The notes under the pieces: generated by a model
Database searches by the model: none
Seen by the model: the letters and a program-made list of their open reading frames with translations, nothing else
What the model was told of the DNA's origin: nothing
DNA from: Candidatus Omnitrophota bacterium
Lineage (GTDB): Bacteria > Omnitrophota > Gorgyraeia > Gygaellales > Profunditerraquicolaceae
Length of the DNA: 64,000 nt
Direction of reading: 5' to 3'
NCBI GenBank assembly: GCA_043800555.1
Contig: JAZDMX010000003.1
Location: 175,531 to 239,530 of the forward strand
In this document: piece after piece, positions 1 to 64,000 of the stretch
Numbering within the stretch: position 1 is the stretch's first letter
Layout: every line of letters begins with the position of its first letter
Translations under genes and position numbers: made by a program

Positions 1-1
1 T

Positions 2-205
2 TACCTGGAATGGTTAAACAATGTCGATGTTTTAGTTGAAGACAGCGAAGAAAATATCCTCCAGGCCAAAGAATTAGGGCTAAAAGGGATATTGGTAGCC
101 AAACCCTGGAACAAAAGCGGTTTATCGATTAAAGCGGCTTTGGCGCAAATAAATAAAATCATTGAGGAAGAGCCGGTTCTTTTGTTGCCGAAAGCAAAAC
201 GGTAA
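2..205 (+). CDS. C-terminal fragment of a HAD-superfamily hydrolase (NT5C/5'-nucleotidase-like); the 5' end lies upstream of the window
   Basis: Frame 2 is open from the window edge to TAA at 203-205. It reads ...VLVEDSEENILQAKELGLKGILVAKPWNKSGLSIKAALAQINKI..., typical of a HAD C-terminal cap/core. Confidence 0.35.
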   Translation, partial: YLEWLNNVDVLVEDSEENILQAKELGLKGILVAKPWNKSGLSIKAALAQINKIIEEEPVLLLPKAKR

Positions 206-227
206 AGTTATCCGGGTAAATAACGCT

Positions 228-2027
228 ATGGTTAAATTGTCCGATTATGTAATGCAGTATATCGCCGATTTAGGCGTGAAGAATGTTTTTATGCTCCCCG
301 GGGGCGGCTGTATGCACCTGGTGGATTCCTTGGGCCAAAACAAGAAATTAAAGTTTATCGTTAATTTGCATGAGCAGGCTTGCGCGATTGCCGCCGACGC
401 TTATAGCCAATATACCGGGAATCTCGGCGTAGCTTTAGTTACTACCGGGCCCGGAGGTACCAACGCGATTACCGGAGTGTGCGCTTCCTGGATCGAATCT
501 AGCCCTGTTTTGATTATTTCGGGCCAAGTCAAGAGGGCGGATTTAATGGCTGGCAAGGGGGTCCGTCAAATAGGCCCGCAGGAGATAGATATCGTTACCT
601 TGGTTAAACCGGTTACCAAATATGCGGTTACCGTTATGGACCCTAAAGACATAAGATACCATTTGGATAAGGCTGTTTATTTGGCCAAAGAAGCGAGGAT
701 GGGCCCGGTTTGGCTGGATATACCGTTGGATGTCCAGGGGGCGATTATCGATGAAGGTAAATTAAGAAAATTCATCAAGCCGAAACCGGTTAACCGGGAA
801 AAGGGCCTGGATAATAAGATTAACCGGCTAATAAAATTAATTAATCAATCTCATAGGCCGGTTATCTTAGCCGGTAACGGCATTAGGCTGGCCGGGGGAA
901 TTAGCCAATTCCGGAAATTGATAAAGCTGGCAAAAATCCCGGTATTAACCACTTGGAGGTTTCTGGATGTCTTAGGCCAAGACCACCGTTTATATGCCGG
1001 CAGGCCGGGTTCTATAGGGCAAAGAGGGGCAAATTTCGCGCAGCAAAATGCGGATTTGATAATTTGCATCGGGGCAAGGTTGGATGTGGCGCAAGCCGCC
1101 TATAACTATGATAATTTTGCCAGGAAAGCCAAGAAAATAATTGTCGATATCGATGAGCATGAAATAGGCAAAATACCCGTTAAAATCGATATGAAATTCA
1201 ATATGGACGCCGCGATGTTCTTAACCGCATTTTTAGCTAAGGCCAGCCGTATAAGATTAGATACCGGAAAGTGGCTGAACAGGTGCCGGGCCTGGAATAA
1301 GAAATACCCGGTTACCTTAGCCGAATTTAAACCAGAAAAGAAATACGTTAATACTTATGTGTTGGTTGACGCTTTGTCTGATGCCCTGGCTAAAGATGAC
1401 GTGATTGTCCCGGGCAGCTCCGGCAGCTGCAGCGAGATAACCATGCAGGCGTTTAAGGTTAAGCAGGGGCAGAGAATATTTAATTCTCCGGGGTTAGGCT
1501 CGATGGGGTTTGGCCTTCCGGCTAGTATTGGGGCTTGTTTTGCCAGCGGCAAGAAGCGGACTATTTGCCTGGTGGGAGACGGAGGGTTACAGCATAATAT
1601 TCAGGAATTAGAATTATTAAAAAGGCACCAGCTGCCGGTTAAAGTATTCGTTTTAAATAATAATGCTTACGCTTCCATCAGGGCCACTCATCAAAAGTTC
1701 TTTAACGGGCGCCTGACTGGCTGCGATCCTTCTTCTGGCTTGACTTTGCCGGATACGGTAAAAATAGCAGGCGCCTACGGGATAAAAACCTTTAGATTGA
1801 AGAATCAGGATGGAATCGGCAGTAAGATTAAAGAGGTTCTTGATTATGACGGGCCTGCGGTATGCGAGGTCATGGTCAATCCGGATTTGCTGACTCAACC
1901 TAAAGTGTCGTCGGAGGCTAAGCCGGATGGCCGGATGGTTTCTAAACCCATGGAAGACCTTTGGCCGTTTTTGGAGAGGAAAGAATTTAGGGCCAATATG
2001 ATTATAAGGCCTTTAGGGGCAAAATGA
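228..2027 (+). CDS. Thiamine-diphosphate-dependent enzyme of the acetolactate-synthase/YerE family; a candidate for attaching a two-carbon branch to an NDP-sugar
   Basis: ThDP-binding signature GDGG...(24)...NNN (LVGDGGLQHNIQ...VFVLNNNAYASI). The N-terminal pyrimidine-binding domain GGGCMHLVD is present. The track ORF begins at 162, but the first conserved residues start at the ATG at 228 (MVKLSDYVMQYIADLG). Confidence 0.8.
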   Translation: MVKLSDYVMQYIADLGVKNVFMLPGGGCMHLVDSLGQNKKLKFIVNLHEQACAIAADAYSQYTGNLGVALVTTGPGGTNAITGVCASWIESSPVLIISGQVKRADLMAGKGVRQIGPQEIDIVTLVKPVTKYAVTVMDPKDIRYHLDKAVYLAKEARMGPVWLDIPLDVQGAIIDEGKLRKFIKPKPVNREKGLDNKINRLIKLINQSHRPVILAGNGIRLAGGISQFRKLIKLAKIPVLTTWRFLDVLGQDHRLYAGRPGSIGQRGANFAQQNADLIICIGARLDVAQAAYNYDNFARKAKKIIVDIDEHEIGKIPVKIDMKFNMDAAMFLTAFLAKASRIRLDTGKWLNRCRAWNKKYPVTLAEFKPEKKYVNTYVLVDALSDALAKDDVIVPGSSGSCSEITMQAFKVKQGQRIFNSPGLGSMGFGLPASIGACFASGKKRTICLVGDGGLQHNIQELELLKRHQLPVKVFVLNNNAYASIRATHQKFFNGRLTGCDPSSGLTLPDTVKIAGAYGIKTFRLKNQDGIGSKIKEVLDYDGPAVCEVMVNPDLLTQPKVSSEAKPDGRMVSKPMEDLWPFLERKEFRANMIIRPLGAK

Positions 2028-2893
2028 AGATACTGATAACCGGTGGCAGCGGCTTTATCGCCAGGAACCTCTTTGAAGGCCTGGAGGCTGATTACGAAGT
2101 CATCTCGCGCAATAGCAAAGAGCTTGACCTTTTGGATGCCGAGAGAGTCTTTGACTATATCAAGTCCGGAAGTTTCGATGCGGTAATTCACGCTGCTACC
2201 TATGACGCCGCGCCAAGGTATTCCACGAAAGACCCGGCAAAAGTCCTGGAATATAATTTAAGGATGTTTTTTAACATCGCCAGGTGCGCAGATTCCTTCG
2301 GGAAGATGATCTACTTTGGTTCGGGCGCGGAGTTTTCCAGGGAAAATTGGGCGCCTAGGATGAAAGAGGCGTATTTTGACCGGCATATCCCCCGGGACCA
2401 GTATGGCTTCTCAAAATACGTGATGACTAAATACGCGCAGGTAGCCGGCAATATATACAATCTCAGGCTTTTTGGCGTATTCGGAAAATACGATGACTGG
2501 CGGACCCGCTTTATCCCTAATGCCTGCTCGCAAGCCGTTTTGGGATTACCCGTAATCATTAATCAAAACAGGTTTTTTGATTTTATTTACATCAAAGACC
2601 TGGTAAAAATCGTCAGATGGTTTATTGCCCATAAGCCGAAAGAGAAAATATATAATGTTTGCTCGGGGGAAGTAATTGATTTTAAATCTATAGGCGAAAT
2701 GATCGTTAAAACATCGAATAAGAAACTGGATATAATGGTTGAGTCCGATGGGTTGGCCAGGGAATATAGCGGGGATAACGCGCTGCTTTTGAAGGAATTG
2801 AACGGTTTTAAATTCAGCCCGATGGATGATTCCGTAAAAGAGCTGTACCATTGGTATGATCAGAACGCTTTAATTTTTAAAGATAAGAGATGA
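2024..2893 (+). CDS. NAD(P)-dependent epimerase/dehydratase (extended SDR); probably an NDP-sugar 4-reductase or epimerase
   Basis: N-terminal Rossmann motif ILITGGSGFIARNL. ATGA overlap with the upstream gene. Length 289 aa. Confidence 0.8.
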   Translation: MKILITGGSGFIARNLFEGLEADYEVISRNSKELDLLDAERVFDYIKSGSFDAVIHAATYDAAPRYSTKDPAKVLEYNLRMFFNIARCADSFGKMIYFGSGAEFSRENWAPRMKEAYFDRHIPRDQYGFSKYVMTKYAQVAGNIYNLRLFGVFGKYDDWRTRFIPNACSQAVLGLPVIINQNRFFDFIYIKDLVKIVRWFIAHKPKEKIYNVCSGEVIDFKSIGEMIVKTSNKKLDIMVESDGLAREYSGDNALLLKELNGFKFSPMDDSVKELYHWYDQNALIFKDKR

Positions 2894-3951
2894 CTCAAGA
2901 GGCCAGCGGCGTGCCCGGGAACATTAAGAAGGTATCGTTAGTAAAGGGGAAGAATAGTTACGATAATATCAAGCGGTCTTTGGATCTTATCAGGCCGGAT
3001 TTAGATGGCATAAAGGGCAAGAAAAATATCCTTCTAAAGCCTAATTTGACCGCCACTAAAAACAGGTTTGCGAATACTGACGCAAGATCCGTGGAGGCGG
3101 TTTTAGATTTCCTGCTGGATAATTTTCCTCAACTGCGCCAAAGCGAGTTTACGATACTGGAGGGCAGCGGAAGCGCTTTTTACGAAAAAACAACTACCCG
3201 GGAAGTTTTCAGGAAATTCGGTTATTTAGATTTATGCAAGAAATACAAGAATGTGAAGTGCGAATTCATCGAAGATTTCAAGGATTTCTCCGAGATACAG
3301 ATTATGTCTATCGCCGGGCATGAGAAAATAAAAGTTATAAGCCGTTTTCTGGACTTTGATTTCCGGGTGTCGGTTGCCGTGCCGAAGACGCATAACTATG
3401 CGATTGCCACCTTTGGGATAAAGAATATGGCGGGTTTGATTAAACAGGAGGACAAATCCATGTTGCACGGGTTGCGCACACCCAGCGCCCCCAACGCGAA
3501 AACGGTATTTACCTATTTGCCGACATCCTGGATTTCCTGGTTACGGCGAAAATCTCCGGATTTAGCCAATTTTATTTTCAAAAAATCAATCGCTTATCTC
3601 AAGGCGACAAAAGTCATCCATCATAATATTGCCGAATTGGCAAAATTTACCTGGCCGGACCTTGTGGTGCTGGATGGATTTTGCTGTATGGACGGTAACG
3701 GCCCGGTGGACGGTTTCCCTGTAAATTTGGAGGCTGCCGTGAGTTCTACCGATCCCCTTAAAGCAGACGGTATCGGCGCCAGGCTGTTGGGGATTGAGCC
3801 GGAAGATATCGGGTATCTTTATTATCTTCAGGAGGCCGGTTTGGGCAGCTATTCCTTGGATGGCCTCCGGGGAGACAAATTGGAAGAAGTCAGGCAAAAC
3901 TTTAAGCTGCATCCGACATACAGTATCCAAAAGAAATGGAAGGATAATTAA
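2890..3951 (+). CDS. DUF362 family protein (predicted Fe-S/redox-associated protein)
   Basis: Characteristic ILLKPNL motif and overall DUF362-like composition. Translationally coupled to the upstream gene. Confidence 0.55.
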   Translation: MTQEASGVPGNIKKVSLVKGKNSYDNIKRSLDLIRPDLDGIKGKKNILLKPNLTATKNRFANTDARSVEAVLDFLLDNFPQLRQSEFTILEGSGSAFYEKTTTREVFRKFGYLDLCKKYKNVKCEFIEDFKDFSEIQIMSIAGHEKIKVISRFLDFDFRVSVAVPKTHNYAIATFGIKNMAGLIKQEDKSMLHGLRTPSAPNAKTVFTYLPTSWISWLRRKSPDLANFIFKKSIAYLKATKVIHHNIAELAKFTWPDLVVLDGFCCMDGNGPVDGFPVNLEAAVSSTDPLKADGIGARLLGIEPEDIGYLYYLQEAGLGSYSLDGLRGDKLEEVRQNFKLHPTYSIQKKWKDN

Positions 3952-4000
3952 TCCTGGCGCAGGAGAAATCAGCCGGTCATGAGCTGAGGAGGCCGTTTAT

Positions 4001-5137
4001 ATGGTAATCAATAACTGCAGGCTATGCGGCAATGAATTTTTCCCCAACCCTCTGTTGCGTTATGAGAATATGCCTAAGTCTGCCCAGTTTTTGCCCGATT
4101 CTTCCTCAATCGGAAGCGACAAAGGGGTTAGCCTGGAGGTTTGCCAGTGCTCCGGATGCGGGTTGGCGCAGTTAAATAGCGCCCCTGTCCCTTATTATAA
4201 AGAAGTAATCCGGGCGGTTGGTTTTTCCGAAGAAATGAAACAGTTCCGGAGAAATCAATTCGCCGGTTTAATCAAGAAATATGCCCTTAAAGGCAAGAAG
4301 ATTATTGAGATAGGCTGCGGGAGAGGGGAGTACCTTTCTATCTTGGGAAAATTAGGCGTAGATGCCTATGGCTTGGAGTATTCCGAAGAAGCGCGAAAGG
4401 ACTGCGTCAATAGCGGGCTTAGAGTTTCAAAGGGTTTTGTTGATAGAGGCGATTGCGCCTTAAAAGAGGGGCCGTTTGAGGCGTTCTTTATCTTAAGTTT
4501 TCTTGAACATCTGCCGGATTTAAACGGGGCGCTTAGAGGTATCTATAATAATCTGGTTGAACATTCGGTTGGGCTGGTCGAAGTCCCGAATTTTGATATG
4601 ATCTTACGCAACAATCTTTTTTCCGAATTCATAAGCGACCACCTTTTTTATTTTACCAGGCAAACTTTAAAAACCGCCTTGGAGCTGAACGGATTTGAAG
4701 TCATGCAATGTAAAGAGATTTGGAATGATTATATAATTTCCGCGGTCGTTAAGAAGAAAGTCGCGTTGGATATAGCGCATTTTTATGAATTCCAGGCAAA
4801 GCTTAAGGCTGAAATCGAGGCATACATCCTTCGTTTTAAGGATCAGGGGGTAGCTATCTGGGGCGCCGGGCATCAAGCCCTGGCAGTTATTTCCTTGGCC
4901 GGTTTATCCGGAAAGATAAAATATGTCGTCGATTCAGCCACTTTTAAGCAAGGTAAGTTCACTCCGGCTACGCACATCCGGATAGTTCCTCCGAGCGCGC
5001 TTAAGGAAGACCCCGTAGGCGCGATTATTGTGATGGCTGCCAGCTATTCGGATGAAGTTGCCCGGATCATCCTCAAGAAGTTCGGCAGAAGGATGCGGGT
5101 TTGCGTATTGAGGGATTTTAGGTTAGAAGATGCCTGA
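4001..5137 (+). CDS. NDP-hexose C-methyltransferase (TylC3-like): N-terminal Zn-ribbon, class I SAM methyltransferase core and C-methyltransferase C-terminal domain
   Basis: Zn-ribbon CRLCGNEF...CQCSGCGLAQ. SAM motif IIEIGCGRGEY. C-terminal Rossmann region VAIWGAGHQALAVISLAGLSGKIKYVVDSATFKQGKF. Confidence 0.8.
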   Translation: MVINNCRLCGNEFFPNPLLRYENMPKSAQFLPDSSSIGSDKGVSLEVCQCSGCGLAQLNSAPVPYYKEVIRAVGFSEEMKQFRRNQFAGLIKKYALKGKKIIEIGCGRGEYLSILGKLGVDAYGLEYSEEARKDCVNSGLRVSKGFVDRGDCALKEGPFEAFFILSFLEHLPDLNGALRGIYNNLVEHSVGLVEVPNFDMILRNNLFSEFISDHLFYFTRQTLKTALELNGFEVMQCKEIWNDYIISAVVKKKVALDIAHFYEFQAKLKAEIEAYILRFKDQGVAIWGAGHQALAVISLAGLSGKIKYVVDSATFKQGKFTPATHIRIVPPSALKEDPVGAIIVMAASYSDEVARIILKKFGRRMRVCVLRDFRLEDA

Positions 5138-5660
5138 AGATTTGGTAAGCGTTATAGTCCCTGTGTATAACAGCGAGCAATTCCTTTGCCGTTGCCTGGA
5201 TAGCGTTATCGGCCAGGAGTATAGGAATATCGAAGTTGTGCTTGTAAATGACGGCTCAACCGATAAGAGCGCGGAATTATGCGAGTGCTATGCGCGCAGG
5301 GATAAAAGGGTCAAGCTGATACATAGTAAAAATAACGGGCCGGCGCAAGCCAGAAATATCGGAATTGAGAATGCGGTCGGAGATTTCATATTTTTTGTTG
5401 ATTCCGATGATTTTATCGAAAATAACGCGTTAAGCGTATTGATTGATAATTACAGAAGGACAAACGCGGACGTAATCATCGGGGATGCCCGCAGCGTTAA
5501 AGACGGTATTTTAGGCCCCGGGTATAAAGGCTGTTTTTTAGAGACCAAGCTATTAGTAAGGCAGGAAATAGCCGATTACGCCAGGCAGTATTTAAAAAAG
5601 CCGAACAGATTCACGTTATTTGCCTATTCCTGGGAAGGTTATTTAAATCTTCTACCCTAA
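5130..5660 (+). CDS. Family 2 glycosyltransferase, N-terminal part of an interrupted gene
   Basis: GT2 N-terminus VSVIVPVYNSEQFL...VVLVNDGSTDKS with DXD motif FFVDSDDF. The ORF ends at 5660 in the middle of the GT2 fold. Confidence 0.75.
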   Translation: MPEDLVSVIVPVYNSEQFLCRCLDSVIGQEYRNIEVVLVNDGSTDKSAELCECYARRDKRVKLIHSKNNGPAQARNIGIENAVGDFIFFVDSDDFIENNALSVLIDNYRRTNADVIIGDARSVKDGILGPGYKGCFLETKLLVRQEIADYARQYLKKPNRFTLFAYSWEGYLNLLP

Positions 5661-5671
5661 AGAATAACCAT

Positions 5672-6187
5672 GTGTTTTTTAACACCGATTTGCATACATT
5701 TGAAGATGTGGCCTTTAATTTTGATTACTTAAACTACGCGGAAAAAGTATTGTTCTTGAAAGAGCCCGTATACAACCATTTGCTCCACAATAATTATCTG
5801 TCGGCGACCATGGCGGTATCGGACAAGCCTATGGCTTTATGCGGGTATAGGCAGGCCCTTTATAATATAGGCGAATTCCTTAGGCGGGCCAATTCCGGGG
5901 CGGACGTAATCAGGGAAACCGGGCATGCGTTTGTTTGCTTGACTATAATTCAATTAGTCCGCGCCTGCGGGCAGATTAATAACGCAAACAGGCACAAGAT
6001 TACCGGGTTTATCCGCGAATTAATTAACGACCCGGAACTTAAGAAAAACCTGGGTTATTATGCCCCTTCAAGCGGCGATAGCAGGGTCCTTCCTTTTTTA
6101 ATGAGGTTTAAGCTTGTATGGTTGATCGTTTTGGTTTCTAGGTATAAGGCCGGAAAAAGGTACAAAAAGGCAGGCGTTATTAAATGA
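5672..6187 (+). CDS. Family 2 glycosyltransferase, C-terminal part; continuous with 5130..5660 after a -1 frame change
   Basis: The -1 frame is open from 5528 and reads ...SSTLKNNHVFFNTDLHTFEDVAFNFDY..., a typical GT2 C-terminal half. The track places a GTG start at 5672. Confidence 0.65.
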   Translation: MFFNTDLHTFEDVAFNFDYLNYAEKVLFLKEPVYNHLLHNNYLSATMAVSDKPMALCGYRQALYNIGEFLRRANSGADVIRETGHAFVCLTIIQLVRACGQINNANRHKITGFIRELINDPELKKNLGYYAPSSGDSRVLPFLMRFKLVWLIVLVSRYKAGKRYKKAGVIK

Positions 6188-7419
6188 ATTTTATGAAGGC
6201 TTTATCGGGAGAAGAAATTATTGAGCGCATTAAGGCAGCGGGGGCGCCGGTAATAATATTCGGCGCCGGGGTTGCCGGGGAGGCGCTCTATTATGCCTGC
6301 CTTGAGGCGGGAATCAAGATCGCCTCTTTTTGCGACAATAATATCAATAAGGTTAAATTCCGCCTATGCGATACAAAAGTGGTCCATACCCGGGATTTAA
6401 AAGCGCGATATAAAGATGCCTTGTTCTTGATATCTGCTGCCGATATCCAGGACGTGATTAGCCAATTGCGGGATTTAGGGCTATCCAAGTGGTACCCAGC
6501 TAGCCCGTTATTGAGGGGTTTTGACGCACATCGGCATAAATTCAGCGCCCCTTTGGATTTTGTCGAATACGCGGTAGCTACTTGCATCCTATGCCAGGAG
6601 AGTTATTTAGACCCGGATAAGCTGTTTTTAAGGAGCCTGGACATTATTGTTACGGAGCGTTGTTCCCTGAAGTGCGTTAATTGTTCCAACCTTATGCAGT
6701 ATTACGGCAAGCCCGTTGATTGCGGTATCAATGAATTAATGCTGTCTATCGGCAGGTTTTGTGATATTATCGATGAGATTAACGAATTCCGGGTGATCGG
6801 CGGAGAGCCGTTTATGAATAAGGATTTTCATTTAATCGTCAAGAGGCTGGTTGATGAGCCTAAGGCCAAAAAAGTGGTTGTTTATACCAATGGCACAATC
6901 GTCCCCGCTGCGGGCCAGATGGAGCCTTTAAAGAGCGAAAAGGTGCTTTTTATTATTACCGATTACGGCAAGTTATCGAGAAACTTAGATAGCCTGGCAA
7001 GCGCCTTGAAACAAAACAGGATAGCTTATTACGTGCAGAAGGCCCAGGGATGGACTGATTGCGCTAAGATTATAGAGCACCATCGCACCGAAAAAGAGCA
7101 GAAAGAATTATTTAGAAACTGTTGCGCCAAGAATACTTTTACTTTGTCTGACGCTAAATTGTACAGGTGCCCGTTTTCCGCCAATTGCGACAGGCTCCGG
7201 GCGGTTCCCGCGCAGGAAGATGATTCTGTGGATATTTTTCGGTATTCGGGAGAAGGAAAAGATACGCTAGAAGCGAAAAACAGGATCAGGGCCTTTTTAA
7301 CGCAGAAGCAATACCTTGGGGCATGCGATTATTGCAATGGCAGGCCGTTTACGGCATCCGAAATAACTCCTGCTGTTCAAACGCCTAAGCCCTTAGAGTA
7401 CGATATCAAACAAAAATGA
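6184..7419 (+). CDS. Radical SAM / SPASM-domain enzyme with an N-terminal C-methyltransferase-type NDP-sugar-binding Rossmann domain
   Basis: CX3CX2C motif CSLKCVNC. C-terminal Cys-rich SPASM/twitch region (YRCPFSANCDRL...CDYCNGRP). N-terminal VIIFGAGVAGEALYYACLEAGIKIASFCDNNINKVKF resembles the PF08484-like domain of 4001..5137. Confidence 0.8.
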   Translation: MNFMKALSGEEIIERIKAAGAPVIIFGAGVAGEALYYACLEAGIKIASFCDNNINKVKFRLCDTKVVHTRDLKARYKDALFLISAADIQDVISQLRDLGLSKWYPASPLLRGFDAHRHKFSAPLDFVEYAVATCILCQESYLDPDKLFLRSLDIIVTERCSLKCVNCSNLMQYYGKPVDCGINELMLSIGRFCDIIDEINEFRVIGGEPFMNKDFHLIVKRLVDEPKAKKVVVYTNGTIVPAAGQMEPLKSEKVLFIITDYGKLSRNLDSLASALKQNRIAYYVQKAQGWTDCAKIIEHHRTEKEQKELFRNCCAKNTFTLSDAKLYRCPFSANCDRLRAVPAQEDDSVDIFRYSGEGKDTLEAKNRIRAFLTQKQYLGACDYCNGRPFTASEITPAVQTPKPLEYDIKQK

Positions 7420-9242
7420 GAAAGAAGCTGAATTATCTTTTGGTGATGCCGCGCTTGGTCCAGAATATCGGAGACGGTTATTCGTTTCCGCTGGGCATCG
7501 CCTATATATCATCGAGCATGAAAAAGGCAGGCTATAACGTTTGGGCGGTTAATCTGAACCACCGGCAGGGAGAGATTGACCGGTTAATCAGGGATGCCAT
7601 CCAGGAGCATAAAATAGATGTCGTGGCTACGGGAGGCTTGTCGTTCCAATACAATACGGTCAAAATGGTAATTGAAGCAGCTAAGCGCGCCAAGGGACAG
7701 GTCATTACTATTGTCGGAGGGGGAATAATCTCCGGTGATCCCGGGCCGGCCATGGAGGCCTTGGAATACGCGGATTACGGGGTTATCGGAGAAGGAGAGG
7801 TTACTATAAATGAATTATGCCGGGCGCTTGAGTCTGGCGAAGAACCCGGTAAGGTTGACGGAATAATTTACAGGAAGGGCAACGCTTTCAAGACGACAAT
7901 GCCCCGTCGGGAGATAGAGAATATCGATTCCATGCCCCTCCCGGATTATCAGGGCTTTGAGATTGAGAAATATTTATCCTCCGCGCCCCCGGGCATAAGC
8001 GGGTTAAACAAACAAAATACCGTTTTTATGCTCGCCAGCCGTTCCTGCCCGTATAATTGCACGTTTTGTTTCCACACTACCGGCAGGAAATACCGCCAGA
8101 GGTCATTGGATAGTTTTTTTGAAGAACTTGATTATATGGTTTCCAAATATAATATCGAATTCGTATGTTTGGCTGACGAGCTTTTTGCCCGCAACATTAA
8201 AAGGGTAAGGGAATTCTGCGAAAGAATTAAGAAGTACGATATTAGATGGTGGGCGCAATTCAGGGTAGACGACATAACCCCGGAGTTATTGAATATCCTT
8301 AAAGATGGCAGGTGCGAGGTTATGTCGTTTGGCCTGGAGAGCGCGGATAACCGCGTGTTGAAAAGCATGCGTAAGGGGACTACGGTGGAGCAGATCGAGC
8401 GGACGCTCAAGCTTGTTTATGATTCCGGGATATCCTTTGAAGGGGCATTTATATTCGGCGATATCGCCGAGACCCCGGAAACCGCCGCTAATACCCTTGA
8501 CTGGTGGCGCCGGCATTCCGAATACAGGATCACCTTGAACCTGATTACGGTATATCCGGGTTCATATCTTTATAAATACGCCTGCCAGAATAAGATTATC
8601 AAGGATAGGGCCCGGTTTTTAAAGGAAGGATGCCCGCAGATAAATGTCTCTAAGCTTACGGACCAGGAACTCTCCGGATTAATCAAGCATTTTATGGATG
8701 CCCCGGTGAGCCTGACCAAGCCGCTTGCCTCGGCAAGCCTTAAAGGTATCGATTATAAAACCGGCAGGATCGGCATAAATGGCCTATGCACGCTTTGCAA
8801 GCAGGAGAATGATTGGGAGAATATAAAACTTTTTACCATGAATTTTCTTTCTTGTAAGGGCTGCGGCCAGAAATACAACGTCCCGTTTATCGAAAGCCTC
8901 CGGCTGAATATAGAAAAGAATATAACGGGTTTATTGAATAAATACGGTAAGGTGGCGGTGTGGGGGATAAATTACCATACCGTTGATTTGTTCAAGAATT
9001 CCGTAGCCCTAAAGGACAAAAACATATATCCGGTTGATATCTCGGAAACAAAACGGAAGATGGATTTGTTCGGGAAGAAGATTCACCCTCCTGAAATTAT
9101 AGACGCCGAGGATATCAGGGTAGTGGTCATTCCGGTTCCGGTATATTTTACGCAGATCAAATCGCAAATTGAATCAAGCCATAAAAATGTTGCGGATATA
9201 ATCGATATCTGCAGGCTCACTGACCCCGGTTATAAGCTATAA
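7416..9242 (+). CDS. Cobalamin-binding (class B) radical SAM enzyme fused to a Zn-ribbon and a C-methyltransferase C-terminal-like domain
   Basis: B12-binding domain (VVATGG...GEGE). rSAM motif CPYNCTFC. Zn-ribbon CTLCKQEN...CKGCGQKYN. C-terminal VAVWGINYHTVDLF...YPVDISETKRKMDLFGKK aligns with the C-terminus of 4001..5137. Confidence 0.85.
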   Translation: MRKKLNYLLVMPRLVQNIGDGYSFPLGIAYISSSMKKAGYNVWAVNLNHRQGEIDRLIRDAIQEHKIDVVATGGLSFQYNTVKMVIEAAKRAKGQVITIVGGGIISGDPGPAMEALEYADYGVIGEGEVTINELCRALESGEEPGKVDGIIYRKGNAFKTTMPRREIENIDSMPLPDYQGFEIEKYLSSAPPGISGLNKQNTVFMLASRSCPYNCTFCFHTTGRKYRQRSLDSFFEELDYMVSKYNIEFVCLADELFARNIKRVREFCERIKKYDIRWWAQFRVDDITPELLNILKDGRCEVMSFGLESADNRVLKSMRKGTTVEQIERTLKLVYDSGISFEGAFIFGDIAETPETAANTLDWWRRHSEYRITLNLITVYPGSYLYKYACQNKIIKDRARFLKEGCPQINVSKLTDQELSGLIKHFMDAPVSLTKPLASASLKGIDYKTGRIGINGLCTLCKQENDWENIKLFTMNFLSCKGCGQKYNVPFIESLRLNIEKNITGLLNKYGKVAVWGINYHTVDLFKNSVALKDKNIYPVDISETKRKMDLFGKKIHPPEIIDAEDIRVVVIPVPVYFTQIKSQIESSHKNVADIIDICRLTDPGYKL

Positions 9243-9269
9243 GCGAAAAACTCAAAAACGAGGCCGAAA

Positions 9270-9767
9270 TTGAAAATCAAGGGAATAGTTAAGGAGTTAG
9301 AGGCCCGCATTAAGGACCCGGCAAAGGGCCTGCCGGAAGAAGTTTTCCTTTTTATGAGCAGGATCACGCCTTTGGTTAACGTGGACCTGTTGATCAAGAA
9401 TAAACGAAAACAGACGCTATTGACCTGGAGAGACGACGGTTATTTCCCCGCCGGTTGGCATATCCCGGGAGGCATAGTCAGGTATAAGGAACCGATAGCG
9501 CGGAGGATTAAAGCTGTTGCTGCCGCGGAATTAGGGGCCAAGGTCAGATGCAGCGCTACCCCTTTACTAATCCGGGAAGTCGTGATCCCGGCATTAAGAA
9601 ACCGGGCCCACGCTATTTCGTTTCTATACGAGTGTTCATTGGCCAGCCTGCCTGCAAAGGGGCTTATGTATGCCGGAGGTTGTCCGAAACAGGGGCAATG
9701 GGCCTGGCATGAAAAATGCCCCAAAGATTTAATTTCTGTCCACCGGATGTACCGGAGGTTCATATGA
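9270..9767 (+). CDS. gmm: NUDIX hydrolase of the GDP-mannose mannosyl hydrolase (Gmm/WcaH) type
   Basis: ITPLVNVDLLIKNKRKQTLLTWRDDGYFPAGWHIPGGIVRYKEPIARRIKAVAAAELG aligns with the E. coli Gmm N-terminal region. The canonical NUDIX-box glutamates are only partly retained. Confidence 0.65.
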   Translation: MKIKGIVKELEARIKDPAKGLPEEVFLFMSRITPLVNVDLLIKNKRKQTLLTWRDDGYFPAGWHIPGGIVRYKEPIARRIKAVAAAELGAKVRCSATPLLIREVVIPALRNRAHAISFLYECSLASLPAKGLMYAGGCPKQGQWAWHEKCPKDLISVHRMYRRFI

Positions 9768-11587
9768 AAAATAACGGGGTTAAGCTTAACTTTTTGCTCG
9801 TAATGCCCCGGCTTGTGCAGAGTATCGGCGACGGGTATGTTTTCCCTCTGGGAGTGGCCTACGTCTCTTCGAGCATGAAAAAGGCGGGGTTTCGTGTTTT
9901 CACGTTGAACCTTAACCACCGCCAGGGGGAGGTTTTCGAAATTATCCAAAAGGCGGTCAAGGAGCACGGTATAGACGTAGTTGCTACCGGAGGGCTTTCT
10001 CCTCAATACCACTTGGTTAAAAGCGTTATAGAGTCGGCGAAAAAGGCCGATAGCCGGATTGTTACTATTGTCGGAGGCGGGATTATTTCTTCCGACCCGG
10101 AAACCGCCATAGAAGCGCTGGAATTTGCCGATTTTGGCGTAATCGGCGAGGGAGAAGCGACTATGTGCGAATTGGCTTCTTGCCTGGAAGCCAAAGGGGA
10201 TTTCTCCAAGGTTGACGGGCTTATCTATAAAGAAGGCCAAGGGTATAAGAAGACAAACTCCCGTAAGGACATCGAGGATATCAGCAGCATCCCCTGGCCG
10301 GATTACGAAGGGTTTGATGTTGAGCAATATCTTGAAACTCCATCAGCCGGGTTCGCCGGGATAAATAAAAAACGGGTGATTTGCATGTTAGGGAGCCGTT
10401 CCTGCCCTTTTAATTGCACTTTTTGCTGCCATACGATCGGTAAGAAATTCCGCCGTCGCTCACTGGATGATTTTTTTGCCGAACTGGATTATTTGGTTTC
10501 CCGTTATAGGATAGAATATGTTTCCATGGCCGATGAGGTATTTGCCCCGGATTTAGCCAGCGCCAAGGAATTTTGCGGCCGCATAAAGAAATATAGTATT
10601 TCCTGGTATGCTGATTTCAGGATCGACAAGGTCAAGCCGGAACTTCTCGGGCTCCTTAAGGAAAGCGGGCTGGAAGTGATGTTTTTCGGCATAGAGAGCG
10701 CGGATAACCGGATCCTTAAGAGTATGCGCAAGGGTATCACTATTGAGCAGATTGAAAAGGTCCTGAAAATGGTATATGAATCCGGAATCGCCAGCTACGG
10801 TTGTTTTATTTTCGGAGATATCGCCGAAACGCTTGAAACTGCCCAGAATACCCTGAATTGGTGGAAGAAGCATAGGGAGTACGCGGTGCATCTTACCCTG
10901 GTTAAGCCGTTTCCGGGCTCTTATATTTATCAATATGCCTGCCAGAAAGGCATTATCAAAGACCGGATCCAATACCTTAAGGATGGCTGCCCGCAGGTGA
11001 ATATTTCCCTGATGGATGATAAGGAATTCGCCTATATCGTGCGCCAAATATCGGAATCCTTGGGCCTGATGGATGCCTTGGGCTCGGTAGAGCTCTTAGG
11101 CCTTGACCCCTTGATGGGCAGAGAAACGATATCCGGGACCTGCGCTAAGTGTTCGCAAAGAAATATCTGGGAAAACATAAAGCTATTCTCTATCGATTAT
11201 ATTTATTGCAGCCATTGCGGGCAGAAATACGAGATCCCTAACCCTCCCCAGCTTAGGGCAAACCTGGACAGGAATATATCCGCATTATTGAGGAAATACG
11301 GCAAGGTCGCTATCTGGGGGATGACCCTTTCGGTTATGGACCTCTTTAAGCATTCAAGAATACTCGCCGATCCCAATGTTTTTCCTATCGATATCTCCGA
11401 GAGCAAGAGAAAAACGGATTTTTTCGGTAAAATAATTTATGCCCCGGATATCTTAGGCGCAGAGAATATTCCGGTTGTGGTAATTGCCGTCCCCTCGCAT
11501 GGCGGGCAAATATCCTGCCAGGTCAAGGAAAACCATCCGGGGGTAACGGAAATAATCGACATTTGCCAATTAGTCGGGTTCAACTAG
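9764..11587 (+). CDS. Cobalamin-binding radical SAM enzyme fused to a Zn-ribbon and a C-methyltransferase C-terminal-like domain (tandem paralog of 7416..9242)
   Basis: ATGA overlap with gmm. The start ATG is at 9764 (MKNNGVKLNFLLVMPRLVQSIGDGY). rSAM motif CPFNCTFC. Zn-ribbon CAKCSQRN...CSHCGQKYE. C-terminal VAIWGMTLSVMDLF...FPIDISESKRK. Confidence 0.85.
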   Translation: MKNNGVKLNFLLVMPRLVQSIGDGYVFPLGVAYVSSSMKKAGFRVFTLNLNHRQGEVFEIIQKAVKEHGIDVVATGGLSPQYHLVKSVIESAKKADSRIVTIVGGGIISSDPETAIEALEFADFGVIGEGEATMCELASCLEAKGDFSKVDGLIYKEGQGYKKTNSRKDIEDISSIPWPDYEGFDVEQYLETPSAGFAGINKKRVICMLGSRSCPFNCTFCCHTIGKKFRRRSLDDFFAELDYLVSRYRIEYVSMADEVFAPDLASAKEFCGRIKKYSISWYADFRIDKVKPELLGLLKESGLEVMFFGIESADNRILKSMRKGITIEQIEKVLKMVYESGIASYGCFIFGDIAETLETAQNTLNWWKKHREYAVHLTLVKPFPGSYIYQYACQKGIIKDRIQYLKDGCPQVNISLMDDKEFAYIVRQISESLGLMDALGSVELLGLDPLMGRETISGTCAKCSQRNIWENIKLFSIDYIYCSHCGQKYEIPNPPQLRANLDRNISALLRKYGKVAIWGMTLSVMDLFKHSRILADPNVFPIDISESKRKTDFFGKIIYAPDILGAENIPVVVIAVPSHGGQISCQVKENHPGVTEIIDICQLVGFN

Positions 11588-11599
11588 AAAGAGGATAGT

Positions 11600-12667
11600 A
11601 TGGCCGCTCAACACAGAATAAAGGCAAGCGAAATTGCGAAACGGGAACAACTCAAAAGGCAAAAACCTTATGTCTATGAGAAAATCATGAAGTATGACGA
11701 AAAAGTAAAGAACGGGGAAAGTATCGCCATACTTCAGTTCCAGTATGATTACGCCTGTAATTTCGCCTGCCAGCATTGTGATATAACCCGCTTACGGGGG
11801 AAAAACAAAAGCAGGTTTTTTACAATTAGCGACGTAAAGGAACTTTCCCGGCAAGCCGATGAAATGGGCCTGGCGCATATCGTCGTAACCGGAGGGGAGC
11901 CGCTGGTTTTCCCGGATTTCGACGCTATCGTTAAAGCGATTGACCCGCAGAAGTTCTATATTACTTCGGATACCAATGGCTGGTTTTTGGATGCCGCCAG
12001 AGCCAGGCATTTAAAAAATATCGGCCTGGATAAAATCCAGCTTAGCCTGGATAGCCTCTCGGCTGCCGAACATGATGCGTTCCGGCGCAAACCCGGCTCT
12101 CACCAGAGGGCCCTTAAGGCAATTGACGCTTCTTTGGATGCGGGATTAAATATTATATTAGCTACCGTAGTTACGAAGCAGAGAATCAGGTCGGAGGAAT
12201 TTATTGAGTTCTTGGAATTTGCCAAGAAAAAAGGCGTAGCGGTATTCGTGACTTACGCTAAGCCTGTCGGAGAGTGGGAAGCTAACTTCGATGTCTTGGT
12301 TACAAAAAGCGATATGGATTATTTGAGGGGGCTGGAGGGGCAATATAATGTTTTTACGCATTTGACTCCTTCCTACGGCCTTGATTTAGGCTGCATAGCG
12401 GTCAAAAGAATGGTTTCTATCACTAAATACGGGGACCTGATGCCTTGCCCTTATATCCACGTTTCGTTAGGGAATTTTTTTGAGGAACCGTTAAAGGATA
12501 TTATCGAAAGGGGCTTAAAGATCAGGTTTTTCGGCAAGCATCTGGATACCTGCCTGATAGCCGAAGACAGGGAATTTATCAGCGAGTATGAAACTAAGAA
12601 GATCTACGGCAAGCCTCTGCCGGTCCCTTATGCCGAGGTGTTTACAAAGAATGATTTTATTGATTAA
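11600..12667 (+). CDS. Radical SAM enzyme (non-B12), possibly with a partial twitch/SPASM C-terminus
   Basis: CX3CX2C motif CNFACQHC. GGEPLVFPDF glycine-rich SAM-binding motif. A good SD (AAGAGGA) precedes the ATG. Confidence 0.8.
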   Translation: MAAQHRIKASEIAKREQLKRQKPYVYEKIMKYDEKVKNGESIAILQFQYDYACNFACQHCDITRLRGKNKSRFFTISDVKELSRQADEMGLAHIVVTGGEPLVFPDFDAIVKAIDPQKFYITSDTNGWFLDAARARHLKNIGLDKIQLSLDSLSAAEHDAFRRKPGSHQRALKAIDASLDAGLNIILATVVTKQRIRSEEFIEFLEFAKKKGVAVFVTYAKPVGEWEANFDVLVTKSDMDYLRGLEGQYNVFTHLTPSYGLDLGCIAVKRMVSITKYGDLMPCPYIHVSLGNFFEEPLKDIIERGLKIRFFGKHLDTCLIAEDREFISEYETKKIYGKPLPVPYAEVFTKNDFID

Positions 12668-13978
12668 ATGAAAAACAAGATCAAAGGGAAAATATTTAAA
12701 TTAATCAAGGAATTGTATAAGGCCCAAGCGGGAAGAAAAGAATTTGTCCCCGGCAAAGGGGCAATTAATTACGGCGGCAGGATCTATGATTCCAAAGAGC
12801 TGATAAATCTAGTTGATGCATCGCTTGATTTTTGGCTTACTGCCGGAAACTACGCCCGGGAATTTGAAGGGAAGCTCTCAGGCTTTCTGGGCGTTAAATA
12901 TTGTTTATTGGCTAATTCCGGCTCATCCGCTAACCTTTTGGCCTTAACCGCGTTAACTTCACCGTTGTTAAAAGAAAAGCGGTTAAAGCCGGGTGACGAA
13001 GTAATCACCACTGCCTGCGGTTTTCCTACCACCCTGAACCCGATACTGCAGAATAACCTTGTGCCCGTATTTATTGATGTAGAGCTGGGCAACTATAATA
13101 TTCAGGCAGAGAAGATCGAAAAGGCTATCACCAGGCAAACAAGGGCGATCTTTACCGCCCATACCCTGGGTAACCCGGTAAACATAGATATAGTCAGGAA
13201 AATAGTTAAAAAGCATAATTTGTACTGGGTTGAGGATAATTGCGATAGCCTTGGGTCCAAATATAGGGGTAGCTATACCGGGACATTCGGGGATATTTCC
13301 ACTTGCAGCTTCTATCCTCCTCACCATATAACTATGGGAGAAGGAGGGGCGGTTTTAACAAACAACCCGCTATTTAAAAGGATTGTAATGTCTTTGCGGG
13401 ACTGGGGAAGGGATTGCTGGTGCGAGCCGGGCCAGGACAATACTTGTAAGAAAAGATTCAGCCGGAAATTCGGCCCGTTGCCTTACGGCTATGACCACAA
13501 ATATGTTTATTCCCATATAGGCTATAATTTAAGAGTTACCGATATGCAGGCGGCTGTCGGCTGCGCGCAGTTAGAGAAATTGCCCGGATTTATTGAAGCC
13601 AGGAAACGCAATTTTAAGTTTCTATACGGTATGCTTAAGGAACACGGCGATCATTTTATCCTGCCGCAGGCGCAGGAACATTCCGATCCCAGCTGGTTTG
13701 GTTTTTCGATCCTTCTAAAAGATACGGCACCGTTTAATAGGGCGGATATTGTTAGTTATTTGGAAGGCAGGAAGATAGCCACGAGAATGCTCTTCGGGGG
13801 TAACTTATTGAAGCAACCGGCCTATAAAAACATAAAATACAGGGTGGCGGGAAATTTAAGGAATACGGATTTGGTAATGAACAACCTTTTTTGGATAGGG
13901 GTCTACCCCGGGCTTACCGGCCCCATGCTTGATTATATAGGAAAGTCCTGGGATGCTTTTCTTAAAAAGGCAAAATGA
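12668..13978 (+). CDS. rfbH: NDP-4-keto-6-deoxyhexose 3-dehydrase (RfbH/DdhC/E1 family, PMP-dependent and [2Fe-2S]-containing)
   Basis: Near full-length alignment to Salmonella RfbH: CLLANSGSSANLLALTALTSP, SFYPPHHITMGEGG (His replaces the aminotransferase Lys), and the Fe-S motif DCWCEPGQDNTCKKRF (C-x-C-x7-C retained). Confidence 0.9.
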   Translation: MKNKIKGKIFKLIKELYKAQAGRKEFVPGKGAINYGGRIYDSKELINLVDASLDFWLTAGNYAREFEGKLSGFLGVKYCLLANSGSSANLLALTALTSPLLKEKRLKPGDEVITTACGFPTTLNPILQNNLVPVFIDVELGNYNIQAEKIEKAITRQTRAIFTAHTLGNPVNIDIVRKIVKKHNLYWVEDNCDSLGSKYRGSYTGTFGDISTCSFYPPHHITMGEGGAVLTNNPLFKRIVMSLRDWGRDCWCEPGQDNTCKKRFSRKFGPLPYGYDHKYVYSHIGYNLRVTDMQAAVGCAQLEKLPGFIEARKRNFKFLYGMLKEHGDHFILPQAQEHSDPSWFGFSILLKDTAPFNRADIVSYLEGRKIATRMLFGGNLLKQPAYKNIKYRVAGNLRNTDLVMNNLFWIGVYPGLTGPMLDYIGKSWDAFLKKAK

Positions 13979-14670
13979 AGCTGACCATACTTATAAGCTG
14001 TTTTAATGAGAAAGCGACCATCCTTAAGGCAATCGAGGAGGCCAAAGCCGTTAAGGCCGATAAAGAGATAATTGTCATAGATAATTGTTCGACAGACGGC
14101 ACAAGGCAGATATTGGAGTCGATAAATGCCGATAGCGGCATAAAAATAATATTTAACGCCAGGAATATGGGGGCCGGATATTCCGGCCGCCAGGGCATCC
14201 AGCTTGCCCGGGGAGATTATTTCTACGCTCCCGGAGCCGACCTGGAATATAAAATGGCCGATGTTTGCGGTATGTTGCAAAAAGCCGAGAGCGAGAACCT
14301 GGATGTAGTTTTCGGCTCAAGGCTTTTGGATAAGAAAGATGTCTCCCGGCTGCGTTTAATCAAGCAAAGGCCGTATTGGCTGGGGACGATCATCGCGACA
14401 TTTTTGATAAATGTATTATTCCGCAAGAATTTTACCGATGTCATCGGGACGCATTTGATCAAAACAGGTATTTTAAAGGGATTGGATTGTAGTTCTAGCG
14501 GCCAGTCTTTTATATTCGAATTGGTAAGCAAGTTTTGCAAGAAAAGTTATAAAATAGGGGAAATTAATGTCTGGTATAAGCCCAGGACGCACAAGGAAGG
14601 TAAAACCATCAGGGCGCTTGATATGGCCCCGGCTTTATTAGCTATCTTCCGGGTCAAAATATTTGGTTAG
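13975..14670 (+). CDS. Family 2 glycosyltransferase, polyprenyl-phosphate sugar synthase type (DPM1/ArnC/GtrB-like)
   Basis: KLTILISCFNEKATI...IVIDNCSTDGT. ATGA overlap with rfbH. Confidence 0.8.
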   Translation: MKLTILISCFNEKATILKAIEEAKAVKADKEIIVIDNCSTDGTRQILESINADSGIKIIFNARNMGAGYSGRQGIQLARGDYFYAPGADLEYKMADVCGMLQKAESENLDVVFGSRLLDKKDVSRLRLIKQRPYWLGTIIATFLINVLFRKNFTDVIGTHLIKTGILKGLDCSSSGQSFIFELVSKFCKKSYKIGEINVWYKPRTHKEGKTIRALDMAPALLAIFRVKIFG

Positions 14671-14676
14671 GCAAAT

Positions 14677-16764
14677 ATGTTAATGTTGATTTTAATAAAT
14701 TTGGCGGTAATCTTAAATTCCGTAATTCTTGCCAAGAATCTCTTTAAGGCCAAGGGGGCGGGCGATTTTGTCCTTGTGGCGTTTATCTTGTTTTTTTCCC
14801 AGATAATCCTGGTTGAGTTGATTCTGGGCAGCCTGGGGCTGTTCTATTTCCCGTATATCTTCCTGGCAAATATCTTTATCCTTGGGTTAACGGCATTAGC
14901 TTACCGCCGGAAACCTTTATCATTTCCGGTTAAAGTTGATATCGGGCCTTTTATCGGCAATAACCTGGTTCTATTGGCTTTGGCGGTTTTTGGGTCATTT
15001 TTCCTGGTAAAGTCGTTTATTAATCTAATTAATCCTCCCATAAGCCCGGACAGCCTGCAATACCATCTTGCCTTTCCGGCTACCTGGATAAGAAACGGCA
15101 ATTTAGCCAATCCAATCTGCATATTCGGATCCATGCCTATGGCAATTCCTAATGCGCTGGAAACCAGCGCTACTTCTTTTTACCCCATCAATGCGCAGCT
15201 ATTCTTTGCCTGGCTTATGCTCCCTTTGCGGAATGCCTTTCTAGCAGATTTAGGAGAGTTCCCCTTTTACATTATCGGCATAATAACCGTATATATGATT
15301 TTGAGGAAATTTGGAGTAAAGAAGGAGATGGCTCTTTTGTCCGGTTTCTTGTGGGCCTTGATCCCGAATATCTTTAAGCAGCTTAGAACGGCTTCGCAAA
15401 TAGACCTAATTTGCGCGGTCATGTTCCTGTTAATGGTATACGCTATTCTGTTGTTCAAGGAAGAACCTGGCATGAAGCGCGCGGTATTATTCGGTATTTC
15501 CGCGGGGATCTTCCTGGGGACTAAAGTCATAAATATTGTTTGGTTTATAGCCGCGCTCCCGTTCTTATTATATGTATTTTACAGGTCTTCCAGAGCCCTT
15601 AAATTTGGGGCGGTTAAGATTACCCTTATGTCCGGCAGCATAATTTCTATGGTATTCTTATTCGGCGGGTTCGCTTATATAAGAAATTTTATATTTACGG
15701 GTAACCCGTTTTTCCCGGTAGACTTGAAAATCTTCGGAGTAACTGTTTTTAAGGGGTTACTGGATAGCGCTTCCTACAAGGCTTCGATTGCTTCCGGGGA
15801 CCAGTTTAATTTGGCGAGGATTTTGTTTAAAGAAGGCTTGGGCGTGCAGTTTTTGGGGTTGATTTTACCGGGCATCCTCATTCCGTTTATTTTCTACAAT
15901 CAAATAAGGAAAAAAGCCAAGCCGCTGGGTGGGTACCTGTTATTTCTTATTACGCCTTTTTTAATAATTGCATTGCATGTCATTTTTGTTAATATCTATG
16001 TAGTGAGGTATTTATTCCCGTTTTTAAGCATAGGATTGGTATGCGCCGTAATTTTCATAAACTTGATCGAGCGCAAAGAAAGGTATTTCTACTTCATTGC
16101 CTTTGTTTGTATCCTGGCATCGGCTTCTGAATTGGCGCACCGGGGGGAACTTATTGTTTCTGTTGCGCTAGCGGCTGTCTTATTCGCTACTATGCTTTTG
16201 TTCAAAAAGCAGCTGGTCTCTTTTTATAGAGGCCGGGTTTTCAATAAGGCTTTAGCGGTTTTTTTGATTTTAGGGCTATTCTCGTTAGGTTACCTTAACG
16301 TTTTATATAATAAAGTGGAGTTTGAGCGCTATCCTTTGACTTTTAGCAAAAAAGAAGCCTGGCAGGCGGATATAGCCAGGGGATGGCAGAAACTTAATGA
16401 ATTGACTGATCCCGGGGCGAGGGTCGCTTATACCGGGCGGCAGGAGTTTTACCCTCTTTTTGGCTCGGGGCTGAAAAACCACGTAAAATATGTTTCGGTT
16501 AATGAAAAAGAGGTTGCTCCCTATAATAAATTTGACGGTTCCTTCAGGAGGCTCAAGGATGGTTCTTGTTGGGGTAAAAACCTGAAGAAAGATAAAATTG
16601 AGTATTTATTTGTTGCGCAGCCGTACTTGGATAATAGGGAGTCGCCAGACCCGGAGGCGTTCCCTATTGAGGACGAATGGGCTAAAGCAAGCCCCGGAAA
16701 TTTCAAATTATTGTATAGCAATTCTATGGTCCATATATACCGGGTTTCTTTAAGCGGGGGTTAA
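14677..16764 (+). CDS. Polytopic membrane protein with a large C-terminal extracytoplasmic domain; putative GT-C-fold glycosyltransferase
   Basis: About 12-14 hydrophobic segments over roughly 500 aa, then a ~200-aa soluble tail. Conserved DSLQYH loop motif near the N-terminus. Paralogous to 18909..20957. Confidence 0.55.
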   Translation: MLMLILINLAVILNSVILAKNLFKAKGAGDFVLVAFILFFSQIILVELILGSLGLFYFPYIFLANIFILGLTALAYRRKPLSFPVKVDIGPFIGNNLVLLALAVFGSFFLVKSFINLINPPISPDSLQYHLAFPATWIRNGNLANPICIFGSMPMAIPNALETSATSFYPINAQLFFAWLMLPLRNAFLADLGEFPFYIIGIITVYMILRKFGVKKEMALLSGFLWALIPNIFKQLRTASQIDLICAVMFLLMVYAILLFKEEPGMKRAVLFGISAGIFLGTKVINIVWFIAALPFLLYVFYRSSRALKFGAVKITLMSGSIISMVFLFGGFAYIRNFIFTGNPFFPVDLKIFGVTVFKGLLDSASYKASIASGDQFNLARILFKEGLGVQFLGLILPGILIPFIFYNQIRKKAKPLGGYLLFLITPFLIIALHVIFVNIYVVRYLFPFLSIGLVCAVIFINLIERKERYFYFIAFVCILASASELAHRGELIVSVALAAVLFATMLLFKKQLVSFYRGRVFNKALAVFLILGLFSLGYLNVLYNKVEFERYPLTFSKKEAWQADIARGWQKLNELTDPGARVAYTGRQEFYPLFGSGLKNHVKYVSVNEKEVAPYNKFDGSFRRLKDGSCWGKNLKKDKIEYLFVAQPYLDNRESPDPEAFPIEDEWAKASPGNFKLLYSNSMVHIYRVSLSGG

Positions 16765-16774
16765 CGTAAGGCCG

Positions 16775-17506
16775 ATGGGGGAAATTGTCAATACCGGAGA
16801 ACGGATACTTTTGGAGCAAGAAACGCCTTTAATGGTCGCCCGCCATTTTTGCGCCTATAAATTTGCCAGGGATTTTGTCAAGGATAAGAGCGTTTTAGAC
16901 GCAGGCTGCGGAGAAGGCTATGGCTCGAATTTCTTGGCCGAATACGCCAAAGCGGTTTGGGGGCTCGATTACGATAAAGATATCATCATTTATGCGCAAG
17001 GTAAGTATAATAAGGTTAACCTGCAATTCCTGGCTTTAGATATCAAAGACCTTAGCAGCCTGCATAAGAAATTCGATGTAATATGTTCATTCCAGAATAT
17101 AGAACATATCCGGGATACGGGCAAGTTCTTAAATGACGCCTTGAGCCTGTTGAATGACGATGGCGTATTTATCTGTTCTACCTGTAATATGAAAGATGCT
17201 TCTCCCGGCAGGAAAGAGCCCTCCAATAGGTTCCATGTCAAAGAGTACCTTTTTGACGAGTTTAGAGGCTTGCTCCAGGGGCATTTTAAGAATGTAGAGA
17301 TCTTCGGTTTAAACAGGGGCTTGGCCTTAAAGGCCTTCCGCAGGCTGAAGAAAATCGGCTTGTTTAATTTCTTGCCGGAGAAAATCAATCCGGTTAAGAT
17401 ATTTTTTGCAAAAGCAGGGTGCGGGTATTTCTTTTGGTCCAGGATAAATCTGGATAATTGCCTGGATTTTCTTGCTGTCTGCAGGAAACAGGAGGCCATT
17501 TCTTAA
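16775..17506 (+). CDS. Class I SAM-dependent methyltransferase
   Basis: Motif I VLDAGCGEGYGSNFLA. Confidence 0.75.
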   Translation: MGEIVNTGERILLEQETPLMVARHFCAYKFARDFVKDKSVLDAGCGEGYGSNFLAEYAKAVWGLDYDKDIIIYAQGKYNKVNLQFLALDIKDLSSLHKKFDVICSFQNIEHIRDTGKFLNDALSLLNDDGVFICSTCNMKDASPGRKEPSNRFHVKEYLFDEFRGLLQGHFKNVEIFGLNRGLALKAFRRLKKIGLFNFLPEKINPVKIFFAKAGCGYFFWSRINLDNCLDFLAVCRKQEAIS

Positions 17507-18904
17507 ATGAAAATCGCTTTGGTATATCCGCCGTCCCAGGAATTGAACCTTAAGGGCTATCCGCTTGGGCTGGCCTATTTATCCGCTGCATTAAAACGAA
17601 AACACCGGGTGCAGGTGTATGATTATAACGGCAAAGGGTTTAACAGCAGCCTGAAGTCTTTCTTTAACGCGCTAAAGCTTACCCGGCCCGACTGTCTCGG
17701 AATTTCTTTTAATTCTTTTAACCGTTGGGGGGCCTATAAAATAATCAAAATGGCCAAGAAGGTAAATAAGGATATCAAGGTCGTTTTGGGGGGAGTGCAT
17801 CCCTCAACAATGCGCGATCAGGTTTTTGGACATTTTTTTGACAGCATTGATTTCATTATCCAATCGGAAGGAGAGGAGCCGTTTTATAAATTATGCGCTC
17901 TTCTGGAAGCCGGCGGGGATTACAGGCATATAAGTGGCCTAGTCTATAAAGATACGGAGAAAAGCTTTAAAGCCAATGCCGTGAGCCAGAAGGTGAGTAA
18001 TTTAGACGATTTGGCTATGCCGGATTATTCTTACGCCTCCGCAATGATAAAAAATAGCGGGTTTGCTTATCTTATTACATCCAGGGGTTGCCCGGTTAAT
18101 TGCTCTTTCTGCTCGACATCGTCTTTTTGGGGCCAGAATATACGGATGAATTCCCCGGAGAGAGTAGGCCAGGAAGTCGATTATGTAAAAAGTTTGGGCG
18201 CAAATAGGGTTTTTTTTCATGACGATACTTTTAATCTGGGTATTGAGCGGACTATCAGGTTAGCGCGGGTGCTAAAAGATAAGAAAATAGAGTACGCTAT
18301 CTCTTGCCGCGTTAAGCCGGTTAACGATGAAATGATCGCAGAGTTGGTCGAATCCGGCTGCAGGCATATAACCTGGGGGGTGGAGAGCTTGTCTAGCAAG
18401 ATACTGCAGAGCATAGACAAGAAGATCACCAGGGAAGACGTAAAGAACGCCTTTGATCTTTGCGCTAAATATTCCGACAGGATGTCTACCGGAGGGTTCT
18501 TTTGCGTAGGCGTCCCCGGGGAAACCCAGGAAACAATTAATGAGTCCGCGGACTATCTAAATAAAAACATAAAATCAACTCATGGCCCGGGTGCAAGCAT
18601 GCTTTATATCCTGCCGGGAACCAGAGTTTACGCGGAAATGGTTAAAAATCATAAATTTGACGAAAGATTATGGATTAAATCCGACTCCGTTTATTATTAT
18701 ACTAAAGAGCATAATATGGGGGTTTTGAACTCTTGGCGCAAAAAGATAAATAATAGCGGGATAAGACTGCCGTTTAAATCCAAATATTTTTGGGATTACG
18801 CCTTGCAAGAAATCCGGGAGGATATAAATCCCCTTAAGAGGTCTTTCCGGAAAACCCGGAAGAAACTGACAAGGTTTATTAATATGTTGCGCAACCGGTA
18901 TTAA
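17507..18904 (+). CDS. Cobalamin-binding (class B) radical SAM enzyme
   Basis: N-terminal B12-binding domain (IALVYPP...GEGEE). rSAM motif CPVNCSFC. Confidence 0.85.
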   Translation: MKIALVYPPSQELNLKGYPLGLAYLSAALKRKHRVQVYDYNGKGFNSSLKSFFNALKLTRPDCLGISFNSFNRWGAYKIIKMAKKVNKDIKVVLGGVHPSTMRDQVFGHFFDSIDFIIQSEGEEPFYKLCALLEAGGDYRHISGLVYKDTEKSFKANAVSQKVSNLDDLAMPDYSYASAMIKNSGFAYLITSRGCPVNCSFCSTSSFWGQNIRMNSPERVGQEVDYVKSLGANRVFFHDDTFNLGIERTIRLARVLKDKKIEYAISCRVKPVNDEMIAELVESGCRHITWGVESLSSKILQSIDKKITREDVKNAFDLCAKYSDRMSTGGFFCVGVPGETQETINESADYLNKNIKSTHGPGASMLYILPGTRVYAEMVKNHKFDERLWIKSDSVYYYTKEHNMGVLNSWRKKINNSGIRLPFKSKYFWDYALQEIREDINPLKRSFRKTRKKLTRFINMLRNRY

Positions 18905-18908
18905 TCTT

Positions 18909-20957
18909 ATGCTTATTTTCTTATTGTTAAATATGCTTGTCTTATCCGGCGCATTTCTTATGGCCTGCAGGTTTTTAGAGATCAAAGGCGCCGTTGATTC
19001 TATTATAGCCTTGTTTGCGGTTTATCTTGCCCAGATTGTATTTATCGAGCTTCTCCTGGGGGTATCAACCGTCTTGTGCCTGAAAAATGTTATCTTACTG
19101 GCCGTAGCTTTTTTCCTCGCCGCATATTTGTTGGCCAAAAACAGGCAGGGGGCCAGGCAGCCGTTGAACTTTAGTTTGTATTTCGAGAAGCTGTTAAGTA
19201 ATAAACTCCTTAGCCTTGTTTTCTCCATCGCCGTTTCCTTTGCCGCGGTAAAAATCGTGGTTAATCTCTTGAATCCGCCATTCGGCTGGGATTCGCTTAA
19301 TTACCATTTCACTTTCCCCGTAGAATGGCTTAAGCACGGCAATCTTAATACCCCGATTACGGTATTCGATGATCCTAGCCCGACTTATTACCCTATTAAC
19401 GGAAGCTTATTTTATCTTTGGTTAATAATGCCGTTTAGTTCCGTATTCTTGGCGGATTTAGGGCAGTTGCCGTTTTTTATCATCGCGGTAATTTCTGTTT
19501 ATGGGATTTCCCGGAAAATAGGCTTAAATAAAAAGAATTCATTCTTTGGCGCGCTATTATTTGCCCTTATCCCTAACTTTTTTAAACAGCTGCAAATAGC
19601 CTATGTGGATATAATGGTGGCTGCTTTGTTTTTGGCGTGCGTGAATTATTTACTTATCCTGCGGAAAGAATTTAGCCAGCGTAACGTTTTTATCTATAGT
19701 TTAAGCCTGGGCCTGCTGATAGGGACCAAAACCACGGCTTTACCGTTTAGTATTTTGTTGATTATCCCGTTTTTGGCGGGGTTGGCTAAGAGCGATAAGA
19801 AAATCCGTTTTGGCCTGGTATTCATGTTTTGTATTTTAGTTTTCGGCGGTTTCAGCTATCTAAGGAATTTTATCCAGACGGCTAACCCGGTATATCCGCT
19901 GGATTTTAAATTATTTAATTTGCACATATTTAAGGGCGTCCTGGATAAGTCTGTTTATGCATCGCATTTTACCGGTTCGGATTACTCCCTCGGAAAAATG
20001 CTCTTCCACGAGGGCTTGGGAGCGCAGGCGTTATTCTTGATTTTACCCGGGATTTTCCTGGCTTTACCGGTAACGTTTATTAAAAATAAAAGGAAGCTTG
20101 ATTTTAACTTTTCTTATTTTCTGTTACTGCCTATTTTTATCTATATTGTGTACAGGTATATCGTGCCTTTAGCCAATGTAAGGTATTTGTACGCGATGAT
20201 GGGCTTGGGGGTGATCCTCGGTTTTTATCTGCTGGAGTTGCTGAAAGCCAAAAGATGGCTGATAAGCGTTTTGGTTATTGTTTGCGTTTTGTCTTCTGTC
20301 CCTTCATTAGCTAAGCGCCAGGAATTGGTTTCTGCTATTATCCTTTCGGCGGCGCTTTTCTTGATTCTAATTAATTCCGGTAAAATCAGTTGGTTTAGGA
20401 GAAACAGGGTCTTTTGGGCTATGATTATTGCCTTAGCTACCAGCTTGCTTTTTTGGGCAAAGGGGTTCTATTCGGCAAACGAGTTCCCCCGTTATTATAA
20501 GATGGCAAGGTATTCCGGTTTCTGGCCGGATGCCGCAAAAGCCTGGGATTGGTTAAATATAAACAGCGTGGGAAATAACATCGCTTATACGGGCAGGGCT
20601 GTGCCGTTCCCATTATACGGAAGCGGCCTGAAGAATAACGTATACTACGTTTCCGTAAACAAAACCCAACCTGCGAAATTACATTATTTTAGCGGCAGCA
20701 AGTATGAGTATTGCCCCGGGTTTGAAAGCCTTTCTAAGGCCATAAACCAGGGTAATAATTACCGGGGAAATGCCGATTACGATGTTTGGTTGAGCAATTT
20801 GTTACAGGCCAATACCGATTATCTTTTTGTCTATTCGCTGCAGCAGACAAAAGACACGATATTCCCGGTTGAAGATGCCTGGGCAATTGCCCATCCGGAT
20901 AAGTTTAATCCGGTATTTTCAAACAAGACGATACATATATATAAGGTGGCCAAGTGA
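18909..20957 (+). CDS. Polytopic membrane protein, paralog of 14677..16764; putative GT-C-fold glycosyltransferase
   Basis: Shares LNPPFGWDSLNYHFTFPVEWLKHGNL and the C-terminal YTGRAVPFPLYGSGLKNNVYYVSVN with the paralog. Confidence 0.55.
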   Translation: MLIFLLLNMLVLSGAFLMACRFLEIKGAVDSIIALFAVYLAQIVFIELLLGVSTVLCLKNVILLAVAFFLAAYLLAKNRQGARQPLNFSLYFEKLLSNKLLSLVFSIAVSFAAVKIVVNLLNPPFGWDSLNYHFTFPVEWLKHGNLNTPITVFDDPSPTYYPINGSLFYLWLIMPFSSVFLADLGQLPFFIIAVISVYGISRKIGLNKKNSFFGALLFALIPNFFKQLQIAYVDIMVAALFLACVNYLLILRKEFSQRNVFIYSLSLGLLIGTKTTALPFSILLIIPFLAGLAKSDKKIRFGLVFMFCILVFGGFSYLRNFIQTANPVYPLDFKLFNLHIFKGVLDKSVYASHFTGSDYSLGKMLFHEGLGAQALFLILPGIFLALPVTFIKNKRKLDFNFSYFLLLPIFIYIVYRYIVPLANVRYLYAMMGLGVILGFYLLELLKAKRWLISVLVIVCVLSSVPSLAKRQELVSAIILSAALFLILINSGKISWFRRNRVFWAMIIALATSLLFWAKGFYSANEFPRYYKMARYSGFWPDAAKAWDWLNINSVGNNIAYTGRAVPFPLYGSGLKNNVYYVSVNKTQPAKLHYFSGSKYEYCPGFESLSKAINQGNNYRGNADYDVWLSNLLQANTDYLFVYSLQQTKDTIFPVEDAWAIAHPDKFNPVFSNKTIHIYKVAK

Positions 20958-21652
20958 AGCTTTCTATAATTATCCCCGCGCATAACGAAGAAGAAAACAT
21001 CGGCCAGGTAATTGAGCGAGTGGAAGAAAAAATACGGTTTCCCTTTGATTTGATTGTGGTAAATGACCATTCTACAGACAGGACCGCGGATATTGTCGCT
21101 AGCCTTGCGGAGAAATTCAATAATGTTATTTTGGTTGAGAATAAGTTTGCACCTAGCTTCGCCAATGCGGTTAAAACCGGATTGGCGAGCGCGAAAACCG
21201 AGGTGGTCGTGCCGGTAATGGGGGACCTCTGCGATGATTTGGAGACGATACCGCTTATGCTTGAAAAGATCCTAGAAGGGTTTGATGTCGTTTGCGGGGC
21301 CCGTTATATAAAAGGCGGCTTGAGGCTCGGGGGTTCGCGTTTAAAAGGCCTTTTCTCGGCATTTGCCGGCTGGTCGCTGCATTATCTGGTGGGCATACCT
21401 ACCCACGATATAGCTAATGCCTTCAAAATGTATAGAAAAAAAGTCGTAGATAGCCTGGAGATAGAGTCGAGGGGGTTTGAAATTTCCATGGAATTACCGC
21501 TTAAGGCGTATTTTTTGGGGTTTAAGGTCACGGAAGTGCCTACTATATGGCGGGAGAGGGAGAAAGGCAAATCCAGTTTTAGGATGCTCAATTTGGCCCC
21601 GAATTATTCCCGGTGGTATTTGTGGGCGATAAAAAGAAAGATACGAGGTTAG
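20954..21652 (+). CDS. Family 2 glycosyltransferase, polyprenyl-phosphate sugar synthase type
   Basis: KLSIIIPAHNEEENI...LIVVNDHSTDRT. ATGA overlap with the upstream gene. Confidence 0.8.
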   Translation: MKLSIIIPAHNEEENIGQVIERVEEKIRFPFDLIVVNDHSTDRTADIVASLAEKFNNVILVENKFAPSFANAVKTGLASAKTEVVVPVMGDLCDDLETIPLMLEKILEGFDVVCGARYIKGGLRLGGSRLKGLFSAFAGWSLHYLVGIPTHDIANAFKMYRKKVVDSLEIESRGFEISMELPLKAYFLGFKVTEVPTIWREREKGKSSFRMLNLAPNYSRWYLWAIKRKIRG

Positions 21653-21654
21653 CT

Positions 21655-22332
21655 ATGCCGCTGCTTTCGATAATTGTGCCTATTTATAATGAAGCAAAGA
21701 CCGTTAGGCAGATACTTTCCAAGATTAATTCCGTTAATATCGATAAGGAGATCATTATTGTCGATGACGGATCTACCGACGGGGCAGATAAGATACTGGG
21801 GGATATCCGCTGCGATAACTTAAAAGTTATACACCATATTTCCAACCGGGGCAAGGGCGCGGCTTTTTTGACCGGTTTAGCTAACGCAAAAGGAGAGTTT
21901 GCCATAATCCAGGATGCTGATTTGGAATACGACCCGAATGATTATTTAACGCTATTTGATTCGATAAAGCGTAATAATGCGGATATGGTCCTGGGGGCGC
22001 GGTTTCTTAAGGGTTATCGCGGGCTCCTGATGCATAGGCTGGGGAACAGGTTTTTGACTTATACAATGAATTTTCTTTTTGGCTCCAAGCTTAATGACTA
22101 CGCTACCTGTTATAAGCTTGCCCGGAGGGTTACATTTGAGTCGTTAAGCCTTCGCGCTACGGGATTTGAGGTGGATGCGGAGATAATTTGCAAGGCTTTG
22201 AAGAAAAAACTTAAAATAAAGGAAGAGCATGTTTCTTATCACCCGCGAGCTTATAGTGAAGGGAAGAAAATCCGTTTTAAGGACGCTCTTTGGGCGGTAT
22301 TTTATATGGCTAAATTCAGGTTTATAAAGTAG
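21655..22332 (+). CDS. Family 2 glycosyltransferase, polyprenyl-phosphate sugar synthase type
   Basis: MPLLSIIVPIYNEAKTV...IIIVDDGSTDG. Start taken at the ATG at 21655 just after the upstream stop. Confidence 0.8.
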   Translation: MPLLSIIVPIYNEAKTVRQILSKINSVNIDKEIIIVDDGSTDGADKILGDIRCDNLKVIHHISNRGKGAAFLTGLANAKGEFAIIQDADLEYDPNDYLTLFDSIKRNNADMVLGARFLKGYRGLLMHRLGNRFLTYTMNFLFGSKLNDYATCYKLARRVTFESLSLRATGFEVDAEIICKALKKKLKIKEEHVSYHPRAYSEGKKIRFKDALWAVFYMAKFRFIK

Positions 22333-22355
22333 AAAGGGTCAATCAGGGGGGGGCT

Positions 22356-23591
22356 ATGAAAGAGAAAACCTTAAAAGTGTGCGATTTTGTTATTTATTGG
22401 TCAATTGTCATTATGCCGTTTTCCGTAGCTATCGCTCCCGGAGTTGCCAATACGTTTATCGGTTTATTCTCGGCATTTTTCGTAATCAAGAAGATTATTG
22501 AAAAGAAACCCTTAGGCGTTGATAAGGCGGTATTAGTGCCTTTTATTTTCCTGTTCGTTATCTCCTTGTTTTCTTTCGTAAACTCCGTGAGTTTTAGCGC
22601 AAGTTTTAACGGGATCATAAAATTGCTTAAGTATTTCTTAATTTTCGCGGTATGCTGCCAGGAGATTCGGGATAAGGAACATATAGGAAGAATTGTTTTC
22701 TCGATTTGTTGCGGTATTTCTTTGATGGCTATCGATGCGATTTGGCAGATTTTCTCGGGGTATGATTTTGTCCATGGTAACGCCCTGCAATCCTGCATTA
22801 TAGATTTAGCCCGGCCCACGGCGTCTTTTCCCAATCCTAATGTTTTCGGCGTATATATGACGGCGCTTGCCCCGCTGGCCATCGGGCTGACAATATTTTA
22901 TTTTAAGGGCGGCAAAAGGGCGCTGATGTTTTTAACTAGCCTCCTGGCTATTTCCGGGGTATATTTAACTCTTTCGCGCGGGGCAGGGTTGGCTATTTAT
23001 GCTTCTATTTTATTCCTATCTGTATCCGGAAAGAAGAAATTCTTGACCTTTGCCCTGGTAGCTATCATTATAATTTTTCCCTTTGTAATGCCTAAGCACA
23101 TAAAACAATGGGCAAAAGAAATAAATTATAATCCGCTTGTATTTATGTGCAACCAGGACAGGATCAGTATCTATAGCAACACCGTGAATATGATTAAGCA
23201 TCATCCGTTTCTGGGTGTAGGCATAAATACCTTCTCCAGGAATTACGGAAAGTATAAAACAGAGTCTGCCGAGAAATATGCCCATACCCCGGATACGATA
23301 TACTCGCATAATATATACCTCCAGATGGCGGGAGAAACGGGGCTATTGGGGCTATTTTCGTTTTTGTGGTTTTTATTCGTTGTTTTCAAGCAAGCGATGC
23401 GCTCTTTCCGCAAGCTGGATGATCCATACCTGAAAGCAGCCGCAATAAGTTTAGTTGCCTGTATTATCGGTTTCTTGGTTAACGGGCTTACCGAAACCAG
23501 CCTCTATTATGCCCGCGTGAGCATGGTCTTTTGGTATTTAATAGGAGTTTCACTGGCTTTAGGCAGATTAAGCGTAAGCCATGAAAAATAG
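22356..23591 (+). CDS. O-antigen ligase/polymerase family membrane protein (Wzy_C domain)
   Basis: Polytopic, with the diagnostic SHNIYLQMAGETGLLGL motif of WaaL/Wzy-type proteins. Confidence 0.7.
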   Translation: MKEKTLKVCDFVIYWSIVIMPFSVAIAPGVANTFIGLFSAFFVIKKIIEKKPLGVDKAVLVPFIFLFVISLFSFVNSVSFSASFNGIIKLLKYFLIFAVCCQEIRDKEHIGRIVFSICCGISLMAIDAIWQIFSGYDFVHGNALQSCIIDLARPTASFPNPNVFGVYMTALAPLAIGLTIFYFKGGKRALMFLTSLLAISGVYLTLSRGAGLAIYASILFLSVSGKKKFLTFALVAIIIIFPFVMPKHIKQWAKEINYNPLVFMCNQDRISIYSNTVNMIKHHPFLGVGINTFSRNYGKYKTESAEKYAHTPDTIYSHNIYLQMAGETGLLGLFSFLWFLFVVFKQAMRSFRKLDDPYLKAAAISLVACIIGFLVNGLTETSLYYARVSMVFWYLIGVSLALGRLSVSHEK

Positions 23592-24765
23592 GAGGAATCA
23601 TTTCTTAATCATAGCAGTCGCTATATTAATCAAGTTTTTCTTGTTTGCTTTTATCCTTCAGCATGCCCCGGAAAGCCGCTTTCAAAACGATTCCCGCGAT
23701 TATCTGGAAACCGCTCAATGTTTATCGTCTAGGATGGCCTTTGCTAAGGCCGGCGAGGATGGTTTGCCGGTTTATGAGTATTATCGGACTCCCGGGTATC
23801 CGTTTTTTCTCGCATTCTTGATGGGTGGGCTTAAGCTTTCGGTTAACGGAGTAATATGCGTTCAAATCTTGCTGGCGATATTAGCGGCCTGGGTTATTTA
23901 CCGGGTTGCTTTACAAATTGAACCGCGGATAGCGTTTTTAAGCTCGGCGATATTTATTTACGAGCCTTCGGTTTCAATTTTTTCGTTGCAAATCCTGTCA
24001 GAGGTTTTGTTCATGTTCGTAATGGCCTTATTCTTGTTGAGTTTTATTAGTTACCTGAAAAACAGGAAAATTGGTAAAATCGTGCTTGCTGCGCTGTTAT
24101 TGGCCGCGGCTACCTATGTGCGCCCGATCAGCTATTATCTGGGATGGGTAGTTGCTGTTTTTATTATTTATGCGGGCACCCGCAAGGGTATAAAGAAGGC
24201 AGTAATCCATTCGCTGGCCTTTTTGGTCATTATCTATAGCTTTCTGGGCCTCTGGCAGGAGAGGAATTATAAGCTTTTCGGACAAAAATATTTTTGCAAC
24301 GTAGTTGAATCAGGGTATAAATATTTTGGCTTATATAAAAGTTATTCCAGGGATAAAGACGCGCAAGCCAAGTCAATGGCCCCGGTTTCTTATTATGCCA
24401 AGGTTACGGCGCGTTCGTTCCTTAATCTTATGGCCCGGCCCGGCCCTTTTAAGTACTTCAAATCGAAAACTCTGTCCGTAGCCGGGAACGCCCTAGCTTA
24501 TCCCTGGATGGTTTTTTGGTTGGCTGGTTTGGTTATCGGTTGTCTGAGATGCGGCCGCAATATTTATTACCAGTTTATTATTTTAAATATAGCTTATTTC
24601 ATTGCCGCTTCCATAGGAGGGGTGAGCTTACTGGCAAGCGAGAGGTTTAGGGTCCCAATGATGCCGTTTATTGCGGTTATCTGCGCTTACGGATGGTTAA
24701 CATTAAACAGGAAGAGGGGCTGTTTTTCTGTCTGCGCCGGGAAGAAAAACAGCCCCTCTTCCTAA
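23581..24765 (+). CDS. Polytopic membrane protein; probable ArnT/PMT-like GT-C glycosyltransferase
   Basis: N-terminal TM helix followed by a periplasmic loop, NDSRDYLETAQ, that resembles the DExRY motif of GT39/GT83. Roughly 10 TM segments. Confidence 0.45.
   Translation: MKNRRNHFLIIAVAILIKFFLFAFILQHAPESRFQNDSRDYLETAQCLSSRMAFAKAGEDGLPVYEYYRTPGYPFFLAFLMGGLKLSVNGVICVQILLAILAAWVIYRVALQIEPRIAFLSSAIFIYEPSVSIFSLQILSEVLFMFVMALFLLSFISYLKNRKIGKIVLAALLLAAATYVRPISYYLGWVVAVFIIYAGTRKGIKKAVIHSLAFLVIIYSFLGLWQERNYKLFGQKYFCNVVESGYKYFGLYKSYSRDKDAQAKSMAPVSYYAKVTARSFLNLMARPGPFKYFKSKTLSVAGNALAYPWMVFWLAGLVIGCLRCGRNIYYQFIILNIAYFIAASIGGVSLLASERFRVPMMPFIAVICAYGWLTLNRKRGCFSVCAGKKNSPSS
24709..24763. repeat. Perfect 20-bp-stem inverted repeat (AGGAAGAGGGGCTGTTTTTC ... 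GAAAAACAGCCCCTCTTCCT) overlapping the last 19 codons and stop of the 23581..24765 gene
   Basis: Exact reverse-complement arms with a 15-nt loop. The stop codon TAA begins at 24763. Confidence 0.75.
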
Positions 24766-24777
24766 TTTACCGGAAAA

Positions 24778-26337
24778 GTGAATATTCTAGGAATATCTTG
24801 TTTTTGTTACAATAGCGCCGCCTGCCTGCTTCGGGATGGCGAAATCGTAGCGGCAGTTCGAGAAGAGCGTTTCAGCCGGAGGAAATACGATTCCCGTTTT
24901 CCCCGTCAGGCTATTGATTGGTGCCTTAATTATGGCGGCGTCAACCTAAATGGCCTGGATTATATAGCCTGCAGCCTTGATAATATTGCCGGTAAGCTAA
25001 TGGCCAGCTGTAATTTTGGTTTAACCTTTGGCGCAAAAACAAAATTCTTCCCGCCCCGGGATTCTTTTCTTTCTGGCGCTTTTTACCCGTCTCCTTTTAA
25101 TGAATCGGCAATCCTGGTTAATGCGGCAGGCGCAAGGCCTCTCTTTGGCCATGGCATAGGAAACCGGATCCATAAGCTCGATAAGGCAAATTATAAATTT
25201 TCTTTAGGCTTGTTATATTCGGCGGTTAGCCGTTACCTGGGTTTTAATAACTACGGGGATGAATTTAAGGTAATGGGCCTGGCAGCTTACGGAAAGCCGA
25301 AATATAAGGATATTATCTTAAAGTATAAAGAAAAATCCCCTTTTTATTTATCGGAGCGGCGAAAGGGTTTTTCCTCTTTTTTGGCTTGGTCGCGCGGGCC
25401 CGGAGGCATAACCCAATACCATATGGATGTAGCCGCTTCATTGCAGGAAGCCGCTAGCCAAGAAGTTTTGCAGATTACTCAAGGCCTGCATAAGGAAACT
25501 AAGAGCGATAACCTTTGTTTGGCAGGAGACCTGGCTTTAAATTGCCTGATTAATTCCGATATAATCAGGCAAGGTTTGTTTAAGAATATCTGGATCCAGC
25601 CGGCAAGCGATAATGCCGGCCGCGCAGTCGGGGCGGCGTTATCCGTTTGGTATGAAAATAACGGGCGTGACGCCGGGCGCCTAAACGATATGATGCAAGG
25701 TAGCTTGCTTGGCCCGGCATACAGCGATGCTTATATCGAAAGCTTTCTAAAAAAGGCGGGCGCTTCCTATAGAAGATTAGCTGACTCAGAGATAGCCGTA
25801 GCCGGCTCGGATTTAATCGCGCGGGGAAAGATCGTCGGCTGGTTTCAGGGAAAAGCCGAGTTTGGCCCGCGCGCCTTAGGGGACCGTTCAATACTCGGAG
25901 ATAGCCGCGATTTGAGCATGCCTAAGAAACTGAATCTTGAGGTAAAGATGCGGGAGCCTTTCCGGCCGTTTGCCCCCAGCGTATTATGGGAAAAGTCGGG
26001 TGAATATTTTGATTTTGACAGGGAGAGCCCGTATATGCTGTTTACCGCAAAGGCCAGAGCCAACAAAAAGAATGAGATTCCTGCGGTAGTGCATGCGGAC
26101 GGCTCCAGCCGCCTGCAAACCATTAAAAAAGAAGATAATCCCTTGTTTTATGATTTACTAAATGAATTCTATAAAAAAACGGGTTGTCCTGTTATAATAA
26201 ATACGTCGTTTAATGCCGGCCGGGAGCCTATGGTTTTGACTCCCGAAGATGCCTATAGGTGCTTTAAGTCCGCAAAGATTGATTGTTTGTTTTTGGGGCC
26301 TTTCTTGTTAGAGAAAAGCCCGCCTGGCTGCGGGTAA
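24778..26337 (+). CDS. Carbamoyltransferase (NodU/CmcH family)
   Basis: N-terminus MNILGISCFCYNSAACLLRDGEIVAAVREERFSR (Kae1/YgjD-like fold). C-terminal carbamoyltransferase domain PAVVHADGSSRLQTI. Confidence 0.85.
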   Translation: MNILGISCFCYNSAACLLRDGEIVAAVREERFSRRKYDSRFPRQAIDWCLNYGGVNLNGLDYIACSLDNIAGKLMASCNFGLTFGAKTKFFPPRDSFLSGAFYPSPFNESAILVNAAGARPLFGHGIGNRIHKLDKANYKFSLGLLYSAVSRYLGFNNYGDEFKVMGLAAYGKPKYKDIILKYKEKSPFYLSERRKGFSSFLAWSRGPGGITQYHMDVAASLQEAASQEVLQITQGLHKETKSDNLCLAGDLALNCLINSDIIRQGLFKNIWIQPASDNAGRAVGAALSVWYENNGRDAGRLNDMMQGSLLGPAYSDAYIESFLKKAGASYRRLADSEIAVAGSDLIARGKIVGWFQGKAEFGPRALGDRSILGDSRDLSMPKKLNLEVKMREPFRPFAPSVLWEKSGEYFDFDRESPYMLFTAKARANKKNEIPAVVHADGSSRLQTIKKEDNPLFYDLLNEFYKKTGCPVIINTSFNAGREPMVLTPEDAYRCFKSAKIDCLFLGPFLLEKSPPGCG

Positions 26338-26393
26338 GCGGGTTTTGCCTTACGGCAGCCGCAGGCAAAGAAGCGGTTTTTGTGAAATTCGGA

Positions 26394-27293
26394 ATGATTA
26401 AGAACATTTTAGCCATACGCGATGACAGATTCGGAGAATTCTTGCTTAATATCCCGGCTTTTCGGGCATTAAAAGAGTCGTATCCCGGAGGAAATCTTAC
26501 TTTAGCCGTAAGCCCTGGGGTTAAAGAACTGGCCGAATGTATTGAATGCGCCGATGAAATAGCGGTTTGGGATGATGGTTTCAGGGGAAATTTAAGAAAA
26601 CAGAAATTTGATGTTTGCGTTGTTTTAAATCCTACGCAAGAGGCCCACTGGGCTGTTTTTCGGGCAGGGATCCCCCGGCGGATTGGTTATAACAGGAAAT
26701 GGGGGATTTTATTGACCCATAAGATGCCGGATAATAAATGCTTGGGCCTTAAGCATGAAGTAGAGTATAATTTGGATTTGGTTGCCTTGATTGGCGCAAC
26801 AACCGCTGATAAGGCGGTTTGTTTGGGTAAACTGCCCCAAAATGATAAGGCCCAATATGCCGGGGCAATTGCGGTGCACCCTTTTACCAGCGATAGCCTG
26901 AAACAGTGGCCAATTGAGAGGTTCAGGGGCCTGGCGCAGCGTATTGCGCGGGAGCTTAAGCTAAAGGCGGTAGTAGTCGGAGCGTCGGAGGAAAGTAAGG
27001 AGTTTGATAATTTGGGAGAGAATGTGATTAATTTGATTAACAAGACTTCCCTTGTTGAACTGGCGCAAATCCTTAAACAAAGCAAATTGCTTGTTTCCTG
27101 CGACAGCGGCCCGATGCATCTGGCCGCGGCAGTGGGGACGCCGGTCGTGGCGCTTTTTAGGAATGATTTACCGGGAAAAACTGCCCGGCGCTGGGGGCCC
27201 TGGGGCCAAGGCCATAGCGTGATAGAAAAAAGCAGTCTTTGGGAGATAACGGTTGATGAGTTGTCAGATAGGATAAGGAGTGTCTTGCAGTGA
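26394..27293 (+). CDS. Family 9 glycosyltransferase (ADP-heptose:LPS heptosyltransferase-like)
   Basis: IKNILAIRDDRFGEFLLNIPAFRALK ... SCDSGPMHLAAAVGTP. Start taken at the ATG at 26394, downstream of the carbamoyltransferase stop. Confidence 0.8.
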   Translation: MIKNILAIRDDRFGEFLLNIPAFRALKESYPGGNLTLAVSPGVKELAECIECADEIAVWDDGFRGNLRKQKFDVCVVLNPTQEAHWAVFRAGIPRRIGYNRKWGILLTHKMPDNKCLGLKHEVEYNLDLVALIGATTADKAVCLGKLPQNDKAQYAGAIAVHPFTSDSLKQWPIERFRGLAQRIARELKLKAVVVGASEESKEFDNLGENVINLINKTSLVELAQILKQSKLLVSCDSGPMHLAAAVGTPVVALFRNDLPGKTARRWGPWGQGHSVIEKSSLWEITVDELSDRIRSVLQ

Positions 27294-28687
27294 ATTACGC
27301 GGTGATTTTAGCCGGGGGAGTGGGAAGCAGGTTTTGGCCGTTTTCGCGCGAGCTTGAACCAAAGCAGTTTATCCGCCTGTTAGGGCGCAAAAGCCTTTTG
27401 CAGTCAACTATCCAGCGCTTAAAGGGCGTTGTAGAGCCGGCGCGCACCTTTATCATTACGAATGATATTTATTTTTATGAAGTTAAGGCGCAGGTCGCCA
27501 AATTCAGCATCCCGGATAAAAATATAATTTTAGAGCCGCTAGGCAAGAATACCGCGCCGGCTATCGGGCTTTGTGCCAGAATAATCAGCCGCCTCGATGA
27601 AGATGCGGTCTTAATAGTTTTGCCTTCCGATCACTATATTAAGAATGTTGAGAATTTTAAGCAGGTGCTAAAGAAAGCGGTTTTAAGCGCCGAAGGTAAT
27701 TTTTTGGTTACGCTAGGGATTAAGCCGACTGCCGCATCCACCGGATATGGGTATATAAAAGTAGATTCCAGGCGATCGCTTTGCAAGGTAGAGAAATTCC
27801 TTGAGAAGCCTTCTTTAGATAATGCCAGGAAATATTTTAAGGATGGCCGGTTTTACTGGAATAGCGGTATGTTTATCTGGAAGGCAAGCGTCTTCCTGGA
27901 AGAGATGCGCAAATACCTGCCGGAATTGTCCAGGCAGTTAGGCTCGATTAAATCGGTTAAAGAGGTTAAAAGGATATGGCCGAAGATTAAGCCCATTTCG
28001 GTTGATTACGGGATCATGGAGCATTCCCGGCGCATTGTCCTGATTCCCGCTAATTTCTACTGGACGGATTTGGGCAGTTGGGATGCCTTATCGGAGGTAT
28101 TCCCCAAAGATAAAAAAGGGAACGTAGCTAACATCGATACGTTGAATCTGGATAGCCGGGGAACCTGCGTCTTCTCCCGGGGTAACCGGTTGATCTCTAC
28201 CATCGGTGTCAATAATATGGTTATCGCCGATACCCCTGATGCCTTGCTGGTCTGCGCTAGGAATAGGACCCAGGAGGTAAAGCAGTTGGTCGCTAAATTG
28301 AAGGCGCTTAAGCGCAAGGAGCATCAGGTGCATTTGACCGAGCGCAGGCCCTGGGGTTCATTTACGGTGCTGCGGGAGGCTGGCGGCTTCAAGATAAAGA
28401 TTATCGAAATATCCCCGCGTAAACGCTTAAGCCTGCAGTTGCATAATAACCGCGCCGAGCATTGGGTGGTTGTTTCAGGCATAGCCAGGGTAACCCGGGG
28501 TAGGGATGTTTCTTTGGTGCGCGGCAACCAGAGTATTTATATACCCAAGGGCAAAAAACACCGCCTGGAGAATGTTTCAAGCCGGCCGCTTAGGATTGTG
28601 GAAGTGCAGACCGGAAACTATCTTGGCGAAGACGATATAGAAAGATTTGAAGATGATTTTAAAAGAGAATGCAGGCCAAAATCCTAA
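27290..28687 (+). CDS. manC: Mannose-1-phosphate guanylyltransferase / mannose-6-phosphate isomerase (bifunctional, type II PMI)
   Basis: N-terminal nucleotidyltransferase AVILAGGVGSRFWPFSR. C-terminal cupin HNNRAEHWVVVSG. Confidence 0.9.
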   Translation: MNYAVILAGGVGSRFWPFSRELEPKQFIRLLGRKSLLQSTIQRLKGVVEPARTFIITNDIYFYEVKAQVAKFSIPDKNIILEPLGKNTAPAIGLCARIISRLDEDAVLIVLPSDHYIKNVENFKQVLKKAVLSAEGNFLVTLGIKPTAASTGYGYIKVDSRRSLCKVEKFLEKPSLDNARKYFKDGRFYWNSGMFIWKASVFLEEMRKYLPELSRQLGSIKSVKEVKRIWPKIKPISVDYGIMEHSRRIVLIPANFYWTDLGSWDALSEVFPKDKKGNVANIDTLNLDSRGTCVFSRGNRLISTIGVNNMVIADTPDALLVCARNRTQEVKQLVAKLKALKRKEHQVHLTERRPWGSFTVLREAGGFKIKIIEISPRKRLSLQLHNNRAEHWVVVSGIARVTRGRDVSLVRGNQSIYIPKGKKHRLENVSSRPLRIVEVQTGNYLGEDDIERFEDDFKRECRPKS

Positions 28688-29759
28688 GCGGTTCTTGATA
28701 ATAAATCCTTTTGGCATCGGGGATGTTTTATTCACTACCCCGGTAATCCGGGCCTTAAGGGAAAAATACCTGGATTGTTTTGTCGGGTATTGGTGTAATC
28801 GCAGGGTGCGCCCATTATTGGGCTCAAGCGCTAAGATAAATACGCTTTTTGATTTGAGCCGGGGAGATATCAAGAAAATATACCGGAAATCTTTTTTGCG
28901 CGGGCTTTGGGAAACTTTAAAACTCGGATGGCAGATTAAAAAGGGCAACTTTAACATTTGTTTTGACTTTTCCCTGGACTACCGCTATAGTTTATTTGCG
29001 AAAATCCTAGGGATACGCCGGAGGATAGGTTTTAATTATAAGAATAGAGGCAGGTTCCTTACGGAGAGGATAGGGTTAACTTCCTATAGCGATAAGCACG
29101 TAGTTGACTATTACCTGGATCTATTGCGATTTTTAAATATAGAAGCGCAAGATAAATCCCTGGAGTTGGCGGTTCCCGGGTCTGCGCAGGAACATGCGCA
29201 AGATATGCTGGCCGCCAGAGGGATTGAAAAAGGCGATTTGGTTGTGGGGATTGCTGCCGGAGCAGGGGGAAGCTGGGGGGTGAACGCCGGTTATAAGCAT
29301 TGGCCGGCATTAAGATTTGCGCAGGTGGCAGATAAGCTCGCCGCCGAATTTAAGGCAAAAATCGTAATTCTGGGAGATGAAACCGAACAGCCGATTTCCG
29401 AAATCATTGTTAATGCTATGGCCTATGAGCCTATAAATTTAACCGGTAAGCTTAAGCTAAAGTGGCTTCCGGCGGTAATCAAGAACCTGGACCTTTTGAT
29501 ATCCAATGACGGTGGCCCGATGCATATAGCCTCTGCTTTGGGCGTAAAGACTGTTTCTATATTTGGCCCGGTGAGCGAAGTTGTTTACGGCCCGTATCCG
29601 GATAAGAGGAGGCATGCGGTATTAAAATGGGATATGGAGTGCCGGCCATGTTACAGGAATTTTAGCCTGGCGGTTTGCGCTAAAGATAAAGAGTGTTTGC
29701 GCTCGGTAAGCGTTGAAGATGTGCTTACGGCCGCGCGGATGATGATTAAAAATAACTAA
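28647..29759 (+). CDS. Family 9 glycosyltransferase (heptosyltransferase-like), second copy
   Basis: KRFLIINPFGIGDVLFTTPVIRALREKY ... SNDGGPMHIASALGVKT. Confidence 0.8.
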   Translation: MKMILKENAGQNPKRFLIINPFGIGDVLFTTPVIRALREKYLDCFVGYWCNRRVRPLLGSSAKINTLFDLSRGDIKKIYRKSFLRGLWETLKLGWQIKKGNFNICFDFSLDYRYSLFAKILGIRRRIGFNYKNRGRFLTERIGLTSYSDKHVVDYYLDLLRFLNIEAQDKSLELAVPGSAQEHAQDMLAARGIEKGDLVVGIAAGAGGSWGVNAGYKHWPALRFAQVADKLAAEFKAKIVILGDETEQPISEIIVNAMAYEPINLTGKLKLKWLPAVIKNLDLLISNDGGPMHIASALGVKTVSIFGPVSEVVYGPYPDKRRHAVLKWDMECRPCYRNFSLAVCAKDKECLRSVSVEDVLTAARMMIKNN

Positions 29760-29824
29760 TGCGGCTATTTCTGCCGCTCCCCCTAAGGGCAGAAAACGGC
29801 AGTTGCCCATAATAAAGAGAGGAT

Positions 29825-31012
29825 ATGAAAATACCGGCTTTGGATTTAAAGAAACAAATAGCGCCAATCCGCAAAGAGTTGGATTCGGCGATAAAAGAGG
29901 TAATTGACCATGCCAGTTTTATCCTTGGGGGTTATGTGGAGAGCTTTGAAAAGCGCGCCGCGCAATACTGCAAGGTTAAATACGCGGTGGGCGTATCTAA
30001 CGGAACCGATGCGTTAAGCCTTTGCCTGCTAGCCTTGGGTATTAAGGCCGGAGAAGGAGTGGTTTGCCCGGCATTTACTTATTACGCTACCGCAGGGGCC
30101 GTGGCTGCTGTGGGGGCAGTCCCGGTTTTTGCCGATATCGATAAAGATACTTATAATATTTCAGTTGAGAACATAGGAAGTATCCTTTCCCGGAGAAATA
30201 AGGCCAAGGTAAAGGCGATTATCCCGGTGCATCTTTATGGCCAATGCGCGGATATGGATGGAGTCCTGAAGCTTGCGCGTAGATACGGGTTAAAAGTTAT
30301 TGAAGACGCGGCGCAAAGTTTCGGAGCCGAATACCTGCCTCTTGGCCCTTCCGGCAGGCAGTTAAAGGCCAAAAAATCCGGGACACTGGGTGATTGCGGG
30401 GCGGTAAGCTTCTACCCCGGAAAGAACCTGGGCGCCTTTGGGGACGCGGGGATGATCCTTACCAATAATAAGGGATTAGCTGAAAAGTTAAGGATTTTAC
30501 GCAACCAGGGGAACAGGAGCAGTTATCTCCATTTGTTTCTGGGCCGGAATAACCGCCTTGATTCGATTCAGGCGGCTGTATTGGATGTCAAGTTAAGGTA
30601 TCTGGATGCCTGGAATAGAAAAAGGGCGGAGATCGCCGAATTCTATAACCGGGAATTGTCGGGTTTGCCTCTTAAGACGCCGTTTGTCCCGGATTATACA
30701 ACGCATATCTATCATCAATATGTTTTGCGGGTGCGGGGATCAAGCAGGGGGTTGTTGGAATATTTGCGCAAGAAGGGTATTGATTCGCGGGTTTTTTATC
30801 CGTTGCCGCTACATTTACAGAAGTGTTTCAGGTATTTAGGGTATAAAAAAGGCGATTTTCCTGAATCAGAAAAAGCCTCGCGCCAGATTTTGACTTTGCC
30901 TATTTACCCGGATTTATCCCAAGAAGAAAAATGTTATATTATCCAGCAGCTTAAGGATGGTTATCGGGCTGGAGGCAAAAGTTCCCGCTATACGGGAGCG
31001 TTTTTAGATTAA
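29825..31012 (+). CDS. DegT/DnrJ/EryC1/StrS-family PLP-dependent sugar aminotransferase
   Basis: VGVSNGTDAL, with the active-site Lys in AVSFYPGKNLGAFGDAGM. SD GAGAGGA lies 6 nt upstream. Confidence 0.9.
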   Translation: MKIPALDLKKQIAPIRKELDSAIKEVIDHASFILGGYVESFEKRAAQYCKVKYAVGVSNGTDALSLCLLALGIKAGEGVVCPAFTYYATAGAVAAVGAVPVFADIDKDTYNISVENIGSILSRRNKAKVKAIIPVHLYGQCADMDGVLKLARRYGLKVIEDAAQSFGAEYLPLGPSGRQLKAKKSGTLGDCGAVSFYPGKNLGAFGDAGMILTNNKGLAEKLRILRNQGNRSSYLHLFLGRNNRLDSIQAAVLDVKLRYLDAWNRKRAEIAEFYNRELSGLPLKTPFVPDYTTHIYHQYVLRVRGSSRGLLEYLRKKGIDSRVFYPLPLHLQKCFRYLGYKKGDFPESEKASRQILTLPIYPDLSQEEKCYIIQQLKDGYRAGGKSSRYTGAFLD

Positions 31013-31047
31013 GTCGGAAAGCATCCCCCAGGATAAGGAGCATATGC

Positions 31048-31812
31048 ATGGCTAAGCTCTCTGTGGTCATTTTAACCAAGAATGAAGAATCCCGTATCGC
31101 CGAGTGCCTCGAATCGGTTAAGTGGGCGGATGAAATTATTGTCGTGGACGATGAGAGCCAGGATAATACCGCAGAGATAGTTAAAAAATACACAAACAGG
31201 ATCTTTCGGCGCAAAATGGAGATAGAGGGCAGGCATAGGAATTGGGCTTATGCCCAGGCAGCTAATTCGTGGGTATTAAGCCTGGATGCCGACGAAAGGA
31301 TTACCCCGGAGTTAAAAGAGGAGATCGGGAAGACCCTGGCAAATGAGCCCGGGGAATCCGGTTTTACCATCAAGCGCAAGAATTACATCGGTGAGTATTG
31401 GGTAAGGCATGGAGGCTGGTATCCTAGCCCCCAGCTAAAGCTGTTCCGTAAGGATAAATTTCGCTATGAGGAAGCGGAAGTCCACCCGCGGGCATTCCTT
31501 GACGGCGCTTGCGGGCATTTGCACTCAGATATGCTGCACTATTCCTACAAAAATCTGGAAGATTTCTGGGCTAAATTAAATAAACAGACGACTTGGGAAG
31601 CCTATAAATGGCGCAAACAGGATAAGCCGATGCGCCTGGGCAGGTTTTTATGGCGGACATACGACAGGTTCATGCGCGCCTATTTCGGGAGAAAAGGCTA
31701 TAAGGATGGCTTTATCGGTTTTGTGGTTGCTTTTAATGCCGGGCTCTACCAGTTTATCAGTTATTTGAAATACCGCGAATTGGCCATGGAGAAGAGAAAA
31801 CCCGTAACCTAA
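31048..31812 (+). CDS. Family 2 glycosyltransferase of the LPS-core WaaE/KdtX type
   Basis: KLSVVILTKNEESRIAECLESVKWADEIIVVDDESQDNT. Confidence 0.75.
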   Translation: MAKLSVVILTKNEESRIAECLESVKWADEIIVVDDESQDNTAEIVKKYTNRIFRRKMEIEGRHRNWAYAQAANSWVLSLDADERITPELKEEIGKTLANEPGESGFTIKRKNYIGEYWVRHGGWYPSPQLKLFRKDKFRYEEAEVHPRAFLDGACGHLHSDMLHYSYKNLEDFWAKLNKQTTWEAYKWRKQDKPMRLGRFLWRTYDRFMRAYFGRKGYKDGFIGFVVAFNAGLYQFISYLKYRELAMEKRKPVT

Positions 31813-31835
31813 CCTTTAGCCTACCGGGGTGATTT

Positions 31836-32396
31836 GTGAAAGTTGTATTTTTAGACAGGGACGGGGTAATTAACAGGTATCCGGGGGATAAATTATACGT
31901 TACTTCGGTTAAGAAGTTTTATTTTCTACCGGGGGTAAAAAGAGCTATTGCCAAGTTAAGTAAAAACGGATTCAAGGTTTTTGTTGCTTCTAACCAGGCT
32001 GGCGTTGGCAGGGGCATATACTCCAAGCGCGCCCTTGAAGCTATAACCCGAAAGATGCTTACGGCAATAGAGAAGGCTAAAGGGAAAATCGATAAGGTTT
32101 ATTATTGTACCCATCGTAAAGACGCTAACTGCCTTTGCCGGAAGCCAAACCCCGGGTTATTGAGAAATGCGGCAAAAGAATTTAAATTCTGCCTTAAGGA
32201 TTCATTTTTTATAGGCGATACCATCCGTGACGTAATTGCCGCTAATAACGCCGGCTGCAAATCAATCCTTGTCCTTTCAGGAAAAGAAAAACTTTCAAAC
32301 CAAAAGCACTGGGAAGCCAGGCCGGATTTTGTCTTCAGAGATTTAAATGCCGCCGCCAGCTATCTTGTGCAAAATCAGCCCTCAACAAAAAAATGA
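31836..32396 (+). CDS. gmhB: D-glycero-D-manno-heptose 1,7-bisphosphate phosphatase (HAD family)
   Basis: MKVVFLDRDGVIN (HAD motif I). Zn-finger insert CTHRKDANCLCRKPNPG. Confidence 0.85.
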   Translation: MKVVFLDRDGVINRYPGDKLYVTSVKKFYFLPGVKRAIAKLSKNGFKVFVASNQAGVGRGIYSKRALEAITRKMLTAIEKAKGKIDKVYYCTHRKDANCLCRKPNPGLLRNAAKEFKFCLKDSFFIGDTIRDVIAANNAGCKSILVLSGKEKLSNQKHWEARPDFVFRDLNAAASYLVQNQPSTKK

Positions 32397-33484
32397 AAGT
32401 ATTTATAATCTATGCTTCCGCAGGAGCAGGGCACCGCCGTGTAGCCGAGGCGGTGTATAATTATCTCAAAGAGCGCCGCCCGGAGCTTGAAATTAGAATA
32501 ATTGATATATTGGATAAGGCAAATTCCGTATTAAGGTTTGATTATACTAAAGGTTACGCCTTTCTGATAAGGCATGCGGTTTGGCTCTGGAGCTTTGCGT
32601 TCTGGTTGACTGAAACCAAAGCGCTTAGGCCCTTGAGCCGGCTGGTATCCTCTTTGGCCGACCGGGTTAGCGCCCGCCAATTCAGCAATTTTTTAGTCCG
32701 GGAAAACCCTGATTATGTTATCTCTACGCATTTTCTGCCTTCGGGGATAGCCGTTTATTTGAAGAACAAAGGGAGAATAAGTTCCTTTGTTATGACTATA
32801 ATTACTGATTTCGGCGTGCATCCTTTTTGGATCTGGGAAGGGACTGATTTATACATGGCGGCATCGGAATTTACCAAGGGCAAACTCCTTAAAGAAGGGG
32901 TTTCCGAGAAGAAGATAAAAGTATCCGGGTTACCGGCGGATATGAAATTCTTAAAAAAATTCGATCGCGTAAGCCTTGCGGCTAAAATCGGGATAGCCGC
33001 GGATAAATTCACGGTTTTGCTTATGACGGGCTCATTCGGGACAGGGCCGCTGGAAGAAATCAGCGGGTTGCTATGCCGGGACCTCCAGGTGTTGGTTGTT
33101 TGCGCCTCTAACAAGAAACTTTACGAAAGAATGAATGAAATAAACCTTCCGAATACAAAAGTTTTCGGATTCGTGGATAATCCCGAAGAATTGATGGCGG
33201 TTTCCGATGTCATCCTGACTAAGCCCGGGGGCTCCACCATAGCCGAGATTATCGATATGGAATTAGTGCCGGTATTTATTTCGGCGATACCGGGGCAGGA
33301 AGAAGGCAATGTTGAAGCTTTGGCCAAGGCCGGAATAGGTTTGGCCCCTAGGGGTATTTATGAGATACGGGATCTGATCCTGGATTTTAAGGATCATCCT
33401 GAAAAGCTCAAGAAAGCCAAAGAGGCAGTACGGCAGATTAAGAAACCTTATGCTTGCCAGGAGATTTCCGGTGTTATACGCTAA
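32393..33484 (+). CDS. GT28-family glycosyltransferase (MGDG-synthase/UgtP-like)
   Basis: MKVFIIYASAGAGHRRVAEAV N-terminal MGDG_synth domain. C-terminal GT-B (Glyco_tran_28_C-like) domain. Confidence 0.7.
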   Translation: MKVFIIYASAGAGHRRVAEAVYNYLKERRPELEIRIIDILDKANSVLRFDYTKGYAFLIRHAVWLWSFAFWLTETKALRPLSRLVSSLADRVSARQFSNFLVRENPDYVISTHFLPSGIAVYLKNKGRISSFVMTIITDFGVHPFWIWEGTDLYMAASEFTKGKLLKEGVSEKKIKVSGLPADMKFLKKFDRVSLAAKIGIAADKFTVLLMTGSFGTGPLEEISGLLCRDLQVLVVCASNKKLYERMNEINLPNTKVFGFVDNPEELMAVSDVILTKPGGSTIAEIIDMELVPVFISAIPGQEEGNVEALAKAGIGLAPRGIYEIRDLILDFKDHPEKLKKAKEAVRQIKKPYACQEISGVIR

Positions 33485-35369
33485 GATTGCGATTGGCCTG
33501 CCGGTTAATGGGCCGTTTGATTATATTGTCCCCCCTGATTTAGTTGCCAAGATTGCGCTTGGCCAGAGGGTTTGGGTAAGTTTTGGGAGAAGGCGCTTAG
33601 TCGGTTATGTGGTAGGTTTCGCCAAAAAGAGCGAGGTAAGGAACTTAAAGCCGGTTTCAGAGCTAATCGACAGCCGCCCGGTATTATCCGAAAGCATGCT
33701 TTTGCTTACCAGGGAGCTTGCGGAGTATTATTATTGTTCCTGGGGGCAAGCTATTGAAACAGCTATCCCGGAAGGCTTGAGAAAAGGCAAAAAAACGGAC
33801 GCGGAAAAGGGGGACGTTTCTACTTTTTCCAGGCCTAGCGCTGGAAAAAGTAGAAACGTCCCCCTTTTTCCGGAAACGCCACATTTTTCCGAGTTTCCTC
33901 TTGTGGAGTTAATCCATGATTTGGATGGAGAGGCACGCTGGGATATCTATGCCTCCAGGATTAAAGAAGGCCTGGAGAAGCAATTATCGGCAATAGTTTT
34001 ATTGCCGGATATCCCCGAAGTGATTAAGGCCGCGGGTATCTTCAGGGAGCGCCTGGGGATTGAGGCCCAAATTTTATACCGTCAACAACCCAGAGAGACG
34101 CAAGAATGGTTAAGGGCGGGCTATTCAGATACAAAGCTTGTCATTGGGACCCGTTCGGCGATTTTCGCGCCATTAAATGATTTGGGGCTAGTGATTATCG
34201 ATGAGGAAGAGGATTCCGTGTATAAGCAAGAGCAGGCCCCGCATTACCATGCGCGCAAAGCCGCTTTTTTGCGGGTTAAGCTTAACCGGGCTAAACTTAT
34301 TTTAGGAAGCAGTTCGCCGTCCTTGGAAAGTTTCTATTTATGCGAGAAAAAGAAGGCCGAGTATACAATTCTTCCCAGGAAAAAGGTTTTTCCGGAAATT
34401 AAGGTTATCGATATGCGGCGCCTGCCATTTTCTAAAAGGGAAGGAAAGGCAGTTTTCTCCGGTTTACTGGAAGAGGCGATTTATGCCGTTTTGAATGAAA
34501 AAGGCAAAGCACTCCTTTTTCTTAACCGCAAAGGTTTTGCTACATCCTGCGTTTGTCAGTCCTGCGGGAAGATACTTAAATGCCCGCGTTGCAGTATAAA
34601 TTTGGTTTACCACTTTAAGGGCGATTTATTGAGTTGCCATTATTGCAATTATAAAATTCAGGCCCCTAAAATATGCCCGGAATGCAATTCCGGATATATT
34701 AAATTTTCAGGCAGCGGCACCGAAAAGGTAGAGAGCGAGCTTGCCAGAAGGTTCCCGCTGGCGCGCCTTAAAATAATCGATGAGGCAAACACAAACTTAG
34801 AAGGCGCGGATATCTTCATAGCTACCAGCAGCGTAATTAAACAGCCTAACCTCGATTTTGATCTTATCGGAGTCTTGGGGATAGATAACGCCTTGAACCG
34901 GGTTGATTTTCGGGCCACGGAGAAGGTCTTTGGTTTATTGTCGGGGCTCCTTAGGCTTACCAGCAAAAAGTTATTCATCCAGTCAGCAACCCCTGCGCAC
35001 CATTGTTTCCAGGCGTTGCTTAGAAAAAATACGAATTTATTCTACGAAGAAGAATTAAAGCAAAGAAGGCAATTGGATTTTCCTCCCTATAAGCATATGA
35101 TTATCGTGAAACTGCGCGGCAAGCTTCAGGAGAAGGTCAAGGCCGCCGCCGCTCTGTTATTTAACAAGCTCAAAGAGGCAGGCAAGGACAAAAGCATTGA
35201 AATCCTTTCGGTTAATCCGTATAGCCCGGCTAAGTTGCGGGGTAACTTCTATTGGCAGGTTTTGATGCGTTCAAGCAAGGTCATTGCAGCGGGCAGTTTT
35301 CTAAAAAATAATTTAAAAGATTTCCGGCATTCAGGTATAATAGTGACCGTAGACGTTGATCCGTTATAG
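33471..35369 (+). CDS. priA: Primosomal protein N' (PriA) homologue with degenerate helicase motifs and an in-frame palindromic insert
   Basis: N-terminal 3'-DNA-binding domain and the Cys-rich region CQSCGKILKCPRCS...CHYCNYK...CPECNS align to PriA. Walker A reads DLDGEARWD, Walker B reads DEEE, and the motif VI arginines are absent. Probable GTG start at 33471; the track ATG is at 33450. Confidence 0.8.
   Translation: MLYAKIAIGLPVNGPFDYIVPPDLVAKIALGQRVWVSFGRRRLVGYVVGFAKKSEVRNLKPVSELIDSRPVLSESMLLLTRELAEYYYCSWGQAIETAIPEGLRKGKKTDAEKGDVSTFSRPSAGKSRNVPLFPETPHFSEFPLVELIHDLDGEARWDIYASRIKEGLEKQLSAIVLLPDIPEVIKAAGIFRERLGIEAQILYRQQPRETQEWLRAGYSDTKLVIGTRSAIFAPLNDLGLVIIDEEEDSVYKQEQAPHYHARKAAFLRVKLNRAKLILGSSSPSLESFYLCEKKKAEYTILPRKKVFPEIKVIDMRRLPFSKREGKAVFSGLLEEAIYAVLNEKGKALLFLNRKGFATSCVCQSCGKILKCPRCSINLVYHFKGDLLSCHYCNYKIQAPKICPECNSGYIKFSGSGTEKVESELARRFPLARLKIIDEANTNLEGADIFIATSSVIKQPNLDFDLIGVLGIDNALNRVDFRATEKVFGLLSGLLRLTSKKLFIQSATPAHHCFQALLRKNTNLFYEEELKQRRQLDFPPYKHMIIVKLRGKLQEKVKAAAALLFNKLKEAGKDKSIEILSVNPYSPAKLRGNFYWQVLMRSSKVIAAGSFLKNNLKDFRHSGIIVTVDVDPL
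33804..33869. repeat. 66-bp perfect palindromic element (27-bp arms GAAAAGGGGGACGTTTCTACTTTTTCC around an AGGCCTAGCGCT core) lying in-frame inside priA
   Basis: The right arm GGAAAAAGTAGAAACGTCCCCCTTTTC is the exact reverse complement of the left. The core GGGGACGTTTCTACTTTT is shared with the 41008-41064 copy. Confidence 0.85.
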
Positions 35370-35386
35370 GAAGCAGGCTGTATATT

Positions 35387-36349
35387 ATGAAGATAGTCTT
35401 TTTTGGTAGTTCTCGTTTCGCCGTTCCTTCTTTGGAGGCTTTGATAAAGAGCCGTTATGAGGTTTGCTGCGTTGTGACCCAGCCCGATAAGAAGAAGGGC
35501 CGGCACTTGCATTTAGGTTTTACCGATGTTAAGTCCTTGGCAAATAAGGCGGGGTTAAGGGTTTTTCAGCCGGTGAGCATAAATTCCAGCGATTCAATAG
35601 GGTATTTGAGGAATTTGTCCGCGGATGTTTTTGTCATTGTCGCTTACGGCCAGATTTTATCGCAGGAGGCCCTGCTCCTTGCGAAGATATTCCCGATAAA
35701 CATTCACGCTTCGCTATTGCCCAAGTATAGGGGCGCGGCGCCAATCAATTGGGCGGTTATTAACGGCGAAAAAAACACCGGGATAACCGTGATTAAGGTA
35801 ACCCGGAAGATGGATTCCGGGCCCCTGTTAATGCAAAAAGAAATGCCCATTTCTGAAACCGACGATTCGGAAACCTTGGAAGATAAATTAAGGAGACTTG
35901 GAGCAAAATTATTGGTGGATGTGCTTAAAGAAATAGAAAAAAAATCTTTTAAGCTGATTCTTCAGGACGAAAAACAGGTGATAAGCGCTCCTAAATTGAA
36001 GAAAGCCACTGGTTATATTGATTGGGGCAGGAGCGCAGATGAGATCTATAATAAGGTAAGAGGATGCCTGCCGTGGCCGGGCGCCTTTACTTATTATAAG
36101 GGTAAACTGCTTAAGATTTATAAAGCGGAAATTATCCCCCGGGGCCATCATCTGCAAGATCCGCTAGCTCGGGGTGGCGCGGACAATAAACCGGGAACTG
36201 TGCTTAAGGCGGATAAACAGAGCCTGGAGGTTGCGGCCGGAGAAGGCTCTTTACTGATTAAAGAGTTACAGCTTGAAGGCGCCAGGCGCATGCCTGCCGC
36301 AGATTTTATTGCCGGGCACAGAATTAAGCCGGGAGAAGAGCTTAAGTAA
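35387..36349 (+). CDS. fmt: Methionyl-tRNA formyltransferase
   Basis: MKIVFFGSSRFAVPSLEAL...VVTQPDKKKGR ... SLLPKYRGAAPINWA. Confidence 0.9.
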   Translation: MKIVFFGSSRFAVPSLEALIKSRYEVCCVVTQPDKKKGRHLHLGFTDVKSLANKAGLRVFQPVSINSSDSIGYLRNLSADVFVIVAYGQILSQEALLLAKIFPINIHASLLPKYRGAAPINWAVINGEKNTGITVIKVTRKMDSGPLLMQKEMPISETDDSETLEDKLRRLGAKLLVDVLKEIEKKSFKLILQDEKQVISAPKLKKATGYIDWGRSADEIYNKVRGCLPWPGAFTYYKGKLLKIYKAEIIPRGHHLQDPLARGGADNKPGTVLKADKQSLEVAAGEGSLLIKELQLEGARRMPAADFIAGHRIKPGEELK

Positions 36350-36378
36350 GAGTAATTTTAACCAATACTGGAGGCATT

Positions 36379-37755
36379 ATGGACCCTTCGGCCAGGCCCG
36401 GTTACCTAGACTTCTTATTTTATGCGTTCATTTTAATCGTATGCTATTTTTCTTTTAACCACCCGGATTTACTTTCTCCGGCCGTAAGCTCTTTTACCTA
36501 CCTGAACGGGCATATCAAAGATTTCTATGCAGTTAACAGCGCCCTTGAACTCGGGAATAACTACCTTCCTTCATCTTACATCCTATTTGCTATCTGGAAT
36601 ATCCCGGTAAAGTTGTTGGGGATAGCCGCCAGCCTGGACGCAGGTTACTTAATATTCTGGTATAAACTTTTAACCACGCTTTTTCTGGCTGCCGCGGGTT
36701 TCCTTATGTATAAGATCGGCCGGAGCATAGGGCTAAGCAAGAAAGACTCAAGACTGCTGACAATCATCTGGTTTTCATCGCCGATTCTTTTCTTCGGGCA
36801 GTTCATATTCGGCCAAATCGATATCTTTACCGTCTTTTTTACATTGGCCGGCCTGTATTATCTCCTTCAAAAGAGATTAATCCTTTTTACGCTATTTTTC
36901 GCAATAGCCGCCACTTTTAAGTATTTTCCTTTTTTTATATTCTTGCCGTTATTATTGCTTATTGAAAAGAGGCCTTTTAAATTGGCCGGTTATTTGTTTT
37001 TATCGCTTTTGCCCGCAGCGCTGGAAACATTATTTTACCTGGGTTCCCCGGAATTTGTATCCGGGGTAATCGGCTTTATAGGCGCCGGCCCCAGGATTTT
37101 CCAGGCGCACTTAAGCGTATTCCAGGGTGTAAGCATATACTTATTCCCCTGCCTCTGGTTTGTTATCTGCGGGGTATGCTTTTATACCGACTTATCAAAA
37201 GATAAATTTGCGTTCTATCAGGCGTCTTTGTATGTTTGCCTGGCGGTATTATGCCTGTTATTCGCCTTGATCTTTTGGGGCCCTCAATGGCTTACTTTCT
37301 TAACGCCATTTCTCGCGATTAACTTATTTATGAATAAAAGGATCAAAAGTTTATTACTGCTTGATTTCATAATGATGATCGCGTTTGTGGGATATGTTGT
37401 CAGCATTTTCCCGATGAACGTTGACCAGCAGTTATTTAGCTGCGGCGTATTGGGGAAATTTAACCCGGATCTATTTGTTCCGGAGAAAACGCTTATAATG
37501 AAAGCGATTTTCAGCCCGCTTGAGGTTAATTTCGCAAGCTTTTACAATATCTATTTTACGTTATTCTGTGCTACCCTCATATTGTACGTTTTGCTTAATT
37601 TTCCCTCCAAGGATAACGCCTGGAAAGGCCCGCATGCGCTTGTCCCGGTAAATGAATATTGGAGTTATGCCCGGTTGCGTTTTTTTGGAGGCGTGGCAAT
37701 CTTTATTCTCCCGGCTTTTTTTGTTTATCTCTACGCGTTTTTTCGATATAGATGA
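36379..37755 (+). CDS. Polytopic integral membrane protein of unknown function (possibly GT-C/DUF2029-like)
   Basis: More than 10 hydrophobic segments and no recognisable soluble domains. Confidence 0.5.
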   Translation: MDPSARPGYLDFLFYAFILIVCYFSFNHPDLLSPAVSSFTYLNGHIKDFYAVNSALELGNNYLPSSYILFAIWNIPVKLLGIAASLDAGYLIFWYKLLTTLFLAAAGFLMYKIGRSIGLSKKDSRLLTIIWFSSPILFFGQFIFGQIDIFTVFFTLAGLYYLLQKRLILFTLFFAIAATFKYFPFFIFLPLLLLIEKRPFKLAGYLFLSLLPAALETLFYLGSPEFVSGVIGFIGAGPRIFQAHLSVFQGVSIYLFPCLWFVICGVCFYTDLSKDKFAFYQASLYVCLAVLCLLFALIFWGPQWLTFLTPFLAINLFMNKRIKSLLLLDFIMMIAFVGYVVSIFPMNVDQQLFSCGVLGKFNPDLFVPEKTLIMKAIFSPLEVNFASFYNIYFTLFCATLILYVLLNFPSKDNAWKGPHALVPVNEYWSYARLRFFGGVAIFILPAFFVYLYAFFRYR

Positions 37756-37784
37756 GCTTTGCGTGAAAAATATTTAAAAAATAG

Positions 37785-37812
37785 TTGCAACTTTTTTAAC
37801 TTCTGTTATAAT
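37785..37812 (+). promoter_or_regulatory. Near-consensus sigma-70 promoter (TTGCAA-16 nt-TATAAT) ending 8 nt before the galT-like ATG, implying a leaderless or very short-leader transcript
   Basis: TTGCAA at 37785-37790 and TATAAT at 37807-37812, with the ATG at 37821. No SD lies in between. Confidence 0.5.
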
Positions 37813-37820
37813 TTATCACT

Positions 37821-38846
37821 ATGCCAGAGCTAAGAAAAGATCCGATTATAGGCAGGTGGGTAATCATCGCTACCGAACGGGCTAGGCGGCCGGACCAGTT
37901 CAGCGGAAAGCAGGAAGAGCCTTCCGCAGAAGAGCCCTGTCCTTTTTGCAGCGGTGCGGAATCCCAAACCCCTCCGGAAATTTACGCCATAAGGCAGCCT
38001 AATACCCAAAGGAATGGCCCCGGATGGGAATTAAGGGTTATCCCGAGCATTTCCCCGTTTTTAAGGATCGAGGGTGAACTGGGCAGGAGGGGAAACGGCC
38101 TGTACGATATGATGAACGGGATAGGGGCCCACGAGGTTATCGTTGAAACTGACCGGCATGTCGCTAATATGAGCGATTTGAGCGATGAGCAGATAACCAA
38201 GGTTTTAAAATGTTATTCGGACAGGATAACGGATTTAGAGAAAGACAAGCGTTTTAAATACGTTTTAGTTTTTAAGAATTACGGCAAAAGCGCCGGAGGC
38301 GGTTCTTTGAAGCACTCCCGTTCGCAGCTTATTGCTACTCCGGTAAATCCCAAGAGGGTAAAGGAAGAGCTTGCCGGCTCCAAGCAATATTTCGATTATC
38401 ACGAAAGATGCATATTCTGCGATTTAATCCGGCAGGAATCTGAACAGAAAGAGCGGCTTGTCCTTGATTTGGACGGTTTTATCGCAATTACCCCGTTTGC
38501 GGCGCGCTTTCCATTCGAGACCTGGATATTGCCTAAAAAACACTGCGCTGATTTTACCTCTCAAGACCCCGAATCTATGAAGTATTTGGGGAAAGTTATG
38601 AAGATCGTCCTTTCAAAGCTTAAAAAAGGGTTGAATGACCCTTCGTATAATTACGTTATTCACACGGCTCCTTTTCGCCGGCAAAAGGCAGGTTATTGGA
38701 AAACGGTGGATCAGGACTATCATTGGCATATTGAAATCATGCCGCGGCTTACCCGCGTAGCCGGGTTTGAATGGGGAACGGGTTTTTACATTTGCCCTTT
38801 ACCGCCGGAAGATGCCGCCGCTTTTTTAAGGGGAATCGAAGTCTAA
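37821..38846 (+). CDS. Galactose-1-phosphate uridylyltransferase-family (HIT branch III) protein, variant with HSRSQ in place of the HPHxQ active-site motif
   Basis: DPIIGRWVIIATERARRP and the Zn site CPFCSG are present. The active-site region reads GKSAGGGSLKHSRSQLIATP. Confidence 0.8.
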   Translation: MPELRKDPIIGRWVIIATERARRPDQFSGKQEEPSAEEPCPFCSGAESQTPPEIYAIRQPNTQRNGPGWELRVIPSISPFLRIEGELGRRGNGLYDMMNGIGAHEVIVETDRHVANMSDLSDEQITKVLKCYSDRITDLEKDKRFKYVLVFKNYGKSAGGGSLKHSRSQLIATPVNPKRVKEELAGSKQYFDYHERCIFCDLIRQESEQKERLVLDLDGFIAITPFAARFPFETWILPKKHCADFTSQDPESMKYLGKVMKIVLSKLKKGLNDPSYNYVIHTAPFRRQKAGYWKTVDQDYHWHIEIMPRLTRVAGFEWGTGFYICPLPPEDAAAFLRGIEV

Positions 38847-38847
38847 A

Positions 38848-39843
38848 ATGGCCGAATTAAGAAGAGATCCGATAGTAGGCAGATGGGTGATTGTGGATAC
38901 CGAACATCCAAGCGCCCCCCAGGATTTTCAATACGAGCAATACATCCAAAAAGGAGGGACTTGCCCTTTTTGCTATGGCAGCGAGGCGATGACCCCGCCG
39001 GAAATAGACGCTATCCGCGAACCGGGGACTGCCCCGAATACCGCGGGTTGGCAGGTGCGCGTAGTCCCCAATAAATTTCCCGCCCTTCAGGTTGAGGGCC
39101 AGTTAAACAGAAGGCCGCAAGGCATGTATGATATGTCCAGCGGAGTCGGCGCCCATGAAGTATTGATTGAGACGCCGTATCATGCCAAGGATATATGCGA
39201 TTTATTGCCGCTTGAAGCGGAGAATTACTTAAAGATGTGTTGCCGGCGGGCAATAGATTTGGCAAAGGACAAGCGTTTTAAGTACCTTATGTTTTTCAGG
39301 AATTTTGGTTCTGCCGCCGGAGCTTCCTTAGAGCATCCGCACACTCAGATTGTAGCTCTTCCTATGGTCCCTAAGAATGCCCTTGAAGAGATCCACGGGG
39401 CCAAGAGTTATTACGATTATCGCGAGCGTTGTATATTTTGCGATATTATCAGGCAGGAAGAACAGGAGAAGAGCAGGTTAATCCTGGAGAATAAATATTT
39501 CGTATCTTTTTGCCCTTTTGTTTCCCGTTTTCCGTTTGAGATTTGGATAATGCCTAAGAAGCATAGCGGTGCCTTTTGTTTTATGCCGGCTGAAGAAATA
39601 TCGGCTTTGGCGGCTATCCTTAAAGAAACAATAGCCAAGATTAAAAAGGTGTTCGTAAACCTTTCCTATAATTATATTATTCATTCCGCTCCGATTAATG
39701 GCGACAAAGAAGTAGAATATTATCATTGGCATATCGAGTTTATGCCTAAGCTTATGCAAGTGGCGGGTTTTGAATGGGGCACGGGTTTTTACCTTGATTT
39801 GACCTCTCCGGAATTAGCCGCAAAATACCTAAAGGCAGCCTAA
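38848..39843 (+). CDS. galT: Galactose-1-phosphate uridylyltransferase-family protein (canonical HPHxQ)
   Basis: DPIVGRWVIVDTEHP, CPFCYGSE, and LEHPHTQIVALP with the nucleophile His intact. The start follows 1 nt after the upstream stop. Confidence 0.8.
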   Translation: MAELRRDPIVGRWVIVDTEHPSAPQDFQYEQYIQKGGTCPFCYGSEAMTPPEIDAIREPGTAPNTAGWQVRVVPNKFPALQVEGQLNRRPQGMYDMSSGVGAHEVLIETPYHAKDICDLLPLEAENYLKMCCRRAIDLAKDKRFKYLMFFRNFGSAAGASLEHPHTQIVALPMVPKNALEEIHGAKSYYDYRERCIFCDIIRQEEQEKSRLILENKYFVSFCPFVSRFPFEIWIMPKKHSGAFCFMPAEEISALAAILKETIAKIKKVFVNLSYNYIIHSAPINGDKEVEYYHWHIEFMPKLMQVAGFEWGTGFYLDLTSPELAAKYLKAA

Positions 39844-39907
39844 GGGTTAATAATATCGCATCTGATATTTGAATCCGCAGCATATAATCAATAAGGAGGA
39901 AAACACA

Positions 39908-40960
39908 ATGGCAGTAAAAGTTGGTATCAATGGTTTTGGAAGGATAGGCCGGCTTGTCGCCCGGGCAATCCTTGAAAAGAATTCCAAGGATCTGGAATTA
40001 GTCGCCGTAAATGATTTGACTGACGCTAAATCAAACGCCTTATTATTGAAATATGATTCGGTGCACGGCAGGTTTCGCGGTGAGGTAAAAACCGAAGGCG
40101 CCGACGTAATTTCGGTCAACGGCAAACAGATCAAGGTTTTAAGCAAAAAAGACCCTGCGGAATTGCCCTGGAAAGATTTGGGAGTCGATATCGTAATTGA
40201 ATCCACAGGTTTATTTACCATTAAGAAAGACGGCGTAAACAAAAAGGGCAAAGAGGTCAAGGGCGCGGAGAATCATATTACCAAGGGAGGCGCTAAGAAG
40301 GTTATAATTTCGGCTCCGGCTCAAGGAGAGGATATAACCATAGTTATGGGTGTTAATGAGGATAAATATGACCCGAAGAGCCATAATGTATTATCTAATG
40401 CCTCCTGCACCACTAATTGCCTGGCTCCGATAGCTAAAGTGTTGAACGACAAGTGGGGAATTACCAAGGGGCTTATGACTACAATTCATGCTTATACCAA
40501 TGACCAAAGAGTCCAGGATATGGCGCATTCTGACTTGCGCCGCGCCCGCGCAGCCGCTTTATCGATGATTCCGACCTCTACCGGCGCAGCCAAAGCCTTA
40601 TCTTTGGTTATACCGGAATTAAAAGGCAAGCTGGATGGTTTTTCGATGCGTGTCCCTGTTCCGAATGTTTCGGTTGTGGACTTGACCTGCCTTCTGGGCA
40701 AGAAAGTCACCTCTGAAGATATTAACGCGGCAATGAATGAAGCGTCTGCCGGCAGTATGAAAGGCATCCTCGGGGTAACGGCGGATCCGGTAGTTTCGGT
40801 TGATTTCAATCACTGCGCTTTAAGCTCTATTGTCGATTCCTTAAGTACTAAAGTCTTACAGGATGATTTTGTCAAAGTGCTTTCCTGGTATGACAATGAA
40901 TGGGGTTATTCCAACAGGGTGGTTGATCTGTGCGAGTATATCATTAAAAAAGGGCTATAA
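39908..40960 (+). CDS. gap: Glyceraldehyde-3-phosphate dehydrogenase, type I
   Basis: [15 protein letters not shown] ... [22 protein letters not shown] lies 7 nt upstream of the ATG at 39908; the track's TTG at 39869 is unlikely to be the real start. Confidence 0.95.
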
Positions 40961-40990
40961 TATAGCCGCGTAAAATGTGACGTTTCAAAG

Positions 40991-41064
40991 ATGGGGACGT
41001 TAGATAATGGGGACGTTTCTACTTTTCCGGAACTAGGCTAAAGAAAAGTAGAAACGTCCCCATT
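40991..41064. repeat. Second copy of the palindromic element (20-bp arms ATGGGGACGTTTCTACTTTT / AAAAGTAGAAACGTCCCCAT) preceded by a partial direct repeat ATGGGGACGTT, in the gap-to-downstream intergenic region
   Basis: Perfect stem at 41008-41027 pairing with 41045-41064. Partial duplication at 40991-41001. Followed by TTTCTTT, so it may double as the gap terminator. Confidence 0.8.
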
Positions 41065-41077
41065 TTCTTTACTAAAT

Positions 41078-43372
41078 ATGGCGATTCTATCCACAATTTT
41101 TGTTATTGGTTCCAGCGGCGTAGTAGCCCAGATTGTAGTCTTGCGCGAACTCCTGGTTAATTTCTACGGGAATGAATTGACCATAGGGATTATTTTGGCT
41201 AATTGGGTGGCCTTAGAGGCTGCCGGAGTATTCATTATCGGCAGGGCCATAGACAGGGTAAAAAATAAATTAAACGTATTTATTGCCCTGAATATCCTAT
41301 TTGCGTTAGTTTTACCTTTTGTTATTTATTTTTCGCGAATTTTTAAAGGAGCCGTTGGCATACCTTTTGCGGAAGCGGTTTCCCTGCCCGTGGTATTCAT
41401 TTCCTCATTTATTATAATCCTTCCGGCAGCATTCCTGCATGGAGCGCTTTTTAGCTGCGGGTGCAAGGTATATGATCCGTCCGGAGAAAACGCAGGCCGT
41501 GCCCTGGGTAATGTTTATGCCTGGGAAACAATCGGGACAATTGCCGGAGGACTGGTTTTAGCCTATTTATTGATTCCGCTTTGGAATTCATTCCAAATTG
41601 CTTTAAGCATTACATTCTTAAACCTGGGGTTTTGCGTTGTTCTAATCCCCGTTAAGAAGGCTACCGGCATTATGTTCCTTGAGCCGGATGCCGGGAATAT
41701 AGGCCCGCATTTTTTCTCTTTACGATTTCAAAAGGTAAAGTATCTTCTGCTGGTAATCTTGGCAATCTTATGCGGTATCTTTTTTTCTCCCTGGTCAAAT
41801 TATCTGCAAAAGGCATCTATCCAGAAACAATTTTCCGGCCAGCGGGTTTTGGATTACCGTAATTCCAGTTACGCCAATATTGCCGTGGTTAGGAAACTCG
41901 GACAGACAACGTTTTTCTATAACGGGTTTCCTCTAATCACTGCGCCGTTTCCGGATAAGCAGTTCGTGGAGGATTTCGGGAACCTTCCTTTATTATTCCA
42001 GCCTGCTTTGGATAGGGTCCTGATAGCAGGTAGCGGCATTGGCGGAATAATTAAAGAAGCCTTGAAATATCCCGTTAAAAAAATTGATTATGTTGAGATT
42101 GACCCTTTGATTATAGAGATGCTCAAGGAGTATCCCTCGTCATTAAGCCAAGAGGAGCTCGGGGATAAGAGGGTAAATGTAATAAACACCGATCCCAGGA
42201 TATTCCTCAGGGAAAATAGCGATTTATACGATGTGGTTTTAATCGGTTTATCCAACCAGGCGGATTTATCCTGTAACCGGTTTTTTACGGAGGAATTTTT
42301 CGCTTTAGCCAAGTCCAGGCTTTCACCCGGCGGTTTGCTTGCTTTATGGACCGGTGGTTCTTTAACCTATTTGAGCCAGGAATCTAAAGACCTGAATAGT
42401 TGCATACTAAACAGTTTGCAATCCGTATATAAATTCGTGCGGGTAATTCCCGGAGATTACAATATATTTATGGCTTCAGATTCCGCTTCGATTATGTCTG
42501 TAAATTCAAAGCTTTTGTCTAAGCGCATAGCGCGGGATAATATTGCCACAAGCTTGCTCATTCCGGATTATCTGGAGTATCGCTTGAGCAAAAGCCGGAT
42601 GGATTGGTTCGGCGCCCAAATGCGTTCCGCAACAAAGGAAATTAACCGCGATTTGCGCCCGGTAGCGGTTTATGAGGCCTTGAAAATAGCCAATAAAAAG
42701 TTTTCCCCCGGATGCAGCAAGTTATTTGCTTATTTGAATTACCTGGGTATTAAGGTTTTCTTTTTTCTGATATTGCTTATGACCATAGCCATAAGCAATA
42801 TTTCCAGGCGAACGGGCAGCCGCAAGCTGCCGGTTGCCTATGCGATATTTACTACGGGATTCTTTGGGATGTCGGCTAATTTGCTTTTAATCTTTGCCTA
42901 TCAGGTTTTCTACGGCTATCTTTACCAAAAAATAAGCATACTGACCGCATTCTTTATGGCGGGAATTGCCGCGGGAAGCTTTCTTTTGGTTTCCGGGGCG
43001 ATTAAGACTAAGAACAGCCGGGTATTATTAATTGTCTTTGAAGCCTTGTTAACGGTATTTTCATTGGTTTTGGGATTTACCGTATCAGGTTTTAACATTT
43101 TCTCTGGCTGTCCCGCTTTGGCCCTTTACGGTTTATTATTTATTTTGGGCCTGTTTATGGGCGCGGAATTCCCTTTAGCCGGGAAGCTGTATATGGAAGA
43201 TAAATCCGGGCTAGGAAGCGTTTCGGGGGTTCTTTATGCCAGCGACCTTATCGGCGGCTGGCTCTCCGGTATTTTAACAGGAATATTCTTTTTGCCTCTA
43301 CTGGGGTTTTTTGACGCCTGCCTGGTTATATTTATGCTCAAAATCAGCAGTTTGATAATTCTGCTTCAATAA
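41078..43372 (+). CDS. Membrane-embedded spermidine-synthase-like protein (polytopic TM domains flanking an aminopropyltransferase-fold domain)
   Basis: Central AGSGIGGIIKEALKYPVKKIDYVEIDPLIIEMLKEY...VINTDPRIFL...YDVVLIGLSNQ matches the spermidine synthase fold. About 8 N-terminal TM segments and roughly 6 C-terminal ones. Confidence 0.75.
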   Translation: MAILSTIFVIGSSGVVAQIVVLRELLVNFYGNELTIGIILANWVALEAAGVFIIGRAIDRVKNKLNVFIALNILFALVLPFVIYFSRIFKGAVGIPFAEAVSLPVVFISSFIIILPAAFLHGALFSCGCKVYDPSGENAGRALGNVYAWETIGTIAGGLVLAYLLIPLWNSFQIALSITFLNLGFCVVLIPVKKATGIMFLEPDAGNIGPHFFSLRFQKVKYLLLVILAILCGIFFSPWSNYLQKASIQKQFSGQRVLDYRNSSYANIAVVRKLGQTTFFYNGFPLITAPFPDKQFVEDFGNLPLLFQPALDRVLIAGSGIGGIIKEALKYPVKKIDYVEIDPLIIEMLKEYPSSLSQEELGDKRVNVINTDPRIFLRENSDLYDVVLIGLSNQADLSCNRFFTEEFFALAKSRLSPGGLLALWTGGSLTYLSQESKDLNSCILNSLQSVYKFVRVIPGDYNIFMASDSASIMSVNSKLLSKRIARDNIATSLLIPDYLEYRLSKSRMDWFGAQMRSATKEINRDLRPVAVYEALKIANKKFSPGCSKLFAYLNYLGIKVFFFLILLMTIAISNISRRTGSRKLPVAYAIFTTGFFGMSANLLLIFAYQVFYGYLYQKISILTAFFMAGIAAGSFLLVSGAIKTKNSRVLLIVFEALLTVFSLVLGFTVSGFNIFSGCPALALYGLLFILGLFMGAEFPLAGKLYMEDKSGLGSVSGVLYASDLIGGWLSGILTGIFFLPLLGFFDACLVIFMLKISSLIILLQ

Positions 43373-43405
43373 GAAAAATAATTTAGCAATACTTCCTCCA
43401 GCCTG

Positions 43406-43434
43406 TTGACACCTTATCTAAATAATGGTATATT
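43406..43434 (+). promoter_or_regulatory. Consensus sigma-70 promoter upstream of rpsU (TTGACA-17 nt-TATATT)
   Basis: TTGACA at 43406-43411 and TATATT at 43429-43434. Confidence 0.55.
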
Positions 43435-43460
43435 AAGGCAAATATTTAATGAGAAAGGAG

Positions 43461-43631
43461 ATGATTATATTGTCCGAAGTCGAAGTTAAAAAAGATGAGT
43501 CTTTTGAGTCGGCTTTACGCCGTTTCAAGAAGAAAATTGAGCAGGAAGGCATCCTGAGGGAAGTCAGGGACCGTAAGCATTACGAAAAGCCCAGTGAACG
43601 TAAGAGAAAGAAGGCAAAAGAGAGAAGATAA
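43461..43631 (+). CDS. rpsU: 30S ribosomal protein S21
   Basis: ...[51 protein letters not shown]. The true start may be the TTG at 43470 (SD AAGGAG at 43455-43460, 9-nt spacing) rather than the ATG at 43449 or 43461. Confidence 0.85.
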
Positions 43632-43633
43632 CA

Positions 43634-44557
43634 ATGCCTCTTATCCTTTCTACCTCTTGGAACGCATCCGGCTATGTTAAAGCAAAGGATATGCTTTTTG
43701 AGATAAAGAAGCTGGGGTTTACGGATTTGGAGCTGAGTTTTAATTTAACCGCTTCAATGGTTTCCGAAATTGCCCAAGCTCTTAAGGATAGCGGATTTAA
43801 GGCCAGAAGCGTGCATAATTTTTGCCCTATCCCGGAAAGCTTCCGGCGGATAGATGCTTTGCCGGATTGTTACGCTTTAACTTCTCTCGACGAAGAAGAA
43901 AGAAGGAACGCGGTAAAATACTCTAAGCGGACAATAGATACGGCCGGTTTTTTGGGGGCGAGCGCCGTAGTCTTGCACTGCGGCAGGGTGCAGATGCAGG
44001 ACCGCACCAGAGAGCTTATCGGGCTTTACCAGCGCGGGCTTAAGGATACGGAAGAATTTCAGTCGATAAAAGAAGAATTTATCCGGGACAGGTCCATGAT
44101 TGCCCAGCCGTTTTTTAGCCAAGCCGTAAGGAGCCTGGAAGAATTGAATAAGTATGCCGGAGATAAAGGCATTAATTTAGGCATAGAAAACAGGTTCTAT
44201 TACCGCGAAGTGCCCAGTTTTGAGGAACTGGGCGTTATCTTTGACGAATTCAAGTCTTCCCGGATTTTTTATTGGCATGATACCGGCCATGCCAGGGTTA
44301 TGGAGAACCTGGGTTTTGCCGGAGCCGGGGAATACCTGGATTCGTATAGCCGGCTAATGCTGGGGGCGCATATCCATAACGTATCCGGTTGCTGCGATCA
44401 TCAGGCGCCCTCGCGCGGAGAGCTTGATTTTTTAGAACTTAAGCCATATCTGAAAAAAGAGACGCTCAAGGTAATCGAAGCGCACCAGCCAGCCACGGCT
44501 AAGGACTTGAAGAAAAGCAAGGCGTTGCTGGAAAATATATTTGATGGCATCCTTTAA
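43634..44557 (+). CDS. Sugar phosphate isomerase/epimerase (xylose-isomerase-like TIM barrel)
   Basis: Composition and length fit AP-endonuclease 2 / TIM-barrel sugar isomerases. Confidence 0.65.
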   Translation: MPLILSTSWNASGYVKAKDMLFEIKKLGFTDLELSFNLTASMVSEIAQALKDSGFKARSVHNFCPIPESFRRIDALPDCYALTSLDEEERRNAVKYSKRTIDTAGFLGASAVVLHCGRVQMQDRTRELIGLYQRGLKDTEEFQSIKEEFIRDRSMIAQPFFSQAVRSLEELNKYAGDKGINLGIENRFYYREVPSFEELGVIFDEFKSSRIFYWHDTGHARVMENLGFAGAGEYLDSYSRLMLGAHIHNVSGCCDHQAPSRGELDFLELKPYLKKETLKVIEAHQPATAKDLKKSKALLENIFDGIL

Positions 44558-45365
44558 TATACGTCAAGCTGCGTATCAGGGGCAATTTTATCCTGCTTCG
44601 GCCCGGGATATTAATGAAATTATCAGCGGTTTCAGCGGGCCGCAAGAACCTAAAATTGATGTTTTTGGCTGCATGCTTCCCCATGCCGGTTATATTTATT
44701 CCGGCAGGGTAGCGGTAGAAACTGTTTCCAGAATTAATATAAAAGAAAAGGTAATACTGCTTGGCCCCAACCATACCGGCTGCGGGGCAAATTTCAGCCT
44801 AGCGGCTAAAGGGGCCTGGGATACGCCGTTAGGCCGGCTCAATATCGATACAAAATTGGCGGCTGATCTCCTGGAGGCAAGCGCGTATTTGCAGGATGAT
44901 CCATTAGCGCATGCCCGGGAGCATTCTTTGGAAGTCGAACTGCCGATTTTACAGTTCTTTAGGAAAGATTTTGAAATTGTTCCAATTGCGTTTATGTCGG
45001 ATGATTTGGCCGTCCTTAAGAGGGTAGGGGAAGATATTGCCGGGGTTATCGAAAGAAATAACCTGAAAGATAAGGCATTGTTTGTGGCTAGTTCGGATAT
45101 GACCCATTACGAACCCCTGAAGTCAGCCGAAGCCAAAGATAAGAAGGCGATAGGAGCAATATTAAATCTTGATCCGGATGATCTGGCCGGGCAAGCCAAT
45201 CGATATAATATATCCATGTGCGGAATTAGCCCCGTAATAGTTATGTTAAGCGCAGCTAAATGCCTGGGGGCAAAAACCGCCGAGTTGGTAAGGTATCAAA
45301 CCAGCGCAGATGTAACCGGCGACAAAAACGAAGTAGTAGGCTATGCCGGCATACTCATAAAATAA
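44541..45365 (+). CDS. MEMO1-family protein (AmmeMemoRadiSam system protein B-like)
   Basis: YQGQFYPASARDINEIISGF...GCMLPHAGYIYSGRVAVET. Confidence 0.8.
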   Translation: MMASFNIRQAAYQGQFYPASARDINEIISGFSGPQEPKIDVFGCMLPHAGYIYSGRVAVETVSRINIKEKVILLGPNHTGCGANFSLAAKGAWDTPLGRLNIDTKLAADLLEASAYLQDDPLAHAREHSLEVELPILQFFRKDFEIVPIAFMSDDLAVLKRVGEDIAGVIERNNLKDKALFVASSDMTHYEPLKSAEAKDKKAIGAILNLDPDDLAGQANRYNISMCGISPVIVMLSAAKCLGAKTAELVRYQTSADVTGDKNEVVGYAGILIK

Positions 45366-45366
45366 T

Positions 45367-45648
45367 ATGGACGAAAAAAAAGACGGTTTTATCCCTCCGG
45401 TACCGGATTTTAAGTTTTTTATCAGCACTTTGTCTTTACAGGCCACGATTTTCCTGGGGCAAGTTCCTAACCCCGTAACTCAAAAATCCGAAGAAGATCT
45501 GCCGCAGGCAAAATTCATTATCGATACGCTTGGCATGCTTCAGGAGAAAACCAAAAGCAATTTGGATAAAGAAGAGCAGTCCCTATTGGAAAACCTGCTT
45601 TATGAATTAAGGAGAGCATACCTTTCGAAGCAGCAGGTAAAGCAGTAG
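45367..45648 (+). CDS. DUF1844-domain protein
   Basis: PDFKFFISTLSLQATIFLGQVPNP pattern. Confidence 0.55.
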   Translation: MDEKKDGFIPPVPDFKFFISTLSLQATIFLGQVPNPVTQKSEEDLPQAKFIIDTLGMLQEKTKSNLDKEEQSLLENLLYELRRAYLSKQQVKQ

Positions 45649-45742
45649 AAAGTTAGAATATATAAGAAGGTAAGGGCAGATACGGCGGAGGGCCTTTTCC
45701 CTTTACTTGCGCCTGTAGCCTGGGGCGTAACGGAGCTACCTG

Positions 45743-45901
45743 ATGATTGACAAGGAATTAGTCGATATCCTGGCCTGCCCGGCATGCCGGGGGGATGTTG
45801 AGCTAAAAGGTAAGAAGATCATTTGCAAAGAGTGCGGCAAGAAATATCCCGTAAAAGGCGGATCTCCGGTAATGCTTATTGACGCAGGCGAAGGCGAATG
45901 A
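45743..45901 (+). CDS. Trm112/YcaR (UPF0434) family small zinc-ribbon protein, 52 aa (absent from the supplied ORF track because it is under 60 aa)
   Basis: MIDKELVDILACPACRGDVELKGKKIICKECGKKYPVKGGSPVMLIDAGEGE aligns with E. coli YcaR (LLEIIACPVC...LIC...PV..GIPVLL). Confidence 0.7.
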   Translation: MIDKELVDILACPACRGDVELKGKKIICKECGKKYPVKGGSPVMLIDAGEGE

Positions 45902-45992
45902 CCCCGCTGCTTTAAGCCGGGTGTTATTGCGCCGCTTAGCCTAAACTCCGAGCTTGCCTAAGGGTTGGGCAAACAAAAAAAGGATTAGGATT

Positions 45993-46430
45993 ATGAACAA
46001 GATACTGGTTATCCACGGGCCGAACCTGAACCTATTGGGGCAAAGAGAACCCAAGGTTTACGGAAAGGTTACTTTGGATGGAATAAATGCTGAGCTGAAG
46101 AAAATCGCCGTGAAAAGAAAAGCCTCCCTTACCATCAAACAGTCAAATCACGAAGGGCGTATCGTAGATCTTATCGGCAGCGCTAAAAACAAATTCGACG
46201 CCATTTTAATTAATCCGGCCGCCTACACCCATACCAGCGTTGCCATCAGGGACGCGATAGCCGCCGCAGGAGTATTAACCATAGAAGTGCATTTAACTAA
46301 TATTTATTCCCGGGAAGAATTCAGGCATAAATCTCTTATCAGCCCGGTAGCCAAGGGCACAATTATGGGGTTTGGCCCTAAAAGTTATGTTTTAGGCCTT
46401 GAGGCCATACTTGATTTGCTTGATGCATAA
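45993..46430 (+). CDS. aroQ: 3-dehydroquinate dehydratase, type II
   Basis: [20 protein letters not shown]...SNHEG...[18 protein letters not shown] at 45993; the track's upstream extension lacks homology. Confidence 0.9.
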
Positions 46431-46595
46431 CCAACGATTGTTGTTTCGGCTCTTATCTTTCGGTTTGCCGCGAGTCTATACTCAAGGCGCTTTCGGGCCT
46501 GTCGTTTCCGGCCGGTTATTTAACCGCCAGCAGTACCGGACTTGCCTGGCAGAAGCATCTTTGCGGGAAAAGGTGCAGTTACCGGTGGCTAAGGC

Positions 46596-47657
46596 ATGAG
46601 GCCGCGCATAAAGAATTTCTTGAACCGTTTAAAACAGGAGAACCTGGACGGTTTTATTGTTTCTTCTCCCGCCAACATTTCATACCTTAGCGAGTTCGTT
46701 TCATCTGACGCCTATCTTTTGGTTTCCAATAAAGAAAACATCTATTTTACTGATTTCAGGTATGCCGAAGAAGTGCGTCTTAAACTTAAAGCGGTAGCCG
46801 GACTTAAGAAAATAAACGGATCCGCTTTTTCGCTTATCGCTGATACCTGCCTTAAACTGGGCTTGGGGAGGATTGGTTTTGAGCAGAGGCATATGCCTTA
46901 CGCCGAATATAAAAGAATCAAAGAACTTCTTAAGCCCAAAGCGTATTTTGTCCCTACGCACAACTTAATCGAGAACCTTAGGCAACTTAAAGGTCCCGAT
47001 GAAATCGCAAAGATCCGGGAGGCCGCCAGGATTACAGGGTTGGGGCTGGATTTCATTAAGGGCTTCATTAAGCCGGGATTGAAAGAGATTGAAATAGCCG
47101 GGGAGTTGGAGCGTTTTATCCGTTATAACGGGGCTAGCGGGGCTGCTTTTGATATTATTGTTGCCTCCGGGCCTGACTCTGCCTTTGCCCACCATAAGCC
47201 GGGCCAGAGAAGGGCTCAAAAGGATGAGCCGGTACTAATTGATATCGGAGTGGACTATTCCGGGTATAAATCCGACTTGACAAGGGTTTTCTTTTTAGAT
47301 AAAATAAATGGGCTTACTCGCTCGATTTACAGTCTTGTGCTTAAGGCGCAAAGCAAGGCAATTGAAAAAATCAAGCCGGGAATGGAGATAGCCCGGATAG
47401 ATGCTTTGGCCCGTAACTATATATCCGGCAAAGGTTACGCAAAATATTTCGGCCATAGTTTAGGCCATGGGATTGGCCTGGAAATCCATGAAGCTCCTCT
47501 AGTGTCAGCCGGAAATAACGGAATTTTAATCCCGGGAATGGTTTTTACGGTGGAACCTGCGGTATATCTGCCGGGTAAGTTCGGCATAAGGATCGAAGAT
47601 ATGGTATTAGTAACCAAGCAAGGATGCGAGGTGCTTAGTGGCTCTATCAATAAATGA
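46596..47657 (+). CDS. pepP: Xaa-Pro aminopeptidase (M24B family)
   Basis: Creatinase-like N-domain plus the pita-bread C-terminal domain with HGLGHGIGLEIHE. Confidence 0.85.
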   Translation: MRPRIKNFLNRLKQENLDGFIVSSPANISYLSEFVSSDAYLLVSNKENIYFTDFRYAEEVRLKLKAVAGLKKINGSAFSLIADTCLKLGLGRIGFEQRHMPYAEYKRIKELLKPKAYFVPTHNLIENLRQLKGPDEIAKIREAARITGLGLDFIKGFIKPGLKEIEIAGELERFIRYNGASGAAFDIIVASGPDSAFAHHKPGQRRAQKDEPVLIDIGVDYSGYKSDLTRVFFLDKINGLTRSIYSLVLKAQSKAIEKIKPGMEIARIDALARNYISGKGYAKYFGHSLGHGIGLEIHEAPLVSAGNNGILIPGMVFTVEPAVYLPGKFGIRIEDMVLVTKQGCEVLSGSINK

Positions 47658-48201
47658 AATCAAATCAGGGGTAACTATACTAGTTGACGATATTGTGTAT
47701 GTTGTGGTTGACGCCCAGCATGTTAAACCCGGCAAGGGAGCGGCTTTTGTGCGGGCGAAATTAAGGAATATGAAGAACGCAAATATCCAGGAAAAGACCT
47801 TTCGCGGCGACGAAAAAATCGAACAAGCTTTTGTGGAAGAGAGAAAACTGCAGTATCAATATAATTCCGGCCAGCTGTACCATTTTATGGACCAGGATAA
47901 TTTCGAAGAGATTGCCGTAGGCCAAGAGGCAATAGGCGATAATAAGAGGTTTCTTAAAGATAATATAGAGGTGATGGGGTATTTTTATAAGGATGACGTT
48001 TTGATGGTAAATCTTCCGAATTTCATTGAAGTGGAGATAGTCGGCACCGAACCCGGCATAAAAGGCGATACCGCAAAAAGCGGGACTAAGCCGGCGGAGA
48101 TAGAAACGGGGGCGGCAATCCAGGTGCCTTTGTTTATCGATGTGGGCGACCGGATTAAGGTGGATACCCGCAGCGGCCAGTATGTAGAGCGGGTTAATTA
48201 A
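47638..48201 (+). CDS. efp: Elongation factor P
   Basis: INEIKSGVTILVDDIVYVVVDAQHVKPGKGAAFVRAKLRN. Confidence 0.95.
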   Translation: MALSINEIKSGVTILVDDIVYVVVDAQHVKPGKGAAFVRAKLRNMKNANIQEKTFRGDEKIEQAFVEERKLQYQYNSGQLYHFMDQDNFEEIAVGQEAIGDNKRFLKDNIEVMGYFYKDDVLMVNLPNFIEVEIVGTEPGIKGDTAKSGTKPAEIETGAAIQVPLFIDVGDRIKVDTRSGQYVERVN

Positions 48202-48312
48202 GGCCGTAATAATAGAAGGCCTAGGCAAAAAAGACAAAATTATCCCCTGCTTTATACGAATTTATTAGCCGGGCCGGAAGCAATTTATCTGCTGTTAAGA
48301 CAGGAGACCGCA

Positions 48313-48765
48313 ATGAATGTTAAAGAAATCAAAGAAATGGTTAATCTTATGAACGAGAATGACCTGCTTGAGCTGGAGGTCGAAAAAGATGGCATGCGCA
48401 TCCGGCTTAAGAAAACACAAATCGGCGCGGAAGGCTTTAACGGGCCAATCGTAGTGGAGAGGCAGGCTGCGGTGAATGCGGGAGCAAAGCAGGCGGCTGA
48501 GCCGGCCAAAGAAGCGTTGGCCAAGACTATCGAAGTGAGGTCTCCTATGGTAGGGACATTTTACCGTGCCCCCAGCCCCGAAGCCAGCCCGTTTGTGGAA
48601 GTGGGCCAGAATATTGAACCCGGGCAGGTCATTTGTATAATCGAAGCGATGAAGTTGATGAATGAAATCAAGGCGGAAATAAGGGGTAAAATATTAGAAA
48701 TCCTTATTGATAATGCCGAGCCTTTGGAATTCGGCCAGGCTATATTCCTGATCGAACCGGCATAA
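48313..48765 (+). CDS. accB: Acetyl-CoA carboxylase biotin carboxyl carrier protein
   Basis: Biotinylation motif EAMKLMNEI near the C-terminus. Confidence 0.9.
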   Translation: MNVKEIKEMVNLMNENDLLELEVEKDGMRIRLKKTQIGAEGFNGPIVVERQAAVNAGAKQAAEPAKEALAKTIEVRSPMVGTFYRAPSPEASPFVEVGQNIEPGQVICIIEAMKLMNEIKAEIRGKILEILIDNAEPLEFGQAIFLIEPA

Positions 48766-48891
48766 AACGATTGATCGCCAAATCCCGCTGCCGGATGCTT
48801 AAGCAATCTTGTGCTCCCCGAAATTGTTTCTTGGGGTTTTGCGGCGCATTCGCCATTACGGATTGAAAACCGGAAATTAAGTTACCGCCAA

Positions 48892-50256
48892 ATGTTTTCC
48901 AAAATACTTATTGCCAATAGAGGAGAAATTGCCTTAAGAATAATCCGCGCTTGCCGTGAATTGGGTATCCGCACTGTCGCCGTATATTCGCAGGTCGACC
49001 GGAATTCATTGCACGTGCGCCTGGCTGACGAAGCCATCTGTATCGGCCAGGCAGCTTCATCTAGCAGTTATTTAAATATCCCCGCGATTATCAGCGCCGC
49101 AGAAATTACCGACGTAGAAGCAATCCACCCCGGCTACGGATTTTTAGCGGAAAACCCGCATTTCGCCGAAATTTGCGAATCTTGCAAGATTACCTTCATC
49201 GGCCCCACTCCGGAAAACATCCGGCTTATGGGAGATAAGATGGCTGCCCGGACTACTATGCATAAAGCGGGCCTGCCTATTGTCCCGGGAAGCGTATCGG
49301 CTATCAAGAAAAAAGAAGAAGCCCTCAAGATAGCTAAATCAATAGGTTATCCGGTAATCATAAAAGCGGCTGCCGGCGGCGGCGGAAAAGGCATGCGCAT
49401 TTGCCACAATGATTTGACTTTGGTCTCAAGCCTTATGACCGCGCAGTCGGAAGCAGAAGCAAATTTCGGGAATTCCAATGTTTATATCGAGAAATATATT
49501 GAAAAACCCCGCCATATCGAGGTCCAGATCATAGCCGACCGTTTTAGCCATGTTTTACAACTGGGAGAGCGGGATTGCAGCATTCAGAGGCGCCACCAGA
49601 AGCTACTGGAGGAGTCGCCTTCGCCGGCGGTGGATAGTAAAATGCGCAAGCAGCTCGGGGAATTTGTCCTTAAGGGGATGAAATCCATCAACTACGTAAG
49701 TTGCGGCACAATCGAATTTCTTTTAGACGAGAAAACGAATAAATTTTATTTTATGGAGATGAACACCCGTATCCAGGTTGAGCATCCGGTTACCGAGATG
49801 GTTACGGGAATCGACTTGATTAAAGAGCAGATACGCCTAAGCTGCGGTGAAAAACTTAAAGCTAAGCAGGAGGATATTCATATTAAGGGAGCGGCAATTG
49901 AGTGCAGGATTAATGCCGAAGACCCGGATAATAATTTTATGCCTTCGCCGGGAAAGATCGAAGCCCTTGTGTTGCCGGGAGGGCCGAATGTCCGCGTAGA
50001 TACGCATATCTATGCCGGTTACGAGGTCCCTTCCTATTATGATTCTCTTATCGCCAAGTTAATCGTTCATGGCAAGGACCGCCAGGAGGCAATTAAGATT
50101 ATGCGCCGGGCATTGACGGAATTCCATATTTCGCCAATTAAGACTACGATTCCATTTCACCTTAAGCTTATGGAGAACCCTCTTTTTCTAAAAGGAGACA
50201 TCTCTACGCATTTTGTCCAGGATATGTTTAAGGAAGAAAGCATTCTACTTGCTTAG
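48892..50256 (+). CDS. accC: Acetyl-CoA carboxylase biotin carboxylase subunit
   Basis: [21 protein letters not shown]...ATP-grasp domain. Start taken at the ATG at 48892. Confidence 0.95.
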
Positions 50257-50300
50257 GCAAAGCAGGCAGGGTAAGTGGCCTGCGAAAGGGGGTTTTTAAA

Positions 50301-50897
50301 ATGAGGATATTTACGGTTCTGGGGATATTATTCTATGCGGTGGTGATTATTTTAGCCGGGATTGCCTTGATTGGCTTTGCCCTTAATATGTTTCAGCCGG
50401 AAAGCATAAACAGGCTTCTTAACTATGCCCAGAGCAACATGAACTCCCGCGTTGCCGTCGGTTTCTCGGGGCTTTTGTTGATCCTGGTGAGTTTTTCTTT
50501 TGCCCGCCTGATCCTGGGCCGGATTCAGCGCGAAAAAACCATTGCCTTTGATACCGCTTCCGGGGAAGTGACCATTGCTTTATCGGCGGTTGAAGACCTG
50601 ATTCGCAGGCTGACCGGGGTTATCCCCGAAATAAAAGAATTAAAGCCGGATGTGATTGCCGGCAAGAACGGTATCAGCGTAGATTTGAGAGTGGTTTTGA
50701 AAAGGGAAGCGAACATACCGGAATTGACCTCGCGCTTACAGGATATCACAAAATCAAAAATTCAGGAAGTCTTAGGGGTTGAAGAGCAGATTAACGTAAA
50801 GATACACATTGCCAAGATAGCGGCTGCGGAAGATAGGAAGAAGAAAACGGCTGATAAAGATGAACCTGCCGCGCCATTTAGCGGCTACGGAAGGTAA
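50301..50897 (+). CDS. Asp23/Gls24-family (alkaline shock protein-like) protein with an N-terminal membrane anchor
   Basis: Two N-terminal TM helices followed by the Asp23 fold IAFDTASGEVTIALSAVEDLIRRL. Confidence 0.65.
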   Translation: MRIFTVLGILFYAVVIILAGIALIGFALNMFQPESINRLLNYAQSNMNSRVAVGFSGLLLILVSFSFARLILGRIQREKTIAFDTASGEVTIALSAVEDLIRRLTGVIPEIKELKPDVIAGKNGISVDLRVVLKREANIPELTSRLQDITKSKIQEVLGVEEQINVKIHIAKIAAAEDRKKKTADKDEPAAPFSGYGR

Positions 50898-50997
50898 TTA
50901 AGCAATTTTACCAAATTTTAAAGTGGTCCTGGGGCTAGGGAAGGAATTCCCGTCCAGCATCGGGTAAAAGGGTTTTAATATACGAGGAGGTAGTTTA

Positions 50998-52029
50998 ATG
51001 GAGAGAGTCGGAATACTCACAGGCGGCGGTGATTGCCCGGGCCTAAACCCGGTTATCCGGGCAGTAGTCAGAAAATCGTTTTTAGAAGGTTACGAAGTAA
51101 TCGGGATAAAGAACGGATGGAAGGGTTTGGTTGAGAATGATGCTATGGTTTTAAATTTGGGAGCGGTATCGGGAATATTGCCCAAGGGAGGGACTATTCT
51201 AGGGACATCCCGGACTAATCCTTATAAGAAGGAAGAAGAATTGAGGAAAGTAAAAGAAAGCTTTAAAAATATGGGGTTGTATGCTTTAGTGGCGGTAGGG
51301 GGAGAGGATACCCTGGGCGTTGCTTCAAAATTAACTAAGGACGGCATAGCCAATATTGTCGGTGTGCCCAAAACGATAGATAATGACCTTTCGGCGACAG
51401 ATTATACTTTTGGTTTTGATACGGCCTTAAACGTCGCGACCGAGTGCATCGACCGTTTACATACTACCGCGGAAAGCCATCATCGGATTATTGTGGCCGA
51501 AGTAATGGGCAGGCATGCGGGTTGGATTGCCGTAGAAGCAGGTATTGCCGGCGGCGCGGATGTAGTGTTGATCCCCGAAGTGCCCATTAATATCGAGGAA
51601 GTCTGCGGAATAATCAAGAAAAGGCACGAGAGAGGAAAGACCTTCAGCATAGTTGTCGTGGCTGAAGGCGCGCAATTTGGAGACAAAGGCCTGGTTACTC
51701 AAGAGCAAAAGCTTGATTCGTTCGGCCATGTCCGCTTAGGCGGTATTGGTGAAGCCCTGGCCAGCGAGATAGAAAAAAGGACAGGTTATGAAACGCGAGT
51801 GAGCGTGCTCGGGCATATACAAAGGGGAGGCTCTCCGACAGCTTTTGACAGGGTATTGGGGACAAGGTTCGGGGTAAAAGCAGTAGAGTTGATTAAGAGC
51901 AAAAGATTCGGCAGGATGGTCGCGCTGCAAGGCAGCAAGATAGTCGATGTCCCCCTGTCGGATGCGGTCAAGGCCTTAAAGACGGTAGATATGGAACTAT
52001 ATGATATAGCCAAGGTTTTCTTTGGCTAA
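50998..52029 (+). CDS. pfp: 6-phosphofructokinase, probably pyrophosphate-dependent (PPi-PFK)
   Basis: GILTGGGDCPGLN, GGEDTLGVA (Asp at the position of E. coli Gly104) and PKTIDNDL (Lys at the position of Gly124). SD GAGGAGG lies upstream. Confidence 0.85.
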   Translation: MERVGILTGGGDCPGLNPVIRAVVRKSFLEGYEVIGIKNGWKGLVENDAMVLNLGAVSGILPKGGTILGTSRTNPYKKEEELRKVKESFKNMGLYALVAVGGEDTLGVASKLTKDGIANIVGVPKTIDNDLSATDYTFGFDTALNVATECIDRLHTTAESHHRIIVAEVMGRHAGWIAVEAGIAGGADVVLIPEVPINIEEVCGIIKKRHERGKTFSIVVVAEGAQFGDKGLVTQEQKLDSFGHVRLGGIGEALASEIEKRTGYETRVSVLGHIQRGGSPTAFDRVLGTRFGVKAVELIKSKRFGRMVALQGSKIVDVPLSDAVKALKTVDMELYDIAKVFFG

Positions 52030-52047
52030 AGATTATGAGGCAGGCAA

Positions 52048-52614
52048 ATGAGAGAAAGAATTAAGGAGATTATTTTAGAAAGTATCCAGGTAAAAGAGGA
52101 ACTGCTGAAGAACGATATTAGCCGGCTGCTACAGATTTCCGAAATTATAATCGAGTCCATTAAGAAAGGCGGAAAACTGGTGGTGTTTGGCAATGGCGGT
52201 TCAGCCAGCGACGCTCAGCACATAGCCGCGGAATTAGTCGGCAGGTTTAAAAAAGACCGGCCCGCGTACGCTTCTTTAGCCTTAACTACCAATACTTCGA
52301 TAATCACCGCTTTAGCCAATGATTTTGGCTATGAGGTGGTTTTTGCCCGTCAGCTGGAGGCCTTGGCCGGAAAATTCGATGTAGCTTTAGGCATATCTAC
52401 CAGCGGAAAGGCGAAAAATGTGGCGTTGGGATTTAAGCAGGCCAGGAAAATGGGGCTGAAGACAATTGCTTTAACCGGGGGCGACGGAGGGGAATTGGTA
52501 AAATTGGCGGATGTCTCCCTGGTAGTCGCTTCCAGCGTTACCGCCCGGATTCAGGAAGCCCATATTACTATCGGGCACATTTTATGCGAATTGATCGAAG
52601 AAAGCCTTGCTTAA
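52048..52614 (+). CDS. gmhA: Phosphoheptose isomerase (SIS domain)
   Basis: VVFGNGGSASDAQHIAAELVGRF. Confidence 0.85.
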   Translation: MRERIKEIILESIQVKEELLKNDISRLLQISEIIIESIKKGGKLVVFGNGGSASDAQHIAAELVGRFKKDRPAYASLALTTNTSIITALANDFGYEVVFARQLEALAGKFDVALGISTSGKAKNVALGFKQARKMGLKTIALTGGDGGELVKLADVSLVVASSVTARIQEAHITIGHILCELIEESLA

Positions 52615-53087
52615 CTAAAAAGATTAAAACCCTTCGTGAACTTAAAGGGGAAATTGCCAGGCTAAAGCGGCAGGGGAGAAAAATCGTTTTTACCAATGGC
52701 TGTTTTGATATTCTTCATTATGGCCACGCCAAGTATCTCCATGACGCCAGGAATAAGGGGGATGTCTTGGTCGTAGCGGTAAATAGCGACTCTTCCATAC
52801 GAAAAATCAAGGGAAAAAACAGGCCGATTGTCGGCCAGGGTTACCGGCTCAAATTACTGTCCGCCTTGGAGAGCGTTGATTACCTGGTTTTGTTTAAAGA
52901 AACGACGCCCCTATCGGTGATTACTCAAATTCGGCCGGATGTTTTGGTAAAAGGGGCGGATTGGCAGAAGAGCAAAATAGCCGGAAGCGATTTTGTCGCT
53001 TCCTACGGCGGAAAAGTTTTGACTATAGGATTAGTAGAAGGGCTTTCTACTTCTAAGCTGATAAAGAAAATTGTTAAAGCAAAATAA
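52584..53087 (+). CDS. hldE: D-glycero-beta-D-manno-heptose-1-phosphate adenylyltransferase (stand-alone HldE domain II)
   Basis: KIVFTNGCFDILHYGHAKYLHDARNKGDVLVVAVNSDSSIRKIKG (cytidylyltransferase-like HxGH). No kinase domain precedes it. Confidence 0.8.
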   Translation: MRIDRRKPCLTKKIKTLRELKGEIARLKRQGRKIVFTNGCFDILHYGHAKYLHDARNKGDVLVVAVNSDSSIRKIKGKNRPIVGQGYRLKLLSALESVDYLVLFKETTPLSVITQIRPDVLVKGADWQKSKIAGSDFVASYGGKVLTIGLVEGLSTSKLIKKIVKAK

Positions 53088-53511
53088 GCTAAGCACGGCT
53101 AACCGGGTCATTGACGCTAATATTAACCGTTTAAAAGAAGGTTTGCGGGTTTGCGAGGAAATTACCCGTTTTATATTGAACAACCGGGGCCTGACGCTTG
53201 AGTTGAAGAAATTGAGGCACGAAATTGATTCCGTAACAAGAGGCTTGGCCCCCAGGATATTATTACTTAAAGAAAGAATGCCGGGCGCTGATGTAGGCAG
53301 ATCGCTCCGGGGGAATGAACTGAAGCGCGGAAGCCTTAAGGATGTTTTTTTCGCCAATATCCAGCGGGTTAAGGAGTCAACGCGCGTTTTAGAGGAGTTC
53401 AGCAAGCTTATTAACGTAAATTCTGCCCTTAAGTTCAAGAGGATCCGGTATAAAATTTATGAGATCGAGAAAAAGACTGCTGAAAAAATCTCGCCTGTAT
53501 CTTATCTTTGA
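53071..53511 (+). CDS. Conserved domain protein, probably the N-terminal extension domain of thiamine-phosphate synthase, separated from thiE by a frame change
   Basis: The ORF ends ...KFKRIRYKIYEIEKKTAEKISPVSYL*. Removing one A from the A5 run at 53470-53474 would fuse it in-frame to thiE as ...YEIEKRLLKKSRLYLIFDK. Confidence 0.4.
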   Translation: MLKQNKLSTANRVIDANINRLKEGLRVCEEITRFILNNRGLTLELKKLRHEIDSVTRGLAPRILLLKERMPGADVGRSLRGNELKRGSLKDVFFANIQRVKESTRVLEEFSKLINVNSALKFKRIRYKIYEIEKKTAEKISPVSYL

Positions 53512-54103
53512 TAAAAGCGCGTTCAGCCGGGATGCTTTAAACATCGTAAAGAAGCTAGCGGAGTCAGGCGTAGATATGGTCCAGCTAAGGGATAAAAACT
53601 CATCTGCCCAAGCCGTATTGGAATCAGCCGTTACTCTCAATAAAGGGCTTAGAAATACCAATACCCTTTTTATCGTAAATGACAATCCGGATATTGCCAG
53701 GCTTTCCGGGAGCGATGGCTTGCATATCGGCCAAAATGATATTCCGGTTCAGGACGCCAGGCGTATGCTTGGCAGGGATAAGCTCATAGGGGTATCCTGT
53801 TATAGTCTGGGCCAGGCCCTTAAGGCGCAAAAAGAAGGCGCCGATTATATAGGGATTGGGCCGGTATTTAAAACGCAGACAAAGCGGGATAGCCGGCGGC
53901 CGATAGGGGTAAAAGGCTTAAAAGGCCTAAGCCGGAGGATCAAAATCCCTGTTTTTGCAATAGGCAATATTAATCGCGCTAACCTGGCTAAGGTAACTTC
54001 ATCCGGGATAAACAGGATAGCGCTATGCCGGGCGATTTTAAAAAACGGGGATTGTTTTAAATCCGCGCAATATTTTGCTAATAAATTAAAGAATCTTCTA
54101 TAA
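53459..54103 (+). CDS. thiE: Thiamine-phosphate synthase
   Basis: RLYLIFDKS...VDMVQLRDK...IGVSCYSLGQALKAQKEGADYIGIGPVFKTQTK. Confidence 0.85.
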   Translation: MRSRKRLLKKSRLYLIFDKSAFSRDALNIVKKLAESGVDMVQLRDKNSSAQAVLESAVTLNKGLRNTNTLFIVNDNPDIARLSGSDGLHIGQNDIPVQDARRMLGRDKLIGVSCYSLGQALKAQKEGADYIGIGPVFKTQTKRDSRRPIGVKGLKGLSRRIKIPVFAIGNINRANLAKVTSSGINRIALCRAILKNGDCFKSAQYFANKLKNLL

Positions 54104-54114
54104 AGGCATTCTTA

Positions 54115-54149
54115 TGAAGCAGCCTTGGCCAGGCAGGTTTTGTTTTTTT
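54115..54149 (+). terminator. Putative intrinsic terminator downstream of thiE
   Basis: GC-rich imperfect hairpin (GCAGCCTTGGCCAGGCAGG) followed immediately by TTTTGTTTTTTT. Confidence 0.4.
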
Positions 54150-54175
54150 AGGGAGAAAATGGGTAATTTTAATAA

Positions 54176-55471
54176 ATGACACAAATCGAGTTTGCTAAGA
54201 AAAATATCGTTACCCCGTTAATGCGTAAAATCGCCTTTGAAGAGGGGATTGAACAAAGTAGCCTTTTGCGGTATATCAAAGACGGCAGGGTTGTGATCTT
54301 GAAGAATAATTCCCGCAAATTAGCTAAGCCTTGCGCTGTAGGTTTTGGTTTACGCACGAAGGTAAATTCTAACCTGGGGACTTCTACCGATAAGTCTAGT
54401 CTTAAGGAAGAGCTGCGAAAATTGGATATTTCCGTAAGGTACGGCGCCGATAGCGTAATGGACTTAAGCGTCGGCGGGGACTTAAGGAAAATCCGCAGGG
54501 AAATAGTCAAGCGTTCGGCTATCCCCCTGGGCACAGTCCCGGTATATGAGATTGCGGTTTGCGCCCAGAGAAAATCCAAGAATTTCCTGAAATTTACCCC
54601 TTCCGATATGCTTAGTGTTTTAGAGGCGCAGGCCAAAGAAGGCGTGGATTTTTTTACAATTCATTCGGGAGTTACCCAAAAAAACATCGCTACGCTCAAA
54701 AAAAATAAAAGGATACTTGGCATTGTTTCAAGAGGCGGGGCGATAATCGCCAATTGGATGGCCTTTAATAAATCGGAAAACCCCTTTTATGAATATTTTG
54801 ATAAGATCCTGGATGTTGCCTATAAATATGATGTGGTTTTAAGCTTAGGCGACGGCATGCGCCCGGGTTCTATCCTTGACGCGACTGATGCGGCCCAGGT
54901 TTCGGAGCTAAAAACCCTCGGAGAATTGGCGCTGCGCGCCAAGGATCGCAACGTCCAGGTCATGATCGAAGGCCCGGGGCATGTGCCTTTAAATCAGATC
55001 CAAGAGAATATTGCCTTGGAGAAGAAGTTTTGCCATGGCGCGCCATTTTATGTGTTGGGGCCGTTAGTGACTGATGTGGCCAGCGGTTATGACCACATTA
55101 ATGCTTCTATAGGAGGGGCTTTAGCAGCTAGTTTTGGCGCGGATTTCCTGTGTTATGTTACTCCCGCCGAACACCTCAAGCATCCTTCAGTTGATGATGT
55201 CAAGGAGGGGATTATCGCCTCGAGGATTTCTGCCCACGCAGGGGACCTGGTGAAGAATAATAAGCGTGCGATTAGCTGGGATAGGGATATGTCTTTGGCT
55301 AGAAAGGCGCGCGATTGGAAAAAACAGATTAAGCTTTCCATTGACCCGGTAAAGGCCGCAAGATTCCGTAAGCTATCGCAGCCCCTTAATAAAGATGTTT
55401 GCACAATGTGCGGAAAATATTGCTCTATTAAATTGATGGATGATTGCCTGCGGGCAGGCAATCAAGCGTAG
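54176..55471 (+). CDS. thiC: Phosphomethylpyrimidine synthase (short anaerobic-type ThiC)
   Basis: Radical-SAM-like ThiC fold. C-terminal Fe-S motif CTMCGKYCS. Confidence 0.9.
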   Translation: MTQIEFAKKNIVTPLMRKIAFEEGIEQSSLLRYIKDGRVVILKNNSRKLAKPCAVGFGLRTKVNSNLGTSTDKSSLKEELRKLDISVRYGADSVMDLSVGGDLRKIRREIVKRSAIPLGTVPVYEIAVCAQRKSKNFLKFTPSDMLSVLEAQAKEGVDFFTIHSGVTQKNIATLKKNKRILGIVSRGGAIIANWMAFNKSENPFYEYFDKILDVAYKYDVVLSLGDGMRPGSILDATDAAQVSELKTLGELALRAKDRNVQVMIEGPGHVPLNQIQENIALEKKFCHGAPFYVLGPLVTDVASGYDHINASIGGALAASFGADFLCYVTPAEHLKHPSVDDVKEGIIASRISAHAGDLVKNNKRAISWDRDMSLARKARDWKKQIKLSIDPVKAARFRKLSQPLNKDVCTMCGKYCSIKLMDDCLRAGNQA

Positions 55472-55487
55472 GATAAAAAGCAGGCAT

Positions 55488-55561
55488 GCGGGCGTAGTTC
55501 ATCGGTAGAACACCAGCTTCCCAAGCTGGATAGGAGGGTTCAATTCCCTCCGCCCGCTCCA
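55488..55561 (+). tRNA. tRNA-Gly (anticodon CCC), 74 nt with an encoded CCA
   Basis: Acceptor stem GCGGGCG/CGCCCGC. D-stem GTTC/GAAC. Anticodon stem CCAGC/GCTGG with loop TTCCCAA. T-arm GAGGG-TTCAATT-CCCTC. Discriminator U, then CCA. Confidence 0.9.
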
Positions 55562-55603
55562 AAATAGCAGCCGGCAGGTAGCGGTTAGTATGCAGGGGAA
55601 GAA

Positions 55604-56299
55604 ATGAAAGAACGTATATTTAATAATAAGGGGAGAGCGGCTTGTATGCTTTATGCTTTATTCTGCATGCTGTTTTTAGCCGGTTGCGGCACTCTCCCTT
55701 ACGTAAAACCTTCCTTAGTAAAGCCTCCTGCGGGGATGTCAGGCACTTATCATAGAGTAGAAAAAGGCCAAACACTCTGGAAAATATCTAAAATCTACGG
55801 AGTTGACCTGGATGAGTTGGCTCGCCTAAACCGTATAACCGACGCCTCAGCAATAGAAACCGGGCAGCAAATATTTATCCCTAACAGGATAAAGCCTGTG
55901 CCGCAAACACTTAAATACGGCAATAATGATGATTTTATTTGGCCGTTGCGCGGCAGGGTTATCGGTTCTTTTGGCCAAACTATTGATAATATGCAGAATG
56001 AGGGCATAAATATAGAGCCTTCCCGGACTTTGGATATCCTGGCTTCCAGGAGCGGGAGAGTAGTCTTTACGGATGAAGATTTCACCGGGTTGGGAAAGAT
56101 GGTTATTATTGAACATGGCGACGGGCTATTTACCGTTTATGGGAGAAATTCGGTAATTCTCGTTAAAGCGGGAGATAGTGTGGAGAAAGGCGCGCTTATC
56201 GCCAGGGCCGGCTCTAGCGGCAGGCAGAGGAACGCCTATTTGCATTTTGAAGTCAGAAAGGGAAGCGTCCCTAAAAACCCCTTATTTTATTTGCCCTGA
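55604..56299 (+). CDS. LysM-domain M23 family metallopeptidase lipoprotein
   Basis: Lipobox FLAGC. LysM YHRVEKGQTLWKISKIYGVDLDELARLN. M23 core GINIEP...HLHFEV. Confidence 0.85.
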   Translation: MKERIFNNKGRAACMLYALFCMLFLAGCGTLPYVKPSLVKPPAGMSGTYHRVEKGQTLWKISKIYGVDLDELARLNRITDASAIETGQQIFIPNRIKPVPQTLKYGNNDDFIWPLRGRVIGSFGQTIDNMQNEGINIEPSRTLDILASRSGRVVFTDEDFTGLGKMVIIEHGDGLFTVYGRNSVILVKAGDSVEKGALIARAGSSGRQRNAYLHFEVRKGSVPKNPLFYLP

Positions 56300-57888
56300 T
56301 GAAAAAAACATACTTTGGCCGTAAATATTACGAGGATATACTTACCAAGCGGGTAAATGGTTTAAAAGAGGATTACCGCCAGAATATTGCTTTGGTAGGC
56401 GATGAATTGGTAGGTAAGACCTCTATTATTTTTGATTTTCTCGACAGGTTCCAGGACAACCTGATTATCCCTCTTTATCTCGACGTAAGGCCGGAGTCGG
56501 CAGTTTCGTTTTCAAGAAGGTTTATAGGGGTATTGCTCTATAATTTCCTTCTTAACAGCGCAATGGCGTTGAAAGAAGACCTTGATTTCCTTATCAGCAA
56601 ATCTGAAAAATATATCCCCCAGACAATCGAAAAAGCAAGGTCAATCCTGGATGATTTAAGCAAAAGGAAAAAAAAGAACATATTTACGGAACTGAATTTA
56701 CTTTGTGAGCTTATTCATTTTGAAACCGGCAAGTATTGCGTGGTGGTCTTCGATGAGTTCCAGAACTTAGAGAGTATAGGTTTCCCCAATCTGTACCGCG
56801 ATTGGTCAAAAGCCCTTATTTCAAACAAGAACACGATGTACATAATCGTAAGTTCCATGAAATTCAAGGCCAAACTTATCCTTTCTAAAAACCTTTCTTT
56901 GCTCTTCGGTAACTTTGAAGTCGTAGAGGTCAAGCCGTTTGATATAGGAATGAGCACGGAGCTACTAAAGAACAAGCTCTCCGGGGTTAAGCTGGCATCC
57001 CCCTTAATCAACTTCATCATTTATTTTTGCGGCGGTTATCCTATGTACCTTGAGGTTATTGCCGGAGCTTTGTTGAAAAAAGAAGGCCGGGCGCTCTCGG
57101 AGATACTGGAGGAAGAGCTTTTTGACTCTACCGGTATCTTAAACCAAAGGTTTTCCAGTTATATCAAGGGTTTTCTTGACCATCCGCACAGTAACGACTA
57201 CATATCGATACTGTATCTGATCTCAAGCGGCAGGAACAGGATCAAGGATATCTCCCATTTTTTAAGGATGCAAAAGAGCAAAGTTATCTCTCGGATTAAC
57301 CGCCTTTTGGAGATCGATACCATAAACCGAAGCGGCGATTTCCTGCAGATTAACGACCGCGTATTCAGTTTCTGGATGAAATTCGTTTATCAGGGGAAAC
57401 TCCATTCGCTTACCTTTGATGCTAAAAACCAGAAAGCTAAATTTCGCGATAGCATTGAAGAGATAATCCAGGAATTTATCCTCCAGGGGCAAAAGCCGCT
57501 TATGGAGAGAATGAATGAGCTTTTGGGCTCTTTCGAGGACGAGATGATCCAAATGGAGAAAGGCAAAGTCCGTTTAAACCATTTACGGGAAATCAAACCT
57601 TTGCAATTCCGCAGCCAGGTTTTTAATAACGGGTTAATCGGCCGTTCAAGCGACAGCCTTTGGATTGTTGCGGTAAAGCAGGATTTGCTTACCGAGGAGG
57701 ATATAGTTGAATTTTCCCGGGAGTGCAGGAGATACCGGCATAAGCTTCAGAGAAAAGTAATCGTAACCCTTAAAGATATCGACCTGAATACAAGGTTAAG
57801 GGCGCTGGAAGAAAAAATCTGGACCTGGGATATTAACAGGTTGAATCAAATCCTTGATTTGTATTCTAAGCCAAAAGTTATCGCTTAG
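56299..57888 (+). CDS. AAA+ ATPase of the Arch_ATPase (PF01637-like) family with a C-terminal DUF234-like region
   Basis: Walker A VGDELVGKTS. Walker B VVVFDEFQNLE. Confidence 0.55.
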   Translation: MKKTYFGRKYYEDILTKRVNGLKEDYRQNIALVGDELVGKTSIIFDFLDRFQDNLIIPLYLDVRPESAVSFSRRFIGVLLYNFLLNSAMALKEDLDFLISKSEKYIPQTIEKARSILDDLSKRKKKNIFTELNLLCELIHFETGKYCVVVFDEFQNLESIGFPNLYRDWSKALISNKNTMYIIVSSMKFKAKLILSKNLSLLFGNFEVVEVKPFDIGMSTELLKNKLSGVKLASPLINFIIYFCGGYPMYLEVIAGALLKKEGRALSEILEEELFDSTGILNQRFSSYIKGFLDHPHSNDYISILYLISSGRNRIKDISHFLRMQKSKVISRINRLLEIDTINRSGDFLQINDRVFSFWMKFVYQGKLHSLTFDAKNQKAKFRDSIEEIIQEFILQGQKPLMERMNELLGSFEDEMIQMEKGKVRLNHLREIKPLQFRSQVFNNGLIGRSSDSLWIVAVKQDLLTEEDIVEFSRECRRYRHKLQRKVIVTLKDIDLNTRLRALEEKIWTWDINRLNQILDLYSKPKVIA

Positions 57889-57956
57889 AAAAGAAGCGTT
57901 TCTATGCTAAATGCCCATAAAGAATCGGGCCCCGGAAATAAAGAAAGGCGCCGAGA

Positions 57957-58445
57957 GTGAAAATAGTAGTAATTTCTGATACGCATATACCGTTTAAGGC
58001 CATTGCTTTGCCGGAGAAATTAGTAGAAGAAATTAAGGGCGCGGATATGCTAATACATGCCGGCGATATGGTTAGTTTGGGGTTTCTTAACGAGCTTAAA
58101 TCTATTGCCAAATGCCTAAAGGCGGTTTACGGGAATATGGATCCCGAAGAAGTGAGGAAAGTTTTGCCGCAAAAAGAAATATTCAAGGCCGGTAATTTTA
58201 AAATTGGAGTTTTTCACGGGTGCGGCTCGCCGAATACTATCTTTGAGCTTTTGGATTCGGAGTTCAAAGACGATAAGCCGGATATAATCGTATTCGGGCA
58301 TACGCATCAGGCTTTTAACGAAAAGCGCTCCGGGGCGCTTTTCTTTAATCCCGGAAGCGCCACGGATAAAGCTTGCGCCGAATGCAATACCTACGGAATA
58401 ATCGAGATTAACGATAAGATACGCTCAAAAATACTTAAAGTTTAG
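57957..58445 (+). CDS. YfcE/MJ0936-type metallophosphoesterase
   Basis: KIVVISDTHIP...GDMVS...GHTHQAF. GTG start. Confidence 0.8.
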   Translation: MKIVVISDTHIPFKAIALPEKLVEEIKGADMLIHAGDMVSLGFLNELKSIAKCLKAVYGNMDPEEVRKVLPQKEIFKAGNFKIGVFHGCGSPNTIFELLDSEFKDDKPDIIVFGHTHQAFNEKRSGALFFNPGSATDKACAECNTYGIIEINDKIRSKILKV

Positions 58446-58559
58446 GTGCCAGGAGAAATATTTGTTTAGGTTACGTTAATTATTATCAATGCCGGCCGGC
58501 AATTAAGTTTTTCGCTGTTCTTAGGAGCAGTTAAGGCCTGTCAGGCTGTAAGATTCAAT

Positions 58560-59024
58560 ATGGATAAGATTTGGGCGCCGTGGAGGCTGGGGTATATAAG
58601 GGGTAAAAAGCAAAAAGGCTGCGTATTCTGTAAATCCATCCGGAAACAGGAAGATGGTTATGTGATTTTCAAAACTTCGCAGGCAATCGCGATGCTCAAT
58701 ATTTTTCCATATAACAACGGGCATATGTTGATTTCTCCCCTGCGGCACCTGAGCCGGTTGGACCAGTTGACGGAGCCAGAGGCGCTTGGTTTATTCCGGG
58801 CGGTTAAGAAGGCACAAGGGCTCCTGGAGAAAGTCTTGAAACCTCAGGGGTTCAATATCGGAGTAAATTTATCCCGTAGCGCCGGAGCCGGAATTACCGG
58901 GCATTTGCATATACATATAGTCCCGCGCTGGGCAGGCGACACTAATTTTATGCCGGCGGTTTTTGGCACAAAAGTGATTTCCGAATCATTGGAGCAGTTA
59001 TGCAAGCAATTAAGGGCTGCCTAG
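58560..59024 (+). CDS. HIT-family (histidine triad) nucleotide hydrolase/transferase
   Basis: Histidine triad GHLHIHIVPR. N-terminal Zn-binding CVFC. Confidence 0.85.
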   Translation: MDKIWAPWRLGYIRGKKQKGCVFCKSIRKQEDGYVIFKTSQAIAMLNIFPYNNGHMLISPLRHLSRLDQLTEPEALGLFRAVKKAQGLLEKVLKPQGFNIGVNLSRSAGAGITGHLHIHIVPRWAGDTNFMPAVFGTKVISESLEQLCKQLRAA

Positions 59025-59037
59025 GCCCGCAAGCGGC

Positions 59038-60201
59038 TTGAGGAGTCGAATGCATCAAAAAAAGTTTAAGGATGTCGAAAGCATGGTTTTGGCTCCCTAC
59101 GCGATGAAGAGCAAAGAAAGCAAGGGCAGGGCCTATTTCGAGGAAGAACATCCCTACAGGTCGGTTTACCAGCGCGACAGGGATAGAGTTGTGCATTCCG
59201 CGGCTTTTAGAAGGCTGGAGTACAAAACTCAAGTGTTCGTAAACCATGAAGGCGATGATTACAGGACCAGGCTTACCCACACTATAGAGGTGGCCCAAAT
59301 TGCCCGGACTATTGCCAGCGCGCTGCATTTGAATATAGATTTAACCGAGGCAATTTCTTTGGCCCATGATTTGGGGCATACCGCGTTCGGGCATTCCGGG
59401 GAAGACGCCCTAAATGAGTTAATGTCTAAATGCGGCGGGTTTAACCATAACACGCAAGGCCTGCGGGTGGTGGATTACCTTGAGGAAAAGTACCCGGATT
59501 TTCCCGGGCTTAATTTGACTTGGGAAGTAAGGGAGGGGATAGCTAAGCATTCGACGGCTTTTGACATAAGCTTGAGGCTAAAAGGCCTAGCTCCCGATGA
59601 GTCGCCTACATTAGAAACGCAGGTGGTTGATATCGCCGATGAAATTGCCTATGATAATCATGACCTTGACGATGGTTTGGCGTCGGGGTTAATCAAAGAA
59701 AACGATCTAGAGCCGCTTTTTATCTGGAACAATCTCAAGAAACGCATAACTGCTAAATACGCGGGGATTTCACCGGAAAAGAAAAGATACCTTATTATCA
59801 GGTCTTTAATTGACCTTCAGGTTACGGATTTAATCCGGGAAACCGAAATAAATATAAGGAGGGCCGGGCTTAAGACTTATAAAGATGCCAAGAAAATAAA
59901 GAAAAAAATTGTTACTTTTAGCCAGGATATGATAAAATTAAGAAAGCCCCTGCGCGCTTTCCTTATGGATAAGCTTTACAGCCACTACCGCGTGGTGCGT
60001 ATGAGCATAAAGGCCAAGCGCTTCATACAGGAATTATTCAAGGTTTATATAGCTAACCCAAAACAACTTCCTGAGAAAATCCAGGCCCGGGTCAACCGGG
60101 ACGGCGTAAGGCGGGCAGTTTGCGACTACATCGCCGGCATGACTGACAGGTATGCGTTAGATGAATACAAAAAACTATTTGACCCCTACGAAAAGGTATA
60201 A
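59038..60201 (+). CDS. dGTP triphosphohydrolase-like HD-domain protein
   Basis: RDRDRVVHSAAFRRLEYKTQVF...RLTHTIEVAQIAR...HDLGHTAFGH. Confidence 0.8.
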   Translation: MRSRMHQKKFKDVESMVLAPYAMKSKESKGRAYFEEEHPYRSVYQRDRDRVVHSAAFRRLEYKTQVFVNHEGDDYRTRLTHTIEVAQIARTIASALHLNIDLTEAISLAHDLGHTAFGHSGEDALNELMSKCGGFNHNTQGLRVVDYLEEKYPDFPGLNLTWEVREGIAKHSTAFDISLRLKGLAPDESPTLETQVVDIADEIAYDNHDLDDGLASGLIKENDLEPLFIWNNLKKRITAKYAGISPEKKRYLIIRSLIDLQVTDLIRETEINIRRAGLKTYKDAKKIKKKIVTFSQDMIKLRKPLRAFLMDKLYSHYRVVRMSIKAKRFIQELFKVYIANPKQLPEKIQARVNRDGVRRAVCDYIAGMTDRYALDEYKKLFDPYEKV

Positions 60202-61243
60202 AAACCTGATTTCCGCAATTCATAGTATTTACAGGCTGGTTAATTCTACTTACGAATTGGCCGATCTGATACCGCGGCTATGCCGGCTTATCAGCCAGAT
60301 ATTAAATGCCGATTACTGCCAGATTACCATGCTGGACGCTACAAAGAAATACTCTGTTTTAAAATGTTTTATTAACGGTAAGAACAAATTTTGCACCGAC
60401 CAAAAGTCAAAAATCGTCAATCGCGCGGAGAAGAAGATAATCCGGACCAATTCCGTTATGATCCAGGGAGGCCTTATGGCCGCTCCCTTGATTTCCGAGG
60501 ACTTGATTGGTATTGTTATCTTAAGGCGAAAGAAAAAAGCGCATTCTTTTGAGAGCCCCGACCGGGAAACGTTAATGACCCTTATCGAACAGGCAATAAT
60601 CGGGATAAGGAACCTGCAGCTTTATGAAGAGCAGCAAAAAATAGTTTTTGGCAGCATAAAATCGCTGGTTACCCTGTTAGATACCCGCGTGCCTCAGGAA
60701 TACACGCATTCGCCTTATTTTAGCCGTTTGGTTACTGCTATAGGCCATCAGATGCATTTGGATGAGAAGCAAATCCAAAGTTTAAAATACGCAAGCCTCC
60801 TGCATGATGCCGGCAAGGTCGATATCCCCCCGGAGATACTTACCAAAACCACAAAACTTACGGCCGAAGAATTCAATATCATTAAAAAACATCCTGTCAA
60901 GGGCGCCCAGATATTGCGGCCGTTACAGGTGCTAAAGCCCGTAATCCCGATTATCATGCATCATCATGAGAAATATGACGGCACCGGGTATCCTTCCAGG
61001 CTCAAGAAAGGGCAGATTCCCGAAGGCGCCAGGATTATGGCGGTGGCAGATGCTTTTGAGGCAATGGTTTACGGGCGGCCTTACCGCGAGAGGAAAGATA
61101 TTAATTCCGCGATAAAGGAGATTAAGAAGAAAAGCGGTTCCCAGTTTGATCCCCGGGTAGTGGACGCATTCTTGAAGATAATTAAAAAGATCAATACTAG
61201 GATTTACCTTAAACAGAAATTACCCGCGACTAGCCCGGCCTGA
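60161..61243 (+). CDS. HD-GYP domain protein (putative c-di-GMP phosphodiesterase) with an N-terminal GAF-like domain
   Basis: HDAGKVDIPPEIL...HHHEKYDGTGYP. Confidence 0.8.
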   Translation: MNTKNYLTPTKRYKNLISAIHSIYRLVNSTYELADLIPRLCRLISQILNADYCQITMLDATKKYSVLKCFINGKNKFCTDQKSKIVNRAEKKIIRTNSVMIQGGLMAAPLISEDLIGIVILRRKKKAHSFESPDRETLMTLIEQAIIGIRNLQLYEEQQKIVFGSIKSLVTLLDTRVPQEYTHSPYFSRLVTAIGHQMHLDEKQIQSLKYASLLHDAGKVDIPPEILTKTTKLTAEEFNIIKKHPVKGAQILRPLQVLKPVIPIIMHHHEKYDGTGYPSRLKKGQIPEGARIMAVADAFEAMVYGRPYRERKDINSAIKEIKKKSGSQFDPRVVDAFLKIIKKINTRIYLKQKLPATSPA

Positions 61244-61282
61244 ATTCTTAAGCGCGTTGTTACGGGTTGATGCGGGGCTGGC

Positions 61283-61337
61283 TTTATCCCCGGGATCCTG
61301 GGGATAAGCGGCGAATGCGCAAAAGATAGGGGATAAA
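61283..61337. promoter_or_regulatory. Operator-like cluster upstream of the SPOR gene: an inverted repeat TTATCCCCGGGA/TCCTGGGGATAA plus a third direct GGGGATAA copy
   Basis: TTATCCCC at 61284-61291, GGGGATAA at 61300-61307 and GGGGATAA at 61329-61336. The 12-bp arms carry one mismatch. Confidence 0.35.
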
Positions 61338-61344
61338 TTAATCC

Positions 61345-61881
61345 GTGGAAAAGCAAGAAAACTCCCAGTTGGAATTATTTTCCCAGGTGAATGATGCCCA
61401 GGATTTCAGCTCCAGCGGAAAAAGGCATTTTCTGGAGCGTATCTGGAATTATGAAAAAACAATACTTGTCATCCTGGGGTTTCTAATTACCGGGATTGTA
61501 GCTTTTTCTTTGGGGGTAGAGAAGGGCAAGGCTATTGCGTCGGATAACCAGGCCAGGCCCCCGGCGGTAATGAGGGCGCAGGCCGTTTTTCCTGCCTCTG
61601 CTCAGGAAATAACAGGAAAAGGCAAGATAACCAGGCAGATAGAGGCCCCGGTTATGCAGCAACGAGGGTCTTTTACCATCCAGGTAGCTAGTTTTAAGGC
61701 CAAGGAGAATGCTTTAAAGGAGGCCGAGTTCATCAAGAAACGGGGGTTCAGCGCCATGTTGTTTCAAAAAAACGGTTACTTTGTTTTGTGCGCAGGAAAT
61801 TTCCCGGATAAAGAAACCGCGCTGGGTTTAATCCCCGGGTTGAACAAGCGTTATGGAAACTGTCAGATAAGGAGGTTGTAA
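61345..61881 (+). CDS. SPOR-domain protein with an N-terminal TM anchor
   Basis: C-terminal SPOR domain FTIQVASFKAKENALKEAEFIKKRGFSAMLFQKNGYFVLCAGNF. Confidence 0.7.
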   Translation: MEKQENSQLELFSQVNDAQDFSSSGKRHFLERIWNYEKTILVILGFLITGIVAFSLGVEKGKAIASDNQARPPAVMRAQAVFPASAQEITGKGKITRQIEAPVMQQRGSFTIQVASFKAKENALKEAEFIKKRGFSAMLFQKNGYFVLCAGNFPDKETALGLIPGLNKRYGNCQIRRL

Positions 61882-61883
61882 AA

Positions 61884-62159
61884 ATGTCGATACACCCGTC
61901 ATTAGCGGTATCAGATAAGGATAAGAAACAAAGATCGGTATTAAAGCGGACAGAACGTATCCGGTCCATGCTTGATAAGGGCCAATGGAAAGAGGGGGAT
62001 AGGGTTTATGGCCTTCCGAAGATAAAGGCTATAAGGATTAAGATCAAAAAAGAGAAAGCAGAAAAGACGGCGGAGGCTTCTCCAGGCGCAGAAGGAGCGG
62101 CAACAGCCGGCAAGGAACCTGCTGCCAAACAAGCGGGTAAGGCCCCGGAAAAGAAATAA
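61884..62159 (+). CDS. Small lysine/alanine-rich hypothetical protein
   Basis: ORF with a low-complexity K/A/E-rich C-terminus. Positional support only. Confidence 0.4.
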   Translation: MSIHPSLAVSDKDKKQRSVLKRTERIRSMLDKGQWKEGDRVYGLPKIKAIRIKIKKEKAEKTAEASPGAEGAATAGKEPAAKQAGKAPEKK

Positions 62160-62162
62160 CCG

Positions 62163-62981
62163 ATGCGTTTAAGATATTCTTTAAAGGCTGTTCTTTTTGT
62201 GCCGCTTATTTTGGTTTTATTTTGCGGAGCGGCTTGCGCCGGGGAACAGGCGCAGTTTACGGGTGAAATTAACGCCCGGGATATTAACCTGCGGGTTGAC
62301 GCGACTACCAATTCGGCTGTGATATCCGTATTAGATAAAGGGGAACGGGTTGAGGTTGTTTTGGAGATGTATGATTGGTATAAGGTAAGGCTCCCTAAGG
62401 AGGTAGTTGTGTATATCAAGAAAGGCCTCGCCAAGTGCATAAAATCGACTGAGCCTGAAAACATGATCCAGGCGGAGCCGGCAGCCCCGCGGTGTTTAAG
62501 CGCGAAGCTTTTGGCTGATCGCGTCAATGTCCGCCTGAAACCTGACGAGAGCGCTCTTATTGTCGGCATAGCGGATAAGGGGGAGGTCGTAAACGTAATT
62601 TCAGAGGCCGGGGATTGGTATAAAATCGAACCTATCCAAAATAGCTTTGGCTGGGTCTACAAAAAGTTTGTTAATAAGGCCGTTGTCGTAGACAAGCCGC
62701 CGCAGGAAACTCAAATGTCTCAAAGCCAAACAGGCGTTTCCGATAATCCGGATAAGCTGTCTATCTTCACGGGAACGGTTATGCCTTATGGCGTAGTATT
62801 CTTGCGCAAGGCTACTCATAAACTGGTCAGTCCGGATAATAAGGTGTTCTTGTTGAAGGGTAACCGCGCAAGCCTGGATGCCCTTAACTACGAGAAAGTA
62901 AAGGTTATCGGCAAGATAATCGGCTCTCCCGAAGTAAAAACCCCTCTGGTAGAAGTAAAAATAATCGAGGTCATGAATTGA
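62163..62981 (+). CDS. Secreted protein with two bacterial SH3 (SH3b) domains
   Basis: Signal peptide. Two repeats of ...RVNVRLKPDESALIVGIADKGEVVNVISEAGDWYKI... (SH3_3-like). Confidence 0.6.
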   Translation: MRLRYSLKAVLFVPLILVLFCGAACAGEQAQFTGEINARDINLRVDATTNSAVISVLDKGERVEVVLEMYDWYKVRLPKEVVVYIKKGLAKCIKSTEPENMIQAEPAAPRCLSAKLLADRVNVRLKPDESALIVGIADKGEVVNVISEAGDWYKIEPIQNSFGWVYKKFVNKAVVVDKPPQETQMSQSQTGVSDNPDKLSIFTGTVMPYGVVFLRKATHKLVSPDNKVFLLKGNRASLDALNYEKVKVIGKIIGSPEVKTPLVEVKIIEVMN

Positions 62982-63604
62982 GCGGCGTTTTGGGGTTATT
63001 TATGGCTTTTGGGGTATCGTTCTGCCTTTTAGTCATTGCTATGACCGTCCATGAATTCGCGCACGGATGGGTTGCTTTTAAATTGGGGGACCCTACCGCT
63101 AAATATTCCGGAAGGCTCACCCTTAATCCTCGGGCCCACATAGATGCATTCTGGACAGTTATTTTGCCCTTATTTCTTTTTATTAGTTCCTCCGGAAGGT
63201 TTGTTTTTGGCGCCGCCAAGCCGGTCCCTGTTAACTACTGGGCGCTAAAGAACCCTAAAAGGGACATGGTCCTTATTGGGGCAAGCGGCCCGGCGGTAAA
63301 TCTTGTTTTTGCCGTTATACTTGCTATAGCAATAAAGATTATCCCTTTACCCTTAGTAGCGGTTTCTTTGGTTATTAACTTAATCGCTATTAACGTAGTC
63401 CTGGGTGTTTTTAACCTTATTCCGATCCCGCCTCTGGATGGTTCCCGGGTATTGGCGGGTTTGCTTCCGGAACCGTTGGCTTCCGGCTACGCTTCCATAG
63501 AACCGTATTCTTTCATTATATTATTGGCGCTTATCTGGATGGGGGCTTTAAACTGGTTTATCTGGCCATTGGTAGAATTAATCTTAAGGTTTTTAGGAGT
63601 TTAA
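62978..63604 (+). CDS. Site-2 protease family (M50) zinc metallopeptidase
   Basis: HEFAHGWVAFKLGD (HExxH) in TM1. A downstream LDG-type motif (PIPPLDGSRVL). Confidence 0.75.
   Translation: MSGVLGLFMAFGVSFCLLVIAMTVHEFAHGWVAFKLGDPTAKYSGRLTLNPRAHIDAFWTVILPLFLFISSSGRFVFGAAKPVPVNYWALKNPKRDMVLIGASGPAVNLVFAVILAIAIKIIPLPLVAVSLVINLIAINVVLGVFNLIPIPPLDGSRVLAGLLPEPLASGYASIEPYSFIILLALIWMGALNWFIWPLVELILRFLGV

Positions 63605-64000
<396 letters not shown>

Follow-up and report, generated by a model that had tools for sequence, protein, structure and literature searches.

Gene content and extent of the operon

We examined a 64,000-nucleotide stretch of DNA (hereafter, the window) from an uncultured Omnitrophota bacterium, which holds the 3' two-thirds of a conserved cell-envelope sugar operon without prior characterization. 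An ORF scan of positions 228–14670 found 12 genes in 13 ORFs, one glycosyltransferase gene being split in two, rather than the 14 genes of the first-pass annotation. As that annotation had stated, the cluster genes all lie on the + strand and are packed tightly, with four junctions formed by 4-nt ATGA overlaps and the remaining gaps measuring 0–49 nt. The cluster does not begin at 228 as proposed, since bases 2–205 (+ strand) already form the last 67 codons of a gene for an NT5C/HAD-like phosphatase, within which the operon is cut off at its 5' end by the window edge. The frame-2 translation of this segment corresponds to the C-terminal end of a 193-aa protein (PF06941 NT5C, 21.7 bits) whose gene precedes the ThDP gene in a related locus, L001. 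In relatives, the NT5C/HAD-like gene comes after a gene encoding a NeuB domain fused to a cupin (NeuB-cupin). The donor-forming half of the cassette (NeuB-cupin, HAD, RfbF and RfbG), seen in these relatives and placed upstream of the window, had been overlooked, and two glycosyltransferase genes at 5130–6187 and 13975–14670 had been left out. Otherwise the gene content reported earlier largely held, the exceptions being the gene number, the radical-SAM number, the cluster start and a NUDIX call that proved weak.

The 3-dehydrase, the YerE-like carboligase and the candidate reductase

The gene at 12668–13978 encodes a 436-aa CDP-4-keto-6-deoxyglucose 3-dehydrase of the E1/RfbH type, in agreement with the first-pass annotation. 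The protein scored 703 bits against NF011936 (cutoff 423) and 543 bits against Yersinia E1 (PDB 3bcx), and its H219 and C192, C250, C252 and C260 align with Yersinia H220 and C193, C251, C253 and C261. Judged by sequence, it is a bona fide E1 that has kept the active-site His and the four cluster Cys. An E3 reductase of the DdhD/AscD type was found neither among the window ORFs scanned (228–50256) nor in seven annotated relative loci, so E1 would receive its electrons from a general ferredoxin or flavodoxin.

At 228–2027, a 599-aa protein carries all three TPP_enzyme domains (N, M and C), which bears out its placement in the ThDP/AHAS family, and retains both the GDG-X24-NN motif and the catalytic Glu of an HEQ motif. 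Its best PDB matches, both full length, were JanthE (8rph, 401 bits) and PpYerE (5ahk, 298 bits), compared with at most 236 bits for AHAS structures, and in profile searches it fell below every acetolactate synthase equivalog cutoff. These scores group the enzyme with YerE-like carboligases and apart from true acetolactate synthases, as had been suggested. For JanthE, the nearest relative with a solved structure, a physiological substrate is not known (PMC12188165). The accompanying statement that YerE is the only such enzyme in a sugar pathway is outdated: ErwE, MMAR_2332 and MyGE have been characterized in vitro, the structure of JanthE has been solved, and in silico surveys predict more than 200 YerE-like clusters (PMC9306805, PMC12247030).

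The next gene (2024–2893) occupies the position of yerF and encodes a 289-aa extended SDR (PF01370, 105 bits) with GxxGxxG and YxxxK motifs, as annotated. We compared 46 genome loci picked via the ThDP enzyme, many of them on incomplete contigs, and found SDR orthologues with 40–68% identity directly 3' of the ThDP gene in 11. We regard this SDR as a candidate side-chain ketoreductase.

Putative tailoring and transfer genes

Two further earlier calls were confirmed between the SDR and the radical-SAM genes. The 353-aa product of 2890–3951 is a DUF362 protein (PF04015, 117 bits) with no orthologue in any of the 46 loci, and is thus specific to the window. The 378-aa product of 4001–5137 is a TylC3-type NDP-hexose C-methyltransferase, in which PF13489 is joined by a C-terminal PF08484 domain (50.9 bits, cutoff 23.5) and a Cys4 motif is visible at the N-terminus; orthologues in loci L053 and L054 also match PF08421. 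The following GT2 gene (5130–6187; PF00535, 135 bits, in the N-terminal half) is interrupted by a 1-nt frameshift at about 5633, leaving ORFs 5130–5660 and 5672–6187 as its halves. When the intact orthologues from L019 and L050 (361 and 366 aa) are aligned to the DNA, the match passes from one frame to another at 5633, and the gene is either a pseudogene or an assembly error. The 165-aa protein at 9270–9767 has a degenerate Nudix box, and its description as a Gmm-like NUDIX hydrolase is weak, with scores below the family cutoffs (PF00293, 19.2 bits against 21.1; Gmm model PRK15434, 32.5 against 146); orthologues (43–53% identity) occur in 16 of the 46 loci, mostly adjoining the twitch radical-SAM gene described below.

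Counting only proteins with both a CX3CX2C motif and a radical-SAM domain, we found four radical-SAM ORFs within 228–14670 (6184–7419, 7416–9242, 9764–11587 and 11600–12667) and a fifth outside it at 17507–18904, rather than five and one more downstream. The first, rSAM411 (411 aa; PF04055, 32 bits; CX3CX2C at residue 160), has a Rossmann-like N-terminal domain, which matches PF08484 weakly (15 bits) both here and in the L055 orthologue, and a Cys-rich C-terminus; its pairing with the GT2 gene at 5130–6187 is kept in L019, L050 and L055. The next is a 608-aa cobalamin-binding enzyme at 7416–9242 (PF02310, PF04055; CX3CX2C at residue 211), which ends in a CxxC...CxxC motif and is 57% identical to its 607-aa paralogue at 9764–11587 (PF02310, PF04055). 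The longest ORF of this paralogue begins at 9716; we took as its start the ATG at 9764, which overlaps the stop codon of the NUDIX gene as ATGA and gives a protein 100% identical to the deposited 607-aa P0241. These two enzymes match the pair of cobalamin-dependent proteins first noted in the cluster, and the downstream one, a 465-aa protein with PF02310, PF04055 and CX3CX2C at residue 195, was also correctly described; it shares 24% identity with the other two.

The 355-aa enzyme at 11600–12667 is of the twitch/SPASM type (PF04055, 87 bits), its SPASM match being weak (PF13186, 23 bits). It has only six Cys (53/57/60 and 265/283/318), all invariant, and its best 120 homologues are 78–87% identical, making it the most conserved radical-SAM enzyme of the cassette. 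Among characterized enzymes, the best matches to the radical-SAM proteins were BlsE and MoaA (57 bits), AprD4 (50 bits) and MoaA (24 bits), and Foldseek gave TM-scores of about 0.44 (model pLDDT 67). This similarity is generic at the sequence level, and neither the sequence nor the Foldseek comparison assigned any of these proteins a function by homology; the earlier prediction of a heavily C-alkylated product is accordingly a guess.

Downstream of E1, the small GT2 at 13975–14670 (231 aa; PF00535, 93 bits) resembles polyprenyl-phosphate sugar synthases. Its best named matches are AglJ, PpgS and a dolichyl-phosphate hexose transferase, and orthologues with 60–65% identity adjoin E1 in L001 and L005. 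It is followed on the + strand by a 695-aa GT-C-type membrane glycosyltransferase (14677–16764; PF13231 PMT_2, 23.4 bits, slightly below the cutoff of 26.1) and a 243-aa class I SAM methyltransferase (16775–17506; matching several methyltransferase families), then by the third cobalamin-binding enzyme. In L001, a 239-aa orthologue of the methyltransferase (40% identity) and a 465-aa cobalamin-binding radical-SAM protein hold the same positions. Taken as a whole, the window is an extended series of envelope genes, with several of the GT2 and GT-C types, Wzy_C, two GT9 genes, ManC and a carbamoyltransferase.

Conservation of the cassette

Among the 46 ThDP-selected loci, NeuB-cupin was present in 37, RfbF in 28, the HAD gene in 27, E1 in 25, the twitch radical-SAM gene in 18 and the C-methyltransferase in 15, with the B12-rSAM pair in four and rSAM411 in two. 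Locus L001 displays the upstream portion: a glucose-1-phosphate cytidylyltransferase (TIGR02623, 420 bits, cutoff 300), a CDP-glucose 4,6-dehydratase-like SDR (218 bits), and a NeuB domain (147 bits) fused to a cupin, then the NT5C-like HAD gene. Near-complete synteny was seen in L019, a Pirellulales MAG, including both B12-rSAM genes, the GT2 gene that precedes rSAM411, and rSAM411 itself. Loci retrieved with the twitch enzyme (L053, L054) or a B12-rSAM (L055, L056) as anchor all contained the same ThDP and NeuB-cupin cassette together with the C-methyltransferase; E1 was visible in L054, L055 and L056 and was not seen in the L053 flanks. The ThDP enzyme, the twitch enzyme and the B12-rSAM thus converge on one cassette in more than ten phyla. 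Since three different anchor proteins all retrieve it, the radical-SAM genes belong to the pathway, and comparative genomics upholds the earlier view of them as cluster members.

A proposed pathway

We favor, with somewhat better than even confidence, a reading in which the operon builds a CDP-activated 3,6-dideoxyhexose carrying a carbon branch at C4, of the yersiniose/erwiniose/caryophyllose class, tailored by four or five radical-SAM enzymes. In the order we infer, glucose-1-phosphate cytidylyltransferase and CDP-glucose 4,6-dehydratase would make CDP-4-keto-6-deoxyglucose, from which E1 would take off the 3-hydroxyl to give CDP-4-keto-3,6-dideoxyglucose. NeuB-cupin and the NT5C-like phosphatase would convert PEP and an aldose, the latter perhaps supplied by Gmm-like NUDIX cleavage of a nucleotide sugar, into a 3-deoxy-2-keto acid. 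The genes for the cytidylyltransferase, the dehydratase and this keto-acid branch would lie upstream, outside the window, as in relatives whose ThDP enzymes are 55–82% identical. The ThDP enzyme would then decarboxylate the 3-deoxy-2-keto acid and couple the acyl anion with the ketone at C4, and the SDR would reduce the side-chain ketone in the manner of YerF. Unlike in the yersiniose A pathway, pyruvate is unlikely to be the donor, given the linked NeuB-cupin and HAD genes.

Subsequently, the TylC3-type enzyme would C-methylate next to a keto group, and the twitch enzyme, as a core component, with the two paralogous B12-rSAMs and rSAM411 as accessories, would modify unactivated carbons by radical chemistry, most likely C-methylation by the B12-rSAMs and oxidation, epimerization or dehydration by the twitch enzyme. 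The small GT2 would place the sugar on polyprenyl phosphate, and the GT-C would pass it to a cell-envelope acceptor. The enzyme families, the E1 active-site residues and the conserved linkage of the genes are observed; the donor acid, the sequence of steps, all radical-SAM reactions and the acceptor are predictions. The weak points of this scheme are the lack of E3, the reliance on relatives for the CDP-glucose and keto-acid genes, which this window does not show, the want of a known physiological substrate for JanthE, the NUDIX scores below cutoffs, the frameshifted GT2 and the generic radical-SAM similarity.

Of the earlier interpretation, the YerE-like ThDP enzyme, the true E1 and the membership of the radical-SAM genes stood, while several other statements were wrong or outdated. 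In line with the earlier claim, we found the combination of a predicted branched dideoxysugar route with four or five radical-SAM genes in no characterized sugar pathway. We found no precedent for so many in one nucleotide-sugar operon, and our literature search turned up no paper tying YerE-type clusters to radical-SAM enzymes. The claim that deoxysugar pathways use at most one is loose, as gentamicin biosynthesis employs both GenK and GenD1.

We weighed this branched-sugar reading against three others. The locus could be a mosaic. A simple yersiniose-like sugar would then be the product of the ThDP enzyme, SDR and E1, and the radical-SAM enzymes, C-methyltransferase and NUDIX would act on other substrates (for instance a second sugar, a lipid, a cofactor or the glycan once assembled) and have in common with them only a large envelope-polysaccharide locus. 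The long envelope-gene run of the window (GT2, GT-C, Wzy_C, two GT9, ManC, carbamoyltransferase) would suit such a mosaic, as would the partnering of rSAM411 with a glycosyltransferase rather than a sugar-nucleotide enzyme and the variable radical-SAM content among loci (B12 pair in 4/46, rSAM411 in 2/46). We nevertheless hold it to be unlikely, given that the radical-SAM genes are enclosed by those for the ThDP enzyme and E1 and have start and stop codons that overlap, that the twitch enzyme (78–87% identity) is better conserved than the ThDP enzyme (60–82%) and co-occurs with it across phyla, and that all four radical-SAM-anchored loci hold the same cassette.

The other two concern the ThDP enzyme itself. 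Its gene is linked more tightly to NeuB-cupin (37/46) and HAD (27/46) than to E1 (25/46), and its closest solved homologue lacks known physiological substrates (PMC12188165), as might be expected of a plain 2-keto-acid decarboxylase turning the NeuB product into a chain-extended 2-deoxy-aldose, with E1 serving a separate route to an unbranched 3,6-dideoxyhexose. This is distinctly improbable: among characterized enzymes, its nearest relatives belong to the ketone-accepting YerE-like carboligases and not to the decarboxylases (PMC12247030), E1 and RfbF were found wherever the flank was long enough, and the SDR occupies the yerF position. An ordinary acetolactate synthase of branched-chain amino acid synthesis, placed in the cluster by coincidence, would fit the public naming of homologues as 'acetolactate synthase large subunit' and the top NCBIfam match, TIGR00118. 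It is scarcely credible given a TIGR00118 score of 380 bits (cutoff 538), values under every AHAS equivalog cutoff, the closer match to YerE-like structures, and the absence of a small-subunit gene and of any ilv neighbor.

Comparison with known systems

YerE-type branched-sugar clusters are already known, and this operon adds a new form to them. The cassette shares with the yersiniose A cluster of Yersinia pseudotuberculosis O:VI (ddhABCD-yerEF) the CDP-glucose route, an E1 with the same His and Cys, a YerE-type ThDP carboligase and an SDR immediately 3' of it like yerF. It lacks ddhD (E3), and its additions are the C-methyltransferase, the NUDIX and a set of four or five radical-SAM genes. 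It also resembles the long-branch clusters for erwiniose (ErwE/F/I/J), caryophyllose (MMAR_2331-2333) and gastriose (MyGE/MygF/MygI) (Steitz et al., 2022; PMC9306805). According to that study, an aldolase supplies a 4-hydroxy-2-keto acid, which a YerE-like enzyme adds to CDP-4-keto-3,6-dideoxyglucose, and a YerF-like reductase then acts to give long-branched sugars; the R. palustris cluster likewise has a SAM methyltransferase (PMC9306805). Those clusters use pyruvate aldolases, whereas the cassette described here has a PEP-dependent NeuB-family domain joined to a sugar-isomerase-like cupin, plus a phosphatase, and radical-SAM genes are reported in none of them (PMC9306805). The catalytic Glu is common to JanthE (PDB 8RPH), PpYerE (PDB 5AHK) and the window enzyme, whereas the ThDP motif reads CDG in JanthE and canonical GDG here (PMC12247030).

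Among known radical-SAM enzymes, BlsE, AprD4, DesII and GenK/GenD1 have sugars or nucleosides as substrates. BlsE was the best PDB sequence match of the twitch enzyme and AprD4 that of the 608-aa B12-rSAM, at 50–57 bits over the radical-SAM core only, which implies no orthology. The order of a small polyprenyl-phosphate-type GT2 and a GT-C membrane transferase recalls ArnC/ArnT and GtrB/GtrC, the window GT-C scoring slightly under its Pfam cutoff.

In nonulosonic acid and KDN pathways, NeuC/PseG hydrolases and KDN-9-P phosphatase are partners of NeuB/PseI/LegI. The cassette shares with them a PEP-condensing NeuB-family enzyme, a phosphatase, a nucleotide-sugar hydrolase-like enzyme and a predicted 3-deoxy-2-keto sugar acid product. 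In contrast to nonulosonic acid NeuB, the cassette NeuB domain reaches 136 and 129 bits with the NeuB and PseI equivalog models, below their cutoffs, and has a cupin where the SAF domain would be. No CMP-activating enzyme is linked, and the keto acid would instead go to the ThDP enzyme.

A YerE-like ThDP enzyme and an E1 dehydrase lie in one gene array

Region 228-14670 is a single unbroken plus-strand array in which ORF listing and profile searches identified 13 ORFs, corresponding to 12 genes rather than the fourteen counted in the first-pass annotation. Profile searches assigned the first three genes to a ThDP enzyme (228-2027), an extended SDR (SDR289; 2024-2893) and a DUF362 protein (2890-3951), the last found in the window only when compared with 46 related loci. 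These are followed by a SAM methyltransferase with a PF08484 C-methyltransferase C-terminal domain (4001-5137), a GT2 glycosyltransferase in two ORFs (5130-5660 and 5672-6187), the radical-SAM (rSAM) protein rSAM411 (6184-7419), a B12-binding rSAM (B12-rSAM608; 7416-9242), a weakly matching NUDIX protein (9270-9767), a second B12-binding rSAM (9764-11587), an rSAM with a weak SPASM match, which we call the twitch rSAM (11600-12667), an RfbH/E1 3-dehydrase (12668-13978) and a small GT2 (13975-14670). Operon organization is credible because four gene junctions have ATGA 4-nt overlaps and the other gaps span only 0-49 nt; simple promoter and terminator scans of window positions 1-20000 returned nothing beyond chance level. 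Across the window (1-64000), nearly all long ORFs are plus-strand, and every 2-kb bin shows a positive GC skew.

The two GT2 ORFs form one gene (5130-6187) broken by a 1-nt frameshift at about 5633 within a G run, the frames switching at that base relative to orthologues. Orthologues in a Pirellulales MAG (L019; 361 aa) and in locus L050 (366 aa) are intact, with an rSAM411 orthologue always following them. The break in the window copy reflects either pseudogene formation or a mistake of the assembly in the homopolymer.

The ThDP enzyme matched all three domains of its family (PF02776, 114 bits; PF00205, 109 bits; PF02775, 129 bits), with a canonical GDG-X24-NN motif from residue 450 and the catalytic Glu within HEQ. 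Its best PDB matches were JanthE (8rph, 401 bits; PMC12188165), whose physiological substrate is unknown (PMC12188165), and PpYerE (5ahk, 298 bits), while AHAS structures scored at most 236 bits. We rejected a true AHAS identity, as the protein scored under every acetolactate synthase equivalog cutoff (TIGR00118, 380 bits against 538). By sequence, it is nearer to the YerE-like carboligases JanthE and PpYerE than to acetolactate synthases. Its gene adjoins the SDR and shares an operon with E1; linkage to RfbF (Glc-1-P cytidylyltransferase) and to an RfbG (CDP-glucose 4,6-dehydratase)-like gene was seen in relatives only, the window being cut at this point. Most likely, the protein is a carboligase, predicted to transfer an acyl anion from a 2-keto acid onto a ketosugar.

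The 3-dehydrase passed the RfbH equivalog NF011936 (703 bits; cutoff 423) and aligned without gaps to Yersinia E1 (PDB 3bcx, 543 bits). Its H219, C192, C250, C252 and C260 align with H220, C193, C251, C253 and C261 of the Yersinia enzyme; we take H219 to be the PMP-site His that replaces the PLP-binding Lys, and the four Cys to be the [2Fe-2S] ligands. With these residues present, we rejected a ColD-like or aminotransferase identity. Since one protein thus falls within the E1 clade and the other within the ThDP/AHAS family, the core observation of the first-pass annotation, an E1-type 3-dehydrase combined with an acetolactate-synthase-like ThDP enzyme, stands. We found no candidate for the E3 partner (DdhD/AscD), that is, no Fer2, FAD_binding_6 or NAD_binding_1 protein, among the ORFs of 228-50256 or in the annotated relative loci, and a motif scan over all related loci also found none. 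A dedicated E3 belongs to the system and does not define the E1 protein family. Without E3, E1 would have to draw its electrons from general ferredoxin or flavodoxin systems, for which SpnQ is a precedent.

Among the remaining proteins, the C-methyltransferase matched PF13489 (56 bits) and, above its cutoff, PF08484 (50.9 bits). A PF08421 match was unreported for the window protein, in which a Cys4 motif is visible; orthologues from Dissulfurispiraceae (L053) and Saganbacteria (L054) do match this family. The NUDIX assignment is weak, with scores under cutoff for both PRK15434 (32.5 bits against 146) and PF00293 (19.2 bits against 21.1), and the protein did not match the canonical Nudix box. 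The small GT2 is similar to polyprenyl-phosphate sugar synthases, AglJ and PpgS among them, and is followed by a GT-C-like membrane protein, an assignment under the family cutoff. This likeness and this neighbor suggest that the sugar may reach an acceptor outside the cytoplasm by way of a lipid carrier.

Radical-SAM enzymes of the array

A scan for the CX3CX2C motif found exactly four ORFs within the region and one at 17507-18904, reducing the five plus one radical-SAM enzymes previously claimed. The three B12-rSAM proteins (7416-9242, 9764-11587 and 17507-18904) each contain this motif and matched PF02310 (59-68 bits) and PF04055 (65-92 bits), and none reached an NCBIfam equivalog cutoff. 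The two large proteins within the array are paralogues (57% identity), and this two-paralogue arrangement was found again on at least 11 other contigs. Both have a C-terminal extension of ~200 aa that matched no Pfam family. Within this extension, each has a CxxC-X18-CxxC motif (8787-8867 and 11189-11266; residues 458-483 and 476-501) that is probably a zinc ribbon.

The twitch rSAM matched PF13186 at 23.2 bits (cutoff 21.5). It holds only six Cys, all invariant, and its three C-terminal Cys (265, 283 and 318) fit a predicted twitch domain, which carries one auxiliary Fe-S cluster, and not a full SPASM domain, which carries two and has a 7-Cys motif. Identity across its best 120 database homologues was 78-87%, in comparison to 60-82% for the ThDP enzyme. 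PDB sequence searches returned generic matches for the twitch rSAM (BlsE and MoaA, 57 bits), for B12-rSAM608 (AprD4, 50 bits; CysS, 41 bits) and for rSAM411 (MoaA, 24 bits). Likewise, a mediocre AlphaFold prediction for the twitch rSAM (pLDDT 67) matched generic rSAM folds in Foldseek, the best being MoaA and BlsE (TM ~0.44), from which function was not derivable. The N-terminal domain of rSAM411 weakly resembles the C-terminal domain of the C-methyltransferase (15 bits, E = 0.02), a faint match shared by an alphaproteobacterial orthologue (L055); this gives a faint hint that rSAM411 might bind a nucleotide sugar.

The array is the 3' part of a larger operon

Window positions 2-205 encode 67 C-terminal residues that match the end of a 193-aa NT5C-like HAD phosphatase, which in relatives lies directly upstream of the ThDP gene. 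We read the upstream gene order in L001, L003, L005, L054 and other related loci. It begins with a Glc-1-P cytidylyltransferase (TIGR02623, 420 bits; cutoff 300), followed by a CDP-glucose 4,6-dehydratase-like SDR (best match TIGR02622, 218 bits, under the cutoff of 278), sometimes a metallo-beta-lactamase-fold hydrolase, then a NeuB-cupin fusion of ~505 aa and, last before the ThDP gene, the HAD protein. The fusion matched PF03102 (147 bits), has a sugar-isomerase-like cupin part (Lyx_isomer, 25.6 bits; MannoseP_isomer, weak) and reached the cutoff of no curated family. In 37 of the 46 related loci it neighbors the ThDP gene, for example at 7880-9409 of L001, and also in L002-L006, L053, L054 and L056. 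Given the HAD end within the window and these upstream genes, the array delimited at 228-14670 in the first-pass annotation is the 3' part of a larger operon. Judging from the relatives only, the donor-forming half (RfbF, the RfbG-like gene and the NeuB-cupin fusion) must lie just upstream of the window.

The cassette is conserved across phyla

To place the cassette in a wider context, we compared 46 loci that carry a ThDP homologue (40-82% identity), from a scan that covered one genome per species. These loci span Omnitrophota, Nitrospirota, Planctomycetota, Desulfobacterota, Lentisphaerota (with Victivallis vadensis), Verrucomicrobiota, Bacteroidota, Saccharibacteria, Firmicutes and two archaeal MAGs. 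Counted at ≥35% identity and ≥50% coverage, and as lower bounds since many contigs are short, orthologues were present in at least 37 loci for NeuB-cupin, 28 for RfbF, 27 for HAD, 25 for E1, 18 for the twitch rSAM, 16 for NUDIX, 15 for the C-methyltransferase, 11 for SDR289, four for the B12-rSAM pair and two for rSAM411 with its GT2 (each of 46). The Pirellulales MAG holds nearly the full set: SDR, NUDIX, C-methyltransferase, both B12-rSAMs, the intact GT2, rSAM411, the twitch rSAM and E1.

Look-ups from the rSAM side led back to the same genes. Whether anchored on the twitch rSAM (L053 and L054) or on the B12-rSAMs (L055 and L056), they arrived at a ThDP and NeuB-cupin cassette with a C-methyltransferase; E1 was seen in L054, L055 and L056, and was not found within the L053 flanks. 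From co-occurrence, conservation and these look-ups we therefore conclude that the twitch rSAM is a member of the conserved core, and that the B12 pair and the GT2-rSAM411 pair are an accessory module of the same pathway. The main rival explanation is a mosaic locus whose rSAM genes serve other substrates, against which the rSAM linkage is conserved, interleaved and reciprocal. A less likely alternative makes the ThDP enzyme a simple decarboxylase of the NeuB product; its relatives, however, are carboligases, and E1 is regularly present.

Of the six rSAM genes in the alphaproteobacterial locus, three encode B12-binding proteins; in the same locus, SDR and C-methyltransferase form one fusion protein of 742 aa. 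In L056 (16272-21884), the cassette has a flagellin gene and a classical Leg/Pse-type cluster (NeuB-SAF, Epimerase_2 and CTP_transf_3) for neighbors, a setting hinting that the cassette sugar may decorate flagellin in some lineages.

A proposed route to a branched dideoxyhexose

In the published scheme for acyl-branched sugars, a 4-hydroxy-2-keto acid formed by an aldolase is joined decarboxylatively to C4 of CDP-4-keto-3,6-dideoxyglucose by a YerE-like enzyme, and a YerF-like reductase completes the side chain (PMC9306805). YerE, ErwE, MMAR_2332, MyGE and JanthE have been studied, and more than 200 such clusters are predicted (PMC12247030). The logic of the cassette matches this scheme with one swap, a NeuB-cupin enzyme and phosphatase in place of the aldolase. 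The PEP-dependent NeuB-cupin enzyme and its phosphatase would make the keto acid, as modeled by NeuB-type keto-acid formation with a phosphatase in nonulosonic acid and KDN synthesis, from an aldose perhaps freed from a nucleotide sugar by the Gmm-like NUDIX. E1 would supply the acceptor, SDR289 (2024-2893) is the candidate reductase, and the TylC3-type enzyme would C-methylate beside a keto group. For the B12 enzymes, the probable reaction is C-methylation at unactivated carbons of the side chain or the ring, and the twitch rSAM probably performs an oxidation, epimerization or dehydration on the CDP-linked sugar.

As a tentative overall reading, which we hold at somewhat less than even confidence, the cassette could produce a C4-branched, higher-carbon 3,6-dideoxyhexose not seen before, whose side chain derives from a NeuB-type, PEP-derived ulosonic acid instead of a pyruvate-aldolase product, and which is then rebuilt by radical chemistry (through the near-invariant twitch rSAM of the core and, in some lineages, up to four to six rSAM enzymes). 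If true, no nucleotide-sugar pathway so rich in radical-SAM enzymes would have been described before for a primary glycan of the cell envelope or the flagellum.

Discussion

The cassette belongs to the YerE-type branched-sugar clusters and is not a new kind of system. Within these clusters it is distinct in its NeuB-type donor module and in its conserved rSAM core, to which B12-rSAM modules are an optional addition. Krug et al. in 2024 reportedly surveyed more than 200 YerE-like clusters in silico. Outside that survey, we found no literature linking YerE-like enzymes with radical-SAM enzymes, and nothing relevant on Omnitrophota with rSAM and LPS, or on NeuB with thiamine and branched sugars.

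As surface antigens, branched 3,6-dideoxy sugars are rare, and no more than a few of the pathways that make them have been worked out. The cassette would widen the 'unifying scheme' of acyl-branched sugars by a PEP-dependent, NeuB-type source of the donor keto acid and by radical-SAM tailoring of the nucleotide sugar. It points to primary envelope glycans whose nucleotide sugars undergo radical chemistry. Its ThDP enzymes enlarge the toolbox of tertiary-alcohol-forming catalysts. The cassette is highly conserved and widespread in uncultivated anaerobes of the Omnitrophota, Nitrospirota, Planctomycetota, Desulfobacterota, Lentisphaerota and other phyla, and since it is represented by thousands of metagenomic proteins from more than 10 phyla, many uncultured anaerobes are likely to have it as a feature of their envelope. 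Because of its high identity across phyla, the twitch rSAM is an attractive target for new radical sugar chemistry. The cultivable Victivallis vadensis carries the minimal core of the cassette, twitch rSAM included (L024 and L030), which makes the prediction testable in culture.

Other features of the window

Downstream of E1, 13975-26337 forms a dense envelope-glycan module with three small polyprenyl-phosphate-synthase-like GT2 genes, three or four GT-C-like membrane proteins, a Wzy_C ligase or polymerase, a methyltransferase with a B12-rSAM, and a carbamoyltransferase. It is followed by two GT9 heptosyltransferase-like genes, ManC and a DegT aminotransferase. Further along, 41078-43372 encodes a 764-aa protein with MFS-like membrane spans and a spermine/spermidine-synthase domain, and the L001 cassette contains a 793-aa protein with a weak Spermine_synth match; we rejected orthology of the two, the match covering ~100 residues at 26% identity. 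Lastly, tandem GalT/HIT-family (DUF4921-like) paralogues with 49% mutual identity (37821-38846 and 38848-39843) adjoin GAPDH.

Follow-up and report, generated by a model that had tools for sequence, protein, structure and literature searches.

In biology, unactivated carbon is methylated mainly by class B (cobalamin-dependent) radical-SAM enzymes. A substrate is known for few of these enzymes, and how the substrate is recognized is understood in few solved cases. GenK and GenD1 C-methylate aminoglycoside sugars, so that sugar carbons are within the reach of the class; to our knowledge, the known sugar-methylating members use free pseudo-oligosaccharides and not nucleotide-activated sugars. Fom3 of fosfomycin biosynthesis is a class B methylase whose substrate, cytidylyl-2-hydroxyethylphosphonate, carries a cytidine nucleotide handle. 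We regard Fom3 as the nearest functional precedent for class B recognition of a CMP/CDP-conjugated substrate, although that substrate is a phosphonate and not a sugar and we know of no TcaB9-type module in Fom3. Cobalamin-dependent radical-SAM enzymes vary in their C-terminal domains, which contribute to substrate binding (PMC9204698). The class is not known to methylate unreactive carbons of a nucleotide-activated sugar.

The sugar C-methyltransferases TcaB9, TylC3, KijD1 and MtmC carry PF08421, a class I methyltransferase domain and PF08484. In TcaB9 the catalytic sugar-contacting residues are located in the middle domain. We analysed a window of 64,000 nucleotides from a Candidatus Omnitrophota contig in which such a methyltransferase gene is followed by two tandem genes for B12 radical-SAM enzymes. 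All features given below with coordinates are on the + strand.

Architecture of the tandem paralogs

Open reading frame, translation and Pfam matches show paralog A (7416..9242) to be a 608-aa B12-binding/radical-SAM enzyme; at its C-terminus it has a Zn-ribbon and PF08484-like module. The cobalamin-binding Rossmann domain (7482..7817, aa 23-134; PF02310, E 5e-16) is followed by the radical-SAM core (8037..8504, aa 208-363; PF04055, E 1.3e-17, 65 bits), which contains the CX3CX2C motif CPYNCTFC (8046..8069, aa 211-218). Further downstream are the Zn-ribbon CTLC-x18-CKGCGQKY (8787..8876, aa 458-487) and the PF08484-like Rossmann domain (8892..9221, aa 493-602) with the conserved motifs KVAVWG, DISETKRK and IDICRL. 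Paralog B (9764..11587, 607 aa) has the same four-part architecture: Pfam places the B12-binding (aa 23-134) and Radical_SAM (aa 208-363) domains in both paralogs, with PF02310 also above its gathering score in B (E 6.6e-19), and the CX3CX2C motif (10403..10426, aa 214-221), the ribbon CxxC-x18-CxxCGQxY (11141..11230, aa 460-489) and a Rossmann-like domain (about 11246..11572) are present. Both the tandem open reading frames and this order of domains had been described in the initial annotation and are found as described. The start ATG of B overlaps the stop codon of the preceding open reading frame (ATGA); an alternative longer frame with a start at 9716 is possible.

The two paralogs are 57% identical over their full length. 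A is 100% identical to P0008, a protein of a Candidatus Omnitrophota MAG, and B is identical to P0126, carried by the same MAG contig; the B-type orthologs form their own subgroup (P0005-P0007). Among 77 homologs C211, C215 and C218 are invariant, and so are all four cysteines of the ribbon (C458, C461, C480 and C483 in A). In the AF2 model of A (pLDDT 90.8, pTM 0.90) the ribbon region is beta-rich and leads directly into the last ~110 aa, which form a beta-alpha Rossmann-like domain (pLDDT 95.6). Neither Pfam nor NCBIfam detects a methyltransferase domain in the paralogs. Generic Zn-ribbon Pfam families match weakly in 20 of 37 family members.

A Foldseek search with the model of A returned TsrM, OxsB, CysS, TokK and MgmA as best matches (E 1e-21 to 1e-16), and the related radical-SAM enzyme AprD4 was also among the top matches. 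The likeness covers the N-terminal 440 aa; the structural alignments end at about residue 440. TokK, CysS, TsrM and MgmA/QCMT share the N-terminal B12 Rossmann domain, the CX3CX2C radical-SAM barrel and the helical cap with the paralogs but, unlike these, have no Zn-ribbon and PF08484-like module. Judged from sequence and predicted structure, both paralogs are class B radical-SAM enzymes with predicted cobalamin binding. Neither reaches a curated NCBIfam cut-off, the scores being 3-8 times below those of every class B model. The cyclase BchE, HpnJ, for which a ring contraction is proposed (TIGR03471, 139-141 against 577.6 bits), and the P-methylase PhpK (TIGR04479, 123-136 against 600) are the best models, all far under their cut-offs, and TIGR04295 (B12_rSAM_oligo) gives 73-74 against 400.

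The ~610-aa family is large, with more than 120 clusters at 90% identity that are all at least 56% identical to A, and was found only in metagenome genomes, from many phyla. The module itself was found in 280 clusters at 50% identity. Whereas the last 177 aa as query gave no more than 7 fragments, the homologs stem from a full-length search and a search of representatives; as the contig scan used one peptide pattern and gave 10 loci, the taxonomic range is a lower bound. No NCBIfam equivalog model and no solved structure in the PDB represents the family, and the papers searched in full text describe no B12 radical-SAM enzyme that has an NDP-sugar as substrate or contains PF08484. Within these three sources there is thus no characterised enzyme with this combination of domains, in agreement with the initial annotation.

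Relationship of the C-terminal module to sugar C-methyltransferases

The methyltransferase encoded at 4001..5137 is of the TcaB9/TylC3/MtmC/KijD1 type, with a Zn domain, a class I methyltransferase domain and PF08484 (Pfam PF13489, PF08484 and a weak PF08421); phmmer against the PDB finds TcaB9, MtmC and KijD1 at E ~1e-17. It had been claimed that the C-terminal domain of the paralogs aligns residue by residue with the PF08484 domain of this neighbour. The pairwise alignment does not carry this claim, since BLASTP of the paralog C-terminus against the PF08484 part gives a weak match (E 0.004, 23% identity). The underlying homology stands: profile-profile and structure comparison, though not Pfam, show the Rossmann-like domain at the C-terminus of the paralogs to be a homolog of the PF08484 domain in the neighbouring C-methyltransferase.

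A Pfam domain assignment of the C-terminal residues yields no PF08484; at E <= 10 the family is absent from A, B and the 37 family members as well as from the isolated C-terminal 151-154 aa. A HMMER profile of the 37 C-terminal domains run against PDB sequences did not find TcaB9, KijD1 or MtmC; its top matches, MtrB and Elf1, were dismissed as noise or generic Zn ribbon. The profile similarity of the C-terminal ~150 aa to the PF08484 domain, on which the initial reading depended, is significant. With hhalign, a diverse profile of the module and the family of the neighbouring methyltransferase align over 104 columns (Prob 98.4%, P 6.5e-15), whereas the negative controls give P 0.009 and 0.23; a close-family profile reaches 87-92% probability. 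When the middle domain was removed from the methyltransferase family, a local alignment with the whole module extended over 146 columns (P 3.7e-16) and paired both CxxC motifs and the Rossmann part. The module is thus collinear with the C-terminal Rossmann-like domain of the TcaB9/TylC3/KijD1/MtmC enzymes and its putative counterpart at their N-terminus, the four-Cys Zn domain; what the paralogs lack is the SAM domain in between, which bears the catalytic residues.

The Zn part alone matched the methyltransferase N-terminus only in an 8-residue CxxC stretch, and hhalign of the module with the single sequence of a TcaB9 fragment was not significant. Foldseek of the module against the PDB gave nothing at E <= 0.001; KijD1 ranks 44th in that list, yet has the best TM-score and rmsd there. 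A transitive link is provided by P0376, which matches the module profile at E 7.7e-11 and PF08484 at E 0.005. W516, D541, S543 and K546 are conserved residues of the module, and D-x-S-x-x-K and W-G are conserved in both the radical-SAM and the methyltransferase families. The module was also found on sulfotransferase-like proteins of a flagellin-glycosylation island. On this sequence evidence the module is portable: one module is joined to three different catalytic domains, all from sugar-modification clusters.

The surrounding gene cassette

Upstream of the methyltransferase gene lie the genes for a TPP-dependent acetolactate-synthase-like enzyme (162..2027; Pfam TPP_enzyme N, M and C) and a short-chain dehydrogenase of the epimerase/RmlD type (2024..2893; Pfam), likely a ketoreductase of the pathway, with counterparts at 57-62% identity in loci L001, L003, L005 and L009-L012. 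The TPP enzyme scores under every acetolactate-synthase equivalog cut-off of NCBIfam, and we take it to be similar to YerE, a branching enzyme that adds a two-carbon branch. Directly 5' of paralog A and joined to it by an ATGA overlap is the gene of a 411-aa radical-SAM enzyme (6184..7419; Pfam). Its orthologs (53-56% identity in L001, L007 and L008) go with two-paralog cassettes. The N-terminus of this enzyme may carry the domain of the module too; hhalign of the module with this protein, as a single sequence or a 4-sequence alignment, was not significant. Between the paralogs a 165-aa Nudix-like protein is encoded (9270..9767), which has a weak NCBIfam match to GDP-mannose mannosyl hydrolase and is 46-48% identical to its counterparts in L001 and L002; the homolog in L005 has PF00293. 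Paralog B is followed by a 355-aa radical-SAM/SPASM enzyme (11600..12667; Pfam) and an RfbH/E1-type CDP-6-deoxy-4-hexulose 3-dehydrase (12668..13978; NCBIfam NF011936, 703 bits against a cut-off of 423). Natural fusions to the B12 radical-SAM protein exist for the Nudix protein (P0104) and the SPASM radical-SAM enzyme (P0102).

Conservation of the cassette was counted in 14 distinct loci from Omnitrophota, Lentisphaerota/Victivallaceae, Fibrobacterota, Planctomycetota, Magnetococcales and Magasanikbacteria, a partner being a gene within 10 kb of the B12 radical-SAM gene. The C-methyltransferase and the SPASM radical-SAM enzyme are each present in 13 of the 14 loci, the TPP enzyme and the Nudix protein in 12 each and RfbH in 10; the number of B12 radical-SAM genes per cassette is 1-3. 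A CDP-glucose 4,6-dehydratase scores over its cut-off, and the nucleotidyltransferases of the cassette have glucose-1-phosphate cytidylyltransferase as best match. An FNR-like reductase, a NeuB-cupin fusion and GT2, GtrA and PMT_2-type enzymes, which create lipid-linked sugars, are also encoded.

Judged by its gene content, the cassette is a conserved CDP-sugar pathway. It resembles the yersiniose pathway, which leads from CDP-glucose via the 4,6-dehydratase, E1/E3 and the TPP enzyme YerE to the reductase, in that a cytidylyltransferase-like enzyme, CDP-glucose 4,6-dehydratase, RfbH/E1, an FNR-like reductase, a TPP enzyme and a short-chain reductase are present. Beyond these it has the C-methyltransferase, one to three B12 radical-SAM enzymes, the SPASM radical-SAM enzyme, the Nudix protein and the NeuB-cupin protein, and the product would therefore be considerably more elaborate than yersiniose. 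Whereas TylC3 and TcaB9 use dTDP, CDP is the more likely nucleotide here.

Proposed reaction and alternatives

Because the adaptor domains sit on B12 radical enzymes inside a conserved CDP-sugar pathway, methylation of unreactive nucleotide-sugar carbons is a likely function. From these data we infer a nucleotide-sugar-binding role of the PF08484-type domain and methylation as the chemistry, as well as the carbon attacked and the fate of the product. More specifically, we propose as the most likely function that a branched 3,6-dideoxyhexose linked to CDP is C-methylated in a cobalamin-dependent radical reaction, the C-terminal module being the nucleotide-sugar adaptor, a proposal to which we give an even chance of being right. 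The cytidylyltransferase, CDP-glucose 4,6-dehydratase and RfbH/E1 would make a CDP-activated 3,6-dideoxy-4-keto-hexose, which the YerE-like enzyme would branch and the classical methyltransferase would C-methylate next to the keto group. The module of the paralogs may then grip the nucleotide end of the CDP-sugar and set the sugar between the [4Fe-4S]/SAM site and cobalamin. While TcaB9-type enzymes proceed through an enolate next to the 4-keto group, the paralogs would use radical attack: the 5'-deoxyadenosyl radical would take hydrogen from an unactivated sp3 carbon, for example the C-6 methyl or the two-carbon branch, methylcobalamin would deliver a methyl radical, and a second SAM would re-methylate cob(I)alamin. 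The finished sugar would probably be transferred to polyprenyl phosphate (GT2) and on to a surface glycan (GT-C, PMT_2-like). Since A and B represent old subtypes, each conserved in its own right, they probably differ in the position that they methylate or act one after the other.

The module could hold a nucleotide sugar while the enzymes perform other radical chemistry, such as ring contraction or rearrangement (OxsB, the proposed HpnJ reaction), C-C bond formation or cyclisation (BchE), epimerisation or dehydration (AprD4). No feature of the paralog sequences tells a methylase apart from an enzyme of other class B chemistry. BchE, HpnJ and PhpK as top NCBIfam models give no clear methylase signature, AprD4 and OxsB are among the structural neighbours, and a SAM C-methyltransferase as well as two further radical-SAM enzymes are already encoded in the cassette. 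Scores so far under the cut-offs, however, hold no functional information, and one to three copies per cassette are easier to reconcile with an additive decoration, for example methylation, than with one obligatory rearrangement. According to PMC11659888, methylation is also the commonest reaction of cobalamin-dependent radical-SAM enzymes and most characterised class B enzymes are methylases. We therefore consider other chemistry rather unlikely. We would put at the same low level a module that serves as a structural, dimerisation or docking domain (for the C-methyltransferase, the SPASM enzyme or a reductant), the substrate being non-nucleotide, for instance a polyprenyl-phosphate-linked sugar or an assembled glycan. 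The enzymes for lipid-linked sugars are in keeping with this, as is the glycine-rich dinucleotide loop, which is not conserved in the module (WGINYH). On the other hand, the module recurs on its three catalytic domains in sugar-modification clusters, and the motifs common to both families suggest a shared ligand and not a family-specific partner. The Nudix fusion, too, argues for a nucleotide substrate, since the nearest named family of the Nudix protein hydrolyses a nucleotide sugar.

Two further readings are much less probable. That the C-terminal similarity merely reflects a generic Rossmann fold, and the TylC3-type link a coincidence of neighbouring genes, is contradicted by the profile-profile and collinear module alignments and is very improbable. 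An anaerobic Mg-protoporphyrin cyclase of the BchE type or a YgiQ-type enzyme has a negligible chance: JGI names several homologs so and BchE is the top NCBIfam match, but its model (TIGR02026) gives only 154.6 and 140.1 bits against a cut-off of 481, and the cassette has no tetrapyrrole genes and a conserved sugar context. We rejected these annotations on score and gene context.

Returning to nucleotide-sugar methylation, a wider interpretation appears possible, if somewhat less probable than the reaction proposed above. The Zn-ribbon and PF08484-type domain would be a portable nucleotide-sugar adaptor on at least three engines (class I methyltransferase, B12 radical-SAM and sulfotransferase-like), and TcaB9-type enzymes would have arisen by insertion of a methyltransferase domain into it. 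The ~610-aa family would comprise the first class B radical-SAM enzymes on nucleotide-activated sugars; their substrate, a branched deoxysugar similar to yersiniose and linked to CDP, would be methylated, possibly repeatedly, at unactivated carbons.

The family thus obtains a concrete, testable substrate hypothesis, namely CDP-3,6-dideoxy-4-ketohexose derivatives. Its module escapes every current Pfam model; being common to sugar C-methyltransferases and sulfotransferase-like enzymes, the adaptor could predict nucleotide-sugar substrates of other orphan enzymes. Should this hypothesis be confirmed, the enzymes would also lend themselves to the synthesis of C-alkylated nucleotide sugars. The cassettes span Omnitrophota, Lentisphaerota, Fibrobacterota, Planctomycetota, Magnetococcales and CPR bacteria and imply that uncultured anaerobes bear on their cell surfaces an undescribed deoxysugar with heavy C-branching and C-methylation. 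If the adaptor reading is true, uncultured anaerobic phyla would build heavily C-alkylated sugars into their surface glycans.

Domain architecture of paralogs A and B

The genes for paralog A (7416..9242, 608 aa) and paralog B (9764..11587, 607 aa) are situated on the plus strand, as are all genes between position 162 and about 33.5 kb of the window, which form a glycan-biosynthesis region. The window itself derives from a metagenome-assembled genome of Candidatus Omnitrophota. At both genes start and stop overlap with the upstream ORF in an ATGA sequence. Paralog A is 100% identical to the NCBI protein cluster P0008, and paralog B corresponds to P0126 from the same contig; over their full length the two proteins share 57% identity. 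Pfam identified a B12-binding domain (residues 23-134) and a Radical_SAM domain (residues 208-363) in both. In an alignment of 77 homologs the CX3CX2C motif of paralog A (C211, C215, C218) and all four cysteines of its C-terminal CxxC-x18-CxxCGQxY motif (C458, C461, C480, C483) were found to be invariant. AlphaFold2 modeled full-length paralog A with a pLDDT of 90.8 and a pTM of 0.90, and residues 440-608 with a pLDDT of 95.6. In the predicted C-terminus, a beta ribbon with five strands precedes a Rossmann-like beta-alpha domain with four. From the ORFs, the Pfam domains, the invariant motifs, and the models it follows that the order of domains described in the initial annotation (B12-binding, radical-SAM, zinc ribbon, Rossmann domain) is real at these coordinates.

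The window encodes a third enzyme with B12-binding and radical-SAM domains (17507..18904, 465 aa), but without the C-terminal module. Among the NCBIfam models it matches best, far under the cut-off, the one for ladderane-type lipid B12 radical-SAM enzymes. Its gene is flanked by those of a class I methyltransferase (16775..17506) and of a 682-aa protein for which Pfam gives no match (18909..20957).

Relationship of the C-terminal module to TcaB9-type methyltransferases

The initial annotation had aligned the last domain with the PF08484-like domain of the neighboring C-methyltransferase (4001..5137), which is a true TcaB9/MtmC/KijD1 homolog (phmmer E ~1e-17). The Pfam assignment proposed there as a check yielded no PF08484 match in the full proteins, in the isolated C-termini, or in any of 37 diverse family members, and an HMMER profile of the C-terminal domain did not retrieve TcaB9 from the PDB. 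With BLASTP the similarity to the neighboring methyltransferase was marginal, though in correct register (E 0.004, 23% identity). Comparing the close family with the methyltransferase family by hhalign gave 87-92% probability. The query profile was then rebuilt from 94 diverse representatives, obtained by searching 1.8 billion proteins exhaustively with HMMER, and reached 98.4% probability (P 6.5e-15, 104 columns). As controls, the rebuilt profile was aligned to the protein's own B12-Rossmann and radical-SAM region (P 0.009) and to the window's third B12 radical-SAM enzyme (P 0.23). In addition, the representative P0376 matches both the module profile (7.7e-11) and PF08484 (0.005), connecting the two transitively. 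The homology is thus established by profile-profile comparison, whereas Pfam and HMMER searches do not detect it. The structural comparison by Foldseek was less sensitive: KijD1 headed the list by TM-score and rmsd, yet with an E-value of 0.12.

For the ribbon alone, hhalign found no similarity to the methyltransferase N-terminus past the CxxC. We also cut the central SAM-methyltransferase domain out of the alignment of the methyltransferase family, so that residues 1-66 and 255-378 remained. Against this trimmed alignment the whole module aligned locally over 146 columns (hhalign Prob 98.7%, P 3.7e-16); the alignment starts at the first CxxC, includes the second, and extends into the Rossmann part, with CxxC pairing with CxxC in order. 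The best reading of these alignments is that the module corresponds to a TcaB9-type enzyme without its catalytic methyltransferase domain; its ribbon is probably equivalent to the zinc domain of the methyltransferases.

Sulfotransferase-like P-loop proteins also carry the module C-terminally (P0351; 6639..8180 in locus L016 and 6550..8091 in locus L017), and three more of them, P0396, P0359, and P0391, have the Rossmann part without the ribbon. The genes with the module lie in a flagellin-glycosylation island together with GT2, SDR, radical-SAM, and methyltransferase genes, which in L016 and L017 adjoins flagellin, FlaG, and FliD. Among the B12 radical-SAM proteins several putative natural fusions were identified, with the SPASM radical-SAM enzyme in P0102 (987 aa) and with the Nudix-like protein in P0104 (792 aa); P0354 contains the Rossmann part twice, and P0032 extends into the start of a second paralog. 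Judged from its occurrence on both protein types and from these fusions, the module behaves as a portable unit of sugar-modifying enzymes.

Upstream of paralog A, the 411-aa radical-SAM protein 6184..7419 begins with a stretch (VIIFGAGVAGE...FCDNNINKVKF...) resembling a Rossmann domain of the PF08484/PF22674 type. Its L001 ortholog has a weak PF22674 match, and hhalign with four sequences only was not significant (P 0.02). If the resemblance is genuine, a domain of this type would be common to four enzymes of the cassette.

Distribution and gene neighborhood

The architecture of about 610 aa is common. At least 120 clusters (90% identity level) share 56% or more identity with paralog A, the alignment covering at least 75% of it and, for nearly all, at least 94%. 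With the module profile 280 clusters (50% identity level) are retrieved; most of these proteins measure 600-660 aa and end in the module. All named sources are metagenome-assembled genomes, assigned to Omnitrophota, Deltaproteobacteria, Oligoflexia, Magnetococcales, Victivallaceae/Lentisphaerae, Fibrobacteres, Planctomycetaceae, and Magasanikbacteria. None of the curated NCBIfam models claims the family, the scores for BchE, HpnJ, and PhpK being 3-5 times under their cut-offs. Paralogs A and B are separately conserved subtypes, and one to three B12 radical-SAM genes occur per cassette.

The genomic context was established from 14 distinct loci by counting neighbors within 10 kb of a B12 radical-SAM gene. 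A TcaB9-type C-methyltransferase and a SPASM radical-SAM enzyme (11600..12667 in the window) are each present in 13 loci, an acetolactate-synthase-like TPP enzyme (162..2027) and a Nudix-like protein each in 12, and RfbH in 10. Several neighbors are missing because two of the loci lie on contigs just 6.6 and 7.3 kb long. The RfbH of the window (12668..13978) scores 703 bits against a curated cut-off of 423, and the dehydratase of related loci 464 bits against the CDP-glucose 4,6-dehydratase cut-off of 278. Nucleotidyltransferases of about 260 aa match glucose-1-phosphate cytidylyltransferase best (260-264 bits, cut-off 300), and in locus L005 an FNR-like reductase follows RfbH. Set against the known biosynthesis of 3,6-dideoxyhexoses and yersiniose, where the Liu laboratory has reportedly worked on E1/E3 and YerE, these annotations identify the cassette as the route to CDP-4-keto-3,6-dideoxyglucose with subsequent TPP-dependent two-carbon branching. 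Genes of the GT2, GtrA, and PMT_2 types suggest that the product may be moved via polyprenyl phosphate onto a surface glycan.

The Nudix-like protein between the paralogs (9270..9767) shows 46-48% identity to its L001 and L002 counterparts and a weak match to GDP-mannose mannosyl hydrolase. Pfam finds no Nudix domain in this copy; PF00293 is found in the L005 ortholog. In all five loci with gene tables the cassette includes a fusion of about 510 aa of a sialic-acid-synthase-like NeuB and a cupin (L001 6556..8115, L002 5554..7062, L003 1821..3356, L004 5534..7054, L005 3467..4993), which scores far under the NeuB and PseI cut-offs. This gene is absent from the window, whose first gene is the TPP gene, so that the window edge probably cuts the cassette. 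A DUF362 protein (2890..3951) lies inside the cassette of the window between the reductase and the C-methyltransferase, and has no counterpart in the 14 related loci. In the Magnetococcales locus L004 the cobalamin biosynthesis genes CbiG, a TP_methylase, and CbiA (548..3958) are located directly upstream of the sugar cassette, which includes the B12 radical-SAM gene.

A frameshift near 5633 interrupts the GT2 gene 5130..6187, whose neighbors are the genes of the C-methyltransferase and of the 411-aa radical-SAM enzyme. Compared with the intact L001 ortholog (358 aa), the frame of 5130..5660 covers residues 13-178 and that of 5672..6187 residues 179-357 (tblastn E 1.9e-100); the gene is either a pseudogene or affected by an assembly error. 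Outside the glycan region, 41078..43372 encodes a 764-aa protein whose N-terminal half resembles MFS transporters and which also contains a spermidine/spermine-synthase domain.

Proposed function and placement among known enzymes

The variable C-terminal domain of structurally solved cobalamin-dependent radical-SAM enzymes aids substrate binding (PMC9204698), and methylation is the commonest reaction of this class (PMC11659888). On these grounds we infer that the module would bind nucleotide, anchoring the CDP part of a pathway intermediate, while the radical-SAM/cobalamin pair would methylate an unactivated sp3 carbon. A classical methyltransferase, requiring an adjacent keto group, could not reach such a carbon; candidates would be the 6-methyl or the two-carbon branch. 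The separate subtypes and the variable gene number fit an additive, position-specific decoration.

We considered two alternatives to this proposal. As far as the sequence tells, the same substrate could undergo a radical reaction other than methylation, which we regard as unlikely, methylation being the commonest reaction of the class. Equally unlikely in our view is a substrate that is not a nucleotide, the module then having a structural or docking role.

All testable criteria place both paralogs in the class B radical-SAM superfamily. They share an accessory module with the TcaB9/TylC3 family but are not members of it, because its defining methyltransferase domain is missing. The nearest functional precedents for the proposed methylation of a CDP-sugar are GenK and GenD1, which methylate sugar carbons on free aminoglycosides, and Fom3, whose cytidylylated substrate is a phosphonate. 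Full-text searches of the literature turned up no B12 radical-SAM enzyme described as acting on a nucleotide sugar or as bearing the module, in line with the earlier statement that no characterized enzyme with this domain combination is known; in a 2026 review of B12-dependent radical-SAM enzymes the words 'sugar', 'CDP', and 'zinc' never occur. What is new is a recognizable putative substrate adaptor on known catalytic machinery, within a conserved, undescribed pathway. The hypothesis is specific, can be tested directly, and would, if true, widen class B chemistry to include nucleotide sugars.

Follow-up and report, generated by a model that had tools for sequence, protein, structure and literature searches.

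A predicted GT-C fold glycosyltransferase family encoded beside DPMS-type GT2 genes in an envelope glycan cluster of an uncultured Omnitrophota bacterium

Gene content and order of the cluster

The window, the whole stretch of 64,000 nucleotides that was analysed, derives from the MAG of an uncultured Omnitrophota bacterium and carries a tight, single-strand gene cluster of LPS type. The 36 genes of the cluster share a strand and are nowhere separated by more than 117 nt, with several overlapping at stop and start; the 43 kb of the cluster include genes for RfbH, a Wzy_C protein, two GT9 proteins, ManC, a GmhB-like HAD protein and a SIS_2 protein. Lipid A biosynthesis genes were not found in the window, nor was an initiating phosphoglycosyl transferase or an ABC exporter found in the cluster. 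A Pfam search of the genes from 162 to 43372 detected no flippase of the GtrA, SMR/ArnEF, MATE or Wzx type in the 43-kb cluster, and the flippase for a lipid-linked donor could be encoded elsewhere.

The open reading frames for the GT2 proteins, the proteins of about 690 residues, the methyltransferase and the B12-radical-SAM enzyme were all recovered on the + strand at the positions assigned to them by an earlier note. The series is preceded by a gene encoding an RfbH-type CDP-4-keto-6-deoxyglucose 3-dehydrase of the DegT fold (12668..13978, +; NCBIfam NF011936 RfbH, 703 bits against a cut-off of 423), whose stop overlaps the start of the first GT2 gene, GT2a (13975..14670, +; 231 residues). 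Downstream are situated memA (14677..16764, +; 695 residues), a class-I SAM-dependent methyltransferase gene (16775..17506, +; 243 residues; Pfam Methyltransf_31/23/11/25) and a gene encoding a class B cobalamin-binding radical SAM enzyme (17507..18904, +; 465 residues; Pfam B12-binding and Radical_SAM). The domain assignments of the last two bear out the earlier description, including that of a third B12-radical-SAM enzyme after those at 7416 and 9716; its NCBIfam matches were all far below the cut-offs. These genes are followed by memB (18909..20957, +; 682 residues), whose stop overlaps the start of GT2b (20954..21652, +; 232 residues), and by GT2c (21655..22332, +; 225 residues; the Pfam open reading frame also from 21613). 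Next comes a gene for a Wzy_C family membrane protein of the O-antigen ligase/polymerase type (22356..23591, +; Pfam PF04932, E 2.7e-21; NCBIfam RfaL and O-glycosylation-ligase matches below cut-off). Just outside the region delimited by the earlier note lies a third, smaller GT-C gene of the PMT_2 family (23581..24765, +; 394 residues; Pfam PMT_2, 29.1 bits against a cut-off of 26.1). An LPS-core context is provided by a ManC-type gene with a GT9 heptosyltransferase-like gene on either side (26283..29759, +; Pfam Glyco_transf_9 twice, NTP_transferase/MannoseP_isomer; NCBIfam heptosyltransferase I/II/III matches below cut-off).

Much of this organization recurs in related genomes. Most of 29 related loci share the order GT2, memA, (methyltransferase, B12-radical-SAM), GT2, Wzy_C and GT9, and a DPMS-like GT2 gene adjoins memA or is near it in nearly all of them, as well as being nearby in the distant relatives L031 and L032. 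The order TPP enzyme, RfbH, GT2a, memA was found again in L004, L005, L007 and L028, while L006, L022 and L025 retained RfbH, GT2a and memA with an inserted gene or without the TPP gene in the fetched stretch; a GT9 gene directly abuts memA in L025 and L028. In 11 of the 29 loci, memA is directly followed by the methyltransferase gene. The most frequent downstream neighbour of memA was the B12-radical-SAM ortholog, situated directly after it or past the methyltransferase in 14 of the 29; compared with 465 residues here, the ortholog has 474 in L008 and is cut to 354 in L018. The Wzy_C gene directly followed GT2c in 15 of the 29 loci. The sugar on which GT2a and memA act probably originates from the RfbH pathway.

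DPMS-type GT2 proteins and the question of duplication

Pfam Glycos_transf_2 (PF00535) was identified in GT2a (E 1.9e-26), GT2b (E 1.4e-24) and GT2c (E 3e-33), in agreement with the three GT2 genes described earlier. Their assignment to the DPM1/GtrB type was likewise upheld, as the best PDB match of all three was the dolichol-phosphate-mannose synthase (DPMS) of P. furiosus (PfDPMS, 5mlz) over the whole catalytic domain (GT2a, E 3.5e-7, residues 1-208; GT2b, E 6.7e-23, residues 1-210; GT2c, E 1.6e-15, residues 4-204), with alignments extending through the interface-helix region. The second-best match of GT2b was ArnC (E 1.5e-13, residues 2-214). The best NCBIfam models were AglJ, PpgS, dolichyl-phosphate hexose transferase and ArnC, all below their equivalog cut-offs; GT2a scored best with AglJ and PpgS, both below cut-off, and GT2c reached 104.6 bits with AglJ, again below cut-off. 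We therefore describe GT2a as DPMS/PpgS-type, GT2b as DPMS/ArnC-type and GT2c as DPMS/AglJ-type. At the DxD position, GT2c has DAD, while GT2a (GAD) and GT2b (MGD) are without the first Asp; these variants are conserved in orthologs, including the non-canonical PGADLEY of GT2a and the QDADLEYDPN of GT2c, and the second Asp is retained throughout. GT2a-c showed no hydrophobic segment, and all three are without membrane helices. The cluster contains no GacJ-like small partner gene, and its gaps leave no room for an additional one. GT2a would be a polyprenyl-phosphate sugar synthase paired with memA.

The earlier description of the locus as duplicated modules proved overstated. GT2a and GT2b are only 25% identical (GT2a and GT2c, 32%), the gene order is GT2-memA in one pair versus memB-GT2 in the other, and across related genomes the memB-GT2b pair looks like an optional insertion into a commoner arrangement, being found again in L001, L002, L005 and L032. 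Given the low GT2 identity, the reversed order and the optional character of memB-GT2b, we rejected a simple tandem duplication of a GT2 and GT-C pair. With the third GT-C gene at 23581-24765, the stretch therefore holds three DPMS-like GT2 and three GT-C genes. The product of the third gene carries D-S-R-D-Y directly after its first, single helix, and its hhalign comparison with the memA family profile gave a probability of 58% (E 1e-4; memA 193-405 on residues 94-322).

Fold, topology and conserved residues of memA and memB

The two large membrane proteins are full-length paralogs, as had been proposed, with 35% identity in an end-to-end alignment of 718 columns (E 2e-125), a similarity far above chance level. 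The term "giant" applied to them earlier does not fit, since about 690 residues is an ordinary size for the GT-C fold. For memA, 16 membrane helices are predicted, and the topology obeys the positive-inside rule (17 Lys/Arg per 63 inside-loop residues versus 7 per 77 outside-loop residues). A three-helix N-terminal extension (memA residues 1-75, 14677..14901, +; DSSP helices 2-22, 28-52 and 58-75) precedes the canonical first GT-C helix and is aligned across the whole family. At the other end, the conserved periplasmic domain that had been put at about 200 residues is present, although its length is closer to 150 residues after the last helix (memA 546-695; memB approximately 537-682); in memA this predicted alpha/beta domain (16312..16761, +) is a candidate acceptor-binding domain. 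We also considered whether the N-terminal extension could be a GacJ/DUF2304-like protein that became fused and activates the helix-less GT2s. This idea was unsupported: DUF2304 matched one of 30 fragments (E 9.7e-4) and was absent from the 25 most-matched families in 85 further N-terminal fragments, giving one match in 115 overall, and similar scores were obtained on these fragments for plainly spurious families (Tetraspanin and FA_desaturase, for instance).

Structure modelling of both proteins, which the earlier note had suggested against ArnT, PglB and PMT folds, matched the polytopic memA and memB to solved GT-C enzymes. The best fold match of memB was ArnT, not a PMT. AftD, AftA, AftB and EmbA were also among the fold matches, with the Emb/Aft enzymes scoring lower than ArnT, PMT and AglB. 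A transporter or polymerase fold, the outcome that would have spoken against the earlier proposal, was rejected on the same searches, and both proteins show the GT-C fold.

Judged by sequence, memA and memB lie outside the ArnT, PMT and OST families. Neither reached a curated cut-off in Pfam or NCBIfam, and no NCBIfam ArnT match was obtained; memA scored 23.4 bits with Pfam PMT_2, under the cut-off of 26.1, and memB had no Pfam match at all. A MIR domain or PF02366 (PMT) was found in neither protein, and the WWDxG motif that oligosaccharyltransferases (STT3/PglB/AglB, GT66) carry in their C-terminal periplasmic domain, likewise absent from both, occurred in one of 126 family sequences. Weak links to the PMT_2 clan do exist at sequence level: distant family members pass PMT_2, one of them also PMT (PF02366), and one relative was named "glycosyltransferase family 39 protein" by NCBI. 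No sequence link to a solved GT-C enzyme emerged when all PDB chains were searched by phmmer (queries memA, memB and the distant relative P0238) or by profiles built from alignments A1 (34 sequences) and A2 (70 sequences); only spurious helical matches (Orai, designed proteins) were returned. The memA family profile recovered 6,444 representatives (50% identity) at E up to 0.001 and 599 at E up to 1e-30. Close homologs are listed as "hypothetical protein" and lack precomputed Pfam domains, and the family is unannotated. A faint precomputed match to PF26626/DUF8201, a family for which we found no mention in the literature, was noted on relatives.

The D-S-L-x-Y-H motif reported earlier is present in both proteins, as D125-S-L-Q-Y-H130 in memA (DSLQYH; 15049..15066, +) and D128-S-L-N-Y-H133 in memB (DSLNYH; 19290..19307, +; nearly invariant in alignment A3). 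It is located after the fourth helix rather than in the first loop of the protein; three extra helices precede it, and the loop is the counterpart of the first periplasmic loop in a canonical GT-C enzyme. The conserved Asp sought there was found. In a diverse set of 126 sequences from the family, made up of memA, memB and 124 library representatives, 97% keep the motif Asp and 98% keep H130; the Asp follows a membrane helix directly, in a loop predicted to be periplasmic. D125, H130, W137, D243, K283, R336/N337 and R444 of memA are each kept in 95-99% of the 126, and all of them fall on the predicted periplasmic side. In solved GT-C structures, the catalytic Asp comes after the first helix (PMC11127046). 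D125 is a candidate catalytic base, and from topology and conservation we infer that it sits in the catalytic pocket. D191 of "LADLGE" was rejected as a second catalytic acid, being invariant only in close homologs and Asn, Arg or Asp family-wide; D243 is the preferred candidate.

Proposed function, alternatives and comparison with known systems

An ArnC/ArnT-like reading of the locus is supported at the level of fold and context. Overall, we favour, with some reserve, a system in which memA and memB move a polyprenyl-phosphate-linked sugar onto an envelope glycan in the periplasm, the GT2s load the carrier and the methylating enzymes tailor the sugar. GT2a-c, lacking helices, would be cytoplasmic-face synthases charging the carrier from nucleotide sugars. 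GT2a, directly after RfbH, probably handles a 3,6-dideoxyhexose-type sugar from the upstream genes, GT2b would serve memB, and GT2c may act with memA or with the GT-C at 23581. Tailoring of the sugar by the methyltransferase and the B12-radical-SAM enzyme would most likely be cytoplasmic, taking place on the nucleotide or on the lipid carrier before flipping. As inner-membrane GT-C glycosyltransferases, memA and memB would then take a single sugar from polyprenyl-phosphate on the periplasmic side and attach it to an envelope glycan, with the LPS core or outer part as the likeliest acceptor. Gene content, paralogy, the GT-C fold of both proteins, the conserved periplasmic Asp, the DPMS-type similarity of the GT2s and the conserved order are observed here; we infer the nature of carrier, sugars and acceptor (LPS or protein), the GT2/GT-C pairing and the role of both methylating enzymes. 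Several results speak against the preferred reading: the missing flippase and GacJ-like partner genes, the lack of membrane helices in the GT2s, the loss of the first DxD Asp in GT2a and GT2b, the GT2 scores below the NCBIfam equivalog cut-offs, and the failure of profile searches to connect memA or memB with a solved GT-C enzyme.

The acceptor could differ from the one preferred here. If memA and memB were PMT-like protein O-glycosyltransferases, the polyprenyl-phosphate sugar would go to Ser/Thr of secreted or envelope proteins and not to LPS; we regard this as unlikely, since the loop-1 Asp-Glu pair of PMT is Asp-Ser here, the MIR domain is missing, the closest fold for memB is that of ArnT, and a C-terminal periplasmic globular domain is typical of ArnT and OST, not of bacterial PMT. 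The neighbours (RfbH, GT9, ManC) are also of LPS type, a GT9 gene even adjoining memA in two related loci. Similarly improbable, in our view, is that the GT-Cs build or decorate a non-LPS glycan (for example of a capsule, S-layer or cell wall), perhaps repeatedly, like mycobacterial Emb/Aft or Gram-positive GacL/YfhO. Such a role would fit the presence in a single cluster of three (possibly four) GT-C genes together with three GT2 genes for carrier loading, as well as the Aft and Emb enzymes among the fold matches, and a cluster without an initiating phosphoglycosyl transferase, Wzx or ABC exporter fits successive periplasmic additions of single sugars; however, the conserved neighbours are a heptosyltransferase-like GT9, a GmhB-like HAD and an O-antigen-ligase-type gene, and the Emb/Aft fold scores are the lower ones.

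The same missing initiating transferase and Wzx weigh against the GT2s being ordinary Leloir transferases that assemble an undecaprenyl-diphosphate oligosaccharide, which memA and memB would transfer or polymerise en bloc in an OST- or ligase-like manner. The near-absence of WWDxG from the family and the GT2s' closest structural relatives, the carrier-loading DPMS and ArnC aligned through the interface-helix region, make this highly unlikely. That memA and memB are non-enzymes, transporters or scaffolds of similar helical-bundle architecture, finds its sole support in the lack of sequence-level matches to characterised enzymes, and we consider it extremely improbable. A bolder version of the preferred periplasmic reading would have a new GT-C family at CAZy level transfer to LPS, in the periplasm and from polyprenyl-phosphate, a 3,6-dideoxyhexose that is branched or C-methylated (yersiniose-like, supplied by the upstream RfbH, TPP-enzyme and radical-SAM genes), with the B12-radical-SAM enzyme and methyltransferase methylating the lipid-linked sugar and the three-helix extension replacing the missing anchor/activator or flippase; taken as a whole, this is speculative and doubtful. 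Known dideoxyhexoses are added in the cytoplasm, from CDP-sugars.

With this proposal, a large family of unannotated membrane proteins gains a class of function, and uncultured Omnitrophota probably decorate their envelope by a lipid-carrier, periplasmic route with unusual sugars from a radical-SAM-rich cluster. The ArnC/ArnT pathway consists of an undecaprenyl-phosphate-L-Ara4N synthase and a GT83 lipid A transferase; its relatives include LgmA/LgmB, FlmF2/FlmK and RgtE/RgtA-D. In contrast to ArnT, memA and memB are not members of GT83 by sequence (PMT_2 below cut-off in memA, absent in memB) and have three extra N-terminal helices, while GT2a-c have no counterpart of the membrane helices found at the C-termini of ArnC, GtrB and PfDPMS. 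An ArnE/F-type flippase gene and a deformylase gene are also missing here, and the sugar is probably a dideoxyhexose rather than aminoarabinose. When compared to PMT (GT39), memA and memB differ by Asp-Ser instead of Asp-Glu, the lack of MIR, the C-terminal periplasmic domain and the LPS-type context.

Short GT2s without membrane helices also serve as carrier-loading enzymes in the GacI/GacJ/GacL system of Streptococcus pyogenes and the PpgS/Rv3632 system of mycobacteria, in which the synthase works with a three-helix partner, GacJ or Rv3632, of DUF2304 (bioRxiv 10.1101/180810). For GT2a and GT2c, PpgS belongs to the highest-scoring NCBIfam models, and as with GacL, a GT-C would use the product outside the cytoplasm. 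Unlike in those systems, a three-helix partner gene is absent, and the extension of memA and memB has no reliable similarity to DUF2304.

A similar outline is seen in the three-component periplasmic glycosylation systems, GtrA/GtrB/GtrX and the Citrobacter ORF15/ORF14/ORF12 system, founder of GT136 (PMC11127046). There, as proposed here, the cytoplasm supplies a lipid-linked monosaccharide donor, and the final transfer falls to a GT-C that carries an extra periplasmic domain at its C-terminus. The flippase component was not found in the present cluster, and the predicted synthase is of DPMS type and not a phosphoribose synthase. As with GT136 (PMC11127046), memA and memB represent GT-C proteins without sequence similarity to established GT families, recognised by their fold, and if characterised they would probably found a new CAZy GT-C family in the same way. 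They constitute a new family within a well-known type of system, and the understanding of that system type is unchanged.

Gene content and type of the locus

Annotation of the window revealed 36 consecutive plus-strand genes between positions 162 and 43372, none separated from the next by more than 117 nt and several overlapping at their stop and start codons. According to Pfam and NCBIfam, the upstream part comprises genes encoding an acetolactate-synthase-like TPP enzyme (162-2027), an epimerase/dehydratase, a DUF362 protein, a C-methyltransferase, four radical-SAM proteins, two of them with a B12-binding domain, and an RfbH-type CDP-4-keto-6-deoxyglucose 3-dehydrase of the DegT fold (12668-13978), which adjoins the first short glycosyltransferase gene, GT2a. 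The latter matches RfbH at 703 bits (NCBIfam cut-off 423) and is not a transaminase. Downstream, Pfam identified a Wzy_C gene (22356-23591) and a small PMT_2 gene (23581-24765), a carbamoyltransferase, two GT9 heptosyltransferase-like genes with a ManC-type gene, a second DegT gene with a further GT2, and a GmhB-like HAD with a GT28-like gene. The locus is of the LPS/O-antigen type. A ligase-type Wzy_C gene is present, yet 162-43372 holds neither an initiating phosphoglycosyl transferase nor a Wzx flippase or an ABC exporter.

Several further genes deserve mention. A 188-aa SIS_2 protein (52048-52614) has the size and domain of the phosphoheptose isomerase GmhA, which fits a heptose-containing LPS core. 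A GT2 gene is apparently split between two frames, 5130-5660 (176 aa, GT2 domain) and 5672-6187 (171 aa, no Pfam match), and is a pseudogene with a frameshift or else the result of misassembly; single longer ORFs of 254-320 aa in two related loci (L015 and L024) match the first fragment best. The 165-residue ORF at 9270-9767 has a weak NUDIX match (E 1.3e-3) and runs 52 nt into the second B12-radical-SAM gene as annotated, so that the real start of this gene may be further downstream. In the 764-aa protein encoded at 41078-43372, a membrane region resembling MFS proteins (Pfam MFS_1, 26.4 bits against a cut-off of 33.4) precedes a spermine/spermidine-synthase domain.

Fold, family and conserved residues of memA and memB

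The genes memA (14677-16764, 695 aa) and memB (18909-20957, 682 aa) encode large membrane proteins that the earlier note had described as paralogs, with gene coordinates that were all correct. The paralogy was borne out by a full-length alignment (35% identity, E 2e-125), and the shared motif was found as DSLQYH at 15049-15066 in memA and DSLNYH at 19290-19307 in memB. The memA product has a 100% identical database entry, named "hypothetical protein", from a Candidatus Omnitrophota MAG. Neither protein reached the curated Pfam/NCBIfam cut-off of any family: memA scored 23.4 bits on PMT_2 (Pfam cut-off 26.1), and memB gave a weak LIC_10190 match alone. Likewise, a sequence search of PDB chains, family profiles included, returned no match for either, and membership tests rejected their assignment to ArnT/GT83, PMT/GT39, and OST/GT66. 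At the level of fold, the 22 best Foldseek matches of memB were all GT-C chains with a probability of 1.00, transporters reaching at most 0.33, while the matches of memA also include PIG-M, ALG12, STT3B, AftD, and PglB, all of them GT-C. A transporter or polymerase fold, which would have spoken against the earlier reading, was obtained for neither protein; both show the GT-C fold.

A memA-family profile search retrieved 6444 representatives (50% identity) at E ≤0.001 and 599 at E ≤1e-30. Distant members pass the PMT_2 cut-off, one also passes that of PMT, one is named "glycosyltransferase family 39 protein" at NCBI, and some relatives show a faint DUF8201 match. The family is thus a divergent branch near the PMT_2 clan, mostly without annotation. 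Elsewhere in the window, a polytopic membrane protein of 458 aa (36379-37755), encoded between fmt and two GalT/HIT-like genes, has a weak GT87 match (19.9 bits versus a cut-off of 25) and may be a fourth GT-C-type transferase.

The topology of memA was derived from the helices of the predicted model and the positive-inside rule. Three N-terminal helices (2-22, 28-52, and 58-75) are predicted to precede a core of 13 helices, after which the C-terminal domain (546-695) would lie in the periplasm; Lys and Arg account for 17 of 63 residues in the short cytoplasmic loops and 7 of 77 in the periplasmic loops. Across 126 aligned sequences (124 family representatives, memA, and memB), conservation was highest at P347 (100%) and W137 (99%), followed by H130, D243, and K283 (98% each), D125 and N337 (97% each), R336 (96%), and R444 (95%), and the predicted topology places all of them on the periplasmic face. 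D125 is a conserved acidic residue in a predicted periplasmic loop, of the kind that the earlier note had proposed to look for. It lies seven residues past core helix 1, the same place past the first core helix as the catalytic Asp of solved GT-C enzymes (PMC11127046). The geometry of the pocket is inferred from topology and conservation. In the small PMT_2 protein, the motif D-S-R-D-Y comes straight after a single first helix, and hhalign pairs memA 193-405 with residues 94-322 of this protein (E 1e-4, probability 58%). This favours a reading of the three N-terminal helices in memA and memB as an addition to the core.

Short GT2 genes and conserved gene order

Pfam confirmed the domains of the three short GT2 genes, GT2a (13975-14670), GT2b (20954-21652), and GT2c (21655-22332, most plausibly starting at the ATG at 21655), as well as those of the methyltransferase (16775-17506) and the B12-radical-SAM protein (17507-18904). 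The GT2 products comprise 225-232 residues each, and no hydrophobic segments were found in any of them. Their best PDB match was the dolichol-phosphate-mannose synthase of P. furiosus, covering the whole catalytic domain, with E values of 3.5e-7 (GT2a), 6.7e-23 (GT2b), and 1.6e-15 (GT2c); ArnC was second best for GT2b (E 1.5e-13). The top NCBIfam models were AglJ, PpgS, dolichyl-phosphate hexose transferase, and ArnC, all under their equivalog cut-offs. The DxD position reads DAD in GT2c, GAD in GT2a, and MGD in GT2b, the last two variants being retained in the respective orthologs.

When 29 related Omnitrophota-type loci were compared, the usual order was sugar genes, a DPMS-like GT2, memA, the methyltransferase and 465-residue B12-radical-SAM genes in some arrangements, GT2c, Wzy_C, and GT9. 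RfbH, GT2a, and memA come in this order in seven loci, four of which carry the TPP enzyme just upstream, and GT9 directly adjoins memA in L025 and L028. The memB-GT2b pair occurs in some loci only (L001, L002, and L005) and in the more distant L032, again beside Wzy_C and GT2 genes, and in L031 another distant relative has additional PMT_2 proteins and one short GT2 for neighbours. The functional association of GT2 with GT-C genes is therefore conserved. The "duplicated modules" of the earlier note did not stand as a recent duplication, since GT2a and GT2b share just 25% identity and the GT2 gene comes before memA but after memB.

Proposed route and comparison with known systems

The known lipid-carrier route is the most likely mechanism for this locus. 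A DPMS-type GT2 would move a nucleotide sugar onto polyprenyl phosphate at the cytoplasmic face, the lipid-linked sugar would be flipped across the membrane, and on the periplasmic side the GT-C enzyme would pass it to an acceptor of the envelope. The RfbH pathway yields 3,6-dideoxyhexoses, and the sugar handled by GT2a and memA probably derives from it; together with the TPP enzyme (162-2027), RfbH suggests a branched, yersiniose-like 3,6-dideoxyhexose. The methyltransferase and the B12-radical-SAM protein need cytoplasmic cofactors and therefore most likely act before flipping. The genomic context by itself favours LPS as the acceptor, a protein or another glycan being possible alternatives. 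Two pieces are missing from the scheme, a flippase and a means of anchoring the GT2s in the membrane. Regarding long relatives of these GT2s, GT2c-like ORFs upstream of memA in L008, L016, and L029 reach 507-527 residues, about twice the usual length, which suggests fusion with an extra domain, and GT2_TM_C is present in a relative from an ENA contig; such fusions might reveal how the short GT2s are anchored.

PpgS and GacI act together with a small partner protein of three helices (bioRxiv 10.1101/180810). GT2a, GT2b, and GT2c resemble them in being without membrane helices and differ in that their cluster has no such partner gene. The memA and memB proteins represent a new family without annotation working inside a well-known scheme. 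The observation of the earlier note is real, and its ArnC/ArnT-like interpretation largely right, with support at the level of fold and gene context.
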